NCBI GenBank assembly: GCA_014729775.1
Contig: WJJJ01000013.1
Span: 2,947 to 66,946 of the forward strand
Direction of reading: 5' to 3'
Length of the DNA stretch: 64,000 nt
From: Candidatus Omnitrophota bacterium
Lineage (GTDB): Bacteria > Omnitrophota > Gorgyraeia > Duberdicusellales > 4484-171
The number at the start of each line of letters is the position of its first letter. The first letter of the stretch is position 1. A program made the translations under genes and the position numbers. Below, in pieces: positions 1 through 64,000 of this stretch. The notes under the pieces were generated by a model. That model had not been told where the DNA came from. It was given only the letters and a program-made list of their open reading frames with translations, and made no database searches.

Positions 1-240
1 TTAGCCCGGGAAGCCGGATACCGGACCGTATGCGTCAGCCGCCCTGCGCTCAACGATTTCGCGCGTAAGGAAAAATTTTCCGTCCTGCAAAAAACAGGCA
101 TCAAACGATCGATGTCTTTTCCCACGTTTTCCGGTATCGTCCGGGGCGATGCCGGCGTATACCGCAAACTGCGTTTCACCCGGGCCTGCCGCAGCGCGGT
201 GAAAACGATCATCCGGCCTGCCGGATATGAATGGGTACAA
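1..240 (-). CDS. hypothetical small protein (79 aa); weak
   Basis: Complete ORF on minus strand ending at window edge; no recognisable motif; high-GC background makes short ORFs unreliable. Confidence 0.2.
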   Translation of the reverse strand: MYPFISGRPDDRFHRAAAGPGETQFAVYAGIAPDDTGKRGKRHRSFDACFLQDGKFFLTREIVERRAADAYGPVSGFPG

Positions 241-256
241 GCGAGAGTGATGCGCA

Positions 257-1405
257 GTGGGAGATGATGTATCCGTGTGGCTGTTCTGGATATCGTGGTG
301 GTTTCTTTTCTATGCCTATGCCGGGTATCCGCTGCTGTTATGGATGCTCGCGCGCCTGCGTCCCGCTCCGGTACGTGCCGACGCGCAGGATACGCCTCTC
401 GTTTCGCTGATCATCGCGGCCTACAATGAAGAGCGGTCGATCGCGCGGAAACTCGAGGAAACGCTCACCTACGATTACCCGCGGGACCGGCTTGAGGTAA
501 TCGTGGCTTCTGACGGGTCCACCGACGCGACCGACCGTATCGTATCCGGATATGGCGGGCGCGGCGTAAAACTGGTACGCAACGAACCGCGGCAGGGAAA
601 GACCGCCGCGCAGAATAAGGCGGTGGAAACCGCGCGTGGACACATTCTGCTTTTTTCCGACGCGACCACGAAGTGGGATCCGGATACGCTCCGGATGCTG
701 GTACGCAATTTTCATGACGCCGGAGTCGGCTGTGTAGGCGGGGAGGAGTATTTTCTCCCGGAAGGCGGGATTGCCCGTGAAGCGCATTTTTTCTGGAAGT
801 ACGAGAAGTTCATCCGGCGGTGTGAGAGCCGTATCCGGTCGGTGATCGGGGTGAGCGGATGCGTATTTGGTATCCGCCGCGAACTGTACCTGCCGCTCTC
901 GGATTCGCTGATCGAAGATTTCGCCCTGCCGCTGGCGGTTATCCGCTCCGGATTTCGCTGTGTGTGCGAGCCGCGGGCCCGCGCCTATGAGGCGGCCGCG
1001 CCGGATATCTCGGCGGAATTCGCGCGTAAATCGAGGATCGTCAGTAACGGGATGCGGGTGGTTTGGCATATGCGGGCGCTGTTGAATGTAGTCCGTTTTC
1101 CTTTACCGGCCTGGCAGCTTTTTTCGCATAAGATCTGCCGCTGGCTTGCTCCGGTTGCCATGGCTGTCTTGTTCCTAAGCACTCTGTTCGGTCCGGGCGG
1201 CAGCGCGTTCGTCGCAGCGGCCGGCATCGCGCAGTTGATCTTTTATACGTTCGCCTGCACCGGTTTTCTTTTGCGGCTTCGTCCGCGTACACCCGTATGG
1301 ATAAGAATGCCGTATCATTTTTGTCTGATGAACATCGCGGCGCTGTCCGGTCTGGGGAAATTCTTTCGGGGAGAGCGGAAAGTCTTATGGGAGCCGGTGC
1401 GATGA
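257..1405 (+). CDS. glycosyltransferase family 2 (membrane-anchored, cellulose-synthase-like fold)
   Basis: N-terminal TM segment then VSLIIAAYNEE...SDGSTD (GT2 DXD-type core), C-terminal TM helices; GTG start at 257. Confidence 0.8.
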   Translation: MGDDVSVWLFWISWWFLFYAYAGYPLLLWMLARLRPAPVRADAQDTPLVSLIIAAYNEERSIARKLEETLTYDYPRDRLEVIVASDGSTDATDRIVSGYGGRGVKLVRNEPRQGKTAAQNKAVETARGHILLFSDATTKWDPDTLRMLVRNFHDAGVGCVGGEEYFLPEGGIAREAHFFWKYEKFIRRCESRIRSVIGVSGCVFGIRRELYLPLSDSLIEDFALPLAVIRSGFRCVCEPRARAYEAAAPDISAEFARKSRIVSNGMRVVWHMRALLNVVRFPLPAWQLFSHKICRWLAPVAMAVLFLSTLFGPGGSAFVAAAGIAQLIFYTFACTGFLLRLRPRTPVWIRMPYHFCLMNIAALSGLGKFFRGERKVLWEPVR

Positions 1406-1863
1406 AATATGCGTTGGCAGTATGCGCGGTGATCACGCTCATTCTGGTACTGTCGCTTCTCCCAGTGGCGGAGATAAAAACCGCCCTTAAGGGAATGCTG
1501 GAAGATCCCGAGGCGGTAAGGGCCTGGTTCAAGCGGGTCCTGCCGGTGCGGATTACGCCGACGATGGTGCAGAATATTCTGCACGTGCCTTTTTTTGCCG
1601 GGCTGGCGTGGGTGTCGATGCGCGCGTTGACCCGCGGCGAAAGGAGCGGGGTGAAAGCGGTGATGCTGACCGCGGTCATCGTGTGCGGAATTTCAGTGTT
1701 AAGCGAGGGAATGCAGTTTTTTTCGCTGGAGAGAGATCCCGGGTGGGGAGATTTCCTTCTTGATATGGGCGGCGGTATCGGCGGCGCGGGGGTGTTTTTG
1801 ATACGGGAGAGGAGAAAGTTCCGGGGGCGGACCGCGGAATGTGAGCTTCAGAAGGACGAGTGA
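1402..1863 (+). CDS. VanZ-like family membrane protein
   Basis: Four TM segments with [29 protein letters not shown] (VanZ-like E..Q.F..R..D..D..G motif); ATG at 1402 in frame with listed ORF 1297..1863; ATGA overlap with upstream gene. Confidence 0.55.
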
Positions 1864-2381
1864 TGAGGAACTATTTCTGGGAGATCATACGTTACGGATT
1901 CGGTGCCGGCGCGTGGAGATACCGGCTGGAAAAGTGGGCCTGGTACGTGCATGATCATATCGCGCCCCGCGTCCGAATGAAAAAGGAGCGCGGCCATCGT
2001 ATTCATCCCACGGCGTCCCTGCGCTGCGGACACAATATTTCACTGGGAGTAAACGCCCATATCAATCAGTACTGCTGTATTTGGGCCAGTCAGCGGGCGC
2101 GGATCGTGCTGGGCGATAACCTGCTGATGGGACCGGGAGTGAAAATTTTCGCGTCCAACCACGGAACCGGGCGGGAAAAGGTAATGACCGCCCAGCCCTG
2201 GCGGGAGAAAGATGTCGTGATCGGCAATGATGTCTGGCTGGGAGCTAACGCGGTGGTGACTTCCGGGGTGACCATCGGCGACGGCGCGGTCATCGCTGCC
2301 GGAGCGGTTGTGACTAAAGACATTCCGCCGTACACGATTTGCGGCGGGATCCCTGCGAAAGTGTTGAGGGAAAGAACATGA
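1863..2381 (+). CDS. sugar O-acetyltransferase, left-handed beta-helix (hexapeptide repeat) family
   Basis: [48 protein letters not shown] hexapeptide repeats; alt GTG start 1860 overlapping upstream stop. Confidence 0.8.
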
Positions 2382-3502
2382 ACGAAAGAAAACTGCGCGT
2401 CGCGCACGTCCTCGTTGCCTTAGGCGTAGGCGGGATGGAAAAAGTGGTCGTCGATATTATCCGCCGGTTTGACCGGGCGCGTGTGCGGTCGTCGGTGTAT
2501 TGCGTGTGGAAGAAGGGATCGCTGGCGGAAAAACTGGAAAAGGAAGGCATCCCGGTGGAAGTCGTGCAAAGTAACGGATTCCCCCTGAATCTGGCCTGGC
2601 AACTCGCGCGGAGATTCCGTCAGCATCGTTACGACGTGGTACACAGCTACAGCGGAGTGTACCGCGATGCCGCACTCGCGGCGCGGGCCGCGGGAGTGCC
2701 GGTGATCGTGCACACCGATCAGGGCAAATTCTATCCGGACAGCCGCTGGAGCCGGATCAATCACCGGATCTGTTCGGTCCTGCGCGATCAGGTGACCGCG
2801 GTATCCGATGAATTAAAGGAGTTCTTGGTCGGGGAGGTCGGCATTCCCGAACGGAAGGTCATCCGCATTTATAATGGGGTGGATCCTCGCGAACACGCCA
2901 GTAACGGCGCGCGTGACCAAACGCGGCAGGCGCTGGGGATCGGCGCCGATACGCCGGTGATCGGTATCGTGGCCCGCCTGAGCGAGGTGAAAAATCACCC
3001 CCTGCTGTTTCACGCCTTTTCCCTGGTGTGCAAAGAATGCCCGAGGGCGCTGCTGCTCGTTGTGGGCGACGGAAAAAAACGCACTTCTCTGGAGTCGCTG
3101 GCCGGGAAACTGGGGATTACGGATCGCGTCCGGTTTTTGGGGACACGGCGGGACGTCAAGGAGTTACTGCATTGTATGGATATCGTGTGTCTTTCATCAC
3201 GCAGCGAAGGGTTGTCGCTCACGCTGGCCGAAGCCATGGCCAGCGCCAAACCCGTAGTCGCCACCGCGGTCGGCGGCAACACCGAACTCATCCGTGACGG
3301 GATCGACGGCCGGCTGGTGTCGCCGGAACATGAGGAGGAGATGGCCGACGCACTGCGTGAATTGCTGGGAGAGAAAGAGAAACGGGAGCAGATGGGCCGT
3401 CACGCGCGGGAACGGATCAGGGAAGAATTCAATCTGGAAACGATCGTGAAAGAATACGAAAATGTATATCTGAAGCTGAGCGGAAATAAGGGGAGGAGAT
3501 GA
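2378..3502 (+). CDS. glycosyltransferase family 4 (GT-B), EPS sugar transferase (stp-like)
   Basis: [40 protein letters not shown]4 C-terminal signature; ATGA overlap with previous gene. Confidence 0.85.
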
Positions 3503-4620
3503 GGATACTTCATATGATCTCTTCTTCCGGGTTTTACGGCGCGGAACGGGTCGTGCTGGATTTGTTGTGTTTGGCGCGGGATCAGGCGTGGAAGCCGTAC
3601 CTGGTCTGCCTTAAAAGCGCAGAAAAACCGGATCCGGAGCTGTATGGCCGGGCGCAGGAGTGTGATATCGAATCCTACGTGTTCTCCTGCGGGGCGAAGA
3701 TCGACATGGGTACGGTGAGGAAATTGAACGGCTTTGTACGCGCGGAGAATATTGAGTGTATTCACGCGCACGGGTATAAAGCCGACGTGTACGCGTTGAT
3801 GGTGTCCCGTTCCTGCCGGGTTCCGGCAGTGTCTACTTTGCACGGCTGGACAGGAGAGGATCATAAAGTCGGTTTTTACGAACGGATCGACCGCTGGATC
3901 GTGCGCATGTTCGCGCATCTGGTGCCGGTATCGCCGGACATTGAAGAAACGCTGAAACATGCCGGGATCAGCGCCGAAAAGATCACCTGTATCCCTAACG
4001 CGGTCGACACTTCCCGTTTCGATCCGTCAGATGTTGAACCGTTTCGAACCGAGTGGCATCTGGACGGGGCGCTGGTGTTTGGAAGTGTGGGGCGGTTGAG
4101 TCCGGAAAAGGGGCACCGGATGCTTATTCGCGCCTTTTCCCGGATTGCGGCTGAATTCCCGCGGGCGCGTCTGGTGATCACGGGCGAGGGACCTTTGCGG
4201 GACAATCTGCGGCAGCTTGCCTCGGACGAAAAGATTGGGGAAAAGGTGGTGTTTAGCGGACGGCAGACGGAAATGGAACGGGTATACCGTACCATGAACG
4301 TATTCATCCTGCCGTCACTGACCGAAGGGTTGCCGCTGGCCTTGCTGGAAGCGATGAGCATGGCCTGTCCCGTGATCGCGACCCGCGTCGGCGCGATCCC
4401 CGGAGTGGTGGATCCGGCGCAGGGTATGGTAGTGGATCCGGAAGAAACGGCGTTGACCGACGCGATGCGCCGCTTCGCCGCGGACGAATCATTGAGAATC
4501 CGCTGTGCCGCGGCCGCGCGCGCGAAAGTGATACATGAATATGATCTCGCCTCATTTTTTGGAAAATATCAACAAGTGTATGCCCGGGTGTGTCCGCCGC
4601 GGACGGAGAGTCGTGTATGA
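3499..4620 (+). CDS. glycosyltransferase family 4 (GT-B), second EPS sugar transferase
   Basis: EGLPLALLEAMSMACPVIATRVGAIPGVV GT4 signature; ATGA overlap with upstream GT4. Confidence 0.85.
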   Translation: MRILHMISSSGFYGAERVVLDLLCLARDQAWKPYLVCLKSAEKPDPELYGRAQECDIESYVFSCGAKIDMGTVRKLNGFVRAENIECIHAHGYKADVYALMVSRSCRVPAVSTLHGWTGEDHKVGFYERIDRWIVRMFAHLVPVSPDIEETLKHAGISAEKITCIPNAVDTSRFDPSDVEPFRTEWHLDGALVFGSVGRLSPEKGHRMLIRAFSRIAAEFPRARLVITGEGPLRDNLRQLASDEKIGEKVVFSGRQTEMERVYRTMNVFILPSLTEGLPLALLEAMSMACPVIATRVGAIPGVVDPAQGMVVDPEETALTDAMRRFAADESLRIRCAAAARAKVIHEYDLASFFGKYQQVYARVCPPRTESRV

Positions 4621-5456
4621 AAAAGGTGACCAATTTTCTCACGATTGACGTGGAAGAGTATTTTCAGGTCGAGAACTTTAAACGGCATGTTTCCTATGCC
4701 GAATGGGATTCGTTCCCGTCGCGTGTGGTACCGAACACAAGAAAGATCCTCGCTCTGCTCAAACGGCACCGGGTACGGGCGACATTTTTTGTGCTGGGGT
4801 GGGTTGCGGAAAAATTTCCGGAATTGGTACGGGAGATCTCTACGGATGGGCATGAAGTTGCTTCTCATGGCTACCGGCATGAGCTGATCTTCCGGCAGAC
4901 CGCGGAAGAATTTCGGCGTGATGTGCGCGAGGGCAAAGACCTGCTGGAGAATCTGATTCAGAAAAGAGTGTTAGGCTACCGCGCGCCGAGCTGGTCGCTG
5001 ACGCAAAAATCACCGTGGGTATATCAGATATTACGAGAGGAAGGAATTGTTTATGATTCCAGCGTGTTCCCCTATTACCGGTATGACGGCGGATTTCGTG
5101 ACGGCGAGACAAAACCGTATCAGGTCGACGCCGGGCTGTGGGAGTTTCCGGTGTCGACGTTCAGGGTCGCCGGGCAGAATATTCCGTTCGCAGGCGGGGG
5201 CTATTTCCGTCTTTTTCCCTATCGGCTGATCCAATACGGGGTCCGGCGGCTCAATGCGCGGGGACAGCCGGCGATGGTTTACCTGCATCCCTGGGAATTC
5301 GACCCGGGTCAGCCCCGGTTTCAGGCGAGTTACTTAAGTTCGTTCCGGCACTATGTGAATCTGCATACTACGGAAAGAAAACTTGACCGGCTGTTGGGAG
5401 CGCTTTCTTTTTCTTCGCTTGATTCGGCACTCGGCCCGGAGAAGGGGTGCCCGTGA
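4617..5456 (+). CDS. polysaccharide deacetylase, PEP-CTERM-locus subfamily (TIGR03006-like)
   Basis: N-terminus FLTIDVEEYFQVENF and HEVASHGYRHE match the exosortase-locus deacetylase subfamily as I remember it; NodB-type fold. Confidence 0.7.
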   Translation: MKKVTNFLTIDVEEYFQVENFKRHVSYAEWDSFPSRVVPNTRKILALLKRHRVRATFFVLGWVAEKFPELVREISTDGHEVASHGYRHELIFRQTAEEFRRDVREGKDLLENLIQKRVLGYRAPSWSLTQKSPWVYQILREEGIVYDSSVFPYYRYDGGFRDGETKPYQVDAGLWEFPVSTFRVAGQNIPFAGGGYFRLFPYRLIQYGVRRLNARGQPAMVYLHPWEFDPGQPRFQASYLSSFRHYVNLHTTERKLDRLLGALSFSSLDSALGPEKGCP

Positions 5457-6289
5457 TGAAAAAATATGTTAAAAAAATAGTGTCGTGGCTGGCCGTATAC
5501 AGCGGCATCGCGCGAGCGCGGCGGTATTTCCGGCGCAATCTGCCGGTGGTGTTATGCTATCACCGGGTGGTGGACGATCTTGCGCAGGCGCACCAGTATT
5601 CTGATTCGGGAATGGTCGTCTCACGGGAAACCTTCCGCCGCCAGATGGAATTCTTGCGGCGGCATTACTGCGTGATTTCCATGGATACCTTTACCCGGTT
5701 TCTGGACGGTGCCGGGCCGTTGCCTCAATATTCGGTGCTGGTCACGTTTGATGACGGATACAAGGACAACTTCACCTGCGCCTACCCGGTATTCACAGAA
5801 CTGGACCTGCCGGTGACGCTGTTCGTGACCACGGGTTTTATCGACGGCCGGATCGTCCCGGAGTGGGACCGGGAAGTGAATGGACAGCGGCCGGAGATGC
5901 TCTCCTGGGAAGAGATCCGGCGGATGGAGTCCAACGGCGTGACTATCGGCGCGCATACGGTGACCCATCCCGAGTTCGGTACTACCGATCCGAGCCGGGA
6001 GGAGGAGAGGTTGACCGAGATCCCGGCATCCAAACTGCGGCTGGAGGGTGTATTAGGCCAGCCGGTGGAAGTATTCGCCTATCCTAAGGGGAGCATGTCG
6101 ACCGCCGCGCTCAACGCGGTCAAGCAGGCCGGATTTAAAACCGCGTTTGTGGTGCGCCGCCGCGGGGCCGGTCATGACCGGAGGTATTGCTGGCCGCGAA
6201 TACCGGTAAATGAAGGCCGGACGCGGGGGCCGCGCGGGGAAACCGACATGAGGATGTTTGCCTGCGCGCTCGCGGGGATATGGAAATGA
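5456..6289 (+). CDS. polysaccharide deacetylase (NodB homology domain)
   Basis: VLVTFDDGYKDN...TLFVTTGFID...HTVTHP NodB motifs; alt GTG 5447. Confidence 0.8.
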   Translation: MKKYVKKIVSWLAVYSGIARARRYFRRNLPVVLCYHRVVDDLAQAHQYSDSGMVVSRETFRRQMEFLRRHYCVISMDTFTRFLDGAGPLPQYSVLVTFDDGYKDNFTCAYPVFTELDLPVTLFVTTGFIDGRIVPEWDREVNGQRPEMLSWEEIRRMESNGVTIGAHTVTHPEFGTTDPSREEERLTEIPASKLRLEGVLGQPVEVFAYPKGSMSTAALNAVKQAGFKTAFVVRRRGAGHDRRYCWPRIPVNEGRTRGPRGETDMRMFACALAGIWK

Positions 6290-8820
6290 AGGGAACCCAA
6301 CACACAACACAGAGTATCCCGGCGGTAGTGCTGGGTATGACCGCCAACGGGCTGTCGGTCACGCGAAGTTTAGGCCGTCAAGGCGTGCCGGTGACCGGGG
6401 TTGATTCCGGCCGGCATGAGCCGGGGATGTATTCCTGGTACTGCGATCCCCGGGTGTGTCCCGATCCCGGGAACGATCCTGAGGAGTTTCTGCATTGGCT
6501 TCTTGATTTAGGACGGTCATTCGCCCGGCGCCCGGTGCTGTATCTTACGTCCGATAAATATATCGGCGTGGTATCCCGCGCGCGGGAATCTTTGGAAAAA
6601 TATTTTTCATTTTTACTTCCGGACAAAGAGATCGTGGATGCGTTTTTGGACAAGGAACGCACCGCGGAACTCGCCGCGCGTCACGGCGCGCGTCATCCGC
6701 GTACATTCAAAGTACACGAGGAACGTGATCTGCGGGAGGTGTTGTCCATGGTCGCGTATCCGGTGATCTTAAAGCCGCGGTTTTCTCACGTGTGGAGCCG
6801 GTGTTACGGGGGGCAGAAGGTAATCATTGCAAATACTGGCCAAGAATTAAAGGATAAATATTTATACTTGCGAACCCAGTCACAAGAAGTTTTGGTTCAG
6901 GAAATCATCCCTGGACCTGATCAGAATGTGCATTTATTTATGGCATATTACAACGAGTATTCCGTATCCCTGGCGTTGTTCTGTTGCCGGAAACTGCGCC
7001 AGTATCCGCCGCATTTTGGTGTTGGGGCATTAATGGAAAGTATAGAAGAACCGTCAATCCAATCTGTGGGGGAGAGATTCTTAAGGTCAATAGGATATAG
7101 AGGACTTGTGGGGGTTGAATATAAGGTGGATGAACGTACTGGTGAACCGGTTCTTATTGAAGTTAATATGCGGACGAGTCTTGGCGGAGAAATAAGCGTT
7201 CAATCGGGGGTTGATCTTCCGATGATCATGTATCGCCATTTGGCCTGCGGCGAGTCTGAGCCGGACAAAAAGCACTTTTCATTCGTGCCCGGCGTGAAGC
7301 TGATGAACCTTGATCTCGATACCGGGAGCTTTCTTCGTTATCGTCGGGAAGGGGGAATGACACTTGGAGCATGGTTTCTTTCTTTTCGCGCACCGAAACT
7401 GGCCCATACCTATTTTGCCGCGGATGATTTGCGTCCATTTTTCGCGGTCTATTCCCGTTTTCTCAGAAAGATAGGCAGGAAGGTATTTGCGCGCGCGGGC
7501 ACTGCGAGCGCGCCGGCGCGGCGGGTTCCGGCGGTGGTGCTGGGTATGACCGCGAACGGGCTGTCGGTCGCGCGCAGCCTGGGCCGCAGAGGCATTCTTG
7601 TGATCGGGCTTGATTCGGTTGCCGACAGTATAGGATTCAGATCCCGGTATTGCCGCGCCGCGTGCTGTCCGGATGTCCTTCGGGAGGAAGCGGGATTTGT
7701 CGAGTTCCTTGAGCACGTGGGAAAACATTACCGGGAAAAGCCGGTGCTGATCATGACTGCCGATAGCTATGTTGACTGCGTGTCCCGGCATGAGGCGCGG
7801 CTGAAACGTTCTTTCCGGTTCACGATCCCGCGCCGGGAACAGGTTTCGGCGTTCCTGGACAAACGCCGCACCTACGAAGTCTTTCGGGAATACGGGCTCG
7901 CGTGTCCGCGTTCATTCCTGATCGCCTCGGCGGACGGCGCCGTGCGTGCGGCGGCGAAGGTGACGTTTCCCTGCGCGCTCAAGCCCGCCCGCTCGCATGT
8001 CTGGCGTCAAAAGTACGGCGGGAAAAAACTCTTCGTGGTCCGGTCGCCCCGGGAGCTTCGGGAACTGGCGATTAAGCTGATCGCACAAGGGCAGGAGATC
8101 TTCGTTCAGGAGCTTATCCCCGGAGCGGATAACTTCATCTATACCTTTGTCGCCTATTATGACCGGCAGGGCCGGGCGCTGGGGATCTTCACCAAGCAGA
8201 AGATACGCCAGTATCCAATAAAGTTCGGGATCGGCTGTTTTCACGAATCGGGCCAAAATCCGGAAGTACGGGAAAAAGGCCTGCGTTTTCTTTCGGCGCT
8301 GGGCTATACCGGCTTCGCGGGGATCGAATTCAAATACGACTCGCGGGAGAAAAGGTATAAAGCCGTGGAGGTCAATATCCGGACGCTGATGAGCGGGGAA
8401 CTCGCGGTGCGCTCGGGAGTCGATTTTCCTTATTTGTATTATCGCGATCATACGCAGCAGGCGGTTACTCCGGTCACGGCGTTCCGGGAAGGGGTCAAAT
8501 TCGTGCATGAAGACTTAGATCCGGCGTCGTTTTTCCGTTACCGGGCGCGCGGCGAACTCACCCTGCGCCAATGGCTCGCGACCTACCGCGGAGAAGTTCA
8601 TTGCACATATTTTCGTGTAGACGATCCGTTGCCTTTTTTGTTTATGTCCTGCAGGATAGTCCGGACCGCGTGGTGCAAATTAAGGAAATACGCGAGGTTC
8701 GGATTGTTACGATTGAGGGCCGGGCCTGTCGCTTGGAAAAGGGATTCCGTGCCGCGTTTGGATCGGGTGGCTCAGTTTGATGAACCTGAGGTGACAGAAG
8801 GAAAAAAGGCGGGAATATAA
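6280..8820 (+). CDS. tandem double ATP-grasp (COG3919-like carboxylate-amine ligase) fusion protein, 846 aa
   Basis: Two ~400-aa halves each start with P(A)VVLGMTANGLSV(T/A)RSLGR(Q/R)G and carry an ATP-grasp core (EYKVDERTGEPVLIEVNMR / EFKYDSREKRYKAVEVNIR); the repeat is visible at DNA level (6313-6378 vs 7519-7584). Confidence 0.7.
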   Translation: MEMKGTQHTTQSIPAVVLGMTANGLSVTRSLGRQGVPVTGVDSGRHEPGMYSWYCDPRVCPDPGNDPEEFLHWLLDLGRSFARRPVLYLTSDKYIGVVSRARESLEKYFSFLLPDKEIVDAFLDKERTAELAARHGARHPRTFKVHEERDLREVLSMVAYPVILKPRFSHVWSRCYGGQKVIIANTGQELKDKYLYLRTQSQEVLVQEIIPGPDQNVHLFMAYYNEYSVSLALFCCRKLRQYPPHFGVGALMESIEEPSIQSVGERFLRSIGYRGLVGVEYKVDERTGEPVLIEVNMRTSLGGEISVQSGVDLPMIMYRHLACGESEPDKKHFSFVPGVKLMNLDLDTGSFLRYRREGGMTLGAWFLSFRAPKLAHTYFAADDLRPFFAVYSRFLRKIGRKVFARAGTASAPARRVPAVVLGMTANGLSVARSLGRRGILVIGLDSVADSIGFRSRYCRAACCPDVLREEAGFVEFLEHVGKHYREKPVLIMTADSYVDCVSRHEARLKRSFRFTIPRREQVSAFLDKRRTYEVFREYGLACPRSFLIASADGAVRAAAKVTFPCALKPARSHVWRQKYGGKKLFVVRSPRELRELAIKLIAQGQEIFVQELIPGADNFIYTFVAYYDRQGRALGIFTKQKIRQYPIKFGIGCFHESGQNPEVREKGLRFLSALGYTGFAGIEFKYDSREKRYKAVEVNIRTLMSGELAVRSGVDFPYLYYRDHTQQAVTPVTAFREGVKFVHEDLDPASFFRYRARGELTLRQWLATYRGEVHCTYFRVDDPLPFLFMSCRIVRTAWCKLRKYARFGLLRLRAGPVAWKRDSVPRLDRVAQFDEPEVTEGKKAGI

Positions 8821-8824
8821 TCAT

Positions 8825-10903
8825 ATGGAAATAGTGTACACCGGTCTCCACAGTCTGAACGTGACCCTTCTGCTGTTTTTTGCGGTGCGGCTGCTGCGCA
8901 GAAAACATATTGTGAATCTGCTCGCGGGATTGAGCGTGAGCGCGCTGGCGGTGTATGAGGCGGGCAACGCTTTGTTGTCCGCCGGAGTCGCGGCATCGGC
9001 GCGGGTGATCGGCGCCGGGTTCTGTCTCGCGCCGGTGATGTGGATGGTATTGAGCGTGTCATTGCTTCCGCCCCGGTCGTCGCGCTGGAACCGGGTGATC
9101 CTTACGCCGGTGTTTGTGGTCTTATCGCTGGTATTCTTCCTGGTATGGTGGATCAATCCCTTTGTGCGCGCGGCTCATTTTACCGGCGGGGCCGAGTTGG
9201 CTCTGACCGCACGGTATTTCTTTGTACTGGTGGTATTTGACTGTATTCTGGCCTTGTCGAATTTGGAACGGGCTTGGTATTACCGCAAGGATCCGCTCAC
9301 GCGCCGGGTGCTGCTGAGCGGATTCCTTTTTTTAGTTCCCTTCGTTTTTATCTCCACCTACGCGGTGTTTCTTTCGAAGATGCACGTGAGCGGCCTGGCC
9401 TATTCCGCGGGAGCGGTGCTCATCGGCTGCGGAACGTTCTGGCCGCTTGCCCGCAGGGGATTCGGCCTGGCGGAAGTCAAAGAGGACGTGGCGGTAAATA
9501 CGTCGATGACGCTGTTTCTGCTCGGCGGATATTTGTTTCTCATCGGCGCCTTCGTGAAGCTGTTTCAGTGGTTCGGCTGGAATCTGAGCACGCTGTTCTC
9601 TTTCCTGACTACCGGGTTTGTTCTGCTGGCGCTGATGCTTCTTCTTTTTTCTCCCACGGTGAAACAGCGGCTCAAAACCGTGATGATGAGACACTTTACC
9701 CGGCAGAAGTACGACTGGCAGAAACTGTGGGAGGATTTCACCTACCGGATCTCCCTGGTGACGGATATCGAAGAACTGAAACAGAAGATCGGCGGCGCCT
9801 TGCAGAGGATCATGGGCGCCGACGAGGCGAGGATAGTATTGTTTGAGGAACGGGGCCCGTTTGAGCCGGAGTTCGAAGACTGGATGCTGCGCCGCGCCGG
9901 CGCGTTCGGCATGCGTGAGGTGCAGACGGAGGCGATGAAGAAGAAATATCCCCGTGCCTGTGCCTACCTGGAAGCCAGCGGCGCGGAGATGGCCGCGCCG
10001 CTCTACGGCGACAAAAAGGTCATCGGATTGATTTTTCTTTCGTTCCGCGGGGAACGGTTCGTGGACCGGGAACTGCTCAAGCTGATCACTTTGCAGGCTT
10101 CGGGAGTGATCGTCAACTGCTGGGCGTACCGCGCTCTGCAGGAGGCGGAAAAGAAAGAGTCCTTATATAAGGTATCGTCGTTCGTGATCCATGATGTGAA
10201 AAATTACATCAATCATCTTTCACTGCTGGTGTCCAACAGGGACAAGTTCGGCCGAAAAGACTTTCAGGAGGACGCGTTGTTTACCATTGAGAGTACCATC
10301 GTAAAGATGCAGAAGTTGATCGATGAGTTCCGTACTTTACGGGGCGAGGTGAGCGTGCGCAGCCGCGCATGCGCGGTTGCCGGGGTAGTGAACGGGGTGC
10401 TGAAAGAAATGGGAGAGACGCGTCTGCGTGGGGTGGACGTAAGAAACGAAGTGCCGGCGGATATCGTCGTGGTGAGCGATCCCGACCATCTGTATAAGAC
10501 GGTTCTCAATGTTGCGCTCAACGCGGTGGAGGCGATGCAAGGACGGGGGCGGCTTGAGTTCCATGCGGAAGAAAAAGAAAACCAGGGGATTCTTGAGGTG
10601 CGGGATACCGGCCCGGGGATGACGCAGGATTTTCTTGAAACGAAACTGTTCACGCCGTTCAGTTCGACCAAATCCAAGGGACTGGGGATCGGGCTGTATC
10701 AGTGCAAAACGATCATAGAAGCCAATCATGGCCGTATTGAGGCCGAAAGTACTCCCGGGGAAGGGACGGTATTTCGGATTGCCCTGCCGGCGGCGGGAAG
10801 GGGGCCGGCCGTGCCGGGCGATGAGAGGAACGTAGGAAAAGACACGACAGAGAAAGGATCCGAGTATGAGCAAGAACGAACAGGAACCACAGATCACGGC
10901 TGA
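8825..10903 (+). CDS. prsK: PEP-CTERM system sensor histidine kinase PrsK-like (N-terminal polytopic domain + GAF-like + HisKA/HATPase_c)
   Basis: ~8 TM helices N-terminal, then HDVKN H-box and GPGM...GLGIGLY ATPase motifs; sits immediately upstream of a sigma-54 regulator in an exosortase locus. Confidence 0.75.
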   Translation: MEIVYTGLHSLNVTLLLFFAVRLLRRKHIVNLLAGLSVSALAVYEAGNALLSAGVAASARVIGAGFCLAPVMWMVLSVSLLPPRSSRWNRVILTPVFVVLSLVFFLVWWINPFVRAAHFTGGAELALTARYFFVLVVFDCILALSNLERAWYYRKDPLTRRVLLSGFLFLVPFVFISTYAVFLSKMHVSGLAYSAGAVLIGCGTFWPLARRGFGLAEVKEDVAVNTSMTLFLLGGYLFLIGAFVKLFQWFGWNLSTLFSFLTTGFVLLALMLLLFSPTVKQRLKTVMMRHFTRQKYDWQKLWEDFTYRISLVTDIEELKQKIGGALQRIMGADEARIVLFEERGPFEPEFEDWMLRRAGAFGMREVQTEAMKKKYPRACAYLEASGAEMAAPLYGDKKVIGLIFLSFRGERFVDRELLKLITLQASGVIVNCWAYRALQEAEKKESLYKVSSFVIHDVKNYINHLSLLVSNRDKFGRKDFQEDALFTIESTIVKMQKLIDEFRTLRGEVSVRSRACAVAGVVNGVLKEMGETRLRGVDVRNEVPADIVVVSDPDHLYKTVLNVALNAVEAMQGRGRLEFHAEEKENQGILEVRDTGPGMTQDFLETKLFTPFSSTKSKGLGIGLYQCKTIIEANHGRIEAESTPGEGTVFRIALPAAGRGPAVPGDERNVGKDTTEKGSEYEQERTGTTDHG

Positions 10904-12278
10904 ATCTGTTGCGCCTAAAATGAAACTGCTGCTGGTAGATGACGACGAGGGAGTTTTGCGTCAGCTTAAGTGGGCGCTGGCTGAGGAATACGAGGTATAT
11001 ACCGCGGCCACCAAAGACGATGCCCTGCGGCTGCTGCGGGAGGGGCATCCGGAGCTGGTGACACTGGATATCGATTTGAGCGGACGTCCCACCTTTTCCA
11101 AGGACGGGATCGATATCCTGGAGGAAATAAAAGTGCAAGATCCTTATACCAAGGTGATCATGATCACGGGCAACGACGCCAAGGATCTGGCGATTGAATG
11201 TATCGGCAAGGGAGCGTTCGATTATTACGTCAAGCCTGTGAACGTCGACGATTTGAAAGTAATGCTGAAACGGGCGCAGTACATTCAGGAGCTGGAGCGG
11301 GAGAACCGGCGGCTGAGCCGGGAACTGCATGAATCGGCCCGGTTCGAAGAAATGATCGGTGATTCCGAAAAAATGCGTGAGGTGTTCTCTCTGATCCGGC
11401 GCGTCGCTCCGGCAGATGCGACCGTACTGATCACGGGGGAGAGCGGTACGGGGAAGGAGCTCGCGGCGCGGGCGATCCATTACTCCAGCGCGCGTAAAGA
11501 ACGTCCCTTTATCGTGATCAACTGCGGCGCGATCCCCGAAAATCTTCTGGAAAGTGAGCTCTTCGGCCATGAAAAAGGCTCATTCACCGATGCGCATGCC
11601 CGGCGGGTGGGGAAACTGGAAGTGGCCGGTAAAGGCACGGTGTTTCTGGATGAGATCGGCGAGATGAGTCTGAACCTTCAGGTGAAAATATTGAGATTCC
11701 TGCAGGAACGGGTGATCGAACGCGTCGGAGGCAACAAGCCGCTCGAACTCGACGTGCGGGTCATCGCCGCGACCAACAGCGATTTGACCAAAAAGATCAA
11801 GGAAGGAAAGTTCCGGGAAGATTTATATTACCGGTTAAGCGTGATCAATCTTCTTCTGCCGCCTCTGCGCGAACGCGGAGAGGACGTGCTGCTGCTGGCG
11901 AGTTTTTTCCTGCAGAAGTTTATGAAGGACGGCGCGGGCAAGGAACTTCGCGGGTTTACCAAAGAAGCGAAAGACAGACTGCGTACCTATCACTGGCCGG
12001 GGAATGTGCGGGAAATGGAAAATCGTATCCGGCGGGCGGTGATCCTGGCCGACAGTCCTTTGATTTCCCCCGCGCATCTGGGCTTCCATCCCGACTCCCG
12101 CGAAGAAGACAGGCTCAGTAAATTTTCGCTGAGGGATGTCCGCCAGCAGGCCGAGACAAAAGTGATCGTCCGGGCCCTGCAGGAATGCAGGGGGAATGTG
12201 AGTCTTGCCGCGAAAATGCTCGGGATCACCCGTCCTACTCTTTACGATCTCATCAAAAAATACGATATTGAACTGTGA
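10866..12278 (+). CDS. prsR: sigma-54-dependent response regulator PrsR-like (REC + AAA+ sigma-54 activator + Fis-type HTH)
   Basis: [10 protein letters not shown]...D receiver, GESGTGKE Walker A, GAFTGA-type [15 protein letters not shown] loop, C-terminal HTH; 38-bp overlap with prsK. Confidence 0.85.
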
Positions 12279-12383
12279 ATGTTCTGTCGGGGATCTTTAC
12301 ACAGCGACGAATAATTTAACAGCCCGCAGATCTTTTTCGGGATACCTTTCTTTCCAGCCTTGATATTTTTCTCCCGGGTGAAT

Positions 12384-12399
12384 TGGCATGACTTTTGCT
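12384..12399 (+). promoter_or_regulatory. sigma-54 (-24/-12) promoter TGGCATG-N4-TTGCT
   Basis: tTGGCATgacttTTGCTa; GG at 12385-86, GC at 12397-98, 10-nt spacing; ~65 nt upstream of PEP-CTERM gene start 12463. Confidence 0.7.
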
Positions 12400-12462
12400 A
12401 TTGCTTAATCGAAGATCCACGAATGAAAAGAACGATGACATATGAAGAGAATGGAGGGATTG

Positions 12463-13248
12463 ATGAAAACAATGAAAATACTGGTATTGAGTGTGCTCAT
12501 GACCGCGTTGACGGCCGGGTCTTCGTTTGCCTATTTGATTGACGGAGATCCCAGCGACTGGGGGATTACGCCCTTTACGGACTGGACTCCGGACAGCTGG
12601 ACCGCTGACTGGACGGAACAGGACAACTGGAATCCGCAGGAACCCGTGCAGGGGGCTGATTACGATTCCGATCCGTTTAACGAGCGGTGGGACCTGGAAG
12701 CGATGTATTTCGACGATGACGATGATTATTTTTATTTCGGCATCGTGACCTCGAATCCGTATGAACACAACTGGGCCAAAGAGGATCTGGCGATCGATCT
12801 GGACGGAGACGATTTCCCGGAATACGGGCTGGACGTAGCCAATCTGGAAGGCGATCAGCTGGAAATGAGAGGTGTCTATTCGGTCGAGGACTGGCGTGAA
12901 TTGCGCGACGTTCCCTACCGTATCGATGAGGGTGATCAGATCGGCCAGTACCAGATCTATCAGAAGTACCTCGGCGATATCGAGCCGGATCTCGGTCAGC
13001 CGGGCGGATACTACGGGCATACCTATTTTCTGGAGATGAAGGTGAACCGGGCGCTGTTCGGGAATATTCCCTGCGGTACGCCGATCAATATTTTGTTTTC
13101 GCGGGTGACCTGCTTGAAGGACTGGTTTATGGTCAACGGCTGTACCAACGGCAATTGTCCTCCGGGAGTCATTCCCGAACCGGCGACATTGTTCTTGCTG
13201 GGCGCAGGTCTTTTCGGCATAGCCGGATCCCGCCGCAGAAAAAAATAA
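12463..13248 (+). CDS. PEP-CTERM sorting-domain protein (secreted, D/E/W-rich)
   Basis: Signal peptide MKTMKILVLSVLMTALTAGSSFA; C-terminus VIPEPATLFLLGAGLFGIAGSRRRKK (PEP motif + TM + basic tail). Confidence 0.85.
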   Translation: MKTMKILVLSVLMTALTAGSSFAYLIDGDPSDWGITPFTDWTPDSWTADWTEQDNWNPQEPVQGADYDSDPFNERWDLEAMYFDDDDDYFYFGIVTSNPYEHNWAKEDLAIDLDGDDFPEYGLDVANLEGDQLEMRGVYSVEDWRELRDVPYRIDEGDQIGQYQIYQKYLGDIEPDLGQPGGYYGHTYFLEMKVNRALFGNIPCGTPINILFSRVTCLKDWFMVNGCTNGNCPPGVIPEPATLFLLGAGLFGIAGSRRRKK

Positions 13249-13299
13249 CCGCATTCCTTGTAGTACCTTTCTTTACGGCAGGGTGTATTGAGTGATACA

Positions 13300-13333
13300 A
13301 CGCAGGGGTTCCCCACCCCTGCGTCTTCATTTT
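13300..13333 (+). terminator. rho-independent terminator
   Basis: ACGCAGGGG-ttcccca-CCCCTGCGT stem-loop followed by cttcatttt. Confidence 0.6.
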
Positions 13334-13514
13334 CCCGGCCGGAATCCCTTGTGTGACTGCGTGAGAAAAGGCGGCGCGCGGCTCTTTTCCGGTGTCGGTT
13401 TTTTTTACGATGTCACGCAATTTTACAGTCATTCCGCCAGGGGGAGGATTCCGAGGCAAGAAGATTGAGGGGATTCTCTTTCCTTAGGGGGGGCGGGGGT
13501 AAAAAAGTCAATTT

Positions 13515-13530
13515 TGGCATGGATGTTGCT
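13515..13530 (+). promoter_or_regulatory. sigma-54 (-24/-12) promoter TGGCATG-N4-TTGCT
   Basis: tTGGCATggatgTTGCTa; GG 13516-17, GC 13528-29, 10-nt spacing; ~60 nt upstream of start 13590. Confidence 0.7.
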
Positions 13531-13589
13531 ACAGACTTATAAAGACTAATCATAAGAGAATGGCGGTTGAGGGAAAAGGAGGCATAATT

Positions 13590-14336
13590 ATGAAGAAGGT
13601 AGTGAGTTTGGTGTGCGCGGTACTCGTAGGGATGATGGTTCAGGGGGTGGCTGAAGCATACACGACTTCGCTCACATTCAGCGGGAGCGCGCTATATGAC
13701 CTGGAGAATCCCGTATATTTTACGGAAGAGATGGTGCCGGATGCTGATACCCGGGAATTTTTGAACGGAGAAGATCCGTTTACCGGCGTGGGCGTAATAG
13801 ATTATACGATTGATTGGGATCTGCCGGAGTGGGATGAGCCGCGGTATTGGTCGGTTGATGCCAGCGCGAGTCTCTACGGTGAATACGTCGACGGCAGCGG
13901 AACGCATCATCCGGACATGGATCTGCATTGGTCCTCCGGCACGGCGTATATGGGACATTTTTCCCTGCAGACTTTGTTCGGGGGAATGACCGAAGATCAG
14001 GTAGTGAATCAAATCGTGGCAATGCTGGATCCGTATTACAGCGGAGATCTCGGCGGATACGCCGTACTCGAAGAGGGATTGGGCGGCATCGCGTTGGTCG
14101 GTGACTTGAATGCCGGGACGATTTACCTCGGTACCCTTGAGGATATTGACAGCGTACTGTTTCAGTTGAACGAAGATTATGACGGTTCCATGGACGTGAC
14201 CTCCGCGGATGTGACGTTCAGCGGTCAGGTGAACGCGACTGCCGCGGCTACGCCGGAACCGACGACCGTCTTCATGCTGTTGTCCGGATTGTGCGGACTG
14301 GCCGGGGTCGGTTTTAAAAAGAAACAGAAGGAGTGA
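13590..14336 (+). CDS. PEP-CTERM sorting-domain protein
   Basis: RBS GGAGG + ATG 13590; signal peptide MKKVVSLVCAVLVGMMVQGVAEA; C-terminus ATPEPTTVFMLLSGLCGLAGVGFKKKQKE. Confidence 0.85.
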   Translation: MKKVVSLVCAVLVGMMVQGVAEAYTTSLTFSGSALYDLENPVYFTEEMVPDADTREFLNGEDPFTGVGVIDYTIDWDLPEWDEPRYWSVDASASLYGEYVDGSGTHHPDMDLHWSSGTAYMGHFSLQTLFGGMTEDQVVNQIVAMLDPYYSGDLGGYAVLEEGLGGIALVGDLNAGTIYLGTLEDIDSVLFQLNEDYDGSMDVTSADVTFSGQVNATAAATPEPTTVFMLLSGLCGLAGVGFKKKQKE

Positions 14337-15010
14337 GAGCGGTGAGGAAGACTGTATTATTTTTGATCGGCGCATTAGTGATATCTTTTCCGGCGTACGC
14401 GATTACCTGGCTGACGCCCAATCTGGTGGTGAATCCGGGCGCGGAGACTGGTGATACCTCCGGCTGGGAAGTGTACGGTCCGGCGTACGCGACGACCAGC
14501 CAGTCCCAGAGTACCGGGACGGTCCTGCCTCATTCCGGCGATTATTTCTTTTCCTATGCGCAGAACGCGGCTTCGGATGCGGTTTTAGTCCAGTACGCGG
14601 ATGTGTCGACTTTTGCCGGTTTGATTGATTCCGGCCAGGCATATGTGCAGGCTGGGTTTTGGTACCAAACTGAAGAATATCAAGGTTCGAGCGATGAGGC
14701 GTTCGGTTCGCTGGGTTTTTTTGAAGGGGACAGCAGCGATATGCCGTTTGACGTGCTCACATCCGATCCGCTGGTGTCATCGAGTTGGGCGTACACGGAG
14801 GTGATGGAGTTGATCCCTGCCGGTACCCGGACTATAGGATTGGCAATGATTGGAGAGCTTGAGTCCGGCTCGTACGTGAACGCGTTCTTTGACGACGCGC
14901 AGCTGCGGGTCGGCACTGAAACCGTTATTCCCGAACCGGCAACCCTGCTGCTGCTTGGTAGCGGCCTGCTGGGGCTGGGCGGGACGCGGCTGCGGCGCAG
15001 AAAAAGATAA
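14333..15010 (+). CDS. PEP-CTERM sorting-domain protein
   Basis: GTG start (14333 or 14342) overlapping upstream stop; signal peptide; C-terminus IPEPATLLLLGSGLLGLGGTRLRRRKR. Confidence 0.8.
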   Translation: MRAVRKTVLFLIGALVISFPAYAITWLTPNLVVNPGAETGDTSGWEVYGPAYATTSQSQSTGTVLPHSGDYFFSYAQNAASDAVLVQYADVSTFAGLIDSGQAYVQAGFWYQTEEYQGSSDEAFGSLGFFEGDSSDMPFDVLTSDPLVSSSWAYTEVMELIPAGTRTIGLAMIGELESGSYVNAFFDDAQLRVGTETVIPEPATLLLLGSGLLGLGGTRLRRRKR

Positions 15011-15066
15011 ACTGTCTGTAGTGCGTTCAGTGAGGAGTGACATTTTTTGAGGAGAGAGGAGTTGGC

Positions 15067-15780
15067 ATGAAGAAGTATGTGTGTCTTGTTTCGTTGTTAA
15101 TGCTGATGATGTACACCCCGGGTGCGTACGCGCTCGTGACCAATATTTCGCTTGATCCGGTTGATTGGGAAGTGGTGCCCGGATCTCAGACGATTAATTC
15201 CTCTCTAAGTAATCCGTCGCCGGATATGCTGCGGATCCAGAAAAGTTCCGCAAATCCAGGCAGCGGGCTGGGCGCATTCTATCAGACGACAGATAGGTAC
15301 GATTTCACTGACGCGATACTCCAGTACCAATGGCGATTCAACGGCCAGGGATCTTATGGGAACGTGTCGATCGGGCCTCGCCCATGGCCGGAAGGTTCAG
15401 GGGTCGGCGGCCGCTTTACCAGCGGCTGGTCTTTTGCGGGGAGTACGCTCATCACTTCCAATCAGTGGTATTATACTCAGTTGATTATTCATGACGATTT
15501 ATCCTATAGTTACGATATCAGCGCGTTGGGATACGGAGAAGGCGGTTTTGTGTCATCGACCGGGTCGCTTTCTTCTGCCCAGTACGATTCTCTTCAGGAC
15601 GGGATCTTTCGCGTGAACATATTTGACAACTGGGCGGCGAATCAATACGTGGATATCACCGATGCGACAATCGAAAGCGAGGGCGGTCCGCAGGGCCCGA
15701 TTCCCGAACCGGCAACCCTGCTGCTGCTTGGTAGCGGCCTGCTGGGGCTGGGCGGGAAGCGGCTGCGGCGCAGAAAATGA
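15067..15780 (+). CDS. PEP-CTERM sorting-domain protein
   Basis: RBS GGAG + ATG 15067; signal peptide MKKYVCLVSLLMLMMYTPGAYA; C-terminus IPEPATLLLLGSGLLGLGGKRLRRRK. Confidence 0.85.
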   Translation: MKKYVCLVSLLMLMMYTPGAYALVTNISLDPVDWEVVPGSQTINSSLSNPSPDMLRIQKSSANPGSGLGAFYQTTDRYDFTDAILQYQWRFNGQGSYGNVSIGPRPWPEGSGVGGRFTSGWSFAGSTLITSNQWYYTQLIIHDDLSYSYDISALGYGEGGFVSSTGSLSSAQYDSLQDGIFRVNIFDNWAANQYVDITDATIESEGGPQGPIPEPATLLLLGSGLLGLGGKRLRRRK

Positions 15781-15808
15781 CATTTGAGGCAAAAGGAAAG
15801 GATTTCGC

Positions 15809-16447
15809 ATGAAAGTTCTTATTTTAATCGCACTCACCGTGGGGATTATGTGTACTTCCGGTCAGGCGGCCGAAGCATTGATGATCCCTGAAGTTGAACC
15901 GAACGATTCATTCGCGGATGCAATGAATCTGGATCCCTATTTTTCCGTCGGGGCCAATTCCGATATCGTTGATTCGGCAACCGTGCCCTGGGTTTCAGTG
16001 AGCGGGACCGGGAACGATACTTACGATTACTATTCGTTCACCGTTCCCTTCGCCGGGTCGCAGGGGATTTTTGAAATTGACTATGGGTATGGGGTCGGCG
16101 GAAGTATTGATCCGATACTCCTGCTCTACGCGTCGCCGTACAACCAGCTTGACGGTGACGACGATTCCAATCCGGCATGGGGTGCCGGCGGCAGTACCTC
16201 CTGGTTGGATTCGTATTTACCGCATGGCGGCGGGTGGTATACCTTTCATTCTCCCGGGCTGTATTATCTGCGGGTGAGTGAATGGTCGAGAGGACCGGTG
16301 CGTCCCGGCGGAACGTATACCCTGCAGGCATCAGTGAGCGGGCATAGCACGGATACGGTGATCCCCGAGCCGGCGACCCTGCTGCTGTTGGGCAGCGGCT
16401 TGCTCGGCGTGGGCGGATTCAAGCTTCGCCGCAGGAAAACAGCGTAA
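15809..16447 (+). CDS. PEP-CTERM sorting-domain protein
   Basis: Signal peptide MKVLILIALTVGIMCTSGQAAEA; C-terminus VIPEPATLLLLGSGLLGVGGFKLRRRKTA. Confidence 0.85.
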   Translation: MKVLILIALTVGIMCTSGQAAEALMIPEVEPNDSFADAMNLDPYFSVGANSDIVDSATVPWVSVSGTGNDTYDYYSFTVPFAGSQGIFEIDYGYGVGGSIDPILLLYASPYNQLDGDDDSNPAWGAGGSTSWLDSYLPHGGGWYTFHSPGLYYLRVSEWSRGPVRPGGTYTLQASVSGHSTDTVIPEPATLLLLGSGLLGVGGFKLRRRKTA

Positions 16448-16591
16448 GTGTCGGTATCTTTGACAAAGTCGGATATGTTAACAACGCTTTCGGCGAAAGA
16501 GAGAGGCGAGAGCCTTACAGAGGGAGTTATGACCAGAAATAAGGCAAAATCAGGCCGAAAGAGAAGTTTTTTTGCATTGACGGCTACTTTT

Positions 16592-16607
16592 TGGCACAGG
16601 AATTGCT
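16592..16607 (+). promoter_or_regulatory. sigma-54 (-24/-12) promoter TGGCACA-N4-TTGCT
   Basis: tTGGCACaggaaTTGCTt; GG 16593-94, GC 16605-06, 10-nt spacing; ~75 nt upstream of ATG 16682. Confidence 0.75.
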
Positions 16608-16681
16608 TTAATATCAGGTGGAACGTGGGAACACAAATGAATAGCTTGAAACGGAAGAGAGCAGAACAAGGAGGAATAGCG

Positions 16682-17575
16682 ATGAAAAGAGTTTTAGGAG
16701 TAGCAGCATTGGGGATTTTACTTACGGTGTGCGGCAACGCGTTTGCGTTTCACGCCAGTAACATTCAGTTTGATCTGACGCCGGCCGGTATTACCGGGAC
16801 CACTCCTGACGGTGATAATGTAACCGGTTTTTTCAATCAGTTGCAGACATATATGCAGACGTCATCTTACGTGACGGATAACGGAGACGGGTTGCCGTCT
16901 GTAGGAGATACGTTTGTGGATGTGGGTGATTTGAATGTGACCGCGTTGCTTGGTGGCGGGTCACTGTTGGATACCGAAGGGTTGAACACGCCGACGCTCG
17001 GGTATGAAATTACCGGTCGCTGGGATGATTTGACCGGCGGAATCGTGGATGCGTCGGTATCCGGTGGGGGAACAACGACCCTTTTGTATGATTACACCGG
17101 CGGAACGCTGAATATGTACGCGGACCAGCCGCCCAACCAGACTTACAACAGCGGTATTGGCTCCAACGATGACAATCCGGCAACGTTCACCGACGGGTCG
17201 TTGATCGGTACCCTTCAGCTTGTGAGCGGAAGCGGTTCGTTGATTGTTGACGCGGCCGGCAATCCTATTCAGGGCGCGACTACCCTTTCCTGGAGATTTA
17301 CCAATATGCTTCCCGGGTTTTGGCTGGATGCGGCCGGTAATGATCTGAGCACTTACGTGTTTACTGTAGGTTGGGAAGTACAGGCGCTGTCCGGCTCGGA
17401 TACTCATGGGGAGACGTTGATTCTTACCGATAACGGTGACGGTACCTATCGTGTTGACTCAGATCATGACGGTTCCGTAAGTGTGGGCGTGATTCCGGAA
17501 CCGGCGTCTCTGCTTCTTTTGGGCGGCGGATTGTTTGGGTTAGCCGGCATTGGTATTCGCAAGAAAAAGAAATAA
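16682..17575 (+). CDS. PEP-CTERM sorting-domain protein (G/T/D-rich)
   Basis: RBS GGAGG 16670-74 + ATG 16682; signal peptide MKRVLGVAALGILLTVCGNAFA; C-terminus VIPEPASLLLLGGGLFGLAGIGIRKKKK; the listed ORF 16448.. is an in-frame upstream extension without RBS. Confidence 0.85.
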   Translation: MKRVLGVAALGILLTVCGNAFAFHASNIQFDLTPAGITGTTPDGDNVTGFFNQLQTYMQTSSYVTDNGDGLPSVGDTFVDVGDLNVTALLGGGSLLDTEGLNTPTLGYEITGRWDDLTGGIVDASVSGGGTTTLLYDYTGGTLNMYADQPPNQTYNSGIGSNDDNPATFTDGSLIGTLQLVSGSGSLIVDAAGNPIQGATTLSWRFTNMLPGFWLDAAGNDLSTYVFTVGWEVQALSGSDTHGETLILTDNGDGTYRVDSDHDGSVSVGVIPEPASLLLLGGGLFGLAGIGIRKKKK

Positions 17576-17603
17576 ACCTTTTGGCGGATTGTACAAGGTT
17601 CAA

Positions 17604-17640
17604 AAGAGGCAGGGATAATTCCCTGCCTCTTTCTTTTTTT
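17604..17640 (+). terminator. rho-independent terminator
   Basis: AAGAGGCAGGG-ataatt-CCCTGCCTCTT followed by T9 run. Confidence 0.8.
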
Positions 17641-17651
17641 AGACCGTAATC

Positions 17652-18512
17652 ATGAAAAAAGCCGTATCTATCCTACTTGCCGGGATTTTGACCGCCTCCG
17701 GTATCTCTTCTGCTTCGGCGGCGGTGGTGTATCTGTCCTCAACACGTCAGATTGATCTCGGCGGGGTGACTTCGGAAATGTATCAGGTGCTGAAGTATGA
17801 TACTTTCAGCGGCGAAGCCTCGCTGTTTTTCGATGAATTCGATCCGCTCAATGTCCTGACCGGAAGAGATAAGCAGATCGACGCTCTGCACGTACTCGAT
17901 GAGGATAATATTATCCTTTCTACCACCCGTGATGTGCGCTTCAGCGAAGAGGAGGACGAGCCGTGGTTTAAGGACGGCGATGTGTTTAGATACACCTTTT
18001 CTACCGGGACGGCGGTCCTGCTGTTCAGCCAGGAGCATTTCACCGATGCCCGGGAAGATATCAATGCGTTGCAGTATATTGACGAGGACACGCTGTTACT
18101 GTCCGTGCGGGGCAATGCTGAGCTCGGCGGCTTATCTTTTCGCGACGGTGACGTGGTGCGCTATACTCTTTCCACCGATACTGCCGAATTGTTTTTCAAC
18201 GAAGACAGTTTTTTGGGCAACGAGGACATTGACGCGTTCTCTATGATAGACGAACAGAACATCCTGTTATCCACGCAGGCAAGCGCGACGCTCGGTGATC
18301 TTGTGTTCCGGGACGGAGACATTATCCAGTATAACTTGATCACGGGACAGGCGAGTCTGTTCTTAAGCGAAGATTTGATATCTTCGCCGGTGGATGTCGA
18401 CATTGACGCCTTTCACTTCGTGGCCGGTACCCCGGTGATCCCCGAACCGGCGACATTTCTGTTGTTCCTTTTCGGTCTTTTTCCCCTTTTCCGCTGCCGT
18501 TGCCGCGGGTAA
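17652..18512 (+). CDS. PEP-CTERM-like sorting-domain protein with divergent C-terminal tail and internal triple repeat
   Basis: Signal peptide; three ~45-aa repeats (DGDVFRYTFSTGTAVLLFSQEHF / DGDVVRYTLSTDTAELFFNEDSF / DGDIIQYNLITGQASLFLSEDL); C-terminus VIPEPATFLLFLFGLFPLFRCRCRG. Confidence 0.75.
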   Translation: MKKAVSILLAGILTASGISSASAAVVYLSSTRQIDLGGVTSEMYQVLKYDTFSGEASLFFDEFDPLNVLTGRDKQIDALHVLDEDNIILSTTRDVRFSEEEDEPWFKDGDVFRYTFSTGTAVLLFSQEHFTDAREDINALQYIDEDTLLLSVRGNAELGGLSFRDGDVVRYTLSTDTAELFFNEDSFLGNEDIDAFSMIDEQNILLSTQASATLGDLVFRDGDIIQYNLITGQASLFLSEDLISSPVDVDIDAFHFVAGTPVIPEPATFLLFLFGLFPLFRCRCRG

Positions 18513-18583
18513 CCATCCCGTTCTACTTATTTCCCAATCTCGACTTCCCCCGTACCCTTTCTCCTGCCCGCTTCTTACCCACT

Positions 18584-18682
18584 GTTAACTTCGTAGGTTA
18601 ACCGCATAGCCAAAAAAGCATTGATTCTGTTGACTTTGGTTAACTTCGTAGGTTAACACGGGGGGAGGTTAACACGGGGGGG
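18584..18682. repeat. REP-like GTAG-containing palindromic repeats (GTTAAC-ttcGTAG-GTTAAC x2 plus GGTTAACACGGGGG x2)
   Basis: Exact 19-bp copies at 18584-18602 and 18639-18657; half-copies at 18651-18664 and 18667-18682; immediately upstream of an IS200/RAYT-type transposase gene. Confidence 0.55.
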
Positions 18683-18763
18683 CGGATGTGGGTGAGCGGA
18701 GGAGGGGTGACGAAGAGTTGACAGAGGGCGAAAAAAGAGAGATTATAACGAGAGGAGGTGAGG

Positions 18764-19468
18764 ATGAAGCTGAGAATTGAGGACGGCGGCGTGTATCATA
18801 TATTTAATCGGAGCATCGCCAATTTTGTTATTTTTCATACGGAGAGCGATTATAGAAGGATTATCTGCGCTTTTTCTTTTTTTCAATGGAGAGATCTTCC
18901 CTGTAGTTTCAACCGGCTTCTGAAACGGATTGAAACGGGTCAGCTCACAGAAAAGGACATTTTAAAAAAACAGATTCGATTACCGCGCACTCAAATCATC
19001 GCCTATTGCCTCATGCCGACTCATTTGCATATGATTTTAACACAGATAACTGCTGACGGAATAGCTCAGTATATGAAAAACGTACAGAACAGCTATACAC
19101 GCTATTTCAATACCAAGTACCACAGAAAAGGGCCCTTATGGGAAAGTCGGTATAAAAAAGTTCGGGTTACTACTGACAACCAGTTGCTGCATTTGACCCG
19201 TTACCTGCATTTAAATCCGGTCACGGCTCATCTGGTTGACGATCCGGAGCAATGGCCGTATTCTTCGTATCATGAGTACCTCAACCGTATTCCTGCAGAC
19301 GAGAGGATCTGCGGGTACGAAGATGTATTGGAAGTCAAACCTCGATCTTACCAGAAATTCGTAAGAGAACGCATTCATGATCAACGGGATATTGCCGCGC
19401 TCAAGAAATTTCATTTGGAAGATTGCGGCGATCATTTGTATGCAAAAATACCTTCTGTTCAATCTTGA
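18764..19468 (+). CDS. IS200/IS605-family Y1 (HUH) transposase, REP-associated tyrosine transposase (RAYT)-like
   Basis: YHIFNRSIANFVIF N-terminus, HUH motif LMPTHLHMIL, catalytic-Tyr region YTRYFN...RYLHLNPV; gene is conspicuously AT-rich relative to flanks. Confidence 0.75.
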   Translation: MKLRIEDGGVYHIFNRSIANFVIFHTESDYRRIICAFSFFQWRDLPCSFNRLLKRIETGQLTEKDILKKQIRLPRTQIIAYCLMPTHLHMILTQITADGIAQYMKNVQNSYTRYFNTKYHRKGPLWESRYKKVRVTTDNQLLHLTRYLHLNPVTAHLVDDPEQWPYSSYHEYLNRIPADERICGYEDVLEVKPRSYQKFVRERIHDQRDIAALKKFHLEDCGDHLYAKIPSVQS

Positions 19469-19542
19469 ATCCAGAGGCATTCGGAAAAGATCTGTGTGTG
19501 TAGGAGCACACACCCTGTGAGCCTCTGAGGGTAACGCGGTGA

Positions 19543-21924
19543 GTGCTTGCAAATCCGGCGCGTTTCGATTATGATAAGGACGTGGCTGCCTTCATTCGCC
19601 GATTCATTTTAGTCCTTTTGCGCCGGCCGCTGATATCGATCAGCGTGACCGGAGCAATTACGCTTCTGGCCCTCTCAGTCCTGCCGAAAATTCAAATCGA
19701 TCACAGCGTTGACGTATTCTTTGATCGTGACAGCCCCAGCTACGTGCAGTTTCAGGAATGGAAAAAAGAATTCGGAAGCAACCAGCTGATCGTGGTTGCG
19801 CTCGATTCCGGAGAGGTGTTTACCGAGAAATCTCTTCGGGTGATCCGTACGCTTACTCTCGCGTTTGAACGCCTGCCTCACGTGGACGAGGTGACCAGTA
19901 TTACCAATGTCAATGATATCCGGGGTTCCGATCAGGATTTTATCGTCGAGAAGTTTATTAAAGAGATCCCTTCTGATCCGGACGCGCTGTCCCGTCTCGA
20001 AACCGCCGCGCTTCAGAATCCGCTTTACGTGAAAAATCTAATTTCTCCGGACGGAATGGTTGCCGGTATCTCCATCGAGCTCGTCCGTCATGAAGGAGAA
20101 GATGATACCTATAAGAAGGAAGTCATCGAGGATGTATTCGAAATCCTTCAGAAGGAAGTCCCCTCTTCCCATGAGTATTACGTAAGCGGACTGACCACTA
20201 TCGAACATTTCTATGCCCGGTATATGCAGGAGGATCTCAAACGGTTCCTGCCGTTGATCTTCGTTTTTCTAATCGCAGTGTTGGTGATAAGTTTTCGGCG
20301 TCTGGGCGGCGTCCTTATTCCGCTGGTGACGATCACGGTGAGTCTGGTCTGGACAATGGCCTTCCTCTACTTCTGCGGGTTTTCCATCAATAACGTGACG
20401 ACGATTATTCCTCCGATCATCTTGGCGATCGCGGTTGCCGACAGCGTGCATTTAGTGGGGGAAACCCTGCAGAGGGCGCGAAGGGGGGATTTTTGCGGCG
20501 GGAAGGAAGAAAGTTCCGCCGTGGCGGAGACCGCGATGCATTTGCTTAAGCCCTGCGCGCTGACGACGCTCACTACGATGATCGGTTTTTATTCTCTCAC
20601 GGTGAGCCGGATCCCGCCGGTGCGGGAGCTGGGGATCGTCGCGGGAACCGGGGTCTTCTTTGCTTTTGTGCTGACCTTTACCTTTTTGCCCGCGCTGATC
20701 AAACAGTTTCATTTGTGTGCGATGAAGCCCGGCGGCGGGCGCGGGGCGCTGGACAGCGGGTTCGACGCGTTTTTAAAGAAGATGGCCGGATTCAGCGAAC
20801 GTTTTCATCGGGCGATTCTCTGGGGCGCGGTGCTTCTGGTCGCGGGCTGTGTGTGGGGTACGACGTTCATTCAGTCGGAAACAAGCGTGCTTGAATATTT
20901 CAAACCGCAGACACAAGTGTATCAAGCCACTACGTTTATGGAGGAGAACCTGAGCGGAGTGCATTTCCTTCAGATTTCCCTGCGTGCTCAGGAACGGGAT
21001 TATTTCAAGGATCCGGCGCGGCTCCGCGAGATCGAGAATCTGGAGCGTTTTTTGGAAAAGGTTCCTGAAGTCGATAAAGTCGAATCGGTCGTTGATTACG
21101 TCAAGGAGATCAATAAGTCGTTCCATAACGAGAATCCCGGCTATTACGCCATCCCGGAGTCACGGCCGCTTCTGGCGCAGTATCTCCTGTTGTACGGCGC
21201 CCGGGATTTACGTGAGTTTGTTGATTCCCAGTGGGAATGGACGACTGTGCAGGTCCGTCTCACCGAACATAGCACGGCGCGGCTGAGTGAAGTGATCGAA
21301 AATGTAGAGGGATATCTGCACCGTCATTTCAGCGGGATTGAAGCAAGGGTCCTGGGGCAAACCGTGCTTGAGGTGGAGACGAACAACGCCGTTACTGAGG
21401 GGCAGGTCAAAAGTCTGGCGATGGCAATGGCGGTGATCTTTGTCATGATGTTTTTCGTGTTCCGTACTTTCGGGGCCGGCATGGTGAGCATGGGGGCGAA
21501 TCTCTTGCCTCTTCTGATAAATTTTGGGATAATGGGGTTTGCCGGGATTCGGCTTGACAGCGCGACGTCGATGATTTCCGCGATCGCCATCGGCATTATC
21601 GTTGATGACACCATTCATTACATGCACTCGTTTCAGCATTCTCTGCAGTCGCGGGGAAAGTACCGGGAGGCGATGTATGATGCGTTCCATCAAAAGGGCC
21701 GGCCGATTATTCTTACGTCCCTAATTTTGTTCTGCGGTTTCGGAGTGATGATATTTTCTCATTTTGTCCCCACGTATTATTTCGGAATGCTGAGCGCGCT
21801 GTTGATGATTCATGCCTTGGTGGTCGATCTGATCATTCTGCCCAGCGCGCTGATAGCGCTGAAGCCCCGGTTTCGGTCGGGGCGGAAAGGAAAGGAGAAC
21901 CGCGAAAATGAACTCGTCCGCTGA
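19543..21924 (+). CDS. RND-superfamily exporter, MMPL/COG1033 type (12 TM, two large periplasmic loops)
   Basis: Two 6-TM bundles with sterol-sensing-like segments (ILAIAVADSVHL / AIAIGIIVDDTIHY); GTG start, true start may be GTG 19582. Confidence 0.8.
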   Translation: MLANPARFDYDKDVAAFIRRFILVLLRRPLISISVTGAITLLALSVLPKIQIDHSVDVFFDRDSPSYVQFQEWKKEFGSNQLIVVALDSGEVFTEKSLRVIRTLTLAFERLPHVDEVTSITNVNDIRGSDQDFIVEKFIKEIPSDPDALSRLETAALQNPLYVKNLISPDGMVAGISIELVRHEGEDDTYKKEVIEDVFEILQKEVPSSHEYYVSGLTTIEHFYARYMQEDLKRFLPLIFVFLIAVLVISFRRLGGVLIPLVTITVSLVWTMAFLYFCGFSINNVTTIIPPIILAIAVADSVHLVGETLQRARRGDFCGGKEESSAVAETAMHLLKPCALTTLTTMIGFYSLTVSRIPPVRELGIVAGTGVFFAFVLTFTFLPALIKQFHLCAMKPGGGRGALDSGFDAFLKKMAGFSERFHRAILWGAVLLVAGCVWGTTFIQSETSVLEYFKPQTQVYQATTFMEENLSGVHFLQISLRAQERDYFKDPARLREIENLERFLEKVPEVDKVESVVDYVKEINKSFHNENPGYYAIPESRPLLAQYLLLYGARDLREFVDSQWEWTTVQVRLTEHSTARLSEVIENVEGYLHRHFSGIEARVLGQTVLEVETNNAVTEGQVKSLAMAMAVIFVMMFFVFRTFGAGMVSMGANLLPLLINFGIMGFAGIRLDSATSMISAIAIGIIVDDTIHYMHSFQHSLQSRGKYREAMYDAFHQKGRPIILTSLILFCGFGVMIFSHFVPTYYFGMLSALLMIHALVVDLIILPSALIALKPRFRSGRKGKENRENELVR

Positions 21925-22801
21925 AACTGCGGGAGAGGCCGATCAATTTTTCAGAGAAGCTTTCTGCCGGAATATCGGACTGCTGACCGAAGAGGAGCAG
22001 GAAAAGCTGCGGCGTACGACCGTCGGGGTTATCGGAGCCGGCGGCGTCGGCGGGCTGCACCTGACGACTTTGGCCCGTTTAGGCGTAGGAGGTTTCCATA
22101 TTGCCGACATGGACAGGTACGAATTAGCCAATGTCCAGAGACAGTGCGGCGCGTTCGTGCATACCCTCGGAAAAAATAAGGCGGAGGCAATGCGGGAGAT
22201 CGCGCTGGGGATCAATCCTCATCTGCGGCTTAAAGTATTTTCCGAGCAGATCGGCCGTGAAAATATTCATCAGTTCCTGGAAGGGGTGGATGTGCTCATT
22301 GACGGCATCGATTTTTTTTCGCTGGAAGCGCGGCGCTGCGCTTTCGATGCCGCCCGGGAACGGGGAGTATATACCGTCACCGCGGGGCCTCTGGGGTTCG
22401 GCAGTGCGATGCTGGTGTTCGCTCCCCAAGACGGGATGACGTTTGACGAATATTTTGATATTCATCCTGACATGAACGAGACGGAGAAGATTATCGCGTT
22501 CGCGGTAGGGCTTGCGCCGGCGGCTCTGCATATGCGTTATTTAAATCTTGGTTCGGTGAATCTGAAGAAAAAATCGGGACCGTCTCTGGTAACCGCGTGC
22601 ACGCTGTGCGGGGTGCTTGCCGCCACTGAGGTGATTCGCATTGTATTGAGAAAAGACAGACCGGCCGCGGTGCCGCATTATTTTCAATACGATCCGTATC
22701 TGCAGAAACTGAAGAAAGGATACGTGCGGTGGGGGAATCGTCATCCTCTTCAACGGGTCAAACGCTGGTATCTCGCCAGAAAACTCGGCGCTCGCGCCTG
22801 A
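21908..22801 (+). CDS. ThiF/MoeB/TcdA-family E1-like adenylyltransferase
   Basis: Rossmann nucleotide loop VGVIGAGGVGGLHLTTLARLGVGGFHIADMDRYELANVQRQ; 17-bp overlap with RND gene. Confidence 0.75.
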   Translation: MNSSAETAGEADQFFREAFCRNIGLLTEEEQEKLRRTTVGVIGAGGVGGLHLTTLARLGVGGFHIADMDRYELANVQRQCGAFVHTLGKNKAEAMREIALGINPHLRLKVFSEQIGRENIHQFLEGVDVLIDGIDFFSLEARRCAFDAARERGVYTVTAGPLGFGSAMLVFAPQDGMTFDEYFDIHPDMNETEKIIAFAVGLAPAALHMRYLNLGSVNLKKKSGPSLVTACTLCGVLAATEVIRIVLRKDRPAAVPHYFQYDPYLQKLKKGYVRWGNRHPLQRVKRWYLARKLGARA

Positions 22802-22837
22802 AGGCTTCTAATAACCGATCAAAAGAGGAGTAGCCTG

Positions 22838-23623
22838 ATGACTTACGGGAAGAGAATATTATGGATGTCCGCTTTATTTACCTGTATATGGCTCTCCTTC
22901 CCTCCCGGCGCAGCCGCCCAGGAGCTGAGCGGAGGGCAGATCATGGAAAAATCCTATTTTCGCGAGGACGGGAATGACGCTGAATTCAAGGTTGAGATGA
23001 TCTTAATCGACCGCCGCGGCCGCGCCAGGGACCGTACGCTGATGATGTATTTTAAAGATTACGGGAATTTGCGGAAAACATTTCTCAAGTTCACGGAACC
23101 GGCTGATATCGAGGGTACGAAGTTCTTATCCTGGGAAACCGAAAACGGCGAGGAGACGCAATACTTGTACCTTCCCGCGCTGGGCAGATCCAAGCGGATC
23201 GTGAGTAGCCAAAGGGACCTGCGGTTTGTGAATACTGATTTTACCTACGAGGATATGGAACGGCGCGAGCCCGGTCAGGATACCCATCGGTTTCTGCGGG
23301 ACGGTGAATCCCTGAACCGGCCGTGCTTTGTGGTGGAGAGCGTGCCCAAACCGGACACTTCCCAATACGGAAAACGCGTCAGCTGGGTAACGAAAGATTC
23401 TTTTGTGGTCGTCGCGGTTGATTTTTACGATACCCGGGAGAAGAAAATTAAGGAATTACGGGTGAAGGAGTTGGAGGAGGTCGAAGGGATCCCGACGGCG
23501 ATGAAAACGATAATGAAGGACCTTAAAGAGGATCACCGGACGGTGATGAAGGTTGAGTATGTGGAATATAATCAGGGGCTTGCGGATACGCTGTTTACGC
23601 TTTCCGCTCTCGAACGTAATTAG
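22838..23623 (+). CDS. LolA-like outer-membrane lipoprotein-sorting protein (type commonly paired with MMPL/RND exporters)
   Basis: Signal peptide; ~260 aa; KFLSWE...YLYLPALGRSKRIVSSQRDLRFVNTDFTYEDM resembles the LolA-like family; call from memory of the family. Confidence 0.5.
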   Translation: MTYGKRILWMSALFTCIWLSFPPGAAAQELSGGQIMEKSYFREDGNDAEFKVEMILIDRRGRARDRTLMMYFKDYGNLRKTFLKFTEPADIEGTKFLSWETENGEETQYLYLPALGRSKRIVSSQRDLRFVNTDFTYEDMERREPGQDTHRFLRDGESLNRPCFVVESVPKPDTSQYGKRVSWVTKDSFVVVAVDFYDTREKKIKELRVKELEEVEGIPTAMKTIMKDLKEDHRTVMKVEYVEYNQGLADTLFTLSALERN

Positions 23624-25001
23624 AAGTATTGGATTGGCGTTCGCGCTGAGTGCGGCGGCTTCGCATCCGATCACTGCGCAGGATGCGCTGGAAGGAGCAG
23701 TTTCCTGGTCTTCTTCAGGGGAGCTCGAATTCCGGGTGTTTCAGGACACGGTTGAAGATACCGAATACGAAGATCACCGGCAGTATTTCAGCCGGGCATT
23801 ATGGGAGAATGAGGTCCGGCTCGAAGGAAGTCCTTTGCGCGTTCAGATAAACGCTGAAGCGGTCGGAGAAGCCTGGTCGGGGGACGAGAGCAGAGAGGAC
23901 GCGGATGTATTCCTGCACGAAGCGTACGCGAGTTATGTCAAGGGAGCGCATGCGTTCACCGTCGGGCGTCAAGTGGTGACCTGGGGCCGGATTGAACGGT
24001 CCAGGCTGGACGTGTGGAATCCGCAGAGTTACCGGTGGTTTGTATTGTTTGATAAACAGCGTCGGAAAAGGGCGGTTCTGATGAGCCGCTATGAATATAT
24101 TGCTCCCCGCTTTGATCTCGAATTTGTCTGGATGCCCTGGTTTGAACCTTCTCAGTTGCTGTACTTCGGATCGGACTGGGCGCTGTTTGATCACACGAAA
24201 AAAATCATACGAGAGGAAGGTTATCCGCCGGCGGTGAAATCTCTGGTGAATGCGATCGAAATCCGGGCCGATCCTGAGCGGGAGAAGCACGCGCTCACCA
24301 ATTCTCAAGGCGGAGCGCGACTGCGCTCCCGGGCCGGGGATATCGATTACGCGCTCTATTATCTGAACGTGGCGCAGAATCTTGGAGTCCTGCAGGAATC
24401 GACGCCAAAGGGGAACCTGGTGAAACAGTTTTTGTATCTTCCCTCCGCCGGGAACCTGAACCGGCTGCTCGCGGCTGCCCCGGCCGGAGATGATCTTATT
24501 CTGCGCAAAGAACATCCAAGAATGCACCTGATCGGTGCCGACGCAGAAACCGTGTGGGGAGTAAGTTCGGTGCGAGCGGAGCTGGCCTACGCGACCAAAA
24601 TGGCGTATTTGCGGGAGGATTTTTCGTATGCGATCCACGATACCCTTTTTGGGGCGTGCGGGGCCGATTACACCGGTTCCGGCGGTCTGTATCTGAATAT
24701 CGATTTTCTTTACAGGCAAATTCTCGGTTATAGAGAGTTGTTTGCCGACGAAGAATATACCTTCCAAGTCGACGGCACGCTGCGGAAGGATCTCTGGAGA
24801 GGCAGCGCCGAATTCGTTCTGGACGGTTCGTTTAATTTCTCGCGGCATGACTGGATGATCAATCCGGTGGTCACCTGGAAAGCGAATCCCTCGTTTCACG
24901 TTTCCGCGGGAATGGTTTTTTTCGGCGGGGACTTAACGACTCTTTTTGGACGGTTTGATCAGAAAGATCTGGTATACGTCCGTACTCAATACTTCTTTTA
25001 A
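23553..25001 (+). CDS. putative outer-membrane beta-barrel protein (RND-cassette associated)
   Basis: Signal-peptide-like N-terminus (LAFALSAAASHPITAQD), alternating amphipathic strands, C-terminal ...YVRTQYFF terminal Phe; start uncertain (overlaps previous gene). Confidence 0.45.
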   Translation: MSMWNIIRGLRIRCLRFPLSNVIRSIGLAFALSAAASHPITAQDALEGAVSWSSSGELEFRVFQDTVEDTEYEDHRQYFSRALWENEVRLEGSPLRVQINAEAVGEAWSGDESREDADVFLHEAYASYVKGAHAFTVGRQVVTWGRIERSRLDVWNPQSYRWFVLFDKQRRKRAVLMSRYEYIAPRFDLEFVWMPWFEPSQLLYFGSDWALFDHTKKIIREEGYPPAVKSLVNAIEIRADPEREKHALTNSQGGARLRSRAGDIDYALYYLNVAQNLGVLQESTPKGNLVKQFLYLPSAGNLNRLLAAAPAGDDLILRKEHPRMHLIGADAETVWGVSSVRAELAYATKMAYLREDFSYAIHDTLFGACGADYTGSGGLYLNIDFLYRQILGYRELFADEEYTFQVDGTLRKDLWRGSAEFVLDGSFNFSRHDWMINPVVTWKANPSFHVSAGMVFFGGDLTTLFGRFDQKDLVYVRTQYFF

Positions 25002-25026
25002 TCCGCGCAAGAATCCTTCCGGATGT

Positions 25027-25848
25027 TTACCGCATGATTTTTTCGAAATCGTACGTGGGGTAACATTTCTTGAGGTAGGCGAGGTGTTCCGGAGAGCAGT
25101 TTCGGAGGATTGGATGGCGTTCCACGAAAAACGAGCGCAGGTCGTCTTCCGAAAAACGGAATTTTCCGCTGAATTTTTCGGGTTCGTTCTTTACCCGCAG
25201 GAACATTTTCTGTAAATCTTCACGCTGCATCGTTTTGCATCGTTCTTCAAACCCGTGAAGGTTGATGTATTTGCCTATTGCCGGTGCTCCGTTGGCGTGA
25301 TTGTACGTCTTGAGCTCTCCCAGATCCTCAAACAGGAGAAAATCATAAATAAGCTTATGTTTTGGATGGAACGTGATGCAGGCAAAATCATAATCGTGAT
25401 ATATCGAAAGATAATCAAAGACAAGCTTGAACAGTGAAAAGATGAAGAACATTTTTTTTGCGTTCAACATGACCGATACGCCGCGAAAGAGGTCGGTATT
25501 GCTGGCGAGCATGGTCACTTCGCATACTTTTTTCCCCTGATCGCGTAACGCATCGATTTCATTGCGGTAAATTGCGTCCATGGGCAGGCCCAGAGGGGAA
25601 TCGGGGATCACCGAAACGGTGGAGAGGACAATGTCGTCTGCGACCGTGACAAACGTGCTGCTTTGCGGCAGTGCGTTGTAGACCGTGTAGCGCATCTGCG
25701 ACGGACATTCCTCGGTGTATCCGCGTTTCAGATATTCCCGATAGACGAGAGAGTACGCCTGAGTGATTTCCTCGCGTATGCGTGCGATACGGTAATCCAC
25801 CGAACGTAAGAGAGTTTTTACGTCTATGCAGTCTTGTGACATATTCAT
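25027..25848 (-). CDS. putative N-acyl amino acid synthase (LuxI/FeeM-like; exosortase-system-associated type)
   Basis: ~270 aa, N-terminal RIREEITQAYSLVYREYLKRGY; AT-rich gene; assignment from size, context and weak recollection of the family, not a firm match. Confidence 0.4.
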   Translation of the reverse strand: MNMSQDCIDVKTLLRSVDYRIARIREEITQAYSLVYREYLKRGYTEECPSQMRYTVYNALPQSSTFVTVADDIVLSTVSVIPDSPLGLPMDAIYRNEIDALRDQGKKVCEVTMLASNTDLFRGVSVMLNAKKMFFIFSLFKLVFDYLSIYHDYDFACITFHPKHKLIYDFLLFEDLGELKTYNHANGAPAIGKYINLHGFEERCKTMQREDLQKMFLRVKNEPEKFSGKFRFSEDDLRSFFVERHPILRNCSPEHLAYLKKCYPTYDFEKIMR

Positions 25849-26327
25849 GACTTTACGTGAATGTCCCCGTGCTGATCGAGATATTCGCTGAGAATCGTCC
25901 GGCTGACGTAGAAAACGAATTTCTGCCGGTCTTGAGGGGACATTTTGTGAAACCGGATTCCGGTAAGATACGCGGGATACGAAGAGGAGCCTGAATGCGT
26001 GTTCTCCGGCTGGGAATTCCAGATGACGTCGGCATCAACCGAGAAAGGTTTCTGTTCGTCCGGAAGCTTCAGTTTAAGCGAGATCACCTGTCCCCGGGTG
26101 AGCGGGACAGGGGAAAGAAAGCGCATCCCTCCGCCGCTGATATCTTCAATCGCGAGAGGGCGATGCCAACGATTCCGGCCGCTCATTGCAAATTCCATCT
26201 CCAGCGGGAGAGTGACCCGGTCGGTCTTTCGCTTCTCTTTGGCCAGCAAAGTCTGCAGTTTTTTCAACTCTTCCCGCATGAATGCTCCTCGCTGTTCCAT
26301 TATCGGCATATTTGGGCGTACTGTCAA
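25845..26327 (-). CDS. PilZ domain protein (c-di-GMP binding)
   Basis: KEKRKTDRVTLPL (RxxxR) and EDISGGGMRF (DxSxGG) PilZ motifs; ATGA-type overlap with downstream gene on minus strand. Confidence 0.75.
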   Translation of the reverse strand: MTVRPNMPIMEQRGAFMREELKKLQTLLAKEKRKTDRVTLPLEMEFAMSGRNRWHRPLAIEDISGGGMRFLSPVPLTRGQVISLKLKLPDEQKPFSVDADVIWNSQPENTHSGSSSYPAYLTGIRFHKMSPQDRQKFVFYVSRTILSEYLDQHGDIHVKS

Positions 26328-26569
26328 GGCGAAATCCGCCGGTTTGAGAGAGAACGACGCGTCCGCGAGAAGGAGAGAAGAGCTCGCGTGATCATCCGTG
26401 GGAGGGCATCACAAAATTTGTGGAATTTTCCCACAAAGAGCCAAAAATGTCGAAAAGATTGACATTGTTTAACTTGTTGATAAATATAGTGTTAAAGAAA
26501 CATTGTTCGTTTCCTTTGAGGCTTTGTTGATATTTATAGACATTTCGCCGATGGGGGGAACCGCCGAAT

Positions 26570-26597
26570 GAAAACGGTTTCAAGGAAAACGGTTTTA
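26570..26597. promoter_or_regulatory. two tandem AAAACGGTTTT palindromes (candidate enhancer / bEBP upstream activating sequence)
   Basis: Perfect 11-bp palindromes at 26571-26581 and 26586-26596, third half-like site AACCGTTTA at 26630-38; 75-100 bp upstream of the sigma-54 -24 element at 26673. Confidence 0.4.
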
Positions 26598-26671
26598 TAT
26601 CTCTAACAGTTTGATTCCCAACCGTTTATAGTTGACTTATTTCACCCTTTTTCGCGGGAGTAACTCTTATT

Positions 26672-26687
26672 TGGCATGGAATCTGCT
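26672..26687 (+). promoter_or_regulatory. sigma-54 (-24/-12) promoter TGGCATG-N4-CTGCT
   Basis: tTGGCATggaatCTGCTt; GG 26673-74, GC 26685-86, 10-nt spacing; 30 nt upstream of start 26717. Confidence 0.65.
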
Positions 26688-26716
26688 TTACCTTATACAA
26701 GCGCAGGTAAAAGAAA

Positions 26717-27598
26717 ATGGAGCGAATAGTCGGATATCCCAGTAGAGATGTGGATAAAAAGTTCCGCCGGGCGGTGCGAACCGTACGGAAGACCCTGCGG
26801 GAAATTACAAGACCTGACGTAAGAAGGGTCTGTGCTTCTTTTTTCCTGGGGGTGTTCCTGACCGGTACTGTTGCCGCGGTGGTGTGGTTAGTGCGCAGTT
26901 CTGTGTATGCTCAGTCGACTATGGTACGGTCGGCGGCTGTGCCGCTGGAATCGGTTCGTTGGGTGATGAGCGGGAGCTTGGCGAGCGCATTGATCAGTTT
27001 CGCCCGCGTAAAGTATCGCCTGGGAAAACGGTGTTTTGATGTGGCGGCGTCTGCGATCGGACTTATTTTGTCGGCGCCGTTGCTGATCATTATCGCGATA
27101 CTGGTGAAGCTTGAATCGGAAGGTCCGGTGTTCTTTACCCAGAAGCGGCTGGGGAAGAACGGCAAAATTTTCAATATTTGGAAATTTCGCACGATGCGCA
27201 ATAACGCCGAGATGGAAACCGGTCCGGTATGGGCGCAGGATGACGATCCCCGGGTCACCCGCTTGGGAAATTTCCTGCGTAAAACGCATATCGATGAACT
27301 GCCGCAATTATGGAATGTGGTGAGAGGGGACATGAGTCTTATCGGTCCGCGTCCGGAACGTCCCGAATTCTCGGAGCAGATTGCCTTTCACGTGCCGCAG
27401 TTTCGTCAGCGGATCGAGGTGAAACCAGGGATTACCGGTTTGGCACAGGTGCGCTATCAATACGGAGCATCAATACGCGATGCGTCGAGAAAATTGCGGT
27501 ACGATCAATTATATCTGCAGCGGATGTGTTGGTTTCTTGATTTCCAGATCCTGCTTTGGACTCTGGGACGGGTGATGACCGGCGAAGGCGCCAGGTAA
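26717..27598 (+). CDS. exopolysaccharide priming polyprenyl-phosphate sugar phosphotransferase (bacterial sugar transferase, EpsB/WbaP C-terminal type)
   Basis: KRCFDV...LLIIIAILVKLESEGPVFFTQKRLGKNGKIFNIWKFRTM...DELPQLWNVVRGDMSLIGPRPERPEF. Confidence 0.85.
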   Translation: MERIVGYPSRDVDKKFRRAVRTVRKTLREITRPDVRRVCASFFLGVFLTGTVAAVVWLVRSSVYAQSTMVRSAAVPLESVRWVMSGSLASALISFARVKYRLGKRCFDVAASAIGLILSAPLLIIIAILVKLESEGPVFFTQKRLGKNGKIFNIWKFRTMRNNAEMETGPVWAQDDDPRVTRLGNFLRKTHIDELPQLWNVVRGDMSLIGPRPERPEFSEQIAFHVPQFRQRIEVKPGITGLAQVRYQYGASIRDASRKLRYDQLYLQRMCWFLDFQILLWTLGRVMTGEGAR

Positions 27599-27615
27599 AC
27601 GAAGTTTCTCTGCTG

Positions 27616-28422
27616 ATGAAAACAGCGATACATATTTGGAAAGATTCCTGGCAGCTGCTCCAACGGCATTTAAAAGTGATCGTGCCGTTCGGGGTGACCG
27701 CGCTGGCGGGAGTGTTGGCCTTGTGGATTTTATATTTGGCGCCGCAGAAACCGGTATCGTATCTGCTGGCACCGCCGATCAGAAAATTCCTGGGGGAAAA
27801 GTTCCTTCATTATCCGTATCATTTATTTATTCTGCCCAAGTTGTTCTATTACGCAGAAAGGGTGATCATCGCCGTAGTCGGCGTGCTGATGACCGGAACC
27901 GCGATCGGGATGATCAAGGAAACGTTTGAAGGGAAAAGACCCCGTATTATGCGTAATTTCACGTACGCGCTTCGGAGATTTTTCGCGTTGTTTGTGATTC
28001 TCGCGGTGATGATGGGCGCGGCGATCCTGACGTCGGAAGCCGTAAAAGCGGTATTTGCGCAGAGGAACTTCGCTACGGCGCTCCTGATGTATCTGGCAGC
28101 GCTGATCCCTCAGGCGTTGTTTATTTACGCGCTGCCCGCGATCATTTTGGGCAGACAAAATGTGATCAGGGCATTCCATGAGGGAATAAAATTATTCGGG
28201 CGCCGGTCTTTGACGACTATTCTTTTTATTGTAGTTCCTGCGCTGGTCTATGTGCCAGTGCTGGCGCTCAACCAGATCGGCAGAAATTTAATCGTGAATA
28301 TCGCTCCGGAAGTGATCCTGGTGATGATCGGCCTGGGAATCATTGCGTCGTTGATCATCGAGATATGGACGATACTCGCGCCGACGGTATTGTATTTGAA
28401 AACAAAGGAGGGAAGTGTATGA
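27616..28422 (+). CDS. polytopic membrane protein, function unknown
   Basis: 6-7 predicted TM helices; ATG 27616 (listed ORF starts 27556); ATGA overlap with next gene. Confidence 0.4.
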   Translation: MKTAIHIWKDSWQLLQRHLKVIVPFGVTALAGVLALWILYLAPQKPVSYLLAPPIRKFLGEKFLHYPYHLFILPKLFYYAERVIIAVVGVLMTGTAIGMIKETFEGKRPRIMRNFTYALRRFFALFVILAVMMGAAILTSEAVKAVFAQRNFATALLMYLAALIPQALFIYALPAIILGRQNVIRAFHEGIKLFGRRSLTTILFIVVPALVYVPVLALNQIGRNLIVNIAPEVILVMIGLGIIASLIIEIWTILAPTVLYLKTKEGSV

Positions 28423-28619
28423 GTGGTAAGGTGAAACTGACATGTATGGTGTGCGCCCTGTGCGTCGCGTTTCTCACCGGATGTAAAGGCGGCGGTGGAG
28501 GAGGAGATCAGTATTCCTATCTGCAAGATATTCCTCATCAGCCTGAACCGGCGACAATCGTGATGTTCGGACTCGGCGCACTGGGCGTGTTCGGCGCGCG
28601 TAAGTTTAAAAAGAAATAA
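28419..28619 (+). CDS. mini PEP-CTERM lipoprotein (66 aa: lipobox signal peptide + Gly run + PEP-CTERM sorting signal)
   Basis: RBS AAGGAGGG; MSGKVKLTCMVCALCVAFLTGC (lipobox LTGC) KGGGGGGDQYSYLQDIPHQ PEPATIVMFGLGALGVFGARKFKKK. Confidence 0.7.
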   Translation: MSGKVKLTCMVCALCVAFLTGCKGGGGGGDQYSYLQDIPHQPEPATIVMFGLGALGVFGARKFKKK

Positions 28620-28648
28620 CATTGTTTGTGATCCAGAATTCATGAGTC

Positions 28649-28687
28649 GCAAAAGAGAAGAATAGTCTTCTCTTTTGCGCTTTTATA
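28649..28687 (+). terminator. rho-independent terminator
   Basis: GCAAAAGAGAAGA-atagt-CTTCTCTTTTGC perfect 13-bp stem followed by GCTTTTAT. Confidence 0.8.
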
Positions 28688-28699
28688 AGGAGTGTCAAG

Positions 28700-30145
28700 A
28701 TGCGAATCGCGCAGATTACGGTGTTGGCGGGATGCGTGGCGGTATTGGCCGCCTGCGGAGACGCACGTTACGGATCGGAAAAGCTGTACTGGAAAGCTGA
28801 ACAGCGGGCGGCAAAAATAATTGCCCGTAAAGGTCCCGGGAATCTCACCGCCGACGATTATGCCCGGATTATCGAAGGGTATCGCAGGGTTACCAGTACC
28901 TATCCTTATCAGTACAAGACCGTGCAAGCGCATTTTGATATCGCGCGGGTGTATTTGGCGCAGGATAAATTCGAACCGGCGCTTGAAGAACTGGAAACAG
29001 TGATCCACAATTTTTCGGCCGCGCCGAAAATCGCGTCACGGGCGCAGTTCGCGATCGCGAAACTTTACGAAGCGCGGCGCGAGTATGAAACCGCGCTGGA
29101 GGAATACGACAAAATTCTTGATTTATATCCGGTGACCCCAATCGGCCTGGAAACACCGATTTACCTTATCCGCTTTCATGAACGCGTGCGCGATGATCAG
29201 GAGGAGGCTGCACGTGCCTATCAGCGGGCGCTGAGGCACTACCGCTCGCTTGCCGGAGAATACGGGGAGGAGACCCCGGTCGGGGTGGCGGTAAAAGATT
29301 ACCTGGCGCGAACGTATTTATTGAAAGAGCAGTGGCAGGATGCCGCCGGCGTGTGGGAAGAAGTGATGAACCAGAAAGAAGTGCCTTTGCTGGCTGGCAA
29401 GGCCCAGCTCGCGCGCGCATCGTTGTTCGCAGACCAGCTCAAGGAACCTTCCCGCGCGATCGAATTGTACAAATCGTTCGAGCAGAAATTTCCGCGCAGC
29501 CGCATGCTGCCAATGGCTCTTTTTCAGTTGGGACGGGTGTATCTTAAGGAAGGAAACCTTCCCGAGGCGAAAGAAACGTTTGAGAAAATAATCACGCAGT
29601 TTCCCCGGAATACGGAACTGAATATCCTGTCCCGGGTTGCTATCGCGGAAGCGTATAAAAAGGAAGGAGATCTGGAAGCGGTACGGCGGGAGTATACGAC
29701 ATTAGAGAGCGCCTATCCGGAGAGTCCGAAAGTGTTCGCGGTGCCTTACCTTCTCTATACCTATTACCGCGATGCCGGACGCGATACTAAGGCGGCGATG
29801 CTGCTGGAGCTGGCGATTACTGAGTATGAAAAAAAACTGGAGCGGATCGTCGATCAGCGAAAAAAGGATGCGCTGGCGCAGTGGCTGATTCTTTCGTACC
29901 GGGAAAAAGGTCAATGGCAAAAAGCTATCGACGTGCTTGATCAGCTTGCTGAAGATTTCCCCGGGGATCCGCGGTATCCGCTGGCGGCCGCCGCGCTGTA
30001 TAAGAATCAAATGAAAGATCCTGCGGGAGCGTTAAAGATGTACGAAGAGGTGCAGAACGCGTATCCGCTGAACGAGATGGTTACCGATTCACTCCAGAAA
30101 CAGATTGAGTCTCTGCAGGGAGTACTGAAGGTGGGGGATCAGTGA
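28700..30145 (+). CDS. TPR-repeat lipoprotein (half-size PrsT-like)
   Basis: Lipobox VLAACGD; repeated TPR-like helical hairpins (YP..P...A.F.IA..Y); paralogous to next gene. Confidence 0.7.
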   Translation: MRIAQITVLAGCVAVLAACGDARYGSEKLYWKAEQRAAKIIARKGPGNLTADDYARIIEGYRRVTSTYPYQYKTVQAHFDIARVYLAQDKFEPALEELETVIHNFSAAPKIASRAQFAIAKLYEARREYETALEEYDKILDLYPVTPIGLETPIYLIRFHERVRDDQEEAARAYQRALRHYRSLAGEYGEETPVGVAVKDYLARTYLLKEQWQDAAGVWEEVMNQKEVPLLAGKAQLARASLFADQLKEPSRAIELYKSFEQKFPRSRMLPMALFQLGRVYLKEGNLPEAKETFEKIITQFPRNTELNILSRVAIAEAYKKEGDLEAVRREYTTLESAYPESPKVFAVPYLLYTYYRDAGRDTKAAMLLELAITEYEKKLERIVDQRKKDALAQWLILSYREKGQWQKAIDVLDQLAEDFPGDPRYPLAAAALYKNQMKDPAGALKMYEEVQNAYPLNEMVTDSLQKQIESLQGVLKVGDQ

Positions 30146-31569
30146 AGCGTGCCGGGTTCTCGATTTCATGGGGATGGATTACTGCTGTCGCCGCGGTGCT
30201 GGCGCTTTCGGGTTGTGTGGATCCCGGCTACCGGGCCGAACGGCTTTTTTGGCAGGCCGAACGCAAGGCAGATGAAGTATTCAAAAAAGGCATCGATAAT
30301 TTTACCGACGAGGATTTTGAAACGCTTATCGGGCTTTACCGGAAAGTAGTGGAAGCCGCCCCTCTTGAAGACGAAAGCTCCCAGGCGCAGTTCATTATTG
30401 CCGATCTCTATACCTACCAGCATAAATACCGGAAAGCACAGCAGCAGTTACTGCAGATAGAGAATAATTTTTTTACCAAACCGGTGATCGCTTCCCGTGC
30501 GAAATTTTTCATGGCTAAGCTTTACGAAAAAAGGGAGAAGCCGGAGGAAGCAATTCAATATTACGAGGAATTAATGTCTAAGTATCCGGTGACGCCGATC
30601 GGGCTCACCCTGCCGCGGTACTTAATGACAAAATATAAAGAAGAGGGGAGTGCCGGGAAAGCCCGGGAGTTTTACGACCGCGCGATTACCCACTACCAGG
30701 ATCTTCTGTCGCAGTATACCGATACCGCGGTCGCGCCGACGGTGTACGACGCGTTAGCCGAATTGTATCTGGCGGAAGGTGAACCGGAAAAAGCCCTGGA
30801 GATGTGGGATCGGATCATTCTTGATTATCCGGAAAGCGGCTATATTCCTAAAGCGTATACCTCAAAAGCGGAAACGTATGTCCGGCAGTTATCTCACATG
30901 AAGAACGCGCAAGAGGTGTATGAGCAGTTCAGCGAACGCTATCCTGATTTTCCTCAGCGGCCGGAAATCGAACTGCGGCTGGCCCGGCTGTATCTTCAGG
31001 ATGACAAGACAGCCAAAGCCAAACGCATCTATCGCGAGATCATCAATGAATTTCCAGAAAAGTCGACCCTCCTCGCGCAGGCCTATGCGGGACTTGCCGA
31101 ATGTTATCAGAAAGAAGCGAATACCGGGAAAATGGAGGAAACCTACGGGTACATTCGGGAACATTTTCCCGACTCACAGGCGGCGTTCATGATACCATTT
31201 TTGACCGCCCGGTACTATGAGCAAACGGGGTTTCATCAGAAAGCTCAACGCGGATATCGGCAGGCGGCAAAGAAATACGAACAATATCTGGCGAAGCATC
31301 CTGATCCTCGCGTAAAAAAAGAAGCGGCAAATGTGCTTACATTATGTTATATTAAGACAAACCGGGTGAGCGACGCGGTGGCGTTACTGGAAAAGCTCTC
31401 AACGGCGTTTCCCCGTGATCCGATGTATTTATTCGATCTTGCAACCTTGTACGTAAATCTGCATAAGCCGGAAAAAGCCCGGGAGGTTTACCAAACCATC
31501 CAGGAGAAATATCCGACGAATTATTTCGTGAACCGGCTCGCGCAGCGGAGGATGAATACGCTTCGGTAG
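30142..31569 (+). CDS. TPR-repeat lipoprotein (half-size PrsT-like, paralogue)
   Basis: Lipobox LALSGCVD; shares motifs with previous gene (YPVTPIGL..P.YL, ASRAKF..AKLYE); GTG start overlapping upstream stop. Confidence 0.7.
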   Translation: MKRAGFSISWGWITAVAAVLALSGCVDPGYRAERLFWQAERKADEVFKKGIDNFTDEDFETLIGLYRKVVEAAPLEDESSQAQFIIADLYTYQHKYRKAQQQLLQIENNFFTKPVIASRAKFFMAKLYEKREKPEEAIQYYEELMSKYPVTPIGLTLPRYLMTKYKEEGSAGKAREFYDRAITHYQDLLSQYTDTAVAPTVYDALAELYLAEGEPEKALEMWDRIILDYPESGYIPKAYTSKAETYVRQLSHMKNAQEVYEQFSERYPDFPQRPEIELRLARLYLQDDKTAKAKRIYREIINEFPEKSTLLAQAYAGLAECYQKEANTGKMEETYGYIREHFPDSQAAFMIPFLTARYYEQTGFHQKAQRGYRQAAKKYEQYLAKHPDPRVKKEAANVLTLCYIKTNRVSDAVALLEKLSTAFPRDPMYLFDLATLYVNLHKPEKAREVYQTIQEKYPTNYFVNRLAQRRMNTLR

Positions 31570-31612
31570 TGCCGTCCGGATGCGTGATTCTTCTTGAAGC
31601 CACGGAAAATCC

Positions 31613-32473
31613 ATGAATAAGAAGATCTCATTTGCCGGTATCGAACTTACCCTCAGGACGTTGCGGCGGATTGTGCTTATGAGCGCGCTTTTCGCGGCGG
31701 TGTATTTTCCCGTAATCCCCCATTTTATCTCGCGGTTTTCCGCCCGTGATTCCTATTATTCTCATGGTTTCTTGATCCCTGTGGTTTCGCTGTATTTGGT
31801 GTTTCGCAGCCGGGAAATACTGGCCCGTATACCCACATGGCCGCATCCGGCCGGTTTCGCGCTGATTCTTTTAGGGCTGGCAATGTATCTGATCGGGTAT
31901 GTGCTTCAGATCAATTTCGGGATGTACGCGAGCCTGCTGCCGGTGCTCTTCGGATTAGCGCTGTATTTGGGGGGATCGCAATACTTCCGGGTATTGTTCT
32001 TTCCCATTCTATTTTTGGGATTCATGCTGCCGCTGCCGCAAGTATTCATTATCGGCGCTTCATTCCGGTTGAAACTCATGGCCGCGCAGGCAGCGACGTT
32101 CCTGTCGCGAATGATGGGAATAGAGGCAGTGCAAAATGGATCGATGATTTACTATCCGGGCGGGCAGATACTTGTCGGAGATCCCTGCAGCGGGTTGAGG
32201 TCGTTGATTGCATTTATCGCGCTCGGGGCGCTGTGTGCTTATCTGGCACGGGGAAGTACGATCAAACGGGTGTTACTGTTTGTTCTTGCCGTGCCGGTCG
32301 CGCTTTTCTCAAATCTGTTGAGGCTGACCTTTCTGGTCGGGGTCGGCTATGTCTACGGCGAAAAAATCGCTTCGGGGACGGTGCATGATGTTTCAGGGAT
32401 GCTGGTGTTTGTACTCGGTTTTCTCTGTTTTGTGGGTCTTATCCGGCTGTTAGGCTGCCGGATTGAGGTGTGA
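31613..32473 (+). CDS. xrtA: exosortase (EpsH/XrtA-type archaeosortase/exosortase family)
   Basis: 8 TM helices; conserved Cys in GDPCSGLRSLIAF and downstream Arg in NLLRLTFLVG, the exosortase catalytic signature; XrtA subtype assigned from context only. Confidence 0.85.
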   Translation: MNKKISFAGIELTLRTLRRIVLMSALFAAVYFPVIPHFISRFSARDSYYSHGFLIPVVSLYLVFRSREILARIPTWPHPAGFALILLGLAMYLIGYVLQINFGMYASLLPVLFGLALYLGGSQYFRVLFFPILFLGFMLPLPQVFIIGASFRLKLMAAQAATFLSRMMGIEAVQNGSMIYYPGGQILVGDPCSGLRSLIAFIALGALCAYLARGSTIKRVLLFVLAVPVALFSNLLRLTFLVGVGYVYGEKIASGTVHDVSGMLVFVLGFLCFVGLIRLLGCRIEV

Positions 32474-32474
32474 A

Positions 32475-33116
32475 ATGCGCAAAAATATTTTTCGTTCTTT
32501 TCTGACCGTTCCCTATTTTCAGGTCGCCTGCCTGTTCGCAGCTGCGGCATTGTTGATCGGGAAGATGGAACTGTCTGCCCGTTCCTCTCCGGCTCCCTCT
32601 CAAATTTCGTTCCCGATGCAGATTGGAGAATGGAAAGGAAAAGACCTGGAGGTTGACGAAAGTACCTATGAGATCCTGGAAACGCGGGACGTGATCTCCC
32701 GGGAATATACCGATCCCGACGGCGATACGCTGTATTTTTCGCTCGTGTACGCGCAGGATACCCGGCACAGCTTTCATCCTCCCGAACTCTGTTATGTCGG
32801 GGGCGGTGTGGAGGTCATGGGCAAGGAAAAGGCCGAAATCCCGCTCGATCAGGATCAATTAACCGTAAACGTCCTGTACATGAAAGCCGGGTATGGAAAC
32901 CTGCGCGCCTGGTACTGGTTTTCTGCCGGTTCGGAATTCACCGACAGCTATGTAGGCCAGCAAATACGGCTTTTTTTCGACGTCATGCGCGGGGAAAAAC
33001 CGTCCGGCGCGCTGATCAGAGTCTCGACCCCTTCTCCGGAATCGGCACCCAAGGCCGAATCCTTCATCCGAAAGCTCATCCCTCCTCTCAAACGGACCCT
33101 CGAAAAAATAGGTTGA
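32475..33116 (+). CDS. epsI: EpsI-family exosortase-associated protein
   Basis: Single TM then FHPPELCYVGGGVEV (H.PE.CY.G.G EpsI motif); ATG 32475 (alt TTG 32463), adjacent to exosortase stop. Confidence 0.8.
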   Translation: MRKNIFRSFLTVPYFQVACLFAAAALLIGKMELSARSSPAPSQISFPMQIGEWKGKDLEVDESTYEILETRDVISREYTDPDGDTLYFSLVYAQDTRHSFHPPELCYVGGGVEVMGKEKAEIPLDQDQLTVNVLYMKAGYGNLRAWYWFSAGSEFTDSYVGQQIRLFFDVMRGEKPSGALIRVSTPSPESAPKAESFIRKLIPPLKRTLEKIG

Positions 33117-33141
33117 TAAAGAATTTTTGAAATGTTATACT
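33113..33141 (+). promoter_or_regulatory. sigma-70-like promoter (TTGATA-N17-TATACT)
   Basis: -35 TTGATA 33113-18, -10 TATACT 33136-41, 17-bp spacer, 25 nt upstream of ATG 33166. Confidence 0.5.
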
Positions 33142-33165
33142 TTAGTTCTCCTCAAAAGAGAACCT

Positions 33166-34374
33166 ATGGAGTCAAATCCGTACGAAAATCCAGTAAAAGA
33201 ATTTCTTACGGTCAGTCTGGACCGCTGTATGCAGGAAGTAAATGCCGGTTCGGGCTCGATCTTTCTCGTGGACGAGGTGACCCAGGACCTTGTCCTTGAA
33301 ATTATCCACAGTAAAGAAAGGCGTAATCTTGAAGGAACCCGCACCAAGCTCGGAGAACGGGTGTCCGGCAGGGTCGCGCAGGAACGAAAACCCTTTCTAG
33401 TGGCGAATATTGATTCCGAACCGTCGTTCGGTACCTTTCCTCGTTATTCTCACTACCAGTCTAAATCGTTTTTGTCGGTTCCCCTCGAATCATCGGGCAC
33501 TCTGCTTGGAGTGGTGAATCTCACGGAAAAGGGGGACGGGACCGTATTTGATAATGATGATCTTGATGCCGTGATGCTTATCGCCAGACAGCTGGGGATT
33601 GCGCTCGAGAAACTGAAACTATTTTCCGCCTCTCAGAAAACCGAATATTTGCGGCTGAAAGCCGAACGGGAGAATCTTTCCCGGTCAATCGAACAGTATA
33701 AGAAATTCTCTTCGCTCGGGAAATTCATCGGCGGGCTCGTACACGAGATCAATAACCCGCTGGACGGAGTCATGCGATACATAAACTTAAGCATGGACCG
33801 CGTGCAGTCCGACGAGGTGCTCAAAGAGTATCTGCAGGAGTCGCAGAAGGGATTGCAGCGTATCGCTCAATTCGTACGTTCATTGCTCGATTTTTCCTGG
33901 AGCATGTCCTCGGCGGGCCGGGAGATCGACGTGAACCGGATCTTTGAAGAAACCCGTTTCCTGTATGACGGTGAATTGCGTTCCGGCAATGTGTCGGTGG
34001 AAACGGAACTGGACTCCAATCTGCCCAAGATCCCGGATTACGGGCTTAAGATTGTGCTGAATAATCTTTTCAAGAATGCCCGGGAGGCGATGCAGCCGGA
34101 GGGCGGGGTAATACGGGCCAAGACGCGTAAGATTCCCGGCGGTATTATGGTGGAGTTTTCCGATACGGGTGCCGGCATTCCTGCCGAGGTAAAAGGAAGG
34201 ATTTTTGAACCTTTTTTCACCACGAAGCAGATGGGAGAAGGGTCCGGGCTGGGACTGGCGTTGGTGAGTGAAATCGTAGAGAAATATAAAGGAACGATCC
34301 ACGTGGACAGCGGCCGGGGAGCCGGCACTACTTTTCGTATTTTCCTTCCCGCCTCAAATTTTCAGACGACATGA
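33166..34374 (+). CDS. cytoplasmic GAF-domain sensor histidine kinase
   Basis: GAF-like N-terminus, H-box LVHEINNPLD, N-box LNNLFKNAREA, G-boxes DTGAGI / GSGLGL. Confidence 0.8.
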   Translation: MESNPYENPVKEFLTVSLDRCMQEVNAGSGSIFLVDEVTQDLVLEIIHSKERRNLEGTRTKLGERVSGRVAQERKPFLVANIDSEPSFGTFPRYSHYQSKSFLSVPLESSGTLLGVVNLTEKGDGTVFDNDDLDAVMLIARQLGIALEKLKLFSASQKTEYLRLKAERENLSRSIEQYKKFSSLGKFIGGLVHEINNPLDGVMRYINLSMDRVQSDEVLKEYLQESQKGLQRIAQFVRSLLDFSWSMSSAGREIDVNRIFEETRFLYDGELRSGNVSVETELDSNLPKIPDYGLKIVLNNLFKNAREAMQPEGGVIRAKTRKIPGGIMVEFSDTGAGIPAEVKGRIFEPFFTTKQMGEGSGLGLALVSEIVEKYKGTIHVDSGRGAGTTFRIFLPASNFQTT

Positions 34375-35756
34375 AATCGCACAACAAGATCCTGATCGTT
34401 GATGATGAACCGCTCACCCGCAAATCACTGCAGGAAATTCTCAGGAAAGACGGGTATGCGGTTTCGTCTGCCGGGGACGGGGAAAACGCGTGTGAAATAG
34501 TGGCACGCGAAGTGCCGGATGTGGTCCTGACCGATTTTAAACTGCCCGGCATGGACGGTCTGCAATTGTTGAAAAAAATAAAAGAACAGTATCCGGGAAT
34601 CGAGGTCGTTCTTATTACCGCTTACGGTTCCATAGAGCACGCGGTAAAAGCCATGCGCGAAGGGGCGTTCGATTACGTCACCAAGCCGATCATTGATGAT
34701 GAAATCAAAATTATCATCCGCAGGGTATTCGAGCAGAAGAAAATTCTTGATGAGAATGAGTTCCTGAAACGGCAGCTTACCTCGCATGCGCGGGAGAAGT
34801 TCCACACGATTATCGGCAAGAACCCCCGCATGCAAAAAATTTATAATTTGATTGAAACCGTCGCGCCGACCAATGCGATTATTTTGATTCAGGGCGACAG
34901 CGGGACGGGAAAACGGGTAGTGGCTCACGCGATTCACCGTGCGGATTATCATCGGAAAGACCATCCCTTGATCGAAGTCAGTTGTGGGGCATTGCCGGAG
35001 AATCTGCTTGAGAGCGAGTTGTTCGGCCACGTCAAGGGCGCGTTTACCGGAGCGATTAAGGATAGGCAGGGAAGATTCGAAGCCGCCCATGAGGGGACGA
35101 TCTTTCTCGATGAGATCGATACCTTCAGTCCGAAACTGCAGGTGAAGCTTTTGCGTATCTTGCAGGAAGGGGAATTCGAACGGGTAGGAGATACCAAAAC
35201 GATTCAGGTCAACGTCCGGGTCATTGCCGCGACAAATCAGGATTTAAAAGAATTGATTCAGCAGGGAACATTCCGGGAGGATCTATATTACCGGCTTAAC
35301 GTGATCCCCATACATCTGCCTCCTTTGCGGGAACGCCGGGACGACATCCCCCTGCTTATTCAGCACTTTTTGGAAAAAGGCGGCCGGAAACTTTCGGTGA
35401 AACCAAAACAGTTTTCCCCGGAAGCGATGGGGATATTGTGCAGTTACGAATGGCCGGGCAACGTGCGCGAACTGGAGAACGTGGTGGAACGCGCCTTAAT
35501 TCTTTGCAAGTCGAAAACCGTCGGCCCTGATGATCTGCCTGAAGCCGTGCAGAATTCACCGGTGACCGCAGATACCGGCAGTGTGGCTGATGAAAGCGTT
35601 TCGCTTAAAGACGCGCTTCGGGTGTCTGAGAAAAAGATCATCGCCGAGGCGCTGGAAAGATGCGGATGGAACCGGAAGAAAGCGTCTTTGATGTTAGGAA
35701 TTAACCGTACCACGCTTTATAATAAGATGAGAGACTACGGTTTGCTGGATGAATAG
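34371..35756 (+). CDS. sigma-54-dependent (NtrC-family) response regulator
   Basis: REC (ILIVDDE...D), AAA+ GDSGTGKR Walker A, ESELFGHVKGAFTGA, C-terminal HTH; ATGA overlap with kinase. Confidence 0.85.
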   Translation: MKSHNKILIVDDEPLTRKSLQEILRKDGYAVSSAGDGENACEIVAREVPDVVLTDFKLPGMDGLQLLKKIKEQYPGIEVVLITAYGSIEHAVKAMREGAFDYVTKPIIDDEIKIIIRRVFEQKKILDENEFLKRQLTSHAREKFHTIIGKNPRMQKIYNLIETVAPTNAIILIQGDSGTGKRVVAHAIHRADYHRKDHPLIEVSCGALPENLLESELFGHVKGAFTGAIKDRQGRFEAAHEGTIFLDEIDTFSPKLQVKLLRILQEGEFERVGDTKTIQVNVRVIAATNQDLKELIQQGTFREDLYYRLNVIPIHLPPLRERRDDIPLLIQHFLEKGGRKLSVKPKQFSPEAMGILCSYEWPGNVRELENVVERALILCKSKTVGPDDLPEAVQNSPVTADTGSVADESVSLKDALRVSEKKIIAEALERCGWNRKKASLMLGINRTTLYNKMRDYGLLDE

Positions 35757-35761
35757 GCTTT

Positions 35762-37153
35762 TTAACCGCGGATTCTTTTCCGGCGATGATAGGGAGGGAT
35801 CCTCAATTCTTCCCGGTATTTTGCCACTGTTCTTCGTGCGATTCTTATACCCTTGCCACTCAGCTGCTGCGCGATTTGCGAGTCTTTGAGGGGCTCATCC
35901 GCCGTTTCTTCTTCAATCAGCGAAAGGATTTCTTCTTTTACCATTTCCTGGGAAATATCGGCGCCGTTGCTTGAAGGAAAAGATTTGGTAAGGAAAAAAT
36001 CAAGCCGGTAGATGCCGTAGGGCGTGGAAATATATTTGTTATTTACTACCCGGCTTACGGTCGATTCGTTGCGGTGTGCTTTCAGGGCGATATCCTTGAG
36101 TGTTAACGGATTGAGCCGGGCCGGATCTCCCTGAAGAAAGAATTCTTTTTGATGTTCCACGATAAGGGTCCCGATCCTGCGTATGGTTTCTTCTCTTTTC
36201 ATCACCGCTTTGATTACCGTGAGAGCGTATTTCACTTTTCCGCGAATGTACCGTTTCGTTTCGGGAGAAAGCTCTCCTTCCCTGAGCAATTCCAGGTAAC
36301 GGCTGCTCACCCGTAGTCGGGGCAGGAACGAATTGTTTACCCTGATTTCCAGACTGCTTTTATGCTGTTCTACGGTAAGGTCTGGTTGAGAGGCGGCGTT
36401 AAACTGCCGGGTAAAGGCAGTGAATTTGTCCCCGGGGCGGGGAGCGAGAGAGGAAATTTCCTTTTTCGCGGCAAGTACCTCTCGATGCGGGATTTTGAGC
36501 TTCCTGGAGATCGCCGCGATTTTATTTTTCGCGAGTTCGGGGAGACAGGAAGTAATAATACGATAGGCGGGAGAGTCTTTTTTCCCTCTGCGTTCCAGCT
36601 GAAGCAGAAGACTCTCTTTTAGATTACGCGCCCCGACTCCCGGAGGATCGCAGGTTTTTAACGTTTCTATCGCCGTTTCTATTTCTTCCGGAGAGAACGG
36701 GGTATGATGTTCGTTGCGCAGGAAGAGCGAAATTTCCTCAGAAGAGAGATTGAGATAACCGTTTTCATCTAAATTGCCCACCAGAAATTCCAGGATCAGC
36801 TGCTGACGGGAAGAGAGAGGCTGGATACGAATTTGACTGAGTAAATGCTCGGGTAGCGTGCGGGAGGACGTGATCAGCGATTCGGTGTAATTGCGCCGTT
36901 TGGCGGCTTCTTCCGGAGACAGACCCAGCGCAATATAGGGGTTTTCCTGTTCGGGGCGCGTGAGCTGTTCGGTTTGCTTCAGTAAATCCCTTTCCGGAGG
37001 ATCTATACATTCCAGTATCGGATTTTCTTCTGCCTGTGCTTCAAGAAAATGGCGTAAATCGGTTACCGGGAGCTGCAAAATACGCAGAAACTGACGCATT
37101 TGCGGGGTAAGTGCCAGCGTCTGGGTGAGTTTCTGACTTTGTTTAATTTCCAT
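35762..37153 (-). CDS. rpoN: RNA polymerase sigma-54 factor
   Basis: Gln-rich N-terminal region I, C-terminal HTH and RpoN box ARRTVAKYREELRIP. Confidence 0.9.
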   Translation of the reverse strand: MEIKQSQKLTQTLALTPQMRQFLRILQLPVTDLRHFLEAQAEENPILECIDPPERDLLKQTEQLTRPEQENPYIALGLSPEEAAKRRNYTESLITSSRTLPEHLLSQIRIQPLSSRQQLILEFLVGNLDENGYLNLSSEEISLFLRNEHHTPFSPEEIETAIETLKTCDPPGVGARNLKESLLLQLERRGKKDSPAYRIITSCLPELAKNKIAAISRKLKIPHREVLAAKKEISSLAPRPGDKFTAFTRQFNAASQPDLTVEQHKSSLEIRVNNSFLPRLRVSSRYLELLREGELSPETKRYIRGKVKYALTVIKAVMKREETIRRIGTLIVEHQKEFFLQGDPARLNPLTLKDIALKAHRNESTVSRVVNNKYISTPYGIYRLDFFLTKSFPSSNGADISQEMVKEEILSLIEEETADEPLKDSQIAQQLSGKGIRIARRTVAKYREELRIPPYHRRKRIRG

Positions 37154-37344
37154 GTTTTTTTACTTCTGCCGCCGGATAAATCAAAAAATTATTCTTCGGT
37201 TTTCGTTTTCTCTTTTTTTCTTCTCCGTCTCTGTGCTTCTTTCTTCTTGTTCCTTGCTTCCTGCCTTTTCCTCTGCGGCATCCAGGTTCTCAATTGTAAC
37301 ATATTTTCTTTCTCTTGAGCAATATTATTACACACTGTTTTTTA

Positions 37345-37373
37345 TTGGAATTCTCCAATGATTGTGCTATAAT
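37345..37373 (+). promoter_or_regulatory. sigma-70-like promoter (TTGGAA-N17-TATAAT)
   Basis: -35 TTGGAA 37345-50, -10 TATAAT 37368-73 in the divergent rpoN/yqeY intergenic region. Confidence 0.5.
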
Positions 37374-37430
37374 TTGGCTCGTTGTGGAAACCGCGTCGAC
37401 GCGGAAAAAGACGAAATAAAGGAGCCGGAT

Positions 37431-37877
37431 ATGATCGAACAGAAAATTTATGAAGATTACGTTGCCGCGATGAAGAACCGGGAGAAGGAAAAGGCCGGTT
37501 TTTTGAGTTTTCTTCGGGCACAGCTGAAAAACGCGGCAATCGAAACACGCAGTGAAACGCTCGGTGATGAAAAAACCCTGGAGGTGCTTCAAAAACAGAA
37601 AAAGCGTCTTCAGGAAACGATTGAGAGTGTGCAGGCATCGGGGCGGGATGACCTCCGGCAGGAAGCGGAGCGGGAGCTTGAATTCCTTTCGGCGTATCTT
37701 CCGGAACCATTGTCTGAGGAGGAAATCCGCCGTATCGTGGACGAGGTCGTACAGTCTACCGGTGCTTCCTCTATGAAAGATATGGGACGGGTAATGAAAG
37801 AGATCCTGCCACGGACCGGCGCGCGCGCTGACGCCAAGGAGATCAGTCTGCTGGTCCGGCAAAAACTTTCCTCCTGA
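37431..37877 (+). CDS. yqeY: GatB/YqeY domain protein
   Basis: RBS AAGGAG + ATG 37431; YqeY-like helical protein (…AAMKNREKEKAGFLSFLRAQLKN…). Confidence 0.65.
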   Translation: MIEQKIYEDYVAAMKNREKEKAGFLSFLRAQLKNAAIETRSETLGDEKTLEVLQKQKKRLQETIESVQASGRDDLRQEAERELEFLSAYLPEPLSEEEIRRIVDEVVQSTGASSMKDMGRVMKEILPRTGARADAKEISLLVRQKLSS

Positions 37878-38103
37878 ACCCTCAACGTTCGGTTTATAAA
37901 TCTCTTTTTAGTCCGCTTAAGTGAATTTCTTTTCAGGTAATTTATAACTGCTTGTATACCCACTGCTTACAGAAAACGTTCAGTGTCCTATTCGCCTTGC
38001 TTTTTCCGGATTGAGTATGGTATACCCATATAATACCCCGGAGACGCTGTTCTTTGCCGTGGACCGGGCACTTTAGAAATTACCCAAAGGAGCGTGACCA
38101 GCC

Positions 38104-38505
38104 ATGCAGAGAATTTTTTCGTTGTGTCTTGTGATCGTGTTCATGACCGGATTCGCCGCTGGGAACCGTTCGGTTTCCTACGGTAACAGTATTTCCGTGA
38201 GAGGGCTGGCGTCCTGGTACTCGGAATCAGACCGCGGCGTGAAGAAAACCACGGCGAATATGGAAGTGTTTGACGACAGTCAGCTTACCTGCGCCATATG
38301 GAATGTGCCTTTCGGTACTAAATTGAAGATCACAAACACCCATACGGGAGAGTCGATTGTCGTGCGGGTAAATGACCGGGGTCCCGCGAAGCGGCTGGTG
38401 CGCCAGGGCCGGATTGTTGATTTGACGAAAGCCGCTTTCTCCCGGCTCGCGGACCTGGACGAAGGACTGATTGCGGTTGATATTCAGATCGTCTCTTCTC
38501 TCTAA
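38104..38505 (+). CDS. RlpA-like double-psi beta-barrel (DPBB) lipoprotein
   Basis: ASWYSE...TANMEVFDD..LTCAIWNVPFGTKLKITN..TGESIVVRVNDRGP matches RlpA DPBB signature. Confidence 0.7.
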   Translation: MQRIFSLCLVIVFMTGFAAGNRSVSYGNSISVRGLASWYSESDRGVKKTTANMEVFDDSQLTCAIWNVPFGTKLKITNTHTGESIVVRVNDRGPAKRLVRQGRIVDLTKAAFSRLADLDEGLIAVDIQIVSSL

Positions 38506-38706
38506 CTCATTCCCTTCCTTTTGTATAAGAATGTATTTCCTGCAGATACCGTGACGCGGTGCGGGCGTATGTGTGTTCGTTTTTCGGCCTGTCCCGGTCT
38601 CTTCTTCCGCCGCGAAATCCTTTTATTTTTCCCAAAATTAGGTATAATACTCCTCGGACCTTTTCCCGTATCAATCCGTGCGGACACATAAGGAAAGGAT
38701 TGAAAA

Positions 38707-40419
38707 ATGGCTACACGATCAGGCAGACATCCTCATTCTCTTCGTATTCGAAAAAAAGAACGGCGTATTGCCTATTTTTCCATGGAGGTAGGAGTCCATT
38801 CGGATATCCCCACATACAGCGGAGGGCTGGGTATTCTCGCCGGAGATACGATCAGGTCCGCCGCGGATTTAAACGTGCCCATGGTCGGGGTTACGCTTTT
38901 GTACCGTAAAGGATATTTTTTTCAGAAGATCGACGCTGAAGGACAGCAGCATGAATATCCCTTTGAATGGAATCCGAAAAAGGTCCTCCGGCTGTCCTCA
39001 AGAAGGACGAGTGTCCAAATCGAAGGTCGTGAAGTTCATATCCAGGCCTGGCAGTATGTGGTGCGGGGTAGTGCCGGTTATCTTATTCCGGTGATTTTTC
39101 TCGATACGGATCTTCCGGAGAATGACGAATACGGCCGCAGTCTTTCCTATTTCTTATACGGAGGGGACCGCCGCTACCGTCTTTCCCAGGAGCTCGTGCT
39201 TGGAGTAGGCGGCGTACGGATGTTAAGGGAGCTAGGGTACCGGCAGCTGAACCGTTATCATATGAATGAGGGACACGCGAGTTTACTTACCCTTGAACTC
39301 CTGCGCGTACGGGGCCGGCCGGAGGGAGAGTGGGATATGGACGGCGTGCGGCGGATGTGTGTGTTTACCACTCATACTCCCGTGCCCGCCGGGCATGATA
39401 AATTCTCCTACGATCTTGTGCGGGAGGTGCTCAGCGACCTGGTACCGTTGGAGCTCCTGCAGCAGTGCGCCGGGAACGAAGAATTGAACATGACGCGCCT
39501 GGCGATGAATCTCAGCCATTACGTCAACGGAGTGGCAAAACAGCACGGAAAGGTTTCTCAGGAAATGTTCCCGGGGTATCACATCGATTCAATTACCAAC
39601 GGAGTGCATTCTCCGACGTGGGTAAGCACCCATTTTCGCAAGTTGTTCGATAAATACATGTGGGGATGGGTCCATGATCCGTTTAACTTTCGTTACGCGT
39701 TGAGTATTCCGCGGGAAGAGGTGTGGATGGCGCACGATGAGGCAAAACAGGAGCTTATCCGGTATGTCAATGAACACACCGGTTCCGGGTTGGACCCGGA
39801 GGTGTTTACGATCGGGTTCGCCCGTCGCGCAACGGCCTATAAACGCGCCGATCTGGTGTTCCACGACACGGAACGGCTGATCAGGATCGCGGAAGAGGCG
39901 GGGAAGGTACAGTTTATTTTTTCCGGAAAAGCGCATCCGCAGGATCATGACGGTAAAGCGCTGATCAAAAAAATCATTCAAACCGCTCATGCCTTAAGCG
40001 AGAAGATCAAGATCGTGTATTTAGAGCATTACAATATGGATCTTGCGAAAATGCTCATTTCAGGCGTGGATCTATGGCTGAATACGCCCCGCAAACCGAA
40101 AGAAGCATCCGGAACTTCCGGCATGAAAGCCGCGCATAACGGGATTCCGTCCTTGAGTATTCTAGACGGCTGGTGGATCGAGGGGAGTATCGAGAACCTC
40201 ACCGGCTGGTCCATCGGCACTCTGCATGATCCCGAAAACGACGATGAGCGGGATGCCGCGGCATTGTATGAAAAATTGGAGAAGGTGATTGTTCCTTCAT
40301 ATTACCGCGACCGGGACCGGTGGATAGATATTATGCGTCACTGTATCGCGATCAACGCTTCATTCTTTAATACCCACCGGATGATTCAGCAGTACGTGTT
40401 AAACGCCTATTTACATTAA
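38707..40419 (+). CDS. glgP: alpha-glucan phosphorylase (GT35, GlgP-family short form)
   Basis: YFSMEVGVHSDIPTYSGGLGILAGDTIRSAADLNVPMVGVTLLYRKGYF N-terminus; PLP-region TSGMKAAHNG. Confidence 0.8.
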   Translation: MATRSGRHPHSLRIRKKERRIAYFSMEVGVHSDIPTYSGGLGILAGDTIRSAADLNVPMVGVTLLYRKGYFFQKIDAEGQQHEYPFEWNPKKVLRLSSRRTSVQIEGREVHIQAWQYVVRGSAGYLIPVIFLDTDLPENDEYGRSLSYFLYGGDRRYRLSQELVLGVGGVRMLRELGYRQLNRYHMNEGHASLLTLELLRVRGRPEGEWDMDGVRRMCVFTTHTPVPAGHDKFSYDLVREVLSDLVPLELLQQCAGNEELNMTRLAMNLSHYVNGVAKQHGKVSQEMFPGYHIDSITNGVHSPTWVSTHFRKLFDKYMWGWVHDPFNFRYALSIPREEVWMAHDEAKQELIRYVNEHTGSGLDPEVFTIGFARRATAYKRADLVFHDTERLIRIAEEAGKVQFIFSGKAHPQDHDGKALIKKIIQTAHALSEKIKIVYLEHYNMDLAKMLISGVDLWLNTPRKPKEASGTSGMKAAHNGIPSLSILDGWWIEGSIENLTGWSIGTLHDPENDDERDAAALYEKLEKVIVPSYYRDRDRWIDIMRHCIAINASFFNTHRMIQQYVLNAYLH

Positions 40420-40431
40420 TGGGCAAAGGAG

Positions 40432-41496
40432 ATGTCTATGTTAAGTTATTCGCAAATCGCGGCTCTTTTGGGGAAAGAGGCAGATTCTCTTTTACAGCAT
40501 ACCTGTTCTACGATCTCCCGCAAGATGCTTTCTCTTCCCGGTTCCGATTTTCTCGATCGCGTGTTTATTGATTCTGACCGTCCAAATTCCGTTCTGCGTA
40601 ATTTGGCATCTTTATTCCGGCATGGTCGTCTCGGCGGCACGGGATATCTGTCGATCCTGCCCGTCGATCAGGGGATTGAACATACTGCCGGGGCTTCCTT
40701 TTCGCCGAACCCTGAATATTTTGATCCGGAAAATATCGTGAAACTGGCGATTGAAGGAGGATGTAACGGAGTTGCCTCTACGCTGGGCGTCCTGGGCCTG
40801 GTGGCGCGCAGGTACGCGCATAAAATTCCCTTTATCGTGAAGCTCAATCACAACGAACTTTTGTCCTATCCGAATTCATATGATCAGCGGTTGTTCGCTT
40901 CCGTTGAGCAGGCTTATTCAATGGGCGCGGTCGGGGTAGGTGCTACCATTTATTTCGGTTCACCCGAATCCCGCCGCCAAATCGAAGAAGTTTCGGCGTT
41001 GTTCGAACGGGCGCACCAGCTGGGTTTGTGCACGGTGTTATGGTGTTATTTAAGAAATTCGGCTTTTAAAAAAGACGATACCGACTATCATACCGCGGCA
41101 GATCTCACCGGTCAGGCCAACCATCTGGGAGTTACTTTGCAGGCCGATATCATCAAACAGAAACTGCCGATGGACAACGGCGGATTCCAGACGCTGAAAT
41201 TCGGAAAGACCCATCCGCTGATGTATGAACAACTGGCCAGCGCGCATCCCGTTGATCTTACCCGTTATCAGGTTGCCAACTGCTACATGGGAAAAATTGG
41301 GTTGATCAATTCCGGCGGTCCTTCCGGAAAAAATGATTTACAGCAGGCGGTAAGAACCGCGGTGATCAACAAGCGCGCCGGAGGTACCGGCCTTATTTCC
41401 GGACGGAAAGCATTCCAGAAATCACTCCATGACGGAGTGGAAATCCTTCATGCCATTCAGGACGTGTATTTAACCGATGAGATTTCCGTCGCATAA
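40432..41496 (+). CDS. fbaB: class I fructose-bisphosphate aldolase (DhnA/FbaB type)
   Basis: Near-collinear similarity along the whole length to E. coli FbaB as I recall it ([126 protein letters not shown]). Confidence 0.85.
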
Positions 41497-41532
41497 ATTT
41501 GGCGGAGCCGGCCTGAGAACGACGGCGGTGAG

Positions 41533-41691
41533 TTACCGTTTCTTTTTTCGTACTCTTCTTTTTTGGGAGGGTTTTGTGTAATATTGCCTTTCCCGGAAGT
41601 TCTTTATGATTCTTTCTCGTTTGCACTGGGTTTTAAAAGAACGAAGCGCTTTCTCGAATTCCGCGTTGGATTTGATTTGAACTTCAGCCAT
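41533..41691 (-). CDS. rpsU: 30S ribosomal protein S21
   Basis: Hand translation MAEVQIKSNAEFEKALRSFKTQCKRERIIKNFRERQYYTKPSQKRRVRKKKR with RBS GGAGGAG; matches S21 pattern (M..v.v..NE.fe.ALRrFK..c...g.....rrr..YeKP...rkr); below the 60-aa cutoff of the ORF track. Confidence 0.8.
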   Translation of the reverse strand: MAEVQIKSNAEFEKALRSFKTQCKRERIIKNFRERQYYTKPSQKRRVRKKKR

Positions 41692-41882
41692 TTCTCCTCC
41701 TTGGTTAGGAGTGTTATATCATAAATTGACGGTTTGGCAAGGGAAAAGTATTTCGACCTTTATTTACTGGGGTAAAATCGTTTTTCGGAAGGAACTTACT
41801 TGCGCAGATCAGGGAAAAATTATACAATGAAGGCGTTTCCTGAACGTATTTTCACTCTTTCATTTCAACAGAAAGGATAAGA

Positions 41883-42563
41883 ATGTCGTTAAAACTTGTC
41901 AAAGCAGAACCGGTGGAAAATCCGGAGGTATCACTGGAGACCGCCGAACCGGCGCGGGTCCGGGAAGAAGTGGCGCGCAACACCCGGAATTTCAGGAATT
42001 CCTGGCGTAATTTGGCGAAAGTGCTTGGGGTTGTCTGGCAGCGGAAGTTGTACAGAGAATGGGGATATGAAACATTTGATCAATATACCGCACAGGAAGT
42101 GGCGATTCGTAAACATACCGCAATGAAATTGATTCGGTCCTATAATTTTTTACAGAAAGAGGAGCCGGAGTGCCTGAAACATGATGAACGAACGGAATCC
42201 ACTCCGGCCGCGGCGCCCACGTTGGAAGCAGTACATACCCTGCGAATGGCGAAACAGAAACTGGACGGAGAAGGGTATCAGCGGGTGAAACGCGAATTAT
42301 TTGACCAGAACCGCAGCCCTGCTGAAGTGAAAAAAGACCTGACGATGGTGATGAAACAGCGGCGGGAGGTCGATCCGGAAACCGAACGCGGAAGGAAACG
42401 GCACGTGATCATCAAACGATTTCTCGGTTCATTGGAAGGATTCATGCGTGATGCCGAACTGCTCGAGATTCTTCCTGATCCGGTGGCCGAGGAACTTCGC
42501 CGCGCGAAGCGCAGTCTCGCGGGACTGCTTGAGGAAGAAAAGATGCCGGGAGAAGCTGCATGA
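41883..42563 (+). CDS. hypothetical charged protein (226 aa)
   Basis: No recognisable domain; first gene of a 5-gene operon with overlapping junctions. Confidence 0.3.
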   Translation: MSLKLVKAEPVENPEVSLETAEPARVREEVARNTRNFRNSWRNLAKVLGVVWQRKLYREWGYETFDQYTAQEVAIRKHTAMKLIRSYNFLQKEEPECLKHDERTESTPAAAPTLEAVHTLRMAKQKLDGEGYQRVKRELFDQNRSPAEVKKDLTMVMKQRREVDPETERGRKRHVIIKRFLGSLEGFMRDAELLEILPDPVAEELRRAKRSLAGLLEEEKMPGEAA

Positions 42564-42880
42564 AAACGGTGCGGATCAATGAACTGCGTCCCGGGATGAA
42601 GGTCGTCAAAGAGGTGAAGGATGCGCAAGGGATGTTGGTGTGTCCTGCCGACACTCCGGTGAGCGAGCGGCTCAAAGAATTGTGCCTGCGCCGCGGCGTG
42701 GAGGAGGTCTGGATTGCGGAGGAGCAGGACGCGGCGGAAACCCGGGGGACGGTGCGGGAAACGCCGGAGCAGATACGGAAAAGAGTGAGGGAGAAGTTCG
42801 CTCCGTATATGGAGGATCCGGTAATGGCCCGGTTATGCGAATTGGCGCAGGAGTATCTGCTGCGCAGGGAGGAAATGTGA
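42560..42880 (+). CDS. hypothetical small protein (106 aa)
   Basis: ATGA overlap upstream and ATGTGA overlap downstream; no recognisable motif. Confidence 0.3.
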   Translation: MKTVRINELRPGMKVVKEVKDAQGMLVCPADTPVSERLKELCLRRGVEEVWIAEEQDAAETRGTVRETPEQIRKRVREKFAPYMEDPVMARLCELAQEYLLRREEM

Positions 42881-43731
42881 AAATACGGAATCCGCGGGAG
42901 TTCGTCCGGGATATCGAAGGTCTCCCGACCCTGCCCAATTTATATACCCGCTTCCGGCAGAAAATCTATGATCCCAAATCCTCGGCGAACGATATCGCCG
43001 AAATTATTTCCGCCGATCAGGCGATCGTTTCCAATATTCTCAAGATCGCCAATTCCGCCTTTTACGGATTCTCAAGACGTATTTCCAGCGTGACCCACGC
43101 GATCGTCATTATCGGATTCAACGGCATTCACCATATCGTCCTGAATACCACAGTGGTGAAAATGTTTTCAGGGCAGACGCAGGGCGGGTTCGATTTATCA
43201 CGGATCTGGGAACATTCGTTGGGAACTGCGGCGATTGCGAAATATATCGCCAAAAAGAAAGAACAGAAGAATTTCGAGGAAGTCTTTACGGCGGGATTGC
43301 TCCACGATATCGGGAAAGTGATCGTGTTTAAATACCTTCCCGATGAGTTCAGAGCCGTAATGGAGAGGGTAAGAGAAGAAAATATCCCGATAAAGGAAGC
43401 GGAAGCCCGGGAGGTGGGTGTTGATCATACTGAAATCGGAAAGTGTCTTCTCGAAGAGTGGAAATTTCCCGAAAGTCTTGTTCGCGCGGCGGCCTATCAC
43501 GACAATCCGGTGCTGGCGAAAGAGAAAAAAACAGAGGTGAGTATCGTGCATCTGGCCAATGTCATTACCCGGGCTTTCGAGATCGGATCCGGAGGAGATG
43601 ACCTGATCTCTCCGTGCAATGAAGATGCATGGAATCATTTAGGGTTTGCGCTTGAGGATCTGGATGATATCGCGGCGCACGTTGATGAAGCGCTCAGAGA
43701 GTGCGCGGTATTCAAGGATTTGATGGGATGA
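42877..43731 (+). CDS. HDOD domain signalling protein
   Basis: GTG 42877 in frame; LPTLPNLYTRFRQKIYDPKSSANDIAEIISADQAIVSNILKIANSAFYG...LLHDIGKV HDOD/HD-like motifs; the listed 42640 start adds a low-complexity extension overlapping the upstream gene. Confidence 0.75.
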   Translation: MKIRNPREFVRDIEGLPTLPNLYTRFRQKIYDPKSSANDIAEIISADQAIVSNILKIANSAFYGFSRRISSVTHAIVIIGFNGIHHIVLNTTVVKMFSGQTQGGFDLSRIWEHSLGTAAIAKYIAKKKEQKNFEEVFTAGLLHDIGKVIVFKYLPDEFRAVMERVREENIPIKEAEAREVGVDHTEIGKCLLEEWKFPESLVRAAAYHDNPVLAKEKKTEVSIVHLANVITRAFEIGSGGDDLISPCNEDAWNHLGFALEDLDDIAAHVDEALRECAVFKDLMG

Positions 43732-44831
43732 CGCACATAAGCGATTTTAAAGTTTTTTGCCGCAGTCTGCTGGAGAGTCTCCCTTACGGGGTGATGATCC
43801 TGAATCAGCAGGGGCTGATACTGCACATGAACCGCAATATGTCGTTTATGCTGAATATCACTGAACCGGAAGCGGAGAACGTGAGTTTTCGCGACGTGCT
43901 CCCCCGGGAAATCTCCCGGACAGTCCAGCAGATGGTAGATGACACTACTTCTTACGGTTTCGTGATGGACAGGCGTATTTCGGTCAATGTCGCCGAAAAA
44001 GCCGAGGTGCTGATGGCAATGAGCGGGTCAATTCTGCGCGATGAGGAGGGGCAGCCGGCGGGGATTACCCTGATTTGCCGGGAGATGACCGCGACCCGCG
44101 AGTTGGACCGGATGCGGGAATTGGATAAGCTCAAAGACGATTTCATTTCCAGCGTGTCGCATGATTTGAAAAATCCGCTGAGCAGTATTCTGGGGTTTTC
44201 CGATATCCTTCTAGAAATGGCCAAAGAGAAGGATTTGAGCGAGGAAACCGAGTACCTCCAGATTATCCGGCAGGAGAGCCGGCGCTTATCAGGGATGATC
44301 GGGCAGATGCTCAGCCTTGCACGAATCGAGTCCGGAATGTTACACTTAAAAGTAGGGAAAGTCGTGCTCAAAGAGGTGGTGTCCGAGGTTCTGAAGGTGC
44401 TTTCCGTGCAGAGCAAAGGAAAACATGATTTCAGGGCCGAGATGGATGATGAAATCCCGGAGTTATGGCTGGATCGTGAGGAGATCAGCCGGGTGATCAT
44501 GAACCTGGTGAGCAACGCGATGAAGTATTCCCCCGAAGGCGGTCCGGTCACGGTGCGCGGTTTTGTGCGGGGAGAAAACGTGCACCTGGAAGTACATGAT
44601 AAAGGGATCGGGATGTCGGAGGAAACACTGTCGCATATGTTCGAGAAGTTTTTCCGGGAAACAGGCGGAGAAGCCCAGAGAGTTCCCGGAACCGGACTGG
44701 GCCTGGTGATTACCAAAGGAATCGTGGAGGCTCACGGCGGGACAATTTCGGTGGAAAGCGCAGTAGGCGACGGATCGGTGTTCTCGGTGATACTCCCTTT
44801 GTGGTTGCGTGACAAGAAGCCGAGTGCCTAA
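43728..44831 (+). CDS. PAS-domain sensor histidine kinase
   Basis: PAS-like N-terminus, H-box SSVSHDLKNPLSSILGF, HATPase_c NLVSNAMKYS...GTGLGL; ATGA overlap with HDOD gene. Confidence 0.8.
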   Translation: MTHISDFKVFCRSLLESLPYGVMILNQQGLILHMNRNMSFMLNITEPEAENVSFRDVLPREISRTVQQMVDDTTSYGFVMDRRISVNVAEKAEVLMAMSGSILRDEEGQPAGITLICREMTATRELDRMRELDKLKDDFISSVSHDLKNPLSSILGFSDILLEMAKEKDLSEETEYLQIIRQESRRLSGMIGQMLSLARIESGMLHLKVGKVVLKEVVSEVLKVLSVQSKGKHDFRAEMDDEIPELWLDREEISRVIMNLVSNAMKYSPEGGPVTVRGFVRGENVHLEVHDKGIGMSEETLSHMFEKFFRETGGEAQRVPGTGLGLVITKGIVEAHGGTISVESAVGDGSVFSVILPLWLRDKKPSA

Positions 44832-44844
44832 CAGGGAGGGCGAG

Positions 44845-45225
44845 ATGACCAAGCGGATTTTGATTGTAGACGACGACCGGAATATACGCGGTTTGATCAG
44901 GAAGGTGCTGGAACGCGAAGGGAAGTACGAAGTAGCCGAGGCCGAAGACGGGAAAGCTGCAGAAGAAAAGCTCGCGGGGTTCCGGCCGGATCTGGTGGTG
45001 CTGGACATTCAAATGCCGGGTGAGGGCGGATACGAGACCTGTATGCATATCCGTAGTCTGGCAGGGCGCAAGAAAATAAAAATTGTAGGTGTGTCGGGGG
45101 TGTCCGGAAAAATCGGTGATGCGATCATGACCGCACTCGGCGCGGATTATTTTTTTGAAAAACCGTTCAACAATAGCCAGTTTACCCATAAAATAGAAGA
45201 GCTCCTTGAGGAAGTCGAAGCGTAG
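44845..45225 (+). CDS. single-domain response regulator (CheY-like receiver)
   Basis: RBS GGGAGGG; ILIVDDDRNIRGLI...LVVLDIQMPGEGGYE receiver motifs, no output domain. Confidence 0.8.
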   Translation: MTKRILIVDDDRNIRGLIRKVLEREGKYEVAEAEDGKAAEEKLAGFRPDLVVLDIQMPGEGGYETCMHIRSLAGRKKIKIVGVSGVSGKIGDAIMTALGADYFFEKPFNNSQFTHKIEELLEEVEA

Positions 45226-45273
45226 CTTTATTGGGGAAATTGATTTCGAAGAGGCCGGGTAACCGGCGAACTT

Positions 45274-45864
45274 ATGGAAATGCATTCATTCTTTTCATCC
45301 GACTTCTTCTCTCTGGTCTGTATCCCTCTCGCGATTTTTCTGGTGCGCATTGTCGACGTGAGCATGGGGACGCTGCGCATTATTTCCGTGTCGCAGGGTG
45401 CCCGGTCCCGTGCGGCAATTTTAGGATTTTTCGAAGTATTAATATGGCTTGTTGCCTTGAGCCAGTTGATACGGGAAGGTTCCAGTCTGATTCATTATTT
45501 TGCCTATGCCGCCGGTTTCGGGACCGGAACGTTCGTGGGTGTTTCGATCGAAAAACGCGTCGGTTACGGGAAATTGCTGATACGCGTCATCGTGTCCTCG
45601 GATGCGGCCCGGCTGATGGAGACCTTAAGAGAACGCGGCTACGGGGTTACTACTATTCGGGCGCAGGGAACCAAGGGGCCGGTTACGATCATCTTCACGG
45701 TGGCCAAACGCAATTGCGTCACCGATATCCTTAAAATCATTACCAGATGCAACCCGAAAGCGTTCTATACGATCGAAAATATCAATTTCGCCAGTGCCCG
45801 CTCTTTTCTTGTGCCGGCGTCCCGGCCGTCAGTGCCGGGTTACTTTTTCCAGAAAAGAAAATAA
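45274..45864 (+). CDS. UPF0316/DUF2179-type membrane protein
   Basis: Three TM helices then a compact C-terminal domain (GVTTIRAQGTKGPVTIIFTVAKRN) as in YebE/DUF2179 proteins. Confidence 0.45.
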   Translation: MEMHSFFSSDFFSLVCIPLAIFLVRIVDVSMGTLRIISVSQGARSRAAILGFFEVLIWLVALSQLIREGSSLIHYFAYAAGFGTGTFVGVSIEKRVGYGKLLIRVIVSSDAARLMETLRERGYGVTTIRAQGTKGPVTIIFTVAKRNCVTDILKIITRCNPKAFYTIENINFASARSFLVPASRPSVPGYFFQKRK

Positions 45865-46052
45865 GGAAAATCCTTGGCGCATCGGATTCAGGATATTTCG
45901 TGCTTGATCCTGGGTTTTTGATTCCGGATGCTGGATGGGGAGAGGAGAAGTAAAAGATAAGAAGGAAGAAATACGAGGAGGGAAGAGAGAATCCGCATTC
46001 CCGTGCCGCGCAGATGGCAGGGGAGTAGAGTTTGGTAAGAGAGGAGGAAAGA

Positions 46053-46325
46053 ATGGATTGGAAAGTTTTTGCGGCGACATTCGGCGCGATCTTTCTGGCG
46101 GAGCTCGGGGATAAGACCCAGATGGCGAATCTGTGTTTCGCGGCACAGTCTAAATCGCTGATGAGCGTGTTCTTCGCGTCGGTGCTGGGATTTGCCGCGG
46201 TGACGTTGCTTACCATGATTTTTGCCGGGGCGGTGTGCCGGTATGTGCACCCGGAACATATTCGTTATGGAGCTGCATCTCTGTTTATTCTTGCGGGAAT
46301 ACTGACGTTCGCGGGGAAACTATAG
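46053..46325 (+). CDS. UPF0016 (GDT1/TMEM165-like) half-size cation transporter subunit
   Basis: E-x-G-D-(KR)-T motif in AELGDKTQMA; three TM segments; ATG 46053 (alt TTG 46032). Confidence 0.7.
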   Translation: MDWKVFAATFGAIFLAELGDKTQMANLCFAAQSKSLMSVFFASVLGFAAVTLLTMIFAGAVCRYVHPEHIRYGAASLFILAGILTFAGKL

Positions 46326-46331
46326 GCGGTT

Positions 46332-47102
46332 ATGGAAAATGGTTTGACCTTCGACCGTATCTGGATTCCGTTTTTATTGACCTGCCTGGCGGGGTTCTCC
46401 ACGGGATTGGGGAGTATCCTCGCCTTCTGCGTAAAAGATTTCAAGGACTCCTATTTCCGGTTTTCCCTCGGGCTTTCCGCAGGAGCGATGGTGTACATAT
46501 CATTTGTGGAACTCTTATCTTCCGCCGTAGCTTCGGTAGGATTCCTGGGCGCGAATATCTGGTTTTTTATCGGCATTTTTTTTATTCTTTTGATCGATTT
46601 TCTTATTCCGCATCAGTACGGAGAGGAACGGGTTGAAGGGGCGGCGCCCGGGAAGAAGATGATGAACGCCGGCATGGTGATCGCGTTGGGGCTTGCCATT
46701 CATAATTTTCCCGAGGGACTCGCGGTATTCATGAGTTCTCTGGGGGATATTCGCTTAGGGCTTCCTCTGGCCGTGGCAATCGCTATTCATAATATTCCCG
46801 AAGGAGTCGCGGTGTCTACTCCGATCTACTACGCCACAGGCAGCCGGAAAAAGGCCTTTTGGTTTTCGTTCCTTTCGGGCGTTGCCGAACCGATAGGTGC
46901 CTTGGCGGGGATTTTCTTGCTCTTTCCCTATTTGAACGAGCAGATCATGGCGTATTCTTTCGCGTTTGTGGCCGGGATTATGGTGTTTATCGGGTTCGAT
47001 GAGGTGCTTCCCCTCTGTTACCGGGAAGAAGGGGCGCACTTGGCGATCAGCGGGGTGATCCTGGGAATGGCGGTAATGGCGCTGAGCATCTATTTGTTAT
47101 GA
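46332..47102 (+). CDS. zupT: ZIP-family divalent metal (zinc) transporter
   Basis: Paired HNFPEGLAVF and HNIPEGVAVS metal-binding helices typical of ZupT. Confidence 0.8.
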   Translation: MENGLTFDRIWIPFLLTCLAGFSTGLGSILAFCVKDFKDSYFRFSLGLSAGAMVYISFVELLSSAVASVGFLGANIWFFIGIFFILLIDFLIPHQYGEERVEGAAPGKKMMNAGMVIALGLAIHNFPEGLAVFMSSLGDIRLGLPLAVAIAIHNIPEGVAVSTPIYYATGSRKKAFWFSFLSGVAEPIGALAGIFLLFPYLNEQIMAYSFAFVAGIMVFIGFDEVLPLCYREEGAHLAISGVILGMAVMALSIYLL

Positions 47103-47612
47103 GGATTGCTTCTTACGTCCTGTTTTCTTTTTTCGAACGTTTTTTTTCTTCTTTTTTGGCACGAGATCCTGGTCTTTTTTCGTAACATCCGTCATCCGGT
47201 ATTCAATTGCCTTACGCGCTTCGAAGTATGCCTGAGAAATGAGTTTATGCAGATTTTCCAGGTCTTCCGGGTGCTCCCGTGACTGTTTTACCGCTTTCGT
47301 CATTTCCTTTGTGTCCACGCCGAATGTCTTCTTCGGGTACATCCCGGAAATAACCTCGCAAAAGTGAAGAGAAAGCGCCACCCGGATCGTTTCCGAAAAG
47401 CTGAGGTCGTACTCCCGGCCGATATACTGAATGTACTCAGCCAGGTAATCTTTGAGAAGTACTTGATATCGTTTTAACATTGCATCAATTATATCATTTA
47501 TTCCCGGAAAATCAACTTTTGCCGCGATGTTTTGTGTTTCTGGCGCGTGCAATCCAAATTTTCGGAAATCATTTTTCTTCTGATTTTCGTGCTGGTCTTC
47601 CTGCCCGGACAC
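47097..47612 (-). CDS. hypothetical protein with Lys-rich C-terminal tail
   Basis: 171 aa, no recognisable domain, ends KKKKKNVRKKKTGRKKQSS. Confidence 0.3.
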   Translation of the reverse strand: MSGQEDQHENQKKNDFRKFGLHAPETQNIAAKVDFPGINDIIDAMLKRYQVLLKDYLAEYIQYIGREYDLSFSETIRVALSLHFCEVISGMYPKKTFGVDTKEMTKAVKQSREHPEDLENLHKLISQAYFEARKAIEYRMTDVTKKDQDLVPKKKKKNVRKKKTGRKKQSS

Positions 47613-47613
47613 T

Positions 47614-47892
47614 TCAGACCGTGACGTCGATATTGTTCCCCAGTTCTGTCCGAAACCCTGAAAATTGCCCCACTTGAATCCGGGGGGCGATATTGACCGG
47701 ATTAATCGGCGGAGGCTGAAGGTTTACCGTTTCCCTGCGGAACTGGCTTGCCTTTTCATTGATGCCTCTCAGCAGCGAATCGGTGTTCTGCAACCGCAAC
47801 GACCTTCCGATTCGGGCTTGATCCATCCGGGAAAGAGGAGGCGAAAAATCAGGGATAGCCGGTGTCTTGAAAGGAGAGGTGAATGCTGCCAT
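47614..47892 (-). CDS. hypothetical protein (92 aa)
   Basis: Pro-rich, no motif; 1-nt gap to downstream gene. Confidence 0.25.
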   Translation of the reverse strand: MAAFTSPFKTPAIPDFSPPLSRMDQARIGRSLRLQNTDSLLRGINEKASQFRRETVNLQPPPINPVNIAPRIQVGQFSGFRTELGNNIDVTV

Positions 47893-47916
47893 CTTTCCCT
47901 CCTTTTTCTGATTCGG

Positions 47917-48222
47917 TTAATATTCTTCCGGCGCGTAAAAGTTTAACGTTCTCAGTGCGACAGCGCCGGTATTTTTTATTTCGTGTGCTTCGCCCGCTTC
48001 TATCAACAGCAGTGTCTTTTCCAGGAGAGGAGTGTGTTGTCCTGCGACGACGGCTTCACCATTTCCGGACAGGACATACATCCACTGATCGCTTTCCCGG
48101 TGACGGTTCTCCGGTCCGCCGGTCGTTTCCCCCGGCGTGAGTACCATTGTAGCTGTCTGCGACCTTCCTGTTCCTCCGAGCATACTCCACTCCTTGTCGG
48201 CCTTGATGTCATACCTTTTCAT
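47917..48222 (-). CDS. cupin-2 domain protein
   Basis: ENRHRESDQWMYVLSGNGEAVV...EAGEAHEIKNTG cupin motifs (G(X)5HXH-like...GX5PXGX2HX3N). Confidence 0.6.
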   Translation of the reverse strand: MKRYDIKADKEWSMLGGTGRSQTATMVLTPGETTGGPENRHRESDQWMYVLSGNGEAVVAGQHTPLLEKTLLLIEAGEAHEIKNTGAVALRTLNFYAPEEY

Positions 48223-48378
48223 TTCTTCCTCCTTTCAATTTTCATTATAAAGGGGAGGCTTTGGGGCGTATAGTGGCTGTTTCTGCTTTTTCCTGACTTC
48301 ATTCTGAATATGTCCCATTGGAGGAGGAAAAGACAGGGGGTTGACAGGAGAAAAACGGCGTGGTATCCTTTAACAAAG

Positions 48379-48397
48379 AATGAGAATCATTCTCAAT
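48379..48397. promoter_or_regulatory. Fur-box-like 19-bp palindrome AATGAGAATCATTCTCAAT
   Basis: About 17/19 identity to the 19-bp palindromic Fur consensus GATAATGATAATCATTATC (core AATGA.AATCATT.TCATT); lies in the divergent region between the cupin operon and the fur gene. Confidence 0.55.
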
Positions 48398-48407
48398 AAG
48401 GAGAGAA

Positions 48408-48887
48408 ATGCAGAGAAGAATGAGAGGAAGACAGGGATACGGCTGGCTGCAGGGGCGGTTGCGGCATCGAGGATACCGAATGACGCTTGCCCGGCAGGCG
48501 GCATTGCAGGTGCTGAGCCGGACAAGGGACCATCTCAGTGCCGAAGAAATTTACCAGCGGGTGCAGAGAATATCGCCGTCGGTGGGGATTGCCACGGTAT
48601 ACCGCACGCTGGAGATGCTTACTGAACTGGGACTGGTATTTAAATTCGATTTCGGCGACGGCCGGGCGAGGTATGAATTATCCCGCGGTCCCGAGGCCAA
48701 GGATCACCATCATCATTTAGTATGCACGCATTGTGGCCGGGTGATTGATTACACCGATTTCATAGACGAAGAAGTTGAGTTATTGAACAAAACAGAGCGG
48801 CATTTGGCAAAAAAATATCGGTTCGATATCAGAAAACATATTTTGCAGTTTTACGGCGTCTGTAACGAGTGCCGGAAACAGGGGTAA
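48408..48887 (+). CDS. fur: Fur-family metalloregulator (Fur/Zur-like)
   Basis: HHHLVCTHCGRVIDY...CNEC C-terminal metal sites; N-terminal winged helix; sits downstream of zupT. Confidence 0.8.
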   Translation: MQRRMRGRQGYGWLQGRLRHRGYRMTLARQAALQVLSRTRDHLSAEEIYQRVQRISPSVGIATVYRTLEMLTELGLVFKFDFGDGRARYELSRGPEAKDHHHHLVCTHCGRVIDYTDFIDEEVELLNKTERHLAKKYRFDIRKHILQFYGVCNECRKQG

Positions 48888-48901
48888 AAATTTTTTACAA
48901 T

Positions 48902-48926
48902 CTTAATGAGAATAATTCTCATTAAG
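48902..48926. promoter_or_regulatory. Fur-box-like perfect palindrome CTTAATGAGAAT-A-ATTCTCATTAAG
   Basis: 12-1-12 perfect inverted repeat sharing the AATGAGAAT/ATTCTCATT arms of the box at 48379; 30 nt upstream of the DUF5320 gene start. Confidence 0.6.
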
Positions 48927-48957
48927 GAAGGAATGAGACACAAGAAAGGAGGGAAAA

Positions 48958-49338
48958 ATGCCGAGAGGAGACGGAACAGGGCCTCAAGGATTTGGTCCCA
49001 TGACAGGACGGGCCGCGGGGTATTGCGCTGGATTTGGAGTTCCGGGCTTTATGAACGTGGGGCCGGGCAGAGGATTTGGCCGCGGATATGGTCGCGGTTT
49101 TGGCCGCGGATATGGTCGCGGTTTTGGCCGCGGATTTGGTCGCGGTTTTGGCCGCGGCGCTGGGGCGGCATGGAGACAGGATGCGTATGCCTATCCGCCG
49201 GCCGGGTATTCCGGCACCCTTTCCCCGGAGGATGAATCCCGGGCGTTACGCGCCCAGGCCGAAGGGATGGAACGTGAACTTCAGGCGGTGAAGCAGCGTC
49301 TGCAGGAATTGGAAAATCAGGCTGCTCAGGAAGAATAA
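48958..49338 (+). CDS. DUF5320-like protein with Gly-Arg-aromatic repeats and C-terminal coiled coil
   Basis: RGFGRGYGRGFGRGYGRGFGRGFGRGFGRG array then a heptad-rich tail; recalled as often found next to NifX-like and Fe-S ATPase genes. Confidence 0.5.
   Translation: MPRGDGTGPQGFGPMTGRAAGYCAGFGVPGFMNVGPGRGFGRGYGRGFGRGYGRGFGRGFGRGFGRGAGAAWRQDAYAYPPAGYSGTLSPEDESRALRAQAEGMERELQAVKQRLQELENQAAQEE
49076..49150 (+). repeat. tandem 24-bp DNA repeat (GGCCGCGGATATGGTCGCGGTTTT x3+) encoding the GFGRGYGR motif
   Basis: Directly visible: tttggccgcggatatggtcgcggttttggccgcggatatggtcgcggttttggccgcggatttggtcgcgg. Confidence 0.8.
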
Positions 49339-49408
49339 CGGAAGAAGGGCACGCCGGGGTGAGTAAGATCCTTGGCGTGCCGCTTCCTGTTTAAGAAAGG
49401 AGTACGGT

Positions 49409-49795
49409 GTGCGTATTGCGATTTCAACTGATTCCGGTCAGGTGTCGGCGCATTTCGGCCGTTGTCCGGAATTCACTCTCGTGGATGTGGAAGAGGGAAA
49501 AGAACTGTCCCGCAGGGTTATTGCCAATCCCGGCCATCATCCCGGATTTTTACCTCAGTTCCTGCGCGATCAGCAGGTTGCGGTGATCATTGCCGGCGGA
49601 ATGGGTCCCCGGGCGCAGGCATTATTTACCGAGCAGGGAATACAAATGATTTTCGGGGTATCCGGTTCGGTCGAGAACGCCGTTTCTCAGTTTCTGAGCG
49701 GAACACTCGTGAAGGGGCAGAGTGCGTGTACTCCCGGATCCGGCCGGGGATACGGAGTGGAGAAGTCTGAGTGCAGCCATGAAGAGGAGAAGTGA
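49409..49795 (+). CDS. NifX/NifB-C-terminal-like dinitrogenase FeMo-cofactor-biosynthesis domain protein
   Basis: MRIAI..DSGQVSAHFGRCPEF.LVDVEEG........N.....G..L...L.DQQV.VIIAGGMGP.A...F...GI; GTG start with RBS AAGGAG. Confidence 0.7.
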   Translation: MRIAISTDSGQVSAHFGRCPEFTLVDVEEGKELSRRVIANPGHHPGFLPQFLRDQQVAVIIAGGMGPRAQALFTEQGIQMIFGVSGSVENAVSQFLSGTLVKGQSACTPGSGRGYGVEKSECSHEEEK

Positions 49796-49974
49796 AGAGG
49801 CAGCAAAAGAAGTGAGAGGCCAGGAGAGAAACAGGGTATCAGCGTGCAGGCATCAGGGGGCAGGTGATCAGAAAAGCAGCATATGAGAGAGAAGAAAGAA
49901 GATGAGATGAAGAAGTGGAGAGAAGAGGAAACAGCAGAGAAGCAAAGAATCAAAGATCACGAACAAGGAGGGGT

Positions 49975-50337
49975 ATGAAAATTTGTGTGACTGCACAGGA
50001 GAATAATTTGAACGCGGAAATTGATCCCCGTTTCGGTCGCTGTCGTTTTTTCCTTTTCGTGGATGAGGATTCGAAAGAATTCCAGGCGTATGAGAATCCG
50101 AACGCGGTGAGCGGAGGGGGTGCGGGTATTCAATCAGCTCAACAGGTCGCCGAAAGAGGAGCAAAGGCTGTCTTAACCGGCAACGTGGGGCCCAACGCCT
50201 ATCAAACCCTGCATCAGGCCGGAATCAGGGTGATTACCGGTGCTTCTGGAACGGTGCGGGACGCGTTGGAGAAATTCAGCCGGGGAGAGTATTCTGAAAG
50301 CAACGGCCCGAGCGTGGGGCCGAAATTCGGCGCGTAA
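49975..50337 (+). CDS. NifX/NifB-C-terminal-like domain protein (second copy)
   Basis: MKICVTAQENNLNAEIDPRFGRCRFFLFVDEDS...AVLTGNVGPNAYQTLHQAGIRV; RBS AAGGAGGGG. Confidence 0.7.
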   Translation: MKICVTAQENNLNAEIDPRFGRCRFFLFVDEDSKEFQAYENPNAVSGGGAGIQSAQQVAERGAKAVLTGNVGPNAYQTLHQAGIRVITGASGTVRDALEKFSRGEYSESNGPSVGPKFGA

Positions 50338-50377
50338 TCCTTAAGGGGATGAGAACCGAAAAGAGGAGAAGAGGAAG

Positions 50378-51220
50378 ATGATCGTGTCTGTGGCGAGCGG
50401 CAAGGGCGGAACGGGGAAAACTACGATTGCCGTGAATTTGGCGCTTTCGGTATCCGGAGCGCAGTTGCTTGATTGTGATGTAGAAGAGCCAAATTCACAT
50501 TTGTTTCTCCGGCCGGAATTCAGCGGGGAAAAAGAGGTTACGGTTCCTGTTCCCGCGGTTGACGCGCAGCGCTGTACCGGGTGCGGGAAGTGCGCCCAGG
50601 TGTGTCAGTATCATGCGATTGCGGTAGTGGGGGGGAAGGTGCTGGTGTTCCCGGAATTATGCCATGGATGCGGCGCGTGCGCCTATGTGTGTCCGGAGGG
50701 CGCGCTCAAGGAGGAGCCGCGCGGTATCGGTGTGGTCCAGAACGGGAAAGCGGGCGAACTTGATTTCGCGCAGGGAGTACTCCATATCGGTCAGGCGATG
50801 GCACCGCCGTTGATCAAAGCGGTGAAAAAAATGAAAGATGAACGGCTGATGACGGTCATTGATGCGCCTCCGGGAACCTCCTGTCCAATGATTACCGCCG
50901 TCAAGGATTCCGATTACGTGGTTTTAGTAACCGAACCGACGCCGTTTGGACTGAATGACCTTACGCTGGCGGTCGAGGTGGTACGGACGTTGGGGATTCC
51001 CTGCGGTGTGGTGGTGAATAAGGCTGACCTCGGTGACCGCAAGGTATTCGAGTACTGTGATCGTGAAGGTATTCCAGTACTCATGGAAATCCCGTTCAGC
51101 CGGCAAATCGCCGAAGCGTATTCTGAAGGTCGTCCTTTTGTCACGGTATTGCCGGAATGGAAGCGGCGGTTCGCGGGATTGAGAAAAATGATCGAACACC
51201 AGCGAAAGGAACCGGGATGA
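50378..51220 (+). CDS. MinD/Mrp-like P-loop ATPase with two [4Fe-4S] ferredoxin-type Cys clusters
   Basis: SGKGGTGKTT Walker A plus CTGCGKCAQVCQYHAI and CHGCGACAYVCPEGA. Confidence 0.75.
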   Translation: MIVSVASGKGGTGKTTIAVNLALSVSGAQLLDCDVEEPNSHLFLRPEFSGEKEVTVPVPAVDAQRCTGCGKCAQVCQYHAIAVVGGKVLVFPELCHGCGACAYVCPEGALKEEPRGIGVVQNGKAGELDFAQGVLHIGQAMAPPLIKAVKKMKDERLMTVIDAPPGTSCPMITAVKDSDYVVLVTEPTPFGLNDLTLAVEVVRTLGIPCGVVVNKADLGDRKVFEYCDREGIPVLMEIPFSRQIAEAYSEGRPFVTVLPEWKRRFAGLRKMIEHQRKEPG

Positions 51221-52092
51221 GACAGGTCGTGGTGATCAGTGGAAAAGGCGGCACGGGAAAGACCATCGTTACCGCTTCCTTTGCCGCGCTCGCGAAGAAT
51301 AAGATCATGGCCGATTGTGATGTGGACGCGGCAGATTTGCATTTAATGCTCGCGCCGCAGGTCCGCCAGCGACACGATTTTTTCAGCGGGGTGACCGCGC
51401 GGGTTGACCCGTCCCGCTGCGTGCAGTGCGGCCGCTGCCGGGAGGTCTGTCGGTTCGATGCGATCGGGGATGACTTTACCGTGGATCCGGTTGCCTGCGA
51501 GGGGTGCGCGTTCTGCAGTTACGTGTGTACGGAGCGCGCGGTGGAGATGAAACGAAATCTCTGCGGGCAGTGGTTTGTGTCGGATACCCGGTGCGGCCCG
51601 TTGGTACACGCGAAGCTCGGCGTAGCCGAAGAGAATTCGGGAAAATTGGTGAGTACGGTAAGGGAAAAAGCGCGTGAGATGGGAATGAAACAGAAAAGAG
51701 AATGGGTGATCATCGACGGCTCGCCGGGAATCGGGTGTCCGGTTATCGCTTCCCTGAGCGGCGTAGACTGCGCGGTTGTGGTGACCGAACCGTCGCTGTC
51801 GGGTTTACACGACGCCCGCCGGGTGATCGAGGTGGCGGTTCATTTCGGAGTGCCCGTCCGCCTGGTGATCAATAAATGGGATTTGAATCCGGATTTGACC
51901 CGCCGAATAGAAGCATATGCCTCCCAAACGGATATACCCGTGCTGGGCAAGATACGGTTCGACCCGGCGGTCGTGCAGGCGATGGTGAACGGCAGGAGTA
52001 TCGTAGAGACCGCTCAGTCTGAAACCTCCGAAACGATCCGTCACCTATGGGATGCGCTGCGGGCCGACCTTTCCGATTTTCCTTCTTCATAG
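51217..52092 (+). CDS. MinD/Mrp-like P-loop ATPase with [4Fe-4S] ferredoxin-type clusters (paralogue)
   Basis: SGKGGTGKT, CVQCGRCREVCRFDAI, CEGCAFCSYVCTERA; ATGA overlap with upstream paralogue. Confidence 0.75.
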   Translation: MRQVVVISGKGGTGKTIVTASFAALAKNKIMADCDVDAADLHLMLAPQVRQRHDFFSGVTARVDPSRCVQCGRCREVCRFDAIGDDFTVDPVACEGCAFCSYVCTERAVEMKRNLCGQWFVSDTRCGPLVHAKLGVAEENSGKLVSTVREKAREMGMKQKREWVIIDGSPGIGCPVIASLSGVDCAVVVTEPSLSGLHDARRVIEVAVHFGVPVRLVINKWDLNPDLTRRIEAYASQTDIPVLGKIRFDPAVVQAMVNGRSIVETAQSETSETIRHLWDALRADLSDFPSS

Positions 52093-52157
52093 CTGGAAAA
52101 AGCGCGCGAAGGATTGTATAATATCTGTATTTGTGAATCATTGAAAGGAGGGGACCG

Positions 52158-52466
52158 ATGCCGGATTTCGGGAATGCGTTTTCGGGATTAAAAAATGACA
52201 GAAAGCTCACCAGAGAAGAATTGATCCGTGCGGTGAGGTTCATGATCGCCGCCGAATACGAGGCGATCCAGCTGTATATGCAGCTGGCCGAATCCACGGA
52301 TCACGAACTCGTGCAGGAGGTACTGCGTGATGTTGCCGACGAGGAAAGGGTCCATGCGGGTGAATTCCTGCGCTTATTGAAGGAGCTTGCTCCGGACGAA
52401 GAGGAGTTTTATCGCGAGGGCGAAGAAGAGGTCGAAGAGGAGTTCTTGCGGAAGAAGAAACGCTGA
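52158..52466 (+). CDS. small ferritin-like/rubrerythrin-type diiron protein (EncFtn-like)
   Basis: ~100 aa; AAEYEAIQLYMQLAE and DEERVHAGEF resemble the E..E..A...Y / EE..H metal-ligand helices of ferritin-like proteins; acidic C-terminal tail. Confidence 0.45.
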   Translation: MPDFGNAFSGLKNDRKLTREELIRAVRFMIAAEYEAIQLYMQLAESTDHELVQEVLRDVADEERVHAGEFLRLLKELAPDEEEFYREGEEEVEEEFLRKKKR

Positions 52467-52470
52467 CCTT

Positions 52471-52579
52471 CCCCCCAAACTAGGTTCAACCTACGCGGTT
52501 GAACTCACCGTGAGCCCCGATCGAGAAAGGAAAATCAAGGAAACCTTGTGGTTCAACCTACGCGGTTGAACCGGGGGGG
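52471..52579. repeat. REPIN/MITE-like element: C6 - [GGTTCAACC-TACGC-GGTTGAAC] - 46-bp spacer - [GGTTCAACC-TACGC-GGTTGAAC] - G7
   Basis: Two identical 22-bp GTAG-containing palindromes (52483-52504, 52551-52572) flanked by CCCCCC/GGGGGGG; 90-bp core differs by 1 nt from the copy at 54136. Confidence 0.7.
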
Positions 52580-52782
52580 ACGGGTTCGTGGATCCGGATA
52601 TCGGGTCATCAGCAATACCAAAATTCTCTGATATTCCGGAGTGCGTGCATCTACTTTTTTCCTGTTCGCTCTGTTCGATTGCAAGGTCAACGTTTTTCCT
52701 ATACAATAGGTTTTCACCCAGGAAATAGTGTTTGTATGTGGGAGGGGCTTGATTCCCGAGGAGTGCGACGGACAGGAGGCGC

Positions 52783-54120
52783 ATGCGAATACTCATAATC
52801 GGAGCGGGGCCAACCGGCTTAAGCACGGGCCGGAGGCTTCTTGAGTTGGGACACGATGATTTTACAATCTATGAACAGCACTCCTACGCGGGAGGGCTGT
52901 GTGCCAGTTTCCGCGATGAGCAGGGTTTTACCTGGGATCTCGGCGGGCATGTGATCTTTTCCCAGTATCCCTACTTCAACCAGTTGTTTGAATCGGCGCT
53001 CCACGGTCAATTTTACGAGCATACCCGGAAGGCCTGGATTTATTTCATGGACCGATGGGTGCCTTATCCGTTTCAAAACAACCTTCGTCATCTGCCGCGG
53101 GAGGTAATTGCCAAGTGCGTGCGGGATCTTCGTGCGGCGCATCGCAAGAATACTTCTCCGGAGAATTTCAAAGAGTGGATTATGGCCAACATGGGCGAAG
53201 GGATCGCCCAGTATTTTATGCTTCCCTATAACGAAAAAGTATGGGCGTATCCGCTGGAGGACATGAGTGCGGACTGGATCACCGAACGGGTCAGCCGGCC
53301 TGACGTAAAAGAAGTGGTAGGGCTGCTGATCTCAGATAAAGACCGTATGGATTGGGGGCCGAACTCCATTTTTAAGTTTCCCGCTGAAGGGGGGACGGGC
53401 CAGATCTTCCATAACGTGGCCGCCCAGCTTGCACAGAAGATACAGTTCGATACGCGCGTGGAGGAGGTGGATCTTATTGGTAAAAGCGTGAAGCTGAGTA
53501 ACGGCGCGCGGCAAGGGTATGATGTATTGGTGAATACTTCTCCCCTCGATCTTTTCACCCGCATGTGCGCAGGGGCGCCGGCATCGCTGACGGAATGGGG
53601 GGAACAATTGGCACACAATCGGGTATGGGTCGTTGGCGTGGGATTAAAGAAAGGAGCGCTCGATGAAAAATCGTGGGGATATTTTCCGCAGAAGGATGTG
53701 CCGTTCTTCCGCGCGACCTATTTTTCCAATTATTCTCCACGTAACGTACCCGGCCCGGGATACCGGTCGTTTTTGTGCGAAACGGCATATTCTGAGGATT
53801 CCCCATTTGGAAAAAACCAAGCCGTGGATACGACGATCGCAGGTCTTCTTGACACCGGTTTAATCGCGCCGGAGGAAAGGAGCAATATTGTGTCTACGTT
53901 TTCATTCGATATCCCTTACGCCTATCCCATTCCTACCCTAAACCGGGAGAAAGTATTGGCGCGGATTAATCCGCTGCTTGAAGAGCACGGGGTGTTTTCG
54001 CGAGGTCGTTTCGGGGCGTGGCGGTATGAAGTAGGCAATACCGACCATTCGGTCATGCAGGGGAAAGAAATCGCCGACCGGATAGTGAACGGAACGACAG
54101 AGACGGTGTGGCACGGGTAA
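52783..54120 (+). CDS. NAD(P)/FAD-binding oxidoreductase (amine-oxidase / UDP-galactopyranose-mutase superfamily)
   Basis: N-terminal Rossmann MRILIIGAGPTGLSTGRRLLELGHDDFTIYEQHSYAGGLCAS...WDLGGHVIF. Confidence 0.65.
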   Translation: MRILIIGAGPTGLSTGRRLLELGHDDFTIYEQHSYAGGLCASFRDEQGFTWDLGGHVIFSQYPYFNQLFESALHGQFYEHTRKAWIYFMDRWVPYPFQNNLRHLPREVIAKCVRDLRAAHRKNTSPENFKEWIMANMGEGIAQYFMLPYNEKVWAYPLEDMSADWITERVSRPDVKEVVGLLISDKDRMDWGPNSIFKFPAEGGTGQIFHNVAAQLAQKIQFDTRVEEVDLIGKSVKLSNGARQGYDVLVNTSPLDLFTRMCAGAPASLTEWGEQLAHNRVWVVGVGLKKGALDEKSWGYFPQKDVPFFRATYFSNYSPRNVPGPGYRSFLCETAYSEDSPFGKNQAVDTTIAGLLDTGLIAPEERSNIVSTFSFDIPYAYPIPTLNREKVLARINPLLEEHGVFSRGRFGAWRYEVGNTDHSVMQGKEIADRIVNGTTETVWHG

Positions 54121-54130
54121 ATACCTAAAA

Positions 54131-54255
54131 CCGCCGGTTCAACCTACGCGGTTGAACTCACCGTGAGCCCCGATTGAGAAAGGAAAATCAAGGAAACCTT
54201 GTGGTTCAACCTACGCGGTTGAACCGGGTTGGGGCACGCGGTTGAACCGGGGGAG
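54131..54255. repeat. REPIN/MITE-like element, second copy (with extra partial third palindrome)
   Basis: 54136-54225 is 89/90 identical to 52483-52572; extra GCGGTTGAACCGGGGG at 54237-54252; begins 11 bp after the oxidoreductase stop. Confidence 0.7.
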
Positions 54256-54421
54256 GCAAATGCTTCGCTTCTTTTTTTTCTCTCCGTAAGCAGCTGTCGT
54301 TGGGTTCTTTACCCGCCGTTGTTTCCCTTCGTGTGTGCCTTCCTCGGGCTGATCCCGGCGGGAAAGTGTGAACCAAATCAAAATAAACAGGACGCAGGCC
54401 CTGTCTGAATAGTTCCCGCTA

Positions 54422-54533
54422 TCCTATAATCATTATAGATATTCCGCACCTCACAGATTAGCGATAAGCGCGCGGCGCGTCAGGTGTGCCTCGCCTCCCC
54501 CTTTGTGTGCCCCGCGCGAGTCGCTAATCTGTC
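54422..54533. promoter_or_regulatory. Fur-core-like palindrome CTATAATCATTATAG plus long inverted repeat ACAGATTAGCGA...TCGCTAATCTGT
   Basis: 15-bp perfect palindrome 54424-54438 containing ATAATCATTAT (centre of the E. coli Fur box) and a TATAAT hexamer; 12-bp perfect IR arms at 54452-54464 / 54521-54533 extendable to ~22 bp with a bulge. Confidence 0.4.
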
Positions 54534-54754
54534 TTCATCTCTTTGCGCAATCTGTCAACTCCGCCTGGGGCGATTTTCCCTGGTGAGTGCCTCATTTCTG
54601 AGTACGCGGTTCGCCCCGGACAGGCGAGTACCGAGAGTGCCGGAAATTATCCGTGACCGATTGCAAAGCGTATGATTTTCTTATAGAATACCTTTGCGTG
54701 AGGGAAATCCGGGGGATACAATGACTGCCGGTAATTGGAGGAAGGAGGCTTGAC

Positions 54755-55663
54755 ATGGGTTCGATCACACACGCTGCGGGGTTGCTTCAGGAAAAACTGA
54801 AAACATGGCTGGAGTCCTGCATTTTGGTCCTGCCGAATTTTCTCGTCGCCCTGCTGGTGCTGGTAGTGAGTTATCTTCTTTCCCGGCGCTTGTCAGCCGT
54901 GGTTCGCGGCATGTTGTCCCGTTTTGTGAAAAATCAGGCCCTGATTAATTTTCTTGGTATTCTTGTTCGCATCACGGTTCTGCTTCTTGGTTTTCTGATC
55001 GCCCTTCGGATACTTGATCTAGACGACGCGTTTTTTTCAGTGATGGCCGGGGTCGGGATCGCCGGGATCGCGATCGGCTTCGCGTTTCAGGATGTTGCTT
55101 CGAACTTTATCGCCGGAATCGCCCTGGTTTTCCGTTCCGACCGGCCGTTTAAAGTGGGAGATGTGGTGGAGACCAATGATTTTATCGGGGTGATCAAAGA
55201 GATTAATTTGCGGGATACACTCCTTGAAACCTTTCACGGGCATTCGATCTTTATCCCGAACAAGCTTATTTTTGAGAACGCGGTGGTCAACTACACCCTG
55301 AAGGGGCAGCGCCGGGTAGATTTACAGGTGGGTATTTCCTATGGCGAAGATTTGGAAAAGGTGAAAGAAGTAACCATGGCCGCGCTTGAACCTGTGACCG
55401 GAAAACTGGCCGCCCGGCCGGTGGAATTTTATTTTGAAGAGTTCGGCAACAGTTCCATCAACTTTCAGGTGAGGGTGTGGATTCCATTCGTCAGTCAGCC
55501 GGAATATTTACGGACGCGCAGTGACATGGTGGTTCGTATCAAGAAAGCTTATGATCAGCACGGCATTACCATTCCTTTTCCGATTCGGACACTTGACTTC
55601 GGCATTAAGGGCGGGGAAAAACTTTCCGCCATGCTTTCCTCCAAAGAGGGATTCGGCAGTTAG
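54755..55663 (+). CDS. mscS: small-conductance mechanosensitive channel (MscS family)
   Basis: Three N-terminal TM helices, pore helix with GIAGIAIGFAFQD, conserved beta-domain PFKVGDVVE. Confidence 0.8.
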   Translation: MGSITHAAGLLQEKLKTWLESCILVLPNFLVALLVLVVSYLLSRRLSAVVRGMLSRFVKNQALINFLGILVRITVLLLGFLIALRILDLDDAFFSVMAGVGIAGIAIGFAFQDVASNFIAGIALVFRSDRPFKVGDVVETNDFIGVIKEINLRDTLLETFHGHSIFIPNKLIFENAVVNYTLKGQRRVDLQVGISYGEDLEKVKEVTMAALEPVTGKLAARPVEFYFEEFGNSSINFQVRVWIPFVSQPEYLRTRSDMVVRIKKAYDQHGITIPFPIRTLDFGIKGGEKLSAMLSSKEGFGS

Positions 55664-56623
55664 ATGATGCCGGTGACCGAACGTATTGCCGCGGGATTGT
55701 TCCTTGCTGCGGTGCTGGCGGTCTACGCGCTTGAACTGCGAATATTGGCCGCGCAGTTGTTCCGGCGGCCCCTCCCTTCCGTATTTCTCCGCCGGGCGCG
55801 TCCCTGGATTCACGCGGCCGCGTTGGCTGGGTTGATCTGTTTTCTGTATGGGTTATTCGTTGAGCCCTACTGGCTGCAGGTGAATCGAGAGAAGATACGG
55901 ACAGGATCCTTACGTGATACTTCCTTCCGCGTGGTGCAGATTTCCGATCTGCATTGTGACCGGAAAATCCGGAACGAGCCGAAACTGGTCAGGATGGTCA
56001 ATGAGCTCCGCCCCGATATTATCGTGTTTACCGGCGACGCGCTCAATACAGAAAAAGCGCTGGGAACGTTTCGACGGACACTTGCCTCGCTGCGGTCCTC
56101 CCACGGAAAATTCGCGGTTCGCGGTAATTTTGACGTGTGGTATTGGGACGAGGCCGAGCTGTTTTCCGGGACGGGATTCCGGGAACTGAACGCGACGGTA
56201 GCAGTTCAGAAAAACGGCGAAGTGCTGTACCTTACCGGTTCACGGTGTGATCGTCCTTCCGAGATACTGACACGGTGCGCCGAGGTTCCCCGTGGAATTT
56301 TTCATATCGTGCTGTTTCACTATCCGTATCTGGTGGAGCGGCTCCCCGCGCGTTCCACTGATTTATATTTATGCGGACATACGCACGGGGGGCAGGTCGC
56401 GGTTCCCGGCTACGGCGCGCTGGTTACGATGTCACGACTGGGTAAGAAATACGAACGGGGGAAGTACCGGGTAGAGAATACCCATATGTACGTGAATCGC
56501 GGGGTCGGGATGGAAGGCGGGATCGCGCCGCGGGTGCGGTTCTTTGCCCGGCCGGAAATCACGGTGTTCGATATCGTTCCGGTCAGTGCCGTGAACGGAA
56601 ATGCTTCCGGAGCAGGGCAATGA
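55664..56623 (+). CDS. calcineurin-like metallophosphoesterase (membrane-associated)
   Basis: VVQISDLHCD, FTGDALN, GNFD, GHTHGGQV metal-binding motifs; two N-terminal TM helices. Confidence 0.75.
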   Translation: MMPVTERIAAGLFLAAVLAVYALELRILAAQLFRRPLPSVFLRRARPWIHAAALAGLICFLYGLFVEPYWLQVNREKIRTGSLRDTSFRVVQISDLHCDRKIRNEPKLVRMVNELRPDIIVFTGDALNTEKALGTFRRTLASLRSSHGKFAVRGNFDVWYWDEAELFSGTGFRELNATVAVQKNGEVLYLTGSRCDRPSEILTRCAEVPRGIFHIVLFHYPYLVERLPARSTDLYLCGHTHGGQVAVPGYGALVTMSRLGKKYERGKYRVENTHMYVNRGVGMEGGIAPRVRFFARPEITVFDIVPVSAVNGNASGAGQ

Positions 56624-57084
56624 CGGGGATAATTGTGTATCATTCGGCGCATCATCAGAATACCGCCAAGGTGGCAGACGCCATGGCCCAAGTCGCGGGG
56701 TGTCAGGCGGTTCGAGCCGGGGAAATTGATCCCGGGGAACTGACGAAATACGAAGTGGCCGGGTTCGGCTCGGGAATATATTTCGGAAGGCATCACCGGA
56801 TACTCTTGCGCTGGGTCGAACAATGTCCCGCACTCCCCGCGCAGGTTTTCATTTTTTCGACCAGCGGACGGGGAACCGGAGGAAAGAATCACCGGGCACT
56901 GCGCGAGATGATTCGCCGTCGCGGCTGCCGTGTGCGCGGGGAGTTCGCCTGCAAAGGATACGATACCTTCGGTCCTTTGAAGTTATTCGGAGGCATTCAC
57001 CGCGGGAAACCGGATCACGGCGATATTCGCCGGGCACGGGAATTCGCGATGCGCATGAATGCAGATCTTCCGCCGGAGCCGTAA
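56620..57084 (+). CDS. flavodoxin-fold protein
   Basis: IIVYHSAHHQNTAKVADAMA...AGFGSGIYFG flavodoxin-like FMN loop; ATGA overlap upstream. Confidence 0.55.
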   Translation: MTGIIVYHSAHHQNTAKVADAMAQVAGCQAVRAGEIDPGELTKYEVAGFGSGIYFGRHHRILLRWVEQCPALPAQVFIFSTSGRGTGGKNHRALREMIRRRGCRVRGEFACKGYDTFGPLKLFGGIHRGKPDHGDIRRAREFAMRMNADLPPEP

Positions 57085-57105
57085 TAAGACGTGCAGGTTT
57101 TTTGC

Positions 57106-57134
57106 TTGACGTTTGAGAGTTTTTCCTATATAGT
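57106..57134 (+). promoter_or_regulatory. sigma-70-like promoter (TTGACG-N17-TATAGT)
   Basis: -35 TTGACG 57106-11; -10 TATAGT 57129-34 (alt TATATA 57127-32); 35 nt upstream of PerR-like gene. Confidence 0.45.
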
Positions 57135-57168
57135 AGCTATTCCTATCTGACAGTGAAAGGAGCGCGCA

Positions 57169-57660
57169 ATGGAGAGATTTTTGCAGCGTTGCAGGCAAGA
57201 TCGTATACGGATCACTCCTCAGCGGGAGGCGATTTACCGGGTGGTGAAAGACGCTCACGAACACCCGTATGCACAACGGGTATATCGTAAAGTGAAACCC
57301 AGATTCCGGTCTATCTCATTTGATACGGTCAACCGCACGTTGGAACTGTTCGTGCGTATGGGGCTGTTGAAGACGGTAGAGGGCAGCGGGCAGCCAAAGC
57401 GGTTTGATGCCGATCTCGGATCTCATTCGCATTTCCGCTGTACGCGGTGTAACACGATTTTTGATTTTTCTTACGGTCCTTACGAACGGTTGACAGTTCC
57501 CCGCAAGATCAGCACGCGGCACTCAGTCCGGTCCGTGAGTGTAGTAATAGAGGGTATATGCGAACGATGTTCACGCAGGAAACCGGCCCCGAAAGAAGGT
57601 GTTCATGAAAGTGTTAGGGATATGCGGAACCAACAAAAAAGAAGAAAAATCGGCAAGTGA
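57169..57660 (+). CDS. Fur-family regulator (PerR-like)
   Basis: RITPQREAIYRVV...H.YAQRVYRKV...ISFDTVNRTLELFVRMGL winged helix; CTRC and CERC CxxC pairs. Confidence 0.75.
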   Translation: MERFLQRCRQDRIRITPQREAIYRVVKDAHEHPYAQRVYRKVKPRFRSISFDTVNRTLELFVRMGLLKTVEGSGQPKRFDADLGSHSHFRCTRCNTIFDFSYGPYERLTVPRKISTRHSVRSVSVVIEGICERCSRRKPAPKEGVHESVRDMRNQQKRRKIGK

Positions 57661-58312
57661 ATGGTTTCTGGCGGAAGCGCTGCGGGCCGCCCGGGAAGCG
57701 GGTGCGGATACTGAATCAGTACGATTGAGCCGGTACAGGCTCAAACCGTGCTTATCGTGTGATCTGTGTTTTTGCGGCAGGAAGTGTCCGTTATTTGATG
57801 ATCCCGAAGACGACGGAGGGGTTCTGTTCGAGAAATTCTTCTCGGCCGATGCCTTGATTTTTTCCTCGCCCGTGTACTCTTACCAGCAGCCGGCGCAGGT
57901 GATCAACTTAATCCAGCGGTCCCGCGTGTTTCATGAGATTGCGCGCGGGCGGCGAATGGGACTGCGCAGTATTAAGATGAACGGGAACCCGTACGCGGGC
58001 AAGCCGGTCGGAAATCTGGCGGTGTCGGCGACCATCGGGCAGGAAACCGCGCTCGCCGGTATTCTGCATAATCTGAGAGGACTTGGTGCCGCCCCGGTGG
58101 CCTGCGCGGGGATCTCGCTCATGGAGCCGGTGATCAAAGACATGTACAGAGCCGCTGACCGCGAGGCGCTTCAGAATGTCGCGGGAACGAGTCCGGATGG
58201 GTTTGAAGAAAACGGTGCCGCGCGTGACATGGCCCGGGCAGTCGGGCAGTATGTATGCACGGTGCATGCGTCAAAGATGTTCCAGAAAATAAAACACCAC
58301 ATTAAACTGTGA
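57605..58312 (+). CDS. NADPH-dependent FMN reductase-fold protein with N-terminal Cys cluster (iron-sulfur flavoprotein-like)
   Basis: MKVLGICGTNKK...CLSCDLCFCGRKCP compact Cys motif followed by flavodoxin-like fold. Confidence 0.55.
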   Translation: MKVLGICGTNKKEEKSASEWFLAEALRAAREAGADTESVRLSRYRLKPCLSCDLCFCGRKCPLFDDPEDDGGVLFEKFFSADALIFSSPVYSYQQPAQVINLIQRSRVFHEIARGRRMGLRSIKMNGNPYAGKPVGNLAVSATIGQETALAGILHNLRGLGAAPVACAGISLMEPVIKDMYRAADREALQNVAGTSPDGFEENGAARDMARAVGQYVCTVHASKMFQKIKHHIKL

Positions 58313-58980
58313 ATAGGTATCGAAACCGGCAACGTGAGAGGAGCGGGAGAGTGAAGCGTCTTCTGGCGGGCGGCGGTGTGGTTCTGCTGGCGATTTTCGT
58401 GCAAAGCGGGACGGCCGGGCATGTTTCGGCTGAGGAAGGGCAAAAAAGGGTGCTGGTCGTCTATTATTCCCGTACCGGATATACGCACAGCGTCGCCCGA
58501 AAGATCGCGGAGAGATTTGACGCCGATCTGGAACGGCTTATTGATACCCGCAAGAGGACGGGACCTTTCGCGGTGGCGGTCGCCGGCAAGGACGCGGTAG
58601 CCGGTAACCGCACGGTGCTTAAGCCTCTGCAGGCTGACCCGGGGGAGTATTCTCTGATTTTGATCGGCACGCCGGCGTGGTTCGGGAACGTCACCCCGGC
58701 CGTACGGACGTTCGTGGCCGAATACGATATTGCGGAGAAAACGGCGGGGCTGTTCGGGACCACTAATTTAACCGGGATTGAGGCGGCACTGGATCAGCTT
58801 GCCGGACTGATCGCGCCGGAAGACTCTCCGGAACAGGCCCGGGAATATCCCCGTTTACCCTTGCGGCAGAAAGACCTGAAAGAAGAAATCCTGGACGGGA
58901 AAATTGATGCGTTTTATCAGGAAGTGATGAATTCCTCCCAAGATAATCCGTTGTCTTCCCCGACTCCCACAACACAGTAA
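58309..58980 (+). CDS. flavodoxin-fold protein with N-terminal signal/anchor
   Basis: VLVVYYSRTGYTHSVARKIAE flavodoxin loop after a hydrophobic leader; likely GTG start 58351. Confidence 0.45.
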   Translation: MNRYRNRQRERSGRVKRLLAGGGVVLLAIFVQSGTAGHVSAEEGQKRVLVVYYSRTGYTHSVARKIAERFDADLERLIDTRKRTGPFAVAVAGKDAVAGNRTVLKPLQADPGEYSLILIGTPAWFGNVTPAVRTFVAEYDIAEKTAGLFGTTNLTGIEAALDQLAGLIAPEDSPEQAREYPRLPLRQKDLKEEILDGKIDAFYQEVMNSSQDNPLSSPTPTTQ

Positions 58981-58992
58981 AGGACTCAACAC

Positions 58993-59499
58993 ATGGGAAA
59001 AAAACGTATCTATGAGGGCAAAATAGTCAATTTATCGGTCGAGTCCCGGACACTGCCTACCGGCGTGGATACTACTCTTGAAATCATCCGCCATCCGGGA
59101 GCGGTGTTGATCATTCCTTATGCGGGCCCAGGCGCGGTGCTCATGCTGCGTCAGTACCGGCCGGTCGTGGAGGAGTATCTGTGGGAATTTCCCGCGGGTA
59201 CGCTGGACCCCGGAGAATCCATACGTGAGTGCGCCCGCCGCGAACTGCGGGAAGAAACAGGCTATTCGGCCCGCCGGTTCAAAAAATGCGGCGTGATTTA
59301 CCCGGCGCCGGGATATTCAAACGAAACGATCGTGCTTTACGAAGCCCGTGAGTTACGTATGGGCCTCCCGGATCGGGAGGAGGACGAAATAATCGAGGTG
59401 CGTGAACTGACCCTTCCCCGGGTCATGTCTCTCTGCAGTAACGGTAAGATAAAAGACGCCAAAACCCTGAGCGCATTGCAGTATTTGCGGTCCGGGTAG
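58993..59499 (+). CDS. NUDIX hydrolase (ADP-ribose pyrophosphatase-like)
   Basis: Nudix box GTLDPGESIRECARRELREETGY. Confidence 0.8.
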   Translation: MGKKRIYEGKIVNLSVESRTLPTGVDTTLEIIRHPGAVLIIPYAGPGAVLMLRQYRPVVEEYLWEFPAGTLDPGESIRECARRELREETGYSARRFKKCGVIYPAPGYSNETIVLYEARELRMGLPDREEDEIIEVRELTLPRVMSLCSNGKIKDAKTLSALQYLRSG

Positions 59500-59572
59500 C
59501 GGTCCGGCGGCGCGAGGAAGTGCCCGAAAAAGAATTGTTGTTTCCTGGCCGATATTCCGTTAAGATATCCAC

Positions 59573-60433
59573 ATGACCAAATCCCCGTCCCAGAAAAAAG
59601 GACTCATTCAGTGGCACCGATTCCGTATTCCTTACCGGGTATACGGAAATGGGGAGGATGTGCTGTGTCTCAACGGCGCCCAGCAGTCGATGGCCATGTG
59701 GTTTTCCTTCCTGCAGCGGTTCGGGCAACGCTATCGGATCACCCTGTTTGATTTTCCGCATCAGGGCAAGGCACAGATCCTTCACGGTCCCTCGCGAATA
59801 TCTTTGGAGGAACAAGTGGCCATTGTACGTGAGGTGATGCGCGCCGCCGGTATCCGGCAGGCGACGGTGTGTTCTGCATCCTGGGGGGGAGTAGTCGCGT
59901 TGCTGTTCGCGCTCCGGTTTCCCGCATTGACGCAGCGATTGATCCTTGCCAGTATCGGAATGAAACCGAACGAACGCATGAGGCGGACGATTATGCAGGG
60001 GGTCACGATGGAAAAAGAGGAACGGGTTTCCATGGCCGAAACGCTCATCGCCAGTTTCGGGTCCTGTCTCTCGGAGAAATTCAAAAAGCAGATCACCCGG
60101 CAGTTTGAATCCATGTCGGCCGAGCGGCTGGGAGAATTCTGCGAGCACGGTCTTTCGGTAATCAATGCCGGCGCGCTCGATAAAGTCGTTGCGCTGCATG
60201 AAGTGAGCGTTCCCACTCTTGTGCTGTACGGAGAAAATGATCCGATCATTGATTTTGAAGACGTGGAACTGCTTGCGTTAAAAATAGGGGGGTGCGGAGT
60301 ATACCGTATTCCTGGCGTGGGCCATTTTCTGCATCTGGAAGATGAAAAAGTATTTGATGTGTACGCCGCAATCCTTTCCGGCGGTGAAGTATACCATTCT
60401 TCTTCCCGGAAGATCTGTCCGCTTTATTTCTGA
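59573..60433 (+). CDS. alpha/beta-fold hydrolase
   Basis: Nucleophile elbow CSASWGG, acid/His region GVGHFLHLED. Confidence 0.65.
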   Translation: MTKSPSQKKGLIQWHRFRIPYRVYGNGEDVLCLNGAQQSMAMWFSFLQRFGQRYRITLFDFPHQGKAQILHGPSRISLEEQVAIVREVMRAAGIRQATVCSASWGGVVALLFALRFPALTQRLILASIGMKPNERMRRTIMQGVTMEKEERVSMAETLIASFGSCLSEKFKKQITRQFESMSAERLGEFCEHGLSVINAGALDKVVALHEVSVPTLVLYGENDPIIDFEDVELLALKIGGCGVYRIPGVGHFLHLEDEKVFDVYAAILSGGEVYHSSSRKICPLYF

Positions 60434-60458
60434 TGCGGCTCGTGAAATGATTGTGCCG

Positions 60459-60677
60459 TCAGATTCTGATATCGATGTTGTTGCCCCGGATAGCGCCTCC
60501 CAGCGAATGCAAAATCGGCACGATCGGCTCGATTTTTGCATGAGTTCGCGCGGCTCCGACCCGGTTGACGTTTGACATCGAATCCAGTAGCGTCATCGCG
60601 TTCTGTTTGTGGAGCGCGAGGCCGGTTTTCAGGGCCGACATCTGGCTTACTTGACTCATTAACGCGACACCGTTCAT
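60459..60677 (-). CDS. YjfB-like putative motility protein (small)
   Basis: RBS GGAGG + ATG 60677; MNGVALMSQVSQMSALKTGLALHKQNAMTLLDSM resembles YjfB-family pattern (M.I..L...MSQ..V..A....LK.A.D.Q); weak. Confidence 0.35.
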   Translation of the reverse strand: MNGVALMSQVSQMSALKTGLALHKQNAMTLLDSMSNVNRVGAARTHAKIEPIVPILHSLGGAIRGNNIDIRI

Positions 60678-60906
60678 AGCGCCTCCTTTCGTTTCCGCAG
60701 CGACACTTAGACTATAGCACATTTTGCCCCACGTGCCAACGGGATCGGGCCCGAAAATATTCGGAGGATACCCCGAAAAAAACGATTTTTTGCTTATCAA
60801 ATTGGTCTAATTTGTTATAATAGGAGCTTCGTCTTTCCGCGTGATTCGAAGAAGATCCGTCGGGGAGAAACAGCTTCAAAGCCTCTGAGCCACAAGAGAA
60901 GATCGC

Positions 60907-62301
60907 ATGCGCAGGAAAAATAATCTTATTCAGGGACCGGTGGGAAAGACCCTGGTATCGCTCACAATTCCGATGCTGTTCGGGATGTTTTCGATGGTGT
61001 TGTTTAATTTGGTGGACGCCTTTTTTATCTCGCGTCTGGGGACCCGGGAATTGGCCGCCATTGGATTTACGTTTCCGGTGATCATGTTCGTGAGCGGGAT
61101 CGCGCTCGGTCTGGGGGTCGCGGCAGCTTCAGTCGTTTCACGGGCGATCGGCCGCGGGGAGCAGAAGACAGTGAGACGCCTTGCGACCGACAGCCTCGCG
61201 ATTTCAATCGTGGTGGTGGCAGTATTGGCCTGGGTCGGGTTGCGCACGATTTCCCCGGTGTTCCGCATGCTGGACGCCGATGCGTCCATGCTGGTGCTTA
61301 TCCGGCAGTACATGGAAATTTGGTATATCGGAACGGTATTTGTAGTCGTGCCGATGGTGGGCAATAACGTCCTGCGGGCAAGCGGCGACACGCTGTATCC
61401 GGCGCTGTTGATGATGATTTCGACCGTTCTCAATATCATACTTGATCCCCTGCTTATCTTCGGACTGGCCGGATTTCCCCGAATGGAATTGGCGGGAGCC
61501 GCGCTGGCGACGGTCATCGCCCGGGGGGTGACCTGTGTGTGTTCTCTTGCGATCCTGCATTATCGGGAGCGTCTGCTTGATTTCCGCCTTCCTCGGGCTT
61601 CAGAATTCGCCGCGTCCGTCCGGCAGATTTTATATATCGCGGTTCCTTCTTCTTTTTCCAGAATCCTGCTTCCGGCGGCAACGGCGGTCATTACCCGGCT
61701 GGTGGCCCAATTCGGCGCGCCGGCTGTGGCCGCGCTTGGTGCCGCGGTGCGGGTGGAAATGTTTGTGTTTACCGTCATCATGGCGCTGGCAACCGCGTTG
61801 ATTCCTTTTGTCGGGCAAAACTGGGGCGCGCGCCGTTATGACCGGGTCAACCTGGCACGGCGGTATTCCCGCCGCTTTTCGCTGGGATGGGGGCTCGTGC
61901 TGGCGGTCGTATTATTTTTTTCGGCCGGGCCGGTGGCGCGAATCTTCAGCGCGGATCCCGAGGTTGTAGGCGCGCTTGTCTGGTATCTCAGAATTATTCC
62001 CCTCAGCTACGGAATGCGCTCGCTGGCTCTGCTCACCGCGTCGGTATTTAATGCGGTGAACAAACCGTTGATCGCGGGGGGAATTAATGTCATTCGCATG
62101 TTCGGGCTCTACGTGCCGTTCTCGTATCTGGGCGCGTGGTGGGGCGGATTGCCCGGTCTGTTTGCGGGGCTGTGTCTGGCCAACATTTCCGCCGGGATCA
62201 TTACCGAATGGTGGGGAAGCCGATTGCCTTCGACCGTTCCGGCGCCGGCGTCCTGTCCGGAACACACTCCCGACGATTCCCGTCTGCCGGTATGTGAATA
62301 A
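60907..62301 (+). CDS. MATE-family multidrug/oligosaccharide efflux transporter
   Basis: 12 TM helices; N-terminal GPVGKTLVSLTIPMLFGMFSMVLFNLVDAFFISRLG typical MATE opening. Confidence 0.85.
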   Translation: MRRKNNLIQGPVGKTLVSLTIPMLFGMFSMVLFNLVDAFFISRLGTRELAAIGFTFPVIMFVSGIALGLGVAAASVVSRAIGRGEQKTVRRLATDSLAISIVVVAVLAWVGLRTISPVFRMLDADASMLVLIRQYMEIWYIGTVFVVVPMVGNNVLRASGDTLYPALLMMISTVLNIILDPLLIFGLAGFPRMELAGAALATVIARGVTCVCSLAILHYRERLLDFRLPRASEFAASVRQILYIAVPSSFSRILLPAATAVITRLVAQFGAPAVAALGAAVRVEMFVFTVIMALATALIPFVGQNWGARRYDRVNLARRYSRRFSLGWGLVLAVVLFFSAGPVARIFSADPEVVGALVWYLRIIPLSYGMRSLALLTASVFNAVNKPLIAGGINVIRMFGLYVPFSYLGAWWGGLPGLFAGLCLANISAGIITEWWGSRLPSTVPAPASCPEHTPDDSRLPVCE

Positions 62302-62441
62302 CGGGTTTCCCGTAGAGGGGGATGCGGGAAAAGAAATCCAGGGTATAAACGGTGGGCAGAGCGGCCGATCGATTTCTCCCGCGCAATCGAAAAAAGTTGT
62401 ATTCAGGGGAAGCGCGTGTTATACTTTGCTTTCGTTGAACG

Positions 62442-62810
62442 GTGGAGCCCATGAGTGTCGAAAAAGCATTAGATCATTTTTTGGGAAGGAACGGGTGCCA
62501 GAGGGTAAATTGCGCTCACGCGCTGGGTAAAGCCTTTCAGGATGAAGCCGGTCTTTCCCCGGATGTGGTCCAGTCGTTCTCGCGTCGTGGTCACGGCCGC
62601 GCGCCGGAGGGGGACTGCGGGGCGTTGTACGCCGGCCGGGTGCTGATCGCTCATTATGATCCGCCGCGGGAAGAAGAATGCGTCAACGTGTTCGTCGGCG
62701 AAGCGGGCGCCCGCCGCTGCAGGGATATTCGTTCTTCCCGTTCTCTCACCTGCGCGCAGTGCGTGGAGGCGGTGGCTCGTTATTGTGCCCGGATCTTTTC
62801 CTCTCCGTAG
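62442..62810 (+). CDS. C_GCAxxG_C_C-family putative redox-active protein
   Basis: NCAHALGKAFQDEAGL and GDCGALYAGRVLI correspond to the family's N-C-A-Q-A / C-G-A-x-x-G motifs; two C-terminal Cys. Confidence 0.6.
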   Translation: MEPMSVEKALDHFLGRNGCQRVNCAHALGKAFQDEAGLSPDVVQSFSRRGHGRAPEGDCGALYAGRVLIAHYDPPREEECVNVFVGEAGARRCRDIRSSRSLTCAQCVEAVARYCARIFSSP

Positions 62811-63053
62811 AGCGCGTTTTTCTCTGTTTTCCCCCATATCTTTTCTGTGCGTTTCTATTTTTCGCCATACTTCAGGACCGAAAAAGGGAGAAAAAAGTCA
62901 AGGTAAACCGGAAGGAAGGTGTTGCCTGGAAGCAGTGTCTTTGATACACTTTTCGTGTTTTGAGAATGTTGTATCTTGGAAAATGATTTTGTTTCAAGTA
63001 TAATAGCAGATATTGAGCCTGGGGATTTCTCATTGTATCGGATGAGGGAATGC

Positions 63054-64000
63054 ATGATTGAGTACGCGCATAAACGGGTGGTGATTGAGAACCTTACTCC
63101 CGAGGTGAATGAAGGCCGGTATCCGGTCAAACGCACGGTTGGGGAATTGGTAAAGGTCGAGGCCGATGTGTTTGCCGATGGACACGACCATGTGACCGCG
63201 GAACTGCTTTTTCGCCGTGCCGATCAGTCCCGCTGGCGTACGGTATCCATGCGACACTTAGGCAACGACCGCTGGAGGGGAGAGTTCTCGATTGAAGAGG
63301 AATGCGAATATTTATATACCGTCCGGGGGTGGGTTGATCCGTTTCGTTCCTGGCAGAATGATTTGCGCAAGAAGCTGGACGCCGGCGTTGACGTGTCCGT
63401 GGACGCGCTGGCCGGGGTAAAATTAATGAGAGAATCGTACCGGGAGAAAAAAACGAAACGCGCCGTCCGGCTGAAAGCGCTGGCTGATGAAATCGAAGCA
63501 GCGCATACCGACGCCGACCGGATCCGTTTGTTGTGTTTTACCGAGGAACTGACCGCGATAATGAGCCAGCCGGATCCGGCGCGGGTGAGTGAATATCCGC
63601 GGCAGTTGCGGGTCCAGGTAGACCGGGAGAAAGCGCGTTTTTCCGCCTGGTATGAGTTTTTCCCCCGGTCGCGGGGCAGGCGTCGGGGTGCGCACGGTAC
63701 ACTGCGTGAAAGCGAACGGCTTTTGCCGGAAATCGCCCGGATGGGGTTTGATGTAGTCTATCTGCCTCCTGTCCATCCGATCGGCGTCACCAACCGTAAA
63801 GGAAAAAATAACACCGTGAACGCGGAACCGGGGGATCCGGGAAGTCCCTGGGCGATCGGTTCGGCAGAGGGAGGACACACTGCGCTCGCTCCGGAGCTGG
63901 GAGCGATGAAAGATTTCACGCATTTTGTCTCCGCGGCGGGCCGTCACGGACTCGAAGTCGCGCTTGATCTCGCCTTTCAGTGTTCGCCCGACCATCCTTA
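63054..64000 (+). CDS. glgE: alpha-1,4-glucan:maltose-1-phosphate maltosyltransferase GlgE (N-terminal part, continues beyond window)
   Basis: Hand translation MIEYAHKRVVIENLTPEVNEGRYPVKRTVGELVKVEADVFADGHDH...WYEFFPRS...FDVVYLPPVHPIGVTNRKGKNNT..AEPGDPGSPWAIGS matches GlgE N-domain and catalytic-domain start; not in ORF track because no stop in window. Confidence 0.8.
   Translation, partial: MIEYAHKRVVIENLTPEVNEGRYPVKRTVGELVKVEADVFADGHDHVTAELLFRRADQSRWRTVSMRHLGNDRWRGEFSIEEECEYLYTVRGWVDPFRSWQNDLRKKLDAGVDVSVDALAGVKLMRESYREKKTKRAVRLKALADEIEAAHTDADRIRLLCFTEELTAIMSQPDPARVSEYPRQLRVQVDREKARFSAWYEFFPRSRGRRRGAHGTLRESERLLPEIARMGFDVVYLPPVHPIGVTNRKGKNNTVNAEPGDPGSPWAIGSAEGGHTALAPELGAMKDFTHFVSAAGRHGLEVALDLAFQCSPDHP

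Follow-up and report, generated by a model that had tools for sequence, protein, structure and literature searches.

The locus described here is probably a chromosomal exosortase/PEP-CTERM/exopolysaccharide cluster that is typical of one Omnitrophota clade. The window, that is, the whole 64 kb stretch of DNA that was analysed, derives from a MAG of an uncultured Candidatus Omnitrophota bacterium. Its genes were identified by scanning ORFs against NCBIfam, with curated HMM cut-offs, and Pfam. The ORF list and both profile sets agree with the genes and coordinates named in a first-pass annotation of this DNA and support its description of a PEP-CTERM/exosortase locus in which a genuine PrsR and a PrsK-like kinase are accompanied by a second kinase/bEBP pair and by rpoN in cis. 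The block is also near-unidirectional, as was described, with only a FeeM-like gene, a PilZ gene and rpoN on the minus strand. The architecture had been regarded as unusual, but it is so only by the standard of Proteobacteria. Within the Omnitrophota clade, two regulator pairs and an adjoining rpoN are the normal layout and not a one-off, and locus L018 displays the identical gene order from PrsK through rpoN.

Exosortase, EpsI and conserved neighbours

The exosortase (31613..32473, plus strand) can be assigned to an unnamed Omnitrophota clade whose members are always accompanied by a separate EpsI. It passes TIGR02602 (166.2 versus a cut-off of 105.6), carries the TIGR04178 signature and retains the invariant residues C192, R237 and H258. 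It is not XrtA, given that it scores 173.8 on the XrtA model TIGR03109 against a cut-off of 208; the exosortase and ten other clade members miss the cut-off of every named Xrt subtype in NCBIfam. Of the two family assignments on which the first-pass annotation had staked its reading, the XrtA subtype fails and the PrsR-specific model passes. In 80 of 80 related loci, the exosortase is succeeded by EpsI (here 32463..33116, plus strand; TIGR02914, 103.6 versus 42.8).

Three further genes on the plus strand precede the exosortase. The first (27616..28422) encodes a polytopic conserved membrane protein with a CysZ/choline-transporter-like fold and no family assignment, and the other two encode TPR lipoproteins 1 (28700-30145) and 2 (30142-31569), each with TPR Pfam matches and a lipobox-like N-terminus. 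TPR proteins occur in approximately 60 of the 80 loci, and the counts for the TPR and orphan membrane proteins range from 51 to 60. The TPR lipoproteins were rejected as PrsT despite their PrsT-like locus position because they score 45.9 and 61 on TIGR02917, whose cut-off is 312. The hallmark neighbour set, which consists of the CysZ-fold membrane protein, the paired TPR lipoproteins, the GAF kinase/bEBP pair and rpoN, is new.

PEP-CTERM cargo genes and predicted sigma-54 promoters

PEP-CTERM tails are present on all seven cargo proteins of the first-pass annotation, although the total is larger than seven since an eighth PEP-CTERM gene is located at 28419..28619. In the array, N-terminal signal-like segments are found on seven of seven proteins, and six of the seven ORFs match TIGR02595, the exception being 17652-18512. 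The likely true starts of cargo 1, 2 and 6 are 12463, 13590 and 16682, respectively. All eight genes lie on the plus strand. Cargo 1 (12463..13248; TIGR02595, 27.4 versus 16) is a single-gene unit with an RBS and ATG at 12463 and a 3' terminator (13300-13324, 10-bp stem). Cargo 2 (13590-14336), cargo 3 (14333-15010), cargo 4 (15037-15780) and cargo 5 (15809-16447) all match TIGR02595; no -24/-12 site was found between these genes, and we read 13590..16447 as a single putative transcription unit. Cargo 6 (16682..17575) is PepA-like, scoring just below the NF033554 floc_PepA cut-off (75.8 versus 80). The floc_PepA alignment starts at residue 81 of the long cargo 6 ORF, an RBS precedes the ATG at 16682, and a terminator (17603-17632, 13-bp stem) lies 3' of the gene. 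Cargo 7 (17652..18512) ends in the tail PVIPEPATFLLFLFGLFPLFRCRCRG and scores 17.5 on the Pfam PEP-CTERM model against 20.7. The eighth gene, identified by sequence reading and an ORF scan, encodes a Gly-rich lipoprotein of 66 aa. Its start codon (ATG) and the stop codon of the upstream gene overlap, and a strong terminator with a 14-bp stem follows (28648-28679). Comparable small ORFs are present in L024 and L003.

The sigma-54-type promoters proposed at the cargo and priming transferase genes have sequence-level support. On the plus strand of the 64 kb, the four top-scoring -24/-12 matches precede cargo 1, cargo 2, cargo 6 and the transferase, each at a distance of 30-75 nt from the gene start. 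Every one of these candidate promoters (P1-P4) is preceded, 80-225 nt upstream, by an enhancer-like site of the TGTC-N7-TT(T/G)ACA type, consistent with a bEBP binding site. P1 (12285..12399, cargo 1) combines the enhancer-like TGTCGGGGATCTTTACA (12285-12301) with the -24/-12 site TGGCATGACTTTTGCT (12384-12399). P2 (13393..13530, cargo 2-5) contains the tandem motifs TGTCGGTTTTTTTTACG (13393-13409) and TGTCACGCAATTTTACA (13411-13427) and the -24/-12 site TGGCATGGATGTTGCT (13515-13530). P3 (16449..16607), which would serve cargo 6 and possibly cargo 7, contains TGTCGGTATCTTTGACA (16449-16465), the variant AGTCGGATATGTTAACA (16467-16483) and a perfect -24/-12 site, TGGCACAGGAATTGCT (16592-16607). 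P4 (26448..26687, priming transferase) contains the palindromes TGTCGAAAAGATTGACA (26448-26464) and TGTTGATATTTATAGACA (26525-26542) and the -24/-12 site TGGCATGGAATCTGCT (26672-26687).

The 17-nt motif is found 30-260 nt upstream of four of the six -24/-12 sites that score at least 13 (chance, 0.014 per site), and it occurs 8 times versus 2.0 expected, a count reached in 0 of 100 shuffles. P4 resembles P1-P3 in its upstream motif, which also fits the PrsR-type pattern with one mismatch. P4 recurs beyond this genome. A -24/-12 site lies 5' of the priming transferase homologue in 29 of 42 loci, and 25 of these 29 promoters have TGTY-N9-10-RACA palindromes 125-270 nt upstream (background, 2%).

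Two regulator pairs

The first regulator pair consists of a PrsK-like membrane sensor histidine kinase (8825..10903, plus strand) and PrsR, the PEP-CTERM-box sigma-54-dependent response regulator (10866..12278, plus strand). The kinase has multiple transmembrane segments in its N-terminal half, and its best match, TIGR02916, is full-length but below the cut-off (228 versus 300). PrsR passes TIGR02915 (581.2 versus 502.6), as does its L018 orthologue (568.6). The second pair consists of a GAF-HisKA-HATPase histidine kinase with no predicted transmembrane segment (33166-34374, plus strand) and a sigma-54-dependent response regulator (bEBP) of the generic AtoC/NtrC type (34371-35756, plus strand). 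These two proteins match generic families only (AtoC, 502 versus 714; AtoS, 178 versus 646). The second pair had been described as a duplication of the bEBP input, which does not fit the sequences. PrsR and the second bEBP share 42% identity and differ in their helix-turn-helix sequences, one of which reads LGINRTTLYNKM, and the two kinases have the catalytic core alone in common. On the PrsR model, orthologues of the second bEBP reach 402-412, short of the 502.6 cut-off, and they form their own phylum-wide family, distinct from PrsR. Among 80 related loci, 32 carry the second bEBP downstream of the exosortase, nearly always accompanied by the kinase; these 32 loci span 38-55% exosortase identity.

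How would these components work together? As expected for their family, the eight secreted proteins, each with a C-terminal PEP motif, a hydrophobic helix and a basic tail, would be exported by Sec. The exosortase, a membrane cysteine transpeptidase with conserved Cys, Arg and His residues, and its partner EpsI would cleave the exported cargo, which would be handed to a cell-surface polysaccharide layer made by the linked glycosyltransferases, deacetylases, acetyltransferase and priming transferase. The membrane kinase PrsK would signal through PrsR to the cargo promoters, whose upstream motif matches the published 17-nt 'motif 1' ending in TTTACA. The cytoplasmic GAF kinase would signal through the second bEBP to the transferase/machinery promoter, and this bEBP and promoter co-occur across the phylum. 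P4 would drive the priming transferase, the CysZ-fold membrane protein and the mini PEP-CTERM lipoprotein and, by read-through past the terminator, may extend to the two TPR lipoproteins, the exosortase, EpsI and the second kinase and regulator. A sigma-70-like site is located at 33113-33141. Given this site and the terminator at 28648-28679, the machinery and the second pair may escape P4 control.

Linkage of rpoN to the locus

What is the role of rpoN in this locus? The gene (35762..37153, minus strand; TIGR02395, 377.8 versus 277.4) encodes an invariant RpoN box and is apparently monocistronic. It is convergent with the second regulator gene, with stop codons 5 bp apart, and divergent from yqeY (37362-37877; YqeY Pfam match). 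Most likely, it is the ordinary sigma-54 gene of the cell, placed beside one of its main regulons by clade-conserved linkage, and not an extra dedicated copy. Of 13 informative closest ('type A') loci, 11 have a convergent rpoN 3' of the second pair; of 14 'type B' loci, 3 have rpoN after the regulator. Among seven rpoN-anchored Omnitrophota loci, the GAF kinase/bEBP pair adjoins rpoN in four, in both convergent and co-directional layouts. In the other three, including the complete chromosome CP070807.1 (approximately 177 kb apart), rpoN lies apart from the system.

The adjacency could in principle be inherited gene order that has no functional meaning, with the second pair being a generic AtoS/AtoC-type system that acts on an unrelated target. 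The generic family matches of the pair and the location of rpoN elsewhere in some Omnitrophota are compatible with such a reading, but we find it improbable. In 32 loci, with two gene orders among them, the pair either lies inside the exosortase operon or closes it, and a sigma-54 promoter and a conserved upstream palindrome precede the pair-containing operon in 25-29 loci. Moreover, the rpoN adjacency outlasts rearrangement in L162, and an exosortase within 10 kb of rpoN was found in none of 80 control rpoN loci of other lineages.

A dedicated sigma factor is somewhat less implausible, although still unlikely. In such a scenario, sigma-54 of a reduced-genome clade would have narrowed to the exosortase/EPS surface programme, and the GAF kinase, bEBP and rpoN would constitute a regulatory cassette co-evolving with the locus. 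In addition to the linkage in the closest loci, the trio stays intact across orientations and even away from the exosortase: kinase, regulator and rpoN are co-directional in L162, where Wza/GNVR/AAA_22/ParA-type EPS genes follow, and rpoN is convergent with the pair in L163, L164 and L166. The NCBIfam and Pfam scans detected no lptB, hpf or ptsN neighbours beside rpoN here, and all four strong -24/-12 sites of the window belong to the locus, with zero in the other 27 kb. However, rpoN is unlinked in three of the seven rpoN-anchored loci and in 11 of the 14 type B loci, and functional exclusivity does not follow from conserved synteny by itself. The ordinary sigma-54 gene of the cell is the reading that we retain.

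Comparison with known systems

NCBIfam exosortase subtypes are defined by a lineage-restricted clade and a hallmark neighbour set. The Omnitrophota exosortase resembles XrtB, XrtD, XrtV, XrtW and other subtypes in forming such a clade with its own hallmark neighbours and differs in that no subtype model reaches its cut-off for this protein or its ten relatives. In Methylobacillus sp. 12S, the exosortase (EpsH) and EpsI are encoded by separate adjacent genes in an EPS cluster with a priming sugar transferase, as they are here. For the Methylobacillus cluster, we are aware of neither a linked rpoN nor a second bEBP pair or cargo array.

The names EpsH and EpsI originate from the methanolan (eps) cluster of that strain (Haft et al. 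2006, PMC1569441). The same study described motif 1 (17 nt, ending in TTTACA), a spacer, a sigma-54 site and PrsK/PrsR/PrsT, with a mean motif-to-promoter spacer of 63 and the DNA motif found in Proteobacteria only (PMC1569441). Floc formation in Aquincola and Zoogloea involves an XrtA/PEP-CTERM EPS system (PMC9850573). Like proteobacterial XrtA loci (PMC1569441; PMC9850573), the Omnitrophota locus places an exosortase, EpsI and many PEP-CTERM genes, one of them for a PepA-like protein, beside EPS enzymes. Both also have a PrsR above the equivalog cut-off, a PrsK-like kinase, an XrtA-system deacetylase and cargo genes whose upstream regions contain a 17-nt motif that ends in TTTACA, then a spacer and a -24/-12 site. 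Unlike those loci, the locus here has an exosortase of the Omnitrophota clade, below the XrtA cut-off; two TPR lipoproteins of approximately 480 aa in the PrsT position in the absence of PrsT; a second conserved GAF kinase/bEBP pair; and longer spacers (82-126 nt versus the published mean of 63). A FemAB-like gene and the Wza/Wzc set are absent from this window. In Janthinobacterium, the rpoN locus tag is distant from prsK/prsR (PMC9860564), whereas rpoN is linked in the Omnitrophota locus.

Exopolysaccharide genes and boundaries of the locus

The exopolysaccharide genes are all on the plus strand. A GT2-family membrane glycosyltransferase (257..1405; Pfam Glycos_transf_2, 83 bits; all NCBIfam matches below cut-off) is weakly PgaC/IcaA-like, and in type B loci, which are more distant, a homologue immediately precedes the exosortase. 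It is followed by a VanZ-like protein (1297-1863; NF037970, 30.2 versus 20), a hexapeptide-repeat O-acetyltransferase (1860-2381; several family matches, all below cut-off) and two GT4 glycosyltransferases (2339-3502 and 3499-4620). The best match of both GT4 enzymes is TIGR03088, the model of the PEP-CTERM/XrtA-system glycosyltransferase, at 275.8 and 164.3, respectively, below its cut-off of 409. The XrtA-system polysaccharide deacetylase (4590..5456) passes TIGR03006 (349.8 versus 276.2). A second deacetylase (5447..6289; Pfam Polysacc_deac_1, 90.6 bits) resembles the PgaB/IcaB N-terminal domain, and its homologue sits two genes upstream of the exosortase in type B loci. Adjoining the two deacetylase genes is a gene for a tandem ATP-grasp protein (6280..8820), with two ATP-grasp stretches recognized by NCBIfam and Pfam; of 80 loci, only one (L071) has a homologue no more than 10 kb away from the exosortase. 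The FemAB-like model TIGR03019 has no match among the scanned genes, and we infer from adjacency alone that the ATP-grasp protein may take the place of FemAB. The polyprenyl-phosphate sugar phosphotransferase that acts as the priming transferase (26717..27598; Pfam Bac_transf, 227.7 bits) falls below the cut-offs of TIGR03025 (294.5 versus 295.55) and TIGR03013 (265 versus 393).

The block had been called self-contained, with its start at 257. HMM scans found no Wza, Wzc, Wzx (flippase) or Wzy (polymerase) gene in the 64 kb window, and the operon extends past the left edge. The window thus lacks genes for polymerisation and export. Reading frame +1 stays open from the first base to a stop at approximately 265-267, and this plus-strand ORF 3' end (1..267), cut by the left end of the window, overlaps the GT2 start. 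Therefore, the operon start lies upstream of the window.

The word island had implied a mobile genomic element gained by horizontal transfer, and it is also very doubtful that the block is one. A Y1 (IS200/RAYT-like) transposase homologue (18758..19468, plus strand; NF047646, 68.2 versus 80; Pfam Y1_Tnp, 32.5 bits) and a GC drift from approximately 0.58 to approximately 0.50 along the block could be taken as traces of mobility. However, the window contains neither a tRNA nor an integrase, the block edges contain no integrase or recombinase, and the left edge falls within an operon. The GC skew is positive and continuous window-wide with no GC step at 257 or 37153, and the layout is vertically conserved, with its synteny, in many Omnitrophota species.

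A putative lipid module (19543..26327) follows the transposase homologue. NCBIfam and Pfam matches identify an RND/MMPL (HAE3) transporter (19543-21924), a ThiF-like protein (21908-22801), a LolA-like protein (22838-23623), a DUF1302-like protein (23553-25001), a FeeM-type N-acyl amino acid synthase (25027-25848, minus strand) and a PilZ protein (25845-26327, minus strand). The FeeM-type synthase does not match the NCBIfam exosortase-associated acyltransferase model. Its gene is inside the locus, paired with the PilZ gene and neighboured by the other four, and parts of this module recur beside the exosortase operon in L008, L020 and L031.

Gene content and identity of the locus

The locus (257-37153) is a standard exosortase/PEP-CTERM/EPS locus of one Omnitrophota clade, and its wiring is the sigma-54 logic previously described for PEP-CTERM systems. 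Its new features are lineage-specific additions: an exosortase of an unnamed subtype, novel accessory proteins, an rpoN that is often linked, and a conserved second pair of kinase and sigma-54-dependent regulator (bEBP). An ORF map, together with NCBIfam/Pfam scans of all plausible genes, bears out the gene list and coordinates of the first-pass annotation. With scores quoted in bits against the curated NCBIfam HMM cut-off, the XrtA-system polysaccharide deacetylase (4590-5456; TIGR03006, 349.8 against 276.2), PrsR (10866-12278; TIGR02915, 581.2 against 502.6) and EpsI (32463-33116; 103.6 against 42.8) all pass. The PrsK-like kinase (8825-10903) has TIGR02916 as its best match at 228 against 300, in a full-length alignment of 16-655 to 11-679, and the best match of the priming transferase (26717-27598) falls under its cut-off at 294.5 against 295.55. 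The PEP-CTERM model TIGR02595 places six of the seven cargo ORFs (12463-18512) above cut-off, and two more tails are legible directly; the C-terminal end of the seventh cargo ORF is PVIPEPATFLLFLFGLFPLFRCRCRG.

Other models score under cut-off on the window genes, namely the XrtA-system sugar transferase TIGR03013 (265 against 393) and the XrtA-system glycosyltransferases TIGR03088 (275.8 and 164.3 against 409) and TIGR04063 (114.7 and 98.3 against 442). The locus also lacks PrsT, whose position is taken by two TPR lipoproteins of approximately 480 aa each that score just 45.9 and 61 against 312 on TIGR02917. FemAB-like genes and Wza/Wzc-type export, chain-length and kinase genes gave no match among the 33 locus genes and the downstream genes scanned within the window. 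The tandem ATP-grasp protein may "replace" FemAB, a reading drawn from adjacency.

The first-pass annotation described the locus as a self-contained island, and neither term is supported. The window holds no export or polymerisation genes, and an ORF runs off its left edge. A mobile island is rejected by conserved synteny and by the absence of a tRNA, an integrase or a composition step in the window, across which GC and skew shift smoothly. The 27 kb after rpoN are unrelated housekeeping. Downstream of the locus, at 42640-44831, are genes for an HDOD-domain protein and, after it, a PAS histidine kinase, seemingly unrelated to the locus.

Accessory genes

An eighth PEP-CTERM gene, missed in the first-pass annotation, is located at 28419-28619 and encodes 66 aa with the lipobox LTGC, six consecutive glycines and QPEPATIVMFGLGALGVFGARKFKKK as the tail. 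Its ATG and the stop codon of the gene for an orphan polytopic membrane protein with a CysZ-like fold (27616-28422) overlap (ATGA), and judged by sequence the two genes appear to be translationally coupled. Downstream, a terminator whose stem measures 14 bp separates this gene from the nearby TPR genes (span to 28679). The predicted mature product of this lipoprotein comprises only about 20 residues, and comparable small ORFs occupy the same position in two related loci (L024 and L003).

A lipid-type module (19543-26327), consisting of an RND/MMPL transporter, a ThiF-like adenylyltransferase, LolA-like and DUF1302-like proteins, a FeeM-type N-acyl amino acid synthase and a PilZ protein, sits between the cargo array and the promoter of the priming transferase (P4), and parts of it recur in three related loci (L008, L020 and L031). 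FeeM-like and ThiF-like parts are joined as a fusion in NCBIfam model PRK14852, which suggests that the two work together. A link between N-acyl amino acid synthases and exosortase loci has been published previously (Craig et al. 2011, as cited in PMC7293339). A Y1 (IS200/RAYT-like) transposase homologue (18758-19468) is found mid-locus, after the cargo array and before the RND gene.

An unnamed exosortase subtype

The exosortase (31613-32473) passes both TIGR02602 (166.2 against 105.55) and TIGR04178 (69 against 23), and PF09721 is recorded on an identical database protein. Residues C192, R237 and H258 do not vary across an alignment of 29 sequences, and a Cys/Arg/His triad is proposed as catalytic for exosortases (PMC1569441). 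The enzyme does not belong to the XrtA subtype assumed at first: it scores 173.8 against 208 on TIGR03109, with XrtW (161) and XrtD (155) close behind. Ten clade relatives score 162-195 on TIGR03109, and all fall under every named subtype cut-off. The next-best homologues are just ~54% identical and almost all from Omnitrophota. The locus supplies a set of markers for curating a new exosortase subtype.

Conserved layout in related loci

Is the architecture of the window, at first described as "unusual", a one-off? An exosortase-alignment scan with one genome per species yielded 80 loci with 10-kb flanks, which were compared with the window proteins by tblastn, and the layout proved to be conserved among related Omnitrophota loci. 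EpsI follows the exosortase in 80/80 loci. Approximately 60 of the loci have the two TPR lipoproteins, 51 the CysZ-fold membrane protein and 42 the priming transferase; in 32, the second bEBP is encoded 3' of the exosortase gene, nearly always with its kinase.

The loci fall into two gene orders. Type A, found in the closest relatives (44-55% exosortase identity), has the order of the window: transferase, membrane protein, TPR, exosortase, EpsI, kinase, regulator and convergent rpoN. Type B (38-45%) runs deacetylase, GT2, exosortase, EpsI, sigma-54 promoter, transferase, PEP-CTERM genes, membrane protein, TPR, kinase and regulator. One related locus, L018, reproduces the entire window order, from PrsK, PrsR, a promoter, two cargo genes, a second promoter and the transferase through the membrane protein, TPR, exosortase, EpsI, kinase and regulator to one extra gene and rpoN, and its PrsR also passes TIGR02915 (568.6). 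The literature search found no relevant paper joining Omnitrophota or Omnitrophica with exosortase/PEP-CTERM and no description of the locus. Three loci labelled Methanosarcinales archaeon (L024), Babeliales (L029) and Ratteibacteria (L044) carry the Omnitrophota-type exosortase locus, and these taxon labels are probably binning or labelling errors in public records.

Sigma-54-type promoters and enhancer-like upstream sites

The dependence of exosortase systems on sigma-54 is already established, and the basic wiring is not new; what is added here is a version in Omnitrophota, which are uncultured nanobacteria, that is clearly delimited and conserved across the phylum. A search of the whole 64 kb for the best plus-strand matches to TGGCAC-N5-TTGC returned four -24/-12 promoters (P1-P4) as the top four. 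P1 (12384-12399) stands ~64 nt from the ATG of cargo 1 at 12463, P2 (13515-13530) ~60 nt from that of cargo 2 at 13590, P3 (16592-16607) ~75 nt from that of cargo 6 at 16682 and P4 (26672-26687) ~30 nt from that of the priming transferase at 26717. P3 lies inside a long GTG-started ORF (16448-17575), and the start of that ORF is therefore wrong. Cargo genes 3-5 lie close behind cargo 2, separated by short gaps, and none of them has its own -24/-12 site; strong terminators are located 3' of cargo 1 (13300-13324) and cargo 6 (17603-17632).

A 17-nt pattern, TGTC-N7-TTTACA, occurs eight times in the window with at most one mismatch, against 2.0 expected; at least eight copies were seen in 0 of 100 shuffles. 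Five of the eight copies are located upstream of P1-P4 (at 12285; 13393 and 13411; 16449; and 26448), and a variant is present at 16467. The motif lies 30-260 nt upstream in 4/6 of the -24/-12 sites that score at least 13, for which the chance expectation is 0.014 per site. Haft et al. 2006 (PMC1569441) describe a "motif 1" of 17 nt, at times repeated, that ends in TTTACA and precedes a spacer and then a sigma-54 site; they link the motif by phylogenetic profile to PrsR, PrsK and PrsT and found it in Proteobacteria alone. The arrangement at P1-P4 fits that description (PMC1569441): a motif 1-type site, spacer and -24/-12 element are present at P1, P2 (twice) and P3, as judged from the text description of motif 1. 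The window spacers of 82-126 nt are at or above the maximum of 92 published there for the Haft motif (PMC1569441). The candidate "PEP-CTERM box" in the window suggests that its range extends beyond Proteobacteria.

Similar control regions recur in related loci: 29/42 have a -24/-12 site a short distance 5' of the transferase homologue, and TGTY-N9-10-RACA palindromes are found 125-270 nt upstream in 25/29 of these promoters versus 2% of background windows. By eye, six type B loci (L045, L052, L059, L070, L075 and L076) also contain TGTC(C/T)(A/T) as a direct repeat of two to four copies with ~10-11 bp spacing, located ~100-160 nt upstream of the transferase promoter, between the palindrome and the -24/-12 site. 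In the window, a sigma-70-like consensus match with an extended -10 TG (TTGATA-17-TATACT; 33113-33141) is found at the end of epsI, just before the start of the second kinase at 33166; such a site could provide P4-independent basal expression of the second pair.

Two distinct regulator pairs

Besides PrsR and its PrsK-like kinase, the locus encodes a GAF histidine kinase (33166-34374) and a bEBP (34371-35756), which the first-pass annotation regarded as duplicated bEBP input. PrsR is 42% identical to the second bEBP, and the kinases are alike in the catalytic core alone: the N-terminal half of PrsK is multi-transmembrane, and in the second kinase a GAF domain is present and no transmembrane segment is predicted. 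The second bEBP scores as a generic AtoC/NtrC type only. On the PrsR model, its orthologues from type A and type B loci reach 402-412, under the cut-off, and their best match is AtoC, also sub-cut-off; they retain the helix-turn-helix sequence LGINRTTLYNKM, unlike that of the PrsR group. The 42% identity, different sensor domains and separate orthologous group rule out the second pair as a recent PrsK/PrsR duplicate and identify the two pairs as different systems.

How are the four promoters divided between the two regulators? The motifs of P1-P3 and P4 are too alike for the target sites of the two bEBPs to be told apart from sequence; we infer that PrsR would act on the cargo promoters and the second bEBP on the transferase/machinery promoter. 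The testable elements are four promoters with defined upstream sites, two bEBP families with different recognition helices and, a few kb away, the sigma-54 gene itself; reconstruction of the circuit in a heterologous host would be feasible. The organism itself is ungrowable and thus a weaker "model" than was first hoped.

Linkage of rpoN to the second pair

The rpoN gene (35762-37153, minus strand) passes TIGR02395 (377.8 against 277.35); PF00309, PF04963 and PF04552 are recorded on a protein identical to its product, and the RpoN box ARRTxAKYR is invariant. The canonical rpoN neighbourhood, typical of Proteobacteria, is lptB-rpoN-hpf-ptsN. Neighbours of the lptB, hpf or ptsN type are absent beside the window rpoN, which is flanked on one side by the convergent second bEBP gene, with stop codons 5 bp apart, and on the other by a divergent yqeY. 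A minus-strand ORF (37290-37862) was considered as an lptB-like gene upstream of rpoN and rejected, given that it has no family match and that the overlapping plus-strand ORF is clearly YqeY.

Downstream of the regulator, rpoN is found in 11/13 type A loci with enough sequence and in 3/14 type B loci. As a negative control, an RpoN-alignment metagenome scan returned, among the matches listed, rpoN genes of other lineages at no more than 38% identity, and 0/80 of these control loci have an exosortase or EpsI within 10 kb. On the Omnitrophota side, seven RpoN homologues were looked up individually. The GAF kinase and bEBP pair adjoins rpoN in four of the seven. In three of these (L163, L164 and L166), rpoN is convergent with the pair and a PocR-GAF gene (12087-13082, 1934-3040 and 11448-12449, respectively), which has no counterpart in the window, lies between the second bEBP gene and rpoN. 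In the fourth (L162, 11946-16304), kinase, regulator and rpoN are co-directional and are followed by a MerR gene and Poly_export (Wza), GNVR, AAA_22 and ParA-type EPS export genes. In the remaining 3/7, including the complete chromosome CP070807.1, where ~177 kb separate it from the exosortase locus, rpoN is unlinked. The kinase-regulator-rpoN trio is thus a recurrent unit, not a universal one.

We offer only tentatively, and consider rather unlikely, a broader reading of these data. In one Omnitrophota clade, sigma-54, the cytoplasmic GAF kinase and its bEBP would form a linked regulatory cassette devoted largely or wholly to the exosortase/PEP-CTERM/EPS surface programme, alongside a PrsK/PrsR "PEP-CTERM box" regulon once thought to be restricted to Proteobacteria; the exosortase, separate EpsI, CysZ-fold membrane protein, paired TPR lipoproteins and mini lipoprotein substrate would then constitute a new named exosortase system.

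In the MAG that contains L162, the exosortase operon is found on a different contig (L010).

Follow-up and report, generated by a model that had tools for sequence, protein, structure and literature searches.

A two-module ATP-grasp protein in an exosortase locus: a candidate ligase for the N-acylation of de-N-acetylated polysaccharide sugars

The locus and the protein

Directly behind two polysaccharide deacetylase genes, in the 64-kb stretch of Candidatus Omnitrophota DNA analysed here (the window; the features with coordinates given below lie on its plus strand), a single open reading frame encodes two ATP-grasp modules in tandem, which raises the question of what such a protein does there. 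The gene belongs to a co-directional GT2/GT4/deacetylase/PrsK–PrsR block, annotated with Pfam and NCBIfam, that is headed by a GT2 glycosyltransferase, a VanZ-like protein and a hexapeptide-repeat acetyltransferase (257–2381) and continues with two GT4 glycosyltransferases (2339–3502 and 3499–4620) that are TIGR03088-like at scores below the family cut-off. There follow an XrtA-system polysaccharide deacetylase of the CE4 + DUF3473 type (4617–5456, or from 4590; it starts MKKVTNFLTIDVEE), scoring 349.8 bits on TIGR03006 against a cut-off of 276.2, and a second, PgaB/IcaB-like CE4 deacetylase with a Polysacc_deac_1 match and intact TFDDGY and HTVTHP motifs (5447–6289); no signal peptide was found in either. 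Both junctions overlap, the second deacetylase gene starting at 5447 and the first ending at 5456, the ligase gene starting at 6280 and the second deacetylase gene ending at 6289 (10 nt), just as the preliminary description of this DNA had it. A PrsK-like histidine kinase gene begins at 8825, 4 nt past the ligase stop (228 bits, below the 300 cut-off), and together with a PrsR PEP-CTERM-box response regulator (581 bits, above 502.6) it occupies 8825–12278. The presence at 31613–33116 of an exosortase (TIGR02602: 166.2 bits, above the 105.55 cut-off; XrtA-specific model: 174 bits, under its 208 cut-off) and of EpsI (103.6 bits, cut-off 42.8) places the ligase gene in an exosortase locus, and the window also holds four PEP-CTERM ORFs above the Pfam gathering score, a weak fifth and one further, PepA-like ORF. 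PrsR, the TIGR03006 deacetylase, the exosortase, EpsI and the PEP-CTERM ORFs thus bear out the earlier assignment, and the gene lies within an XrtA/PEP-CTERM exopolysaccharide locus.

The ORF at 6280–8820 (ATG start) encodes 846 residues identical to the NCBI entry 'MAG: ATP-grasp domain-containing protein [Candidatus Omnitrophica bacterium]' (P0001). Its halves, aa 1–404 and 405–846, align with 41% identity over 387 residues (E=4e-104), and each carries Pfam ATP-grasp matches, at aa ~124–325 and ~523–709 (families matched in the protein as a whole: CPSase_L_D2, ATPgrasp_Ter, ATP-grasp, ATP-grasp_3/5, RimK and Dala_Dala_lig_C), in agreement with the tandem double ATP-grasp first proposed. The N module (aa 1–404; 6280–7491) is joined by a short Ala/Arg-rich linker (aa 405–413; 7492–7518; pLDDT <50 at aa 407–412) to the C module (aa 414–813; 7519–8718), and the protein ends in a non-conserved tail that is predicted to be disordered (aa 814–846; 8719–8817; pLDDT <50 at aa 813–846) and has no counterpart in the family alignment. 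Module 1 closes with an amphipathic cationic helix (aa 383–403; 7426–7488; net charge +6) whose hydrophobic moment of 0.75 is the maximum of the protein and which may be a membrane-surface anchor; an equivalent helix closes module 2 (aa 789–809; 8644–8706; hydrophobic moment 0.70, net charge +6).

Both modules open with a common block, consensus PAVVLGMTANGLSV(T/A)RSLGR(Q/R)G at aa 14–35 and 417–438, which reads PAVVLGMTANGLSVTRSLGRQG in module 1 (6319–6384) and PAVVLGMTANGLSVARSLGRRG in module 2 (7528–7593) and makes up the first strand, a loop and the first helix of the pre-ATP-grasp domain in the alignment and models. The block had been placed at 6313–6378 and 7519–7584 with ~85% DNA identity; the resemblance is real at the slightly shifted positions given here, reaching 87% in the best 60-nt window against a mean nucleotide identity of 49% between the two halves. 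Codons are identical at 13 of its 19 identical degenerate residues compared with 46% elsewhere (P about 0.04). Since the block is a family-wide consensus motif in the family alignment, and conservation at the protein level together with codon bias accounts for most of its DNA identity, we read it as a conserved motif, and it offers no evidence of recent gene conversion between the halves.

Fold, catalytic residues and family

Whether the halves have an ATP-grasp fold and K/E/D-type ATP ligands had been put forward as the check on their identity; the fold is predicted and the ligand residues are intact in both. An AF2 model of the N half (pLDDT 94.4, pTM 0.92) has the standard three-domain ATP-grasp architecture, and its top Foldseek matches, with E values down to 2.5e-18, are all ATP-grasp enzymes, including 2pn1, biotin carboxylases, PurK and the L-amino-acid ligase 3vot. 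In the full-length model (pLDDT 86.5, pTM 0.63) both halves share the same order of secondary structure, and the modelled placement of the two modules relative to each other is uncertain. The predicted catalytic core of module 1 (6652–7173) comprises K125, K165, Q207-E208, R240, E280, E294, N296 and R298, taken from invariant or near-invariant columns, and comparison of the halves gives K528, K568, Q610-E611, R643, E683, N699 and R701 for module 2 (7861–8382); the pairs K125/K528, K165/K568, Q207-E208/Q610-E611, E280/E683, N296/N699 and R298/R701 are kept, and E294 is invariant in an alignment of 14 sequences that includes both halves. Every strongly conserved family residue is present in both modules, including the Lys/Glu/Asn/Arg ATP–Mg ligands, which are assigned because they follow the E-x-N-x-R and K...K pattern known from ATP-grasp enzymes of the biotin carboxylase type. 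As part of the explanation that we favour, with a confidence only modestly on the positive side, both modules would be active carboxylate–amine ligases of two different paralogous subtypes.

The family comprises about 11,900 cluster representatives, mostly single-module proteins of 400 aa. By neighbour-joining and pairwise identities, the N module clusters with the N-terminal module of P0016 and with the GT4-fused relatives P0003, P0004 and P0019, while the C module clusters with the C-terminal module of P0016 and with P0018 and P0162. Fusions and split genes had both been suggested as worth seeking among relatives, and both were found: two or more full family domains occur in 12 of the 160 top-scoring pooled proteins that carry a full family domain, and one genome locus (L051) has a split form with two adjacent ligase genes; a same-family double was found in none of 80 genome loci. 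Such a double ATP-grasp is rare, but it is not unique, P0016 being another example.

Deacetylase partnership and competing readings

The link between the ligase and de-N-acetylation, which had been deduced from this one locus, is strengthened by the relatives. In 79 species-representative loci, which are not phylogenetically independent, the ligase has a gene of the deacetylase family within 6 kb in 44, adjacent or fused to it in 27 and directly upstream in 22, the last at P about 1e-9 against a background of about 6% deacetylase ORFs among the genes of these loci. The pairing recurs across many phyla (L001 and L005 show it too) and extends to fusions of ATP-grasp with deacetylase (L032) or with deacetylase and GT4 (P0033). 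Other fusions join the ligase to glycosyltransferases, as GT4-grasp-grasp-GT4 (P0016), GT2-GT4-grasp-GT4 (P0019), grasp-GT4 (P0003, P0005, P0021) or, in P0011 and P0013, with a priming transferase of family PF02397. L003 has a GT4-deacetylase fusion directly ahead of a GT4-ATP-grasp fusion. On Priestia and Bacillus plasmids the gene order is PIG-L deacetylase, GT4, ATP-grasp, phosphotransferase, and here PIG-L, which is not homologous to CE4, occupies the same partner role. Adjacent deacetylases are seen in only about a third of the relatives, and the neighbours of the others are varied (methyltransferases, Asn-synthase-like amidotransferases, short-chain/2-hydroxyacid dehydrogenases, Mur-ligase genes), so the family probably acts on several substrates.

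From these observations we infer a location, acceptor, donor and step order for the reaction, the best model being cytoplasmic N-acylation, probably aminoacylation, of de-N-acetylated sugars while the repeat unit of the exopolysaccharide is being built. In this scheme N-acetyl-hexosamines would be put in place by the two GT4 enzymes, and the two CE4 deacetylases would strip their N-acetyl groups on the cytoplasmic side. Each module of the probably cytoplasmic, membrane-peripheral ligase would then form the acyl-phosphate of a small carboxylic acid, with an amino acid as the likeliest choice, and pass the acyl group on to the freed amine of the sugar, giving N-acyl or N-aminoacyl hexosamines. 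We prefer an arrangement of two parallel GT4-deacetylase-ligase sets, one per sugar, because either subtype is found as the sole ligase beside a deacetylase (the C-type P0162 in L005, the N-type P0003 in L003). Taken as a whole, this deacetylate-then-N-acylate model seems to us somewhat more probable than otherwise.

The gene had also been said to sit where PEP-CTERM loci normally have a FemAB-like transferase. A FemAB-related protein does directly follow the PEP-CTERM-type deacetylase in Rubrivivax, Thauera and Rhodoferax, three tabulated proteobacterial loci (PMC3684757), but this does not extend to the 57 nearest metagenomic relatives of the window's deacetylase with enough flanking sequence, in which the commonest downstream neighbours are WecB (in 18), an RfaH-like gene (in 9) and a GT4 (in 6), a FemAB-like gene, where present, being located further along. 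In keeping with a tRNA-independent replacement of FemAB, the TIGR03019 FemAB-related family had no NCBIfam match among scanned ORFs of at least 150 aa up to ~52 kb, a jackhmmer profile of FemABX-like neighbours found no such gene among ORFs of at least 100 aa in the whole window, and the homologous D-aspartate ligase is the established tRNA-independent counterpart of Fem transferases in peptidoglycan cross-bridges. FemABX-like genes nevertheless co-occur with the ligase family in 15 of the 79 loci, and in a single case, L045, a FemAB-like domain is fused to ATP-grasp at the position of the second module of the 846-aa protein. The two are thus often partners and not simple alternatives, and the plain replacement reading is only partly right.

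The sequential aminoacylation originally proposed can be put in a refined form, in which module 1 would add a residue to the sugar amine and module 2 a second residue onto the first, taking the FemABX-like role of relatives. The L045 fusion and deacetylase/ATP-grasp/FemABX-like triads in L030, L037 and L071 agree with this, as do the lack of a FemAB-like ORF in the window and the use of Fem enzymes and ATP-grasp ligases as established alternatives in peptidoglycan cross-bridges; we regard it as possible but fairly unlikely, given that each subtype also serves as sole ligase beside a deacetylase and that two deacetylases and two GT4s fit two parallel sets. Dimers are the usual active form of this type of ATP-grasp enzyme, and the fusion might simply link two modules performing one and the same reaction. 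In P0002, P0058, P0073 and P0009 the two halves are 61%, 51%, 48% and 41% identical to each other, more than to either half of the 846-aa protein, which indicates on sequence grounds that tandem doubles arose several times independently, as expected if the dimer is the working unit. The halves studied here, however, are only 41% identical and fall in two separate subfamilies, each with free-standing members, and P0016 keeps the same N-type, C-type order at 44–47% identity, which suggests two maintained specificities and makes a mere covalent dimer improbable.

The sequence does not reveal the polarity of the reaction; the carboxylate, rather than the amine, could come from the sugar. The modules would then activate the C6 carboxylate of uronic acids in the nascent polysaccharide and couple it, as an amide, to a small amine such as an amino acid, ethanolamine or serinol, as does the C-terminal ATP-grasp domain of Cj1438, by which an amidoligase–glycosyltransferase fusion acting on polysaccharide is biochemically established (PMC11800379); Asn-synthase-like amidotransferases, whose targets likewise include sugar carboxylates, are moreover frequent beside relatives (for instance in L001; 6 loci counted). 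We nonetheless consider this unlikely: the TupA-like ATP-grasp family to which the Cj1438 domain belongs is absent from the Pfam matches of the 846-aa protein, no UDP-sugar dehydrogenase or other uronic-acid-forming gene occurs among scanned ORFs of at least 150 aa up to ~52 kb, and the conserved partnership with de-N-acetylases of two unrelated folds would be left unexplained. A target other than polysaccharide, such as RimK-like residue addition to PEP-CTERM proteins or the synthesis of a soluble peptide or metabolite, strikes us as very improbable; the matches to RimK, cyanophycin synthetase and L-amino-acid ligases that hint at it all lie far under the family cut-offs, and while some distant relatives occur in non-glycan contexts (a Deinococcus plasmid, a Bacillales GGDEF/Mur-ligase cassette), fusions with GT4, GT2, deacetylase and priming transferase tie the close relatives to glycan assembly, and the 6 kb around the other ATP-grasp loci yielded no exosortase gene.

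Returning to N-acylation of exposed sugar amines, we can also imagine, as a speculation that is very probably wrong, that the two modules place a short stem, an amino acid or a peptide, on the de-N-acetylated sugars of the exopolysaccharide, and that the free amine of this stem is the exosortase acceptor for PEP-CTERM proteins. If true, this would be a Gram-negative-type equivalent of sortase anchoring to the peptidoglycan cross-bridge, itself made by Fem transferases or the homologous D-aspartate ligase, and deacetylase plus FemAB (in canonical XrtA loci) and deacetylase plus ATP-grasp would be two routes to the same acceptor.

Comparison with known systems

The best structural match is PDB 2pn1 ('carbamoylphosphate synthase large subunit, split gene'; Foldseek E=2.5e-18, TM 0.81 on target), and the best NCBIfam match is PRK12767 'carbamoyl phosphate synthase-like'. 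Identity in this comparison is 17%, and membership was rejected for PRK12767 (86.5 bits, far under the 218 cut-off), for rimK_fam (41.2 against 143.4) and for cyanophycin synthetase (39.1 against 850). Cj1438 of the Campylobacter jejuni capsule offers a likeness in chemistry, its ATP-grasp domain being fused to a glycosyltransferase and forming an amide bond on a polysaccharide during cytoplasmic assembly (PMC11800379), but this TupA-like enzyme activates a glucuronate carboxylate, uses no sugar-amine nucleophile and involves no deacetylase. The TIGR03019 FemAB-related protein shares the slot after a PEP-CTERM-type deacetylase and a presumed aminoacylation of an amine, and differs in its unrelated GNAT fold and tRNA-dependent chemistry.

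The nearest relative of known function appears to be the peptidoglycan D-aspartate ligase (Aslfm of Enterococcus faecium, AslA of Lactococcus lactis), an ATP-grasp carboxylate–amine ligase of about 400 aa that joins beta-aspartyl-phosphate to an amino group of a cell-wall precursor; many relatives bear the JGI label 'D-aspartate ligase'. The protein compared was a ligase of Latilactobacillus curvatus, classed as a D-aspartate ligase from synteny only, its gene following an amino-acid racemase gene (racD-aslA arrangement); it matches the window ligase in BLASTP at 1e-26 with 25% identity over 269 aa and in hhalign at 99.6% (E=1.7e-23, 314 columns, the alignment ending near residue 325). For the window ligase we propose the same kind of reaction as for the D-aspartate ligase, in which an amino acid activated as acyl-phosphate is transferred in the cytoplasm to an amine of a cell-envelope precursor. 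The relation, as judged from these alignments, is one of homology and not orthology: identity to the L. curvatus protein is only about 25%, the window ligase has two modules in one chain, and its acceptor is presumably a sugar amine, in contrast to the Lys epsilon-NH2 of UDP-MurNAc-pentapeptide that receives D-Asp from the D-aspartate ligase. The D-aspartate ligase has a racemase partner and a peptidoglycan context, whereas the window, in which no amino-acid racemase or other donor-making gene was found, has neither and instead provides deacetylases, glycosyltransferases and PrsK/PrsR as partners.

In the pathways to mycothiol (MshA/MshB/MshC), bacillithiol (BshA/BshB/BshC) and Nod factor (NodB/NodA), GlcNAc is first put in place by a transferase of the GT4 or chitin type, its amine is then freed by a deacetylase (PIG-L or CE4), and a third enzyme acylates that amine. 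The PIG-L–GT4–ATP-grasp cassette of Bacillus and Priestia and the GT4, CE4, ATP-grasp order of the window seem to mirror this sequence, as an analogy of pathway logic only, since acylation is carried out there by MshC, a ligase resembling Cys-tRNA synthetase, or by the acyltransferase NodA, and here would be the task of an ATP-grasp protein. The recurrence of deacetylase–ligase pairs across phyla points to a so far uncharacterised step that re-acylates freshly exposed sugar amines.

The tandem ligase and its exosortase locus

The double ligase is encoded by a single unbroken ORF (6280-8820, + strand, ATG start, 846 aa), and its product is identical to an NCBI Candidatus Omnitrophica MAG protein annotated merely as 'ATP-grasp domain-containing protein'. 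Residues 1-404 (module 1) and 405-846 (module 2) share 41% identity over 387 aligned positions (E=4e-104) and ATP-grasp Pfam matches are present in each half, bearing out the tandem architecture pointed out in the preliminary description as more than a chance feature. The N half was modelled with AlphaFold2 from a 60-sequence alignment (pLDDT 94.4, pTM 0.92), and this model matched solely ATP-grasp enzymes in Foldseek (E 1e-18 to 1e-16), the uncharacterised structure 2pn1 coming first, then biotin carboxylases, PurK and the L-amino-acid ligase 3vot. In the full-length model (pLDDT 86.5) the secondary-structure order of the first half recurs in the second; a pTM of 0.63 leaves the placement of the modules relative to each other uncertain, and disorder is seen in the linker (aa 407-412) and in the tail (aa 813-846).

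In biotin-carboxylase-type ATP-grasp enzymes, ATP and Mg are bound by a Lys...Lys plus E-x-N-x-R pattern, which we take to be the one formed by the residues conserved in both halves: K125/K528, K165/K568, Q207-E208/Q610-E611, E280/E683, N296/N699 and R298/R701, with E294 invariant in a closer alignment. Among the 60 aligned sequences, 48 columns reach at least 80% conservation, and at 45 of them each half agrees with the consensus; mismatches fall at the columns of T287, V291 and I305 in module 1 and at F535 and E690 in module 2. Neither half looks degenerate, and the ATP-grasp assignment of both holds in the modelled fold as well as in the K/E/N/R ligands kept in each.

The block shared by the N-termini of the two halves, PAVVLGMTANGLSV(T/A)RSLGR(Q/R)G, is likewise real. 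It spans aa 14-35 and aa 417-438 (nt 6319-6384 and nt 7528-7593) and is the most similar DNA stretch between the halves, at 87% over 60 nt vs a mean of 49%. We considered recent gene conversion as its source and rejected it, because codon identity is only marginally above background (13/19 identical degenerate residues vs 46% elsewhere, with P about 0.04) and because this stretch serves as the consensus N-terminal motif across the entire family. In the AlphaFold2 model it makes up the opening strand, loop and helix of the N-terminal domain. The DNA identity is explained by purifying selection and codon bias. Two antisense ORFs within the gene, 7279-7791 (- strand, 170 aa) and 7912-8508 (- strand, 198 aa), are most likely shadow ORFs of a gene of 56% GC, and Rfam, tRNA and promoter/terminator scans returned nothing relevant within or near it.

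All genes between 257 and 12278 lie on the + strand with junctions that overlap or nearly abut, and a terminator scan found no convincing terminator between them. The block opens with a GT2 glycosyltransferase, a VanZ-like protein, a hexapeptide acetyltransferase and two GT4 glycosyltransferases, continues with an XrtA-system deacetylase (TIGR03006, 349.8 bits vs a cut-off of 276.2), a second CE4 deacetylase, the double ligase and a PrsK-like kinase, and ends with PrsR (581 bits vs 502.6). Neither deacetylase carries a signal peptide; recognisable CE4 motifs are kept in both, TIDVEE and SHGYRH in the first and TFDDGY and HTVTHP in the second. Beyond 12278 follow consecutive PEP-CTERM genes, then genes for a priming sugar transferase, for TPR proteins, for exosortase and EpsI and for a second kinase/sigma-54 regulator pair, and rpoN. 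The PrsR, TIGR03006, PEP-CTERM and exosortase/EpsI neighbours place the double ligase in a PEP-CTERM/exosortase exopolysaccharide (EPS) locus; the exosortase and PrsK scores lie under the XrtA-specific cut-offs.

The PEP-CTERM run comprises six successive + strand ORFs (13560-18512). Four exceed the Pfam gathering score (13560-14336, 14333-15010, 15037-15780 and 15809-16447), the ORF at 16448-17575 is similar to the flocculation protein PepA (75.8 bits, slightly below the cut-off of 80), and that at 17652-18512 has a weak PEP-CTERM match. A sigma-54-like -24/-12 element, TGGCATGGATGTTGC, lies at 13515-13529, about 30 nt ahead of the first of these ORFs; such motifs are not above chance in number across the window. 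Between the run and an RND transporter is an ORF resembling a REP-associated tyrosine transposase (RAYT; 18758-19468, 68 bits, under the cut-off of 80), where GC falls to its lowest in the first 30 kb (0.486). The HAE3-type RND transporter (19543-21924) is followed by genes for a ThiF-like adenylyltransferase (21908-22801), for a LolA-like protein (22838-23623) and for a DUF1302 protein (23553-25001); an FeeM-type N-acyl amino acid synthase is encoded on the minus strand (25027-25848). This type of gene set was reportedly tied to PEP-CTERM/exosortase loci in an account from 2011. The second histidine kinase and sigma-54-dependent response regulator (33127-35756) come directly after exosortase/EpsI and converge with rpoN (35762-37153, - strand), giving the locus two sigma-54 two-component systems and a sigma factor gene. 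GC skew is above zero in all 2-kb bins and nearly every long ORF is on the + strand, so that the window apparently lies within one replication arm; scans of the 64 kb for tRNA genes and Rfam families came back empty.

The ligase family and the origin of its doubles

A full HMMER search of 1.84 billion cluster representatives returned 11,869 matches at E<=1e-3 and 1,607 at E<=1e-30. Members are mostly 390-430 aa long and bear the database names 'predicted ATP-grasp superfamily ATP-dependent carboligase', 'D-aspartate ligase', 'carboxylate--amine ligase' and, erroneously on some, 'carbamoyl-phosphate synthase'. No curated NCBIfam model matched the double ligase at cut-off and no sequence-close solved structure was found for it; membership of the TupA-like, RimK, cyanophycin-synthetase, Ddl and carbamoyl-phosphate-synthase families was rejected, matches being missing or far under cut-off.

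The family is tied to a known function by a Latilactobacillus curvatus homologue, which the C half matches by BLASTP at 1e-26 and the family profile by hhalign at 99.6% over 314 columns. Before this homologue come aspS and a gene for an amino-acid racemase, which is the racD-aslA gene order that has been described in lactococci for D-aspartate ligase (PMC4155827). That enzyme turns the side-chain carboxylate into an acyl-phosphate and couples it to the Lys amine in the peptidoglycan precursor; among ATP-grasp enzymes it is the counterpart of the Fem transferases, which depend on tRNA (PMC2655667, PMC2922099). We regard it as a homologue that works similarly and not as an orthologue, given that the double ligase differs from it in having neither racemase nor peptidoglycan context and about 25% identity.

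Among Bacillales relatives (Ornithinibacillus, Paucisalibacillus; L076, L082 and L084, about 4300-8700 in each locus), the ATP-grasp gene sits between a divergent gene for a GGDEF protein and a following gene for a Mur-ligase-family protein, a context that differs from racD-aslA. Their ligase, 68-88% identical over many Bacillaceae genera, is named D-aspartate ligase by JGI and 'carboxylate--amine ligase' alone by NCBI. We know of no D-Asp cross-bridge in the genera that carry it. In view of the NCBI name and of this conservation in genera with no known D-Asp cross-bridge, the reading of these proteins as D-aspartate ligases was rejected, and they were left out of the link to Aslfm.

By pairwise identity and in a rough neighbour-joining tree (no support values), the N half groups with the N half of the double protein P0016 and the GT4-fused P0003, P0004 and P0019, and the C half with the C half of P0016, P0018 and P0162. 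Judged by sequence, the halves belong to distinct paralogous subtypes, each of which also occurs as a protein of its own, and their N-then-C order is common to the double ligase and P0016. In other doubles the two halves are each other's closest relatives (P0002, 61%; P0058, 51%; P0073, 48%; P0009, 41%), which indicates that tandem doubling took place independently several times. At least two full family domains occur in 12 of the 160 top-scoring pooled proteins carrying a full family domain; no same-family double was found in 80 genome loci, and a Methanomassiliicoccaceae MAG has the split form as two adjacent genes of 439 and 443 aa (L051, 5953-8739). This distribution of fused and split forms, which the preliminary description had left to be checked, makes the tandem fusion a rare yet recurrent variant. 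C-terminal extensions in L057, L058, L068 and L072 were considered as second family copies and proved not to be; those in L058 and L068 have generic ATP-grasp Pfam matches and form heterologous doubles. Several family genes also share a locus elsewhere, with three in L064 and a third, single-module copy (about 9221-10420) besides the double in L001.

Deacetylase and Fem-like partners

The preliminary description had the two modules aminoacylate, or otherwise N-acylate, deacetylated EPS sugars in place of a FemAB-like step. This interpretation is supported in part: comparative evidence speaks well for the link to de-N-acetylated sugars, and the premise of a FemAB slot holds only conditionally. 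We located 80 loci from species-representative genomes (79 non-redundant) with a 14-sequence alignment, A3, and called neighbours by all-ORF HMM searches and iterative profiles; the loci cover Omnitrophota, Bacteroidota, Planctomycetota, Actinomycetota, Gemmatimonadota, Myxococcota, Chloroflexota, Patescibacteria, Bacillota and Methanomassiliicoccales archaea. By Pfam, Polysacc_deac_1 is the commonest match of the immediately upstream ORF, GT4 and methyltransferases coming next, and a second upstream cluster of 16 proteins of about 330 aa consists of divergent members of the same deacetylase family. A deacetylase-family gene lies within 6 kb of the ATP-grasp gene in 44/79 loci, is adjacent or fused to it in 27 and stands directly upstream in 22, usually on the same strand with a 2-45 nt gap. 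Against a background of about 6% of genes in the loci, this upstream enrichment has a binomial P of about 1e-9, the loci being non-independent and from many phyla. The pairing also appears in L001, with the order deacetylase, double ATP-grasp, two Asn-synthase-like genes and flippase, and in L005, with flippase, deacetylase, ATP-grasp, Wzy and GT4.

Gene fusions make the same point as the neighbourhoods. An Omnitrophica MAG fuses ATP-grasp to a CE4 deacetylase (L032, 5950-8226), P0033 joins ATP-grasp, deacetylase, a second ATP-grasp and GT4, and in L003 a GT4-deacetylase fusion is directly followed by a GT4-ATP-grasp fusion. P0016 has the order GT4-grasp-grasp-GT4 and P0019 GT2-GT4-grasp-GT4; P0003, P0005 and P0021 are ATP-grasp/GT4 fusions, and P0011 and P0013 include a priming transferase domain (PF02397). 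Most telling is a conserved four-gene plasmid cassette of PIG-L deacetylase, GT4, ATP-grasp and phosphotransferase amid spore-coat and exosporium genes in Priestia megaterium (plasmid NC_017139; L166, 6013-10210; NC_014031 is a further example) and in a Bacillus cereus-group strain (a Bacillus nitratireducens plasmid; L169, 4001-8213). Its ATP-grasp protein shows about 32% identity (E about 1e-55 to 1e-61) and is labelled 'carbamoyl-phosphate synthase', which appears to be a misannotation; a homologue is present on 37 Priestia plasmids. PIG-L and CE4 deacetylases have unrelated folds and the same chemistry; the recurring partner of the ligase is thus the de-N-acetylation reaction and not a single protein family.

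Other neighbours vary. The gene after ATP-grasp encodes a D-isomer-specific 2-hydroxyacid dehydrogenase in L019, L022, L041 and L055 (about 7180-8190) and a short-chain dehydrogenase in L012, L017, L023, L024 and L028, loci of Bacteroidota-type, Clostridia and Parcubacteria, hinting that some relatives may use hydroxy acids as acyl donors instead of amino acids. Archaeal relatives lie between a methyltransferase and a flippase.

A PEP-CTERM-type deacetylase directly followed by a FemAB-related protein is described in Rubrivivax gelatinosus, Thauera and Rhodoferax (PMC3684757), so that the premise is correct for such canonical loci, but the slot is not general. Among the 80 closest metagenomic relatives of the window's deacetylase (41-54% identity), 57 had sufficient flank; the EpsB_2 priming transferase lay upstream in 31 of these, and downstream came WecB (18/57), an RfaH-like gene (9/57) or GT4 (6/57). 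In the 64-kb window itself, a Fem-like profile found no homologue among ORFs of at least 100 aa. This profile was seeded with the Acetyltransf_6 domain (PF13480, E=1.3e-19) of a 771-aa ATP-grasp fusion that follows a deacetylase in a Planctomycetales MAG (L045, 2050-5390), and its best PDB matches, S. aureus FemX (E=3.3e-7), Weissella FemX and FemA, mark the Fem-like neighbours of ATP-grasp as FemABX-like. Fem-like homologues of 350-400 aa occur in 15/79 ATP-grasp loci, directly downstream of ATP-grasp in L030, L037 and L071 and directly upstream in L054. Homologues are also present in 9/80 deacetylase-anchored loci, for example in the order EpsB_2, deacetylase, WecB, Fem-like in L116, L159 and L160. 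Such co-occurrence places both enzymes in the same pathways and supports aminoacylation-type chemistry on a deacetylated substrate; since the two are often partners and not alternatives, 'replacement' is too simple. Module 2 might possibly occupy the place that the Fem-like domain has in L045.

A proposed mode of action and its relation to known systems

Three features point to the cytoplasmic membrane face: the ligase depends on ATP, its relatives are fused to GT4 and priming-transferase domains, which are cytoplasmic, and the deacetylases lack signal peptides. The ligase would there act on an intermediate linked to a nucleotide or a lipid. The helices that end the modules have the highest hydrophobic moments in the protein (aa 383-403, 0.75; aa 789-809, 0.70) and a net charge of +6 each, a signature that suggests in-plane membrane anchors. 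For the double ligase, both donor and acceptor are inferred here, as is the order in which the reactions would run. The two modules could act in sequence, as the preliminary description had it, or the locus could comprise two parallel GT4-deacetylase-ligase sets with one module each. Each subtype occurs as the sole ligase beside a deacetylase (P0162 in L005, P0003 in L003) and the window holds two GT4s, two deacetylases and two ligase modules, which makes the parallel sets slightly more economical, and we would favour them over the sequential scheme.

Substrates within this family of about 11,900 cluster representatives are known solely for the distant D-aspartate ligases; ATP-grasp carboxylate-amine ligation is itself familiar chemistry. 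The main interest lies in a widespread, uncharacterised cassette of deacetylase and ligase, at times with a Fem-like gene, that is found in bacteria and archaea across many phyla; full-text literature searches turned up neither a deacetylase/ATP-grasp cassette nor any mention of ATP-grasp in a PEP-CTERM locus. If our reading is true, N-aminoacyl or other non-acetyl N-acyl hexosamines would be far commoner in microbial surface glycans than recognised and would have a gene marker, and the purpose of the unexplained deacetylase/FemAB pair in exosortase loci would become clearer. The presence of the cassette on plasmids of cultivable, genetically tractable Priestia megaterium and Bacillus cereus-group strains makes the idea directly testable.

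Like the double ligase, the capsule amidoligase Cj1438 is a glycosyltransferase-associated ATP-grasp enzyme. In contrast, Cj1438 belongs to a different ATP-grasp family, and the partners of the double ligase argue for the opposite polarity. The succession of GT4, deacetylase and ligase would be analogous to mycothiol and bacillithiol synthesis and to the NodB/NodA pair.

Follow-up and report, generated by a model that had tools for sequence, protein, structure and literature searches.

Predicted sigma-54 promoters and candidate PrsR enhancers at an XrtA-like exosortase/PEP-CTERM locus

Genes and transcription units of the locus

The window, by which we mean the whole 64-kb stretch of DNA analysed here, carries an exosortase (TIGR02602, 166 bits; cutoff 105.6) and EpsI (103.6 bits; cutoff 42.8). 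We call the exosortase XrtA-like: the enzyme itself stays below the XrtA model TIGR03109 (173.8 bits against a cutoff of 208), and the XrtA-system deacetylase passes TIGR03006 (349.8 against 276). Tails of the form IPEPAT...RRRK are found on eight ORFs, six of which pass TIGR02595; a 66-aa protein passes PF07589, and the ORF at 17652-18512 remains below the Pfam cutoff (17.5 against 20.7). The regulatory genes are as follows.

8825-10903, + strand: PrsK-like transmembrane sensor histidine kinase
10866-12278, + strand: PrsR, a sigma-54-dependent response regulator (receiver, AAA+ and Fis-type HTH domains)
33127-34374: kinase of the second activator, in the same locus
34371-35756: second sigma-54 activator, with 42% full-length identity to PrsR and a score of 422.7 bits on the PrsR model, below cutoff
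35762-37153, - strand: rpoN (sigma-54)

The kinase finds its best NCBIfam match in the PrsK model TIGR02916, which it follows end to end (residues 16-655 on model positions 11-679 of 679) with 228 bits against a cutoff of 300; its counterpart in L001 reaches 262.6 bits on the PrsK model. PrsR scores 581.2 bits on TIGR02915 (cutoff 502.6), its sigma-54 contact loop reads GSFTDA, and its translation may in fact begin at the ATG at 10920. RpoN passes TIGR02395 (377.8 bits against 277), contains all three Pfam sigma-54 domains and has an intact RpoN box, ARRTVAKYR. Full-length PrsT (TIGR02917) is absent from the window, where the two TPR proteins of ~480 aa reach 45.9 and 61 bits (cutoff 312).

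Seven cargo genes and a polysaccharide-priming transferase are arranged in four units.

12463-13248, + strand: unit 1, PEP-CTERM cargo gene 1, with signal peptide and a VIPEPATLFLLG...RRRKK tail (TIGR02595, 27.5 bits; cutoff 16)
13300-13324, + strand: intrinsic terminator at the end of unit 1, a 10-bp stem, 7 of its pairs GC, and then a T-rich tail
13590-16447, + strand: unit 2, four tandem PEP-CTERM cargo genes (13590-14336, about 14342-15010, about 15067-15780 and 15809-16447), all four passing TIGR02595
16682-17575, + strand: unit 3, PepA-like PEP-CTERM cargo gene (NF033554 floc_PepA, 76.9 bits against a cutoff of 80 in a full-length alignment; TIGR02595, 23.2 bits)
17603-17632, + strand: intrinsic terminator at the end of unit 3, a 13-bp stem followed by CTTTTTTT
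26717-28619, + strand: unit 4, priming transferase (26717-27598), polytopic membrane protein (about 27616-28422) and 66-aa PEP-CTERM lipoprotein (28419-28619; PF07589, 27.9 bits)
28648-28679, + strand: intrinsic terminator at the end of unit 4, a 14-bp stem followed by CTTTTAT; the TPR/exosortase genes begin 20 nt on

Each unit contains at least one PEP-CTERM gene; units 1-3 open with cargo, and unit 4 opens with the transferase and closes with cargo. Within unit 2 the intergenic gaps measure 5-56 nt, the starts are RBS-supported and the matrix scan finds no internal sigma-54 site. These are the transcription units that an earlier, sequence-only reading of this DNA had delimited. The terminators fit the ends of units 1, 3 and 4; none was found after 16447, so that transcription of unit 2 may continue into unit 3. 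The same reading had called the transferase 'EpsB-type'. The 293-aa protein is indeed a priming phosphoglycosyl transferase (PF02397, Bac_transf, 227.7 bits; TIGR03025, 294.5 against a cutoff of 295.55), but the label is loose: the protein spans just the catalytic C-terminal half, and on TIGR03013 it scores 265 against a cutoff of 393.

Four sigma-54-type promoter sites

The pattern TGGCAYR-N4-YTGCT (TGGCAYRNNNNYTGCT) has exactly four matches in the window, all on the + strand, at the positions and with the sequences originally reported.

12384-12399, + strand: P1, TGGCATGACTTTTGCT, 17.9 bits; predicted transcription start ~12410
13515-13530, + strand: P2, TGGCATGGATGTTGCT, 17.65 bits
16592-16607, + strand: P3, TGGCACAGGAATTGCT, 17.84 bits
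26672-26687, + strand: P4, TGGCATGGAATCTGCT, 16.1 bits

By chance, 0.03 matches to TGGCAYRNNNNYTGCT are expected, and four were reached in none of 100 dinucleotide shuffles. The claimed fit to TGGCAC(G)-N4-TTGCW also holds: the sites differ from TGGCACGNNNNTTGCT at 1, 1, 1 and 2 positions, and all four keep the GG-N10-GC spacing exactly, a spacing that is uninformative by itself (680 occurrences in the window against 666 expected). Scanning the window with a sigma-54 weight matrix, proposed at the time as a check, sets the four sites (16.1-17.9 bits) apart from a runner-up at 12.65 bits; the matrix is an approximate one based on the Barrios 1999 consensus. Scores of at least 16 bits occurred on average 0.107 times per window, and at most twice, in 300 first-order Markov simulations. 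Among 18 gene starts tested, the best upstream score was at least 16 bits before these four and no higher than 6.5 before all others; no promoter of the P1-P4 type precedes the exosortase, EpsI or TPR genes.

All four sites are intergenic and lie on the coding strand of the downstream gene, P1 following the end of the PrsR gene by 105 nt. Counted from the -12 C, the start codon lies 65, 61, 76 and 31 nt downstream at P1 to P4; counted from where the 16-mer ends, the figures are 63, 59, 74 and 29 nt. An RBS-supported start 30-80 nt downstream of each site had been described; the observed range of 29-74 nt agrees, and GGAGG-type ribosome-binding sites precede 12463, 13590 and 16682, but the one before 26717 is weak (AGGTAAAAGAAAATG). 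The transferase ortholog of L081, the only full-length orthologous locus found, starts at the codon equivalent to 26717. Apart from the motifs, no extended homology connects the regions upstream of the four genes. By every available sequence test, the four sites read as sigma-54 promoters, and their assignment to genes is correct; transcription start sites are predicted at each of them.

Candidate enhancers and the identity of the activator

Upstream of P1-P3 lies a candidate enhancer that the sequence-only reading does not mention, a 17-nt element of the form TGTCGG-N5-TTTACA, single or as an 18-bp tandem pair, with the nearest copy 82-108 nt away. It corresponds to motif 1 of Haft 2006, with which it was compared through the text description rather than the logo. 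P4 has a distal, near-palindromic variant and two IHF-like sites.

12285-12301, + strand: enhancer for P1, TGTCGGGGATCTTTACA, 0 mismatches, 82 nt before TGGCA
13393-13427, + strand: tandem enhancer pair for P2, TGTCGGTTTTTTTTACG (13393-13409) and TGTCACGCAATTTTACA (13411-13427), 18 bp start to start, 1 and 2 mismatches, 105 and 87 nt before TGGCA
16449-16483, + strand: tandem enhancer pair for P3, TGTCGGTATCTTTGACA (16449-16465) and AGTCGGATATGTTAACA (16467-16483), 18 bp start to start, 1 and 2 mismatches, 126 and 108 nt before TGGCA
26448-26464, + strand: distal enhancer for P4, TGTCGAAAAGATTGACA, 2 mismatches to motif 1 (TTGACA variant), 207 nt before TGGCA
26470-26482, - strand: IHF-like site adjoining the distal enhancer, TATCAACAAGTTA, matching WATCAANNNNTTR, within a block conserved with L081
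26604-26616, - strand: second IHF-like site, AATCAAACTGTTA, located between enhancer and P4 at ~60 nt from the -24 element; consensus kept in L081 (AATCAATATATTA)

The pattern GTCGGN5TTNACR occurs four times in the window against 0.36 expected, each time upstream of P1-P3. When up to three mismatches are allowed, motif 1 has 40 matches in the window. The regions upstream of the four promoters, which make up 1.2 kb when only the relevant strand is counted, contain six of them (~0.4 expected), including the three best. The 18-bp tandem spacing corresponds to a non-integral number of helical turns, which counts against the enhancer model. The motif pair also recurs at other loci with PrsR homologs. 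In L002, TGTCGGAATAGTTTACA is followed after 85 nt by TGGCATGTATATTGCT and then a PEP-CTERM ORF; in L007, TGTCGGAATTTCTTACA is followed after 109 nt by a sigma-54 site directly after the PrsR homolog gene; and in L001, TGTCGATTCTCTTTACA and then TGGCACGCTTCTTGCT precede a PEP-CTERM gene. The HTH of this PrsR clade is conserved across the motif-1 loci, an 18-residue stretch being common to PrsR and its homologs in L001, L002 and L007. The closest PrsR relatives with the motif pair belong to MAGs labelled Planctomycetia, Nitrospirae and Verrucomicrobiales.

L081 is syntenic with the P4 region and its surroundings (transferase, membrane protein, TPR, exosortase). Its enhancer, TGTCGAAAGAATTGACA, lies 206 nt before its own sigma-54 site, and its promoter shares the core TTGGCAT.GAA..TGCTTT with P4. 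The two control regions have otherwise diverged; what is kept is the enhancer, the spacing, both putative IHF sites and the -24/-12 core. The P4 region also contains elements absent at P1-P3, among them the palindrome TGAAAACGGTTTCA, copies of which are also present near the related promoters in L081 and L007. The P4 enhancer is embedded among other repeats (TTGTTGATA twice, GAAAACGGTTT twice) that may be sites for other factors.

That the cargo genes and the transferase are PrsR/sigma-54 targets had been proposed from the promoters. The link to PrsR is strengthened because motif 1 lies upstream of all four promoters, is present in independent PrsR loci and is conserved at P4 in L081. PrsR is accordingly our candidate activator of P1-P4, least securely for P4. 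TGTCGG-N5-TTTACA, with half-sites TGT-M-R-R, offers a concrete candidate for the PrsR binding site; no validated motif for a PrsR-type regulator existed as of the 2011 DAP-chip study (PMC3333781), and our searches of the later literature turned up none.

Could the four matches have arisen by chance, or be remnants of a duplicated upstream region, and not function as promoters at all? A sigma-54-like 16-mer of at least 14 bits does arise ~0.7 times per window by chance, yet four sites stand against 0.03-0.11 expected, each of them intergenic, co-directional with the downstream gene and within 29-74 nt of its start. Duplication is contradicted by the lack of extended homology among the four regions, and both variants by the presence of motif 1 upstream of every site, the conservation of P4 in L081 and the agreement of the architecture with the published one (Haft 2006). 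The statistics effectively refute this explanation, whose probability we regard as negligible.

A more serious contender accepts P1-P4 as genuine and has some or all of them, most likely P4, activated by the second activator and its kinase, instead of or besides PrsR; the transferase would then respond to a different signal than the cargo. The full-length likeness of this protein to PrsR and the position of its gene directly downstream of exosortase/EpsI favour such a role, as do the P4 enhancer, which is unlike those of P1-P3 in both sequence (TGTCGA..TTGACA) and distance, and the extra elements of the P4 region. However, the second activator has a recognition helix, LGINRTTLYNKMRDY, that deviates from the LGI(T/S)RPTLYDL signature of PrsR homologs in motif-1 loci; the P4 element still has the 17-bp motif-1 frame, TGT-N11-ACA, and TGTCGA occurs in L001 as well; and published binding data tie PEP-CTERM promoters to the response regulator predicted as their activator (PMC3333781). 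We consider control by the second activator improbable. Far better founded, and in our view very probable, is the reading of the four sites as enhancer-dependent sigma-54 promoters that form a local PrsK/PrsR regulon of the XrtA-like exosortase/PEP-CTERM locus.

Proposed regulation and relation to known systems

In the proposed mechanism, sigma-54 holoenzyme would wait as a closed complex on TTGGCAYR-N4-YTGCT until PrsK, upon some envelope or biofilm signal, phosphorylates PrsR. At P1-P3, PrsR would then assemble on the 17-bp TGTCGG-N5-TTTACA element, single or in 18-bp tandem, centred about 93-137 bp upstream of the -24 element. At P4 it would bind the near-palindromic TGTCGA-N5-TTGACA ~218 bp upstream, probably brought near by IHF-type bending. 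The GSFTDA loop would contact sigma-54, and ATP use would open the promoter. The predicted output is that seven PEP-CTERM cargo proteins and the polysaccharide-priming transferase are expressed coordinately and in all-or-none fashion.

A bolder version, to which we give slightly less than an even chance, extends the PrsK/PrsR-sigma-54 switch to polysaccharide initiation and possibly, by terminator read-through, to the TPR/exosortase operon 20 nt on. It would act through a distal (~218 bp), near-palindromic, IHF-assisted enhancer conserved in sequence and spacing between distant genomes, with the rpoN of the locus and the second kinase/activator pair adding inputs. If true, this would contrast with Zoogloea and Aquincola, and would extend the motif-1/motif-2 system beyond Proteobacteria.

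The analysis provides a regulon map for the exosortase locus of an uncultured organism, with four promoters, their enhancers and the unit ends. It predicts that priming of the matrix polysaccharide and export of cargo are switched on together, which bears on the triggering of biofilms and flocs. The arrangement was predicted in 2006 and has been partly confirmed since; the locus is therefore a clean but ordinary example, and the existing picture is unchanged. The only mildly new point would be the wiring of the polysaccharide-priming transferase operon into the cargo regulon.

At the classical glnAp2 promoter, NtrC binds tandem 17-bp dyad-like sites ~100-140 bp upstream of -24/-12; NtrC is a receiver-AAA+-Fis-HTH activator with a kinase, and IHF assists looping at distant enhancers. 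The locus resembles this system in its tandem activator sites, the domain plan of the activator, the cognate kinase and the IHF-type looping envisaged at a distant enhancer. It differs in its half-sites (TGTCGG/TGTAAA here, TGCACC there), in the 18-bp tandem register and in its targets, which are secreted cargo and polysaccharide genes rather than nitrogen assimilation genes.

The cis-regulatory region of Haft 2006 consists of a 17-nt motif 1 with TTTACA at its 3' end, then a spacer of ~63 nt (range 32-92) and a sigma-54 motif 2 situated ~71 nt (23-221) from the start codon; the motifs, whose phylogenetic profile matches PrsR/PrsK/PrsT, were seen only in Proteobacteria and mostly before single genes (PMC1569441). 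The present regions share with that description the 17-nt element ending in TTTACA, sometimes repeated, the spacer and the 17-nt -24(GG)/-12(GC) motif. They also share large non-coding upstream regions, occasional sites before non-cargo genes, and tandem genes for PrsR and a PrsK-like kinase nearby, beside polysaccharide genes. The spacers of P1 (82 nt) and P2 (87 nt) fall within the published range, whereas those of P3 (108 nt) and P4 (207 nt) exceed its maximum of 92. Here, moreover, one promoter serves a four-gene cargo operon and another the priming transferase operon, the window is without full-length PrsT, and the closest motif-pair PrsR relatives lie in Planctomycetia, Nitrospirae and Verrucomicrobiales MAGs rather than in Proteobacteria.

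In Desulfovibrio vulgaris, DVUA0057, a predicted PEP-CTERM regulator, enriched predicted PEP-CTERM targets in vitro by DAP-chip (PMC3333781). Like PrsR here, it is a response regulator that depends on sigma-54 and has its gene in an exopolysaccharide-type operon; that study gave no validated motif, whereas here one is proposed from sequence.

In Zoogloea resiniphila, transcription of the PEP-CTERM gene pepA is under the control of RpoN and PrsK/PrsR, and flocs form without PrsK/PrsR when PepA is overexpressed (PMC9012009). The pepA gene of Aquincola tertiaricarbonis is RpoN1-dependent, with its start site mapped to a TGGCAC/CTGCTT promoter (PMC9850573). The gene at 16682-17575 likewise combines a promoter of the TGGCAC...CTGCTT type and an upstream enhancer with a PepA-like product, and P4 has the CTGCTT -12 element of the Aquincola promoter. 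In both organisms, polysaccharide synthesis is reported to be independent of RpoN/PrsK/PrsR (PMC9012009, PMC9850573); here, in contrast, the polysaccharide-priming transferase itself is predicted to lie behind such a promoter.

Sigma-54 sites and proposed transcription units

The four -24/-12 sites (P1-P4) that the sequence-only reading had placed at 12384, 13515, 16592 and 26672 were confirmed: TGGCAYRNNNNYTGCT matches exactly at these positions on the + strand, the sequences had been quoted correctly, and every site keeps the GG-N10-GC spacing exactly. These are its only matches in the 64 kb window, against 0.03 expected from dinucleotide-preserving shuffles. The bare GG-N10-GC pattern is uninformative (680 observed versus 666 expected in the window), and the extra matches to a loose TGGC-N8-TGCW pattern reflect chance only. 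The sigma-54 consensus of Barrios et al. 1999 is reportedly TGGCACG-N4-TTGCW. An approximate weight matrix built from this consensus was run over both strands of the window; it returned 17.9, 17.8, 17.6 and 16.1 bits for the four sites and 12.65 bits for the runner-up. Simulated windows (300 first-order Markov simulations) contained a mean of 0.107 and a maximum of 2 matches at or above 16 bits. When the 300 nt upstream of 18 starts across the locus were scored, the best value was at least 16 at the four gene starts behind P1-P4 and at most 6.5 at all others.

The -12 C lies 65, 61, 76 and 31 nt from the start codon at P1, P2, P3 and P4, respectively. Multiple alignment of the four upstream regions revealed only TTGGCA...TGCT and the ribosome-binding sites as invariant and found no extended homology, so the similarity of the sites is not a by-product of duplicated DNA. 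Their interpretation as PrsR/sigma-54 promoters is supported.

Genes of the window
257-6289, glycosyltransferases and polysaccharide deacetylases, several of XrtA/PEP-CTERM-system type, including a deacetylase (TIGR03006, 349.8 bits, cutoff 276)
6280-8820, double ATP-grasp protein
8825-10903, PrsK-like kinase (full-length alignment, 228 bits, below the 300 cutoff)
10866-12278, PrsR (TIGR02915, 581 bits, cutoff 502.6)
12463-17575, six PEP-CTERM cargo genes
17652-18512, further PEP-CTERM cargo gene, behind a terminator
18758-25001, REP-type transposase, HAE3 RND transporter, ThiF-like, LolA-like and DUF1302 genes
25027-26327 (-), FeeM-like acyltransferase and PilZ protein
26717-27598, Bac_transf priming transferase, 293 aa
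about 27616-28422, membrane protein
28419-28619, PEP-CTERM lipoprotein, 66 aa
28700-31569, two TPR proteins
31613-33116, exosortase and EpsI (8TM_EpsH passes; XrtA-specific model 173.8 bits, cutoff 208)
33127-35756, second kinase and second sigma-54 activator
35762-37153 (-), rpoN (RpoN box intact)

A signal peptide and an IPEPAT...LLLG...RRRK tail are present in all eight cargo ORFs; tRNA genes and Rfam families were not found within the window. The ends proposed for units 1, 3 and 4, the transcription units behind P1, P3 and P4, agree with strong intrinsic terminators.

Strong intrinsic terminators
13300-13324, end of unit 1
17603-17632, end of unit 3
28648-28679, end of unit 4

Unit 2 is a compact operon of four cargo genes, with gaps of 5-56 nt between starts supported by ribosome-binding sites. 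No terminator was found after its end at 16447, and the P3 enhancer starts 2 nt past that stop codon; some transcription may therefore continue past unit 2 into unit 3. Unit 4 comprises the priming transferase, the membrane protein and, as its final gene, a tiny cargo protein (28419-28619), so that at least one PEP-CTERM gene stands behind each of the four promoters. This 66-aa product consists of a lipoprotein signal peptide (LTGC), a Gly run, a PEP-CTERM tail and little else.

Upstream scoring detected no sigma-54 site ahead of the PEP-CTERM gene at 17652, the TPR/exosortase operon, PrsK, rpoN or the PilZ gene. The gene at 17652-18512 starts 20 nt past the unit-3 terminator, encodes the tail VIPEPATFLLFLFGLFPLFRCRCRG (Pfam 17.5 bits, below cutoff) and is preceded only by a weak sigma-70-like match at 17590-17619. 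Only 20 nt separate the unit-4 terminator hairpin from the string of TPR, TPR, exosortase, EpsI, kinase and activator genes, and no promoter was detected in between (28648-28700). Given this spacing and the lack of a sigma-54 site of their own, expression of the TPR, exosortase and EpsI genes may depend partly on (regulated) read-through from P4.

Several candidates were rejected. The weaker sigma-54-like sites at 34501 (within the second activator gene), 60525 and 50799 lack the putative enhancer element motif 1, and two of the three lie in coding sequence; CGGCAACCCTGCTGCT, at 14937 and 15710, is the recurring PEP-CTERM coding tail and not a promoter.

Elsewhere in the locus, the 846-aa product of 6280-8820 contains two ATP-grasp (carbamoyl-phosphate-synthase-like) modules, and its gene abuts that of the PrsK-like kinase from directly upstream. 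Between the cargo cluster and P4, the block 18758-26327 encodes a REP-associated tyrosine transposase, LolA-like and DUF1302-like partners of the HAE3 RND transporter, and an N-acyl amino acid synthase of FeeM type; its PilZ gene, divergent from P4, hints at a c-di-GMP input.

Putative motif-1 enhancers and the P4 footprint

Upstream of P1-P3 we located elements of motif-1 type, a putative 17-nt enhancer.

Motif-1 elements (mismatches to TGTCGG-N5-TTTACA)
12285-12301, P1, single element, 0 mismatches
13393-13409, P2, tandem copy 1, 1 mismatch, 18 bp start to start
13411-13427, P2, tandem copy 2, 2 mismatches, 18 bp start to start
16449-16465, P3, tandem copy 1, 1 mismatch, 18 bp start to start
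16467-16483, P3, tandem copy 2, 2 mismatches, 18 bp start to start

The promoter-proximal element lies 82 (P1), 87 (P2) or 108 nt (P3) from TGGCA. All four matches to the core GTCGGN5TTNACR (0.36 expected) fall within these elements. Of the 40 window matches with up to three mismatches to motif 1, 6 are found in the strand-specific 1.2 kb ahead of P1-P4, against an expectation of about 0.4. Two-mismatch matches at 14111, 22866, 24698 and 55310 fall inside coding regions, lack a sigma-54 partner and were taken as chance. At P1-P3, the stretch from enhancer to promoter gave no match to the strict IHF consensus.

The pairing of motif 1 with a sigma-54 site recurs in independent loci encoding PrsR homologs. 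In a Nitrospirae MAG (L002), TGTCGGAATAGTTTACA is followed after 85 nt by TGGCATGTATATTGCT, ahead of a PEP-CTERM ORF; in a Verrucomicrobiales MAG (L007), TGTCGGAATTTCTTACA is followed after 109 nt by a sigma-54 site directly 3' of the PrsR homolog gene. A Planctomycetia-labelled MAG (L001), which holds the nearest PrsR relative at only 67% identity, has TGTCGATTCTCTTTACA upstream of TGGCACGCTTCTTGCT, ahead of a PEP-CTERM gene. The regions upstream of its PEP-CTERM promoters (9820-9935 and 10000-10230, also 8800-8900) also contain about 10 copies of a GTATGAC(A/T) repeat and long CCCTACACC-type low-complexity runs, and its two promoters at 8977 and 10282 sit inside a duplicated segment about 100 nt long.

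P4 was the least secure of the four: it departs from the consensus at two positions, its ribosome-binding site is weak, and the first gene behind it is not a cargo gene. Ahead of it, motif 1 is matched best by TGTCGAAAAGATTGACA (26448-26464), 207 nt from the promoter. A metagenome scan with the transferase yielded one full-length ortholog (L081, 56% identity); the 79 other loci matched in the catalytic domain only and contributed little to the footprinting. Gene order in L081 is syntenic with the window (transferase, membrane protein, TPR, exosortase), TGGCATAGAAAATGCT stands 38 nt ahead of the ATG, and TGTCGAAAGAATTGACA lies 206 nt upstream of TGGCATAGAAAATGCT. Pairwise alignment revealed three conserved blocks separated by diverged DNA: the enhancer with an adjoining TAACTTrTTGAT, a second match to the IHF consensus, some 60 nt ahead of the -24 element, and a TTGGCAT.GAA..TGCTTT core. 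This shared phylogenetic footprint makes P4 and its predicted distal enhancer credible. The IHF consensus is WATCAANNNNTTR, and matches to it suggest a role for IHF at P4. The same near-palindromic enhancer of L081 also precedes a divergent sigma-54 site, at a distance of 143 nt. In this locus the equivalents of the TPR-to-activator gene string are packed closely behind the sigma-54 promoter.

Two further repeats were observed near P4. The palindrome TGAAAAC-N0-3-GTTTTCA occurs upstream of P4 at 26567-26595 (TGAAAACGGTTTCA at 26569-26582, then a second GGAAAACGGTTTTA), in L081 at 3947-3960 in the 5' leader of the orthologous promoter, and in L007 at 11345-11361, directly adjoining motif 1. These three regions account for three of only five matches in the 1.74 Mb searched; the palindrome could represent another operator or a symmetric form of motif 1. 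Between distal enhancer and P4, a direct repeat, TTGTTGATA(A/T)(A/T)TATAG, is present at 26474-26489 and 26524-26539, 50 bp apart, its first copy overlapping the conserved IHF-like block.

Candidate activator and proposed mechanism

Two encoded activators could bind motif 1. One recognition-helix signature, LGI(T/S)RPTLYDL, is common to PrsR of the window and its homologs in L001, L002 and L007; the second activator (34371-35756) has LGINRTTLYNKM at this helix and is only 42% identical to PrsR overall. Because of these differences, PrsR is favoured as the probable motif-1 binder. Its loop reads GSFTDA where GAFTGA is canonical, which we consider natural variation, since related activators vary similarly (GAFTDA, GAFTNA, GSFTGA) and F and T are retained.

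In the mechanism we propose, sigma-54 holoenzyme would form a closed complex at each TTGGCAYR-N4-YTGCT. Upon a presumed signal, phosphorylated PrsR would assemble on the motif-1 enhancer(s) and loop to the promoter, with IHF assisting at P4, and its ATP hydrolysis would open the promoter. What the sequence itself documents are the motifs with their statistics, positions and conservation and the genes for the trans factors; binding, looping, the transcription start sites and the signal are predictions. The rpoN gene (35762-37153, -) is complete and lies inside the exosortase locus, beside a YqeY gene and convergent with the second kinase/activator pair (33127-35756, +), outside the usual lptB-rpoN-hpf context; by analogy with RpoN1 of Aquincola, it could encode a dedicated sigma-54 paralog.

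Comparison with known PEP-CTERM regulation

Upstream of proteobacterial PEP-CTERM genes, Haft et al. 2006 described a 17-nt motif 1 with the 3' end TTTACA, sometimes repeated, and, after a spacer of 62.8 nt on average (range 32-92), a 17-nt motif 2 that fits the sigma-54 -24/-12 consensus and precedes the start codon by an average of 71 nt; PrsR was proposed to bind motif 1 (PMC1569441). In Zoogloea, a PEP-CTERM gene is under transcriptional control of RpoN and PrsK/PrsR, and PepA overexpression leads to floc formation without need for PrsK/PrsR (PMC9012009). The pepA transcription start of Aquincola maps to a TGGCAC/CTGCTT promoter with a predicted enhancer upstream (PMC9850573).

The window locus is a member of this PrsR/sigma-54 architecture, and its differences are matters of degree: the P3 and P4 enhancer-promoter spacers exceed the published range, one cargo operon has four genes, no full-length PrsT is encoded within the window, the PrsK-like kinase scores under the family cutoff, and the relatives carry non-proteobacterial labels. 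In Zoogloea and Aquincola, the PrsR/sigma-54 regulon reportedly does not govern polysaccharide synthesis (PMC9012009). In contrast, the window has a polysaccharide-priming transferase operon behind the sigma-54 promoter P4, the sole biologically interesting difference from the known systems.
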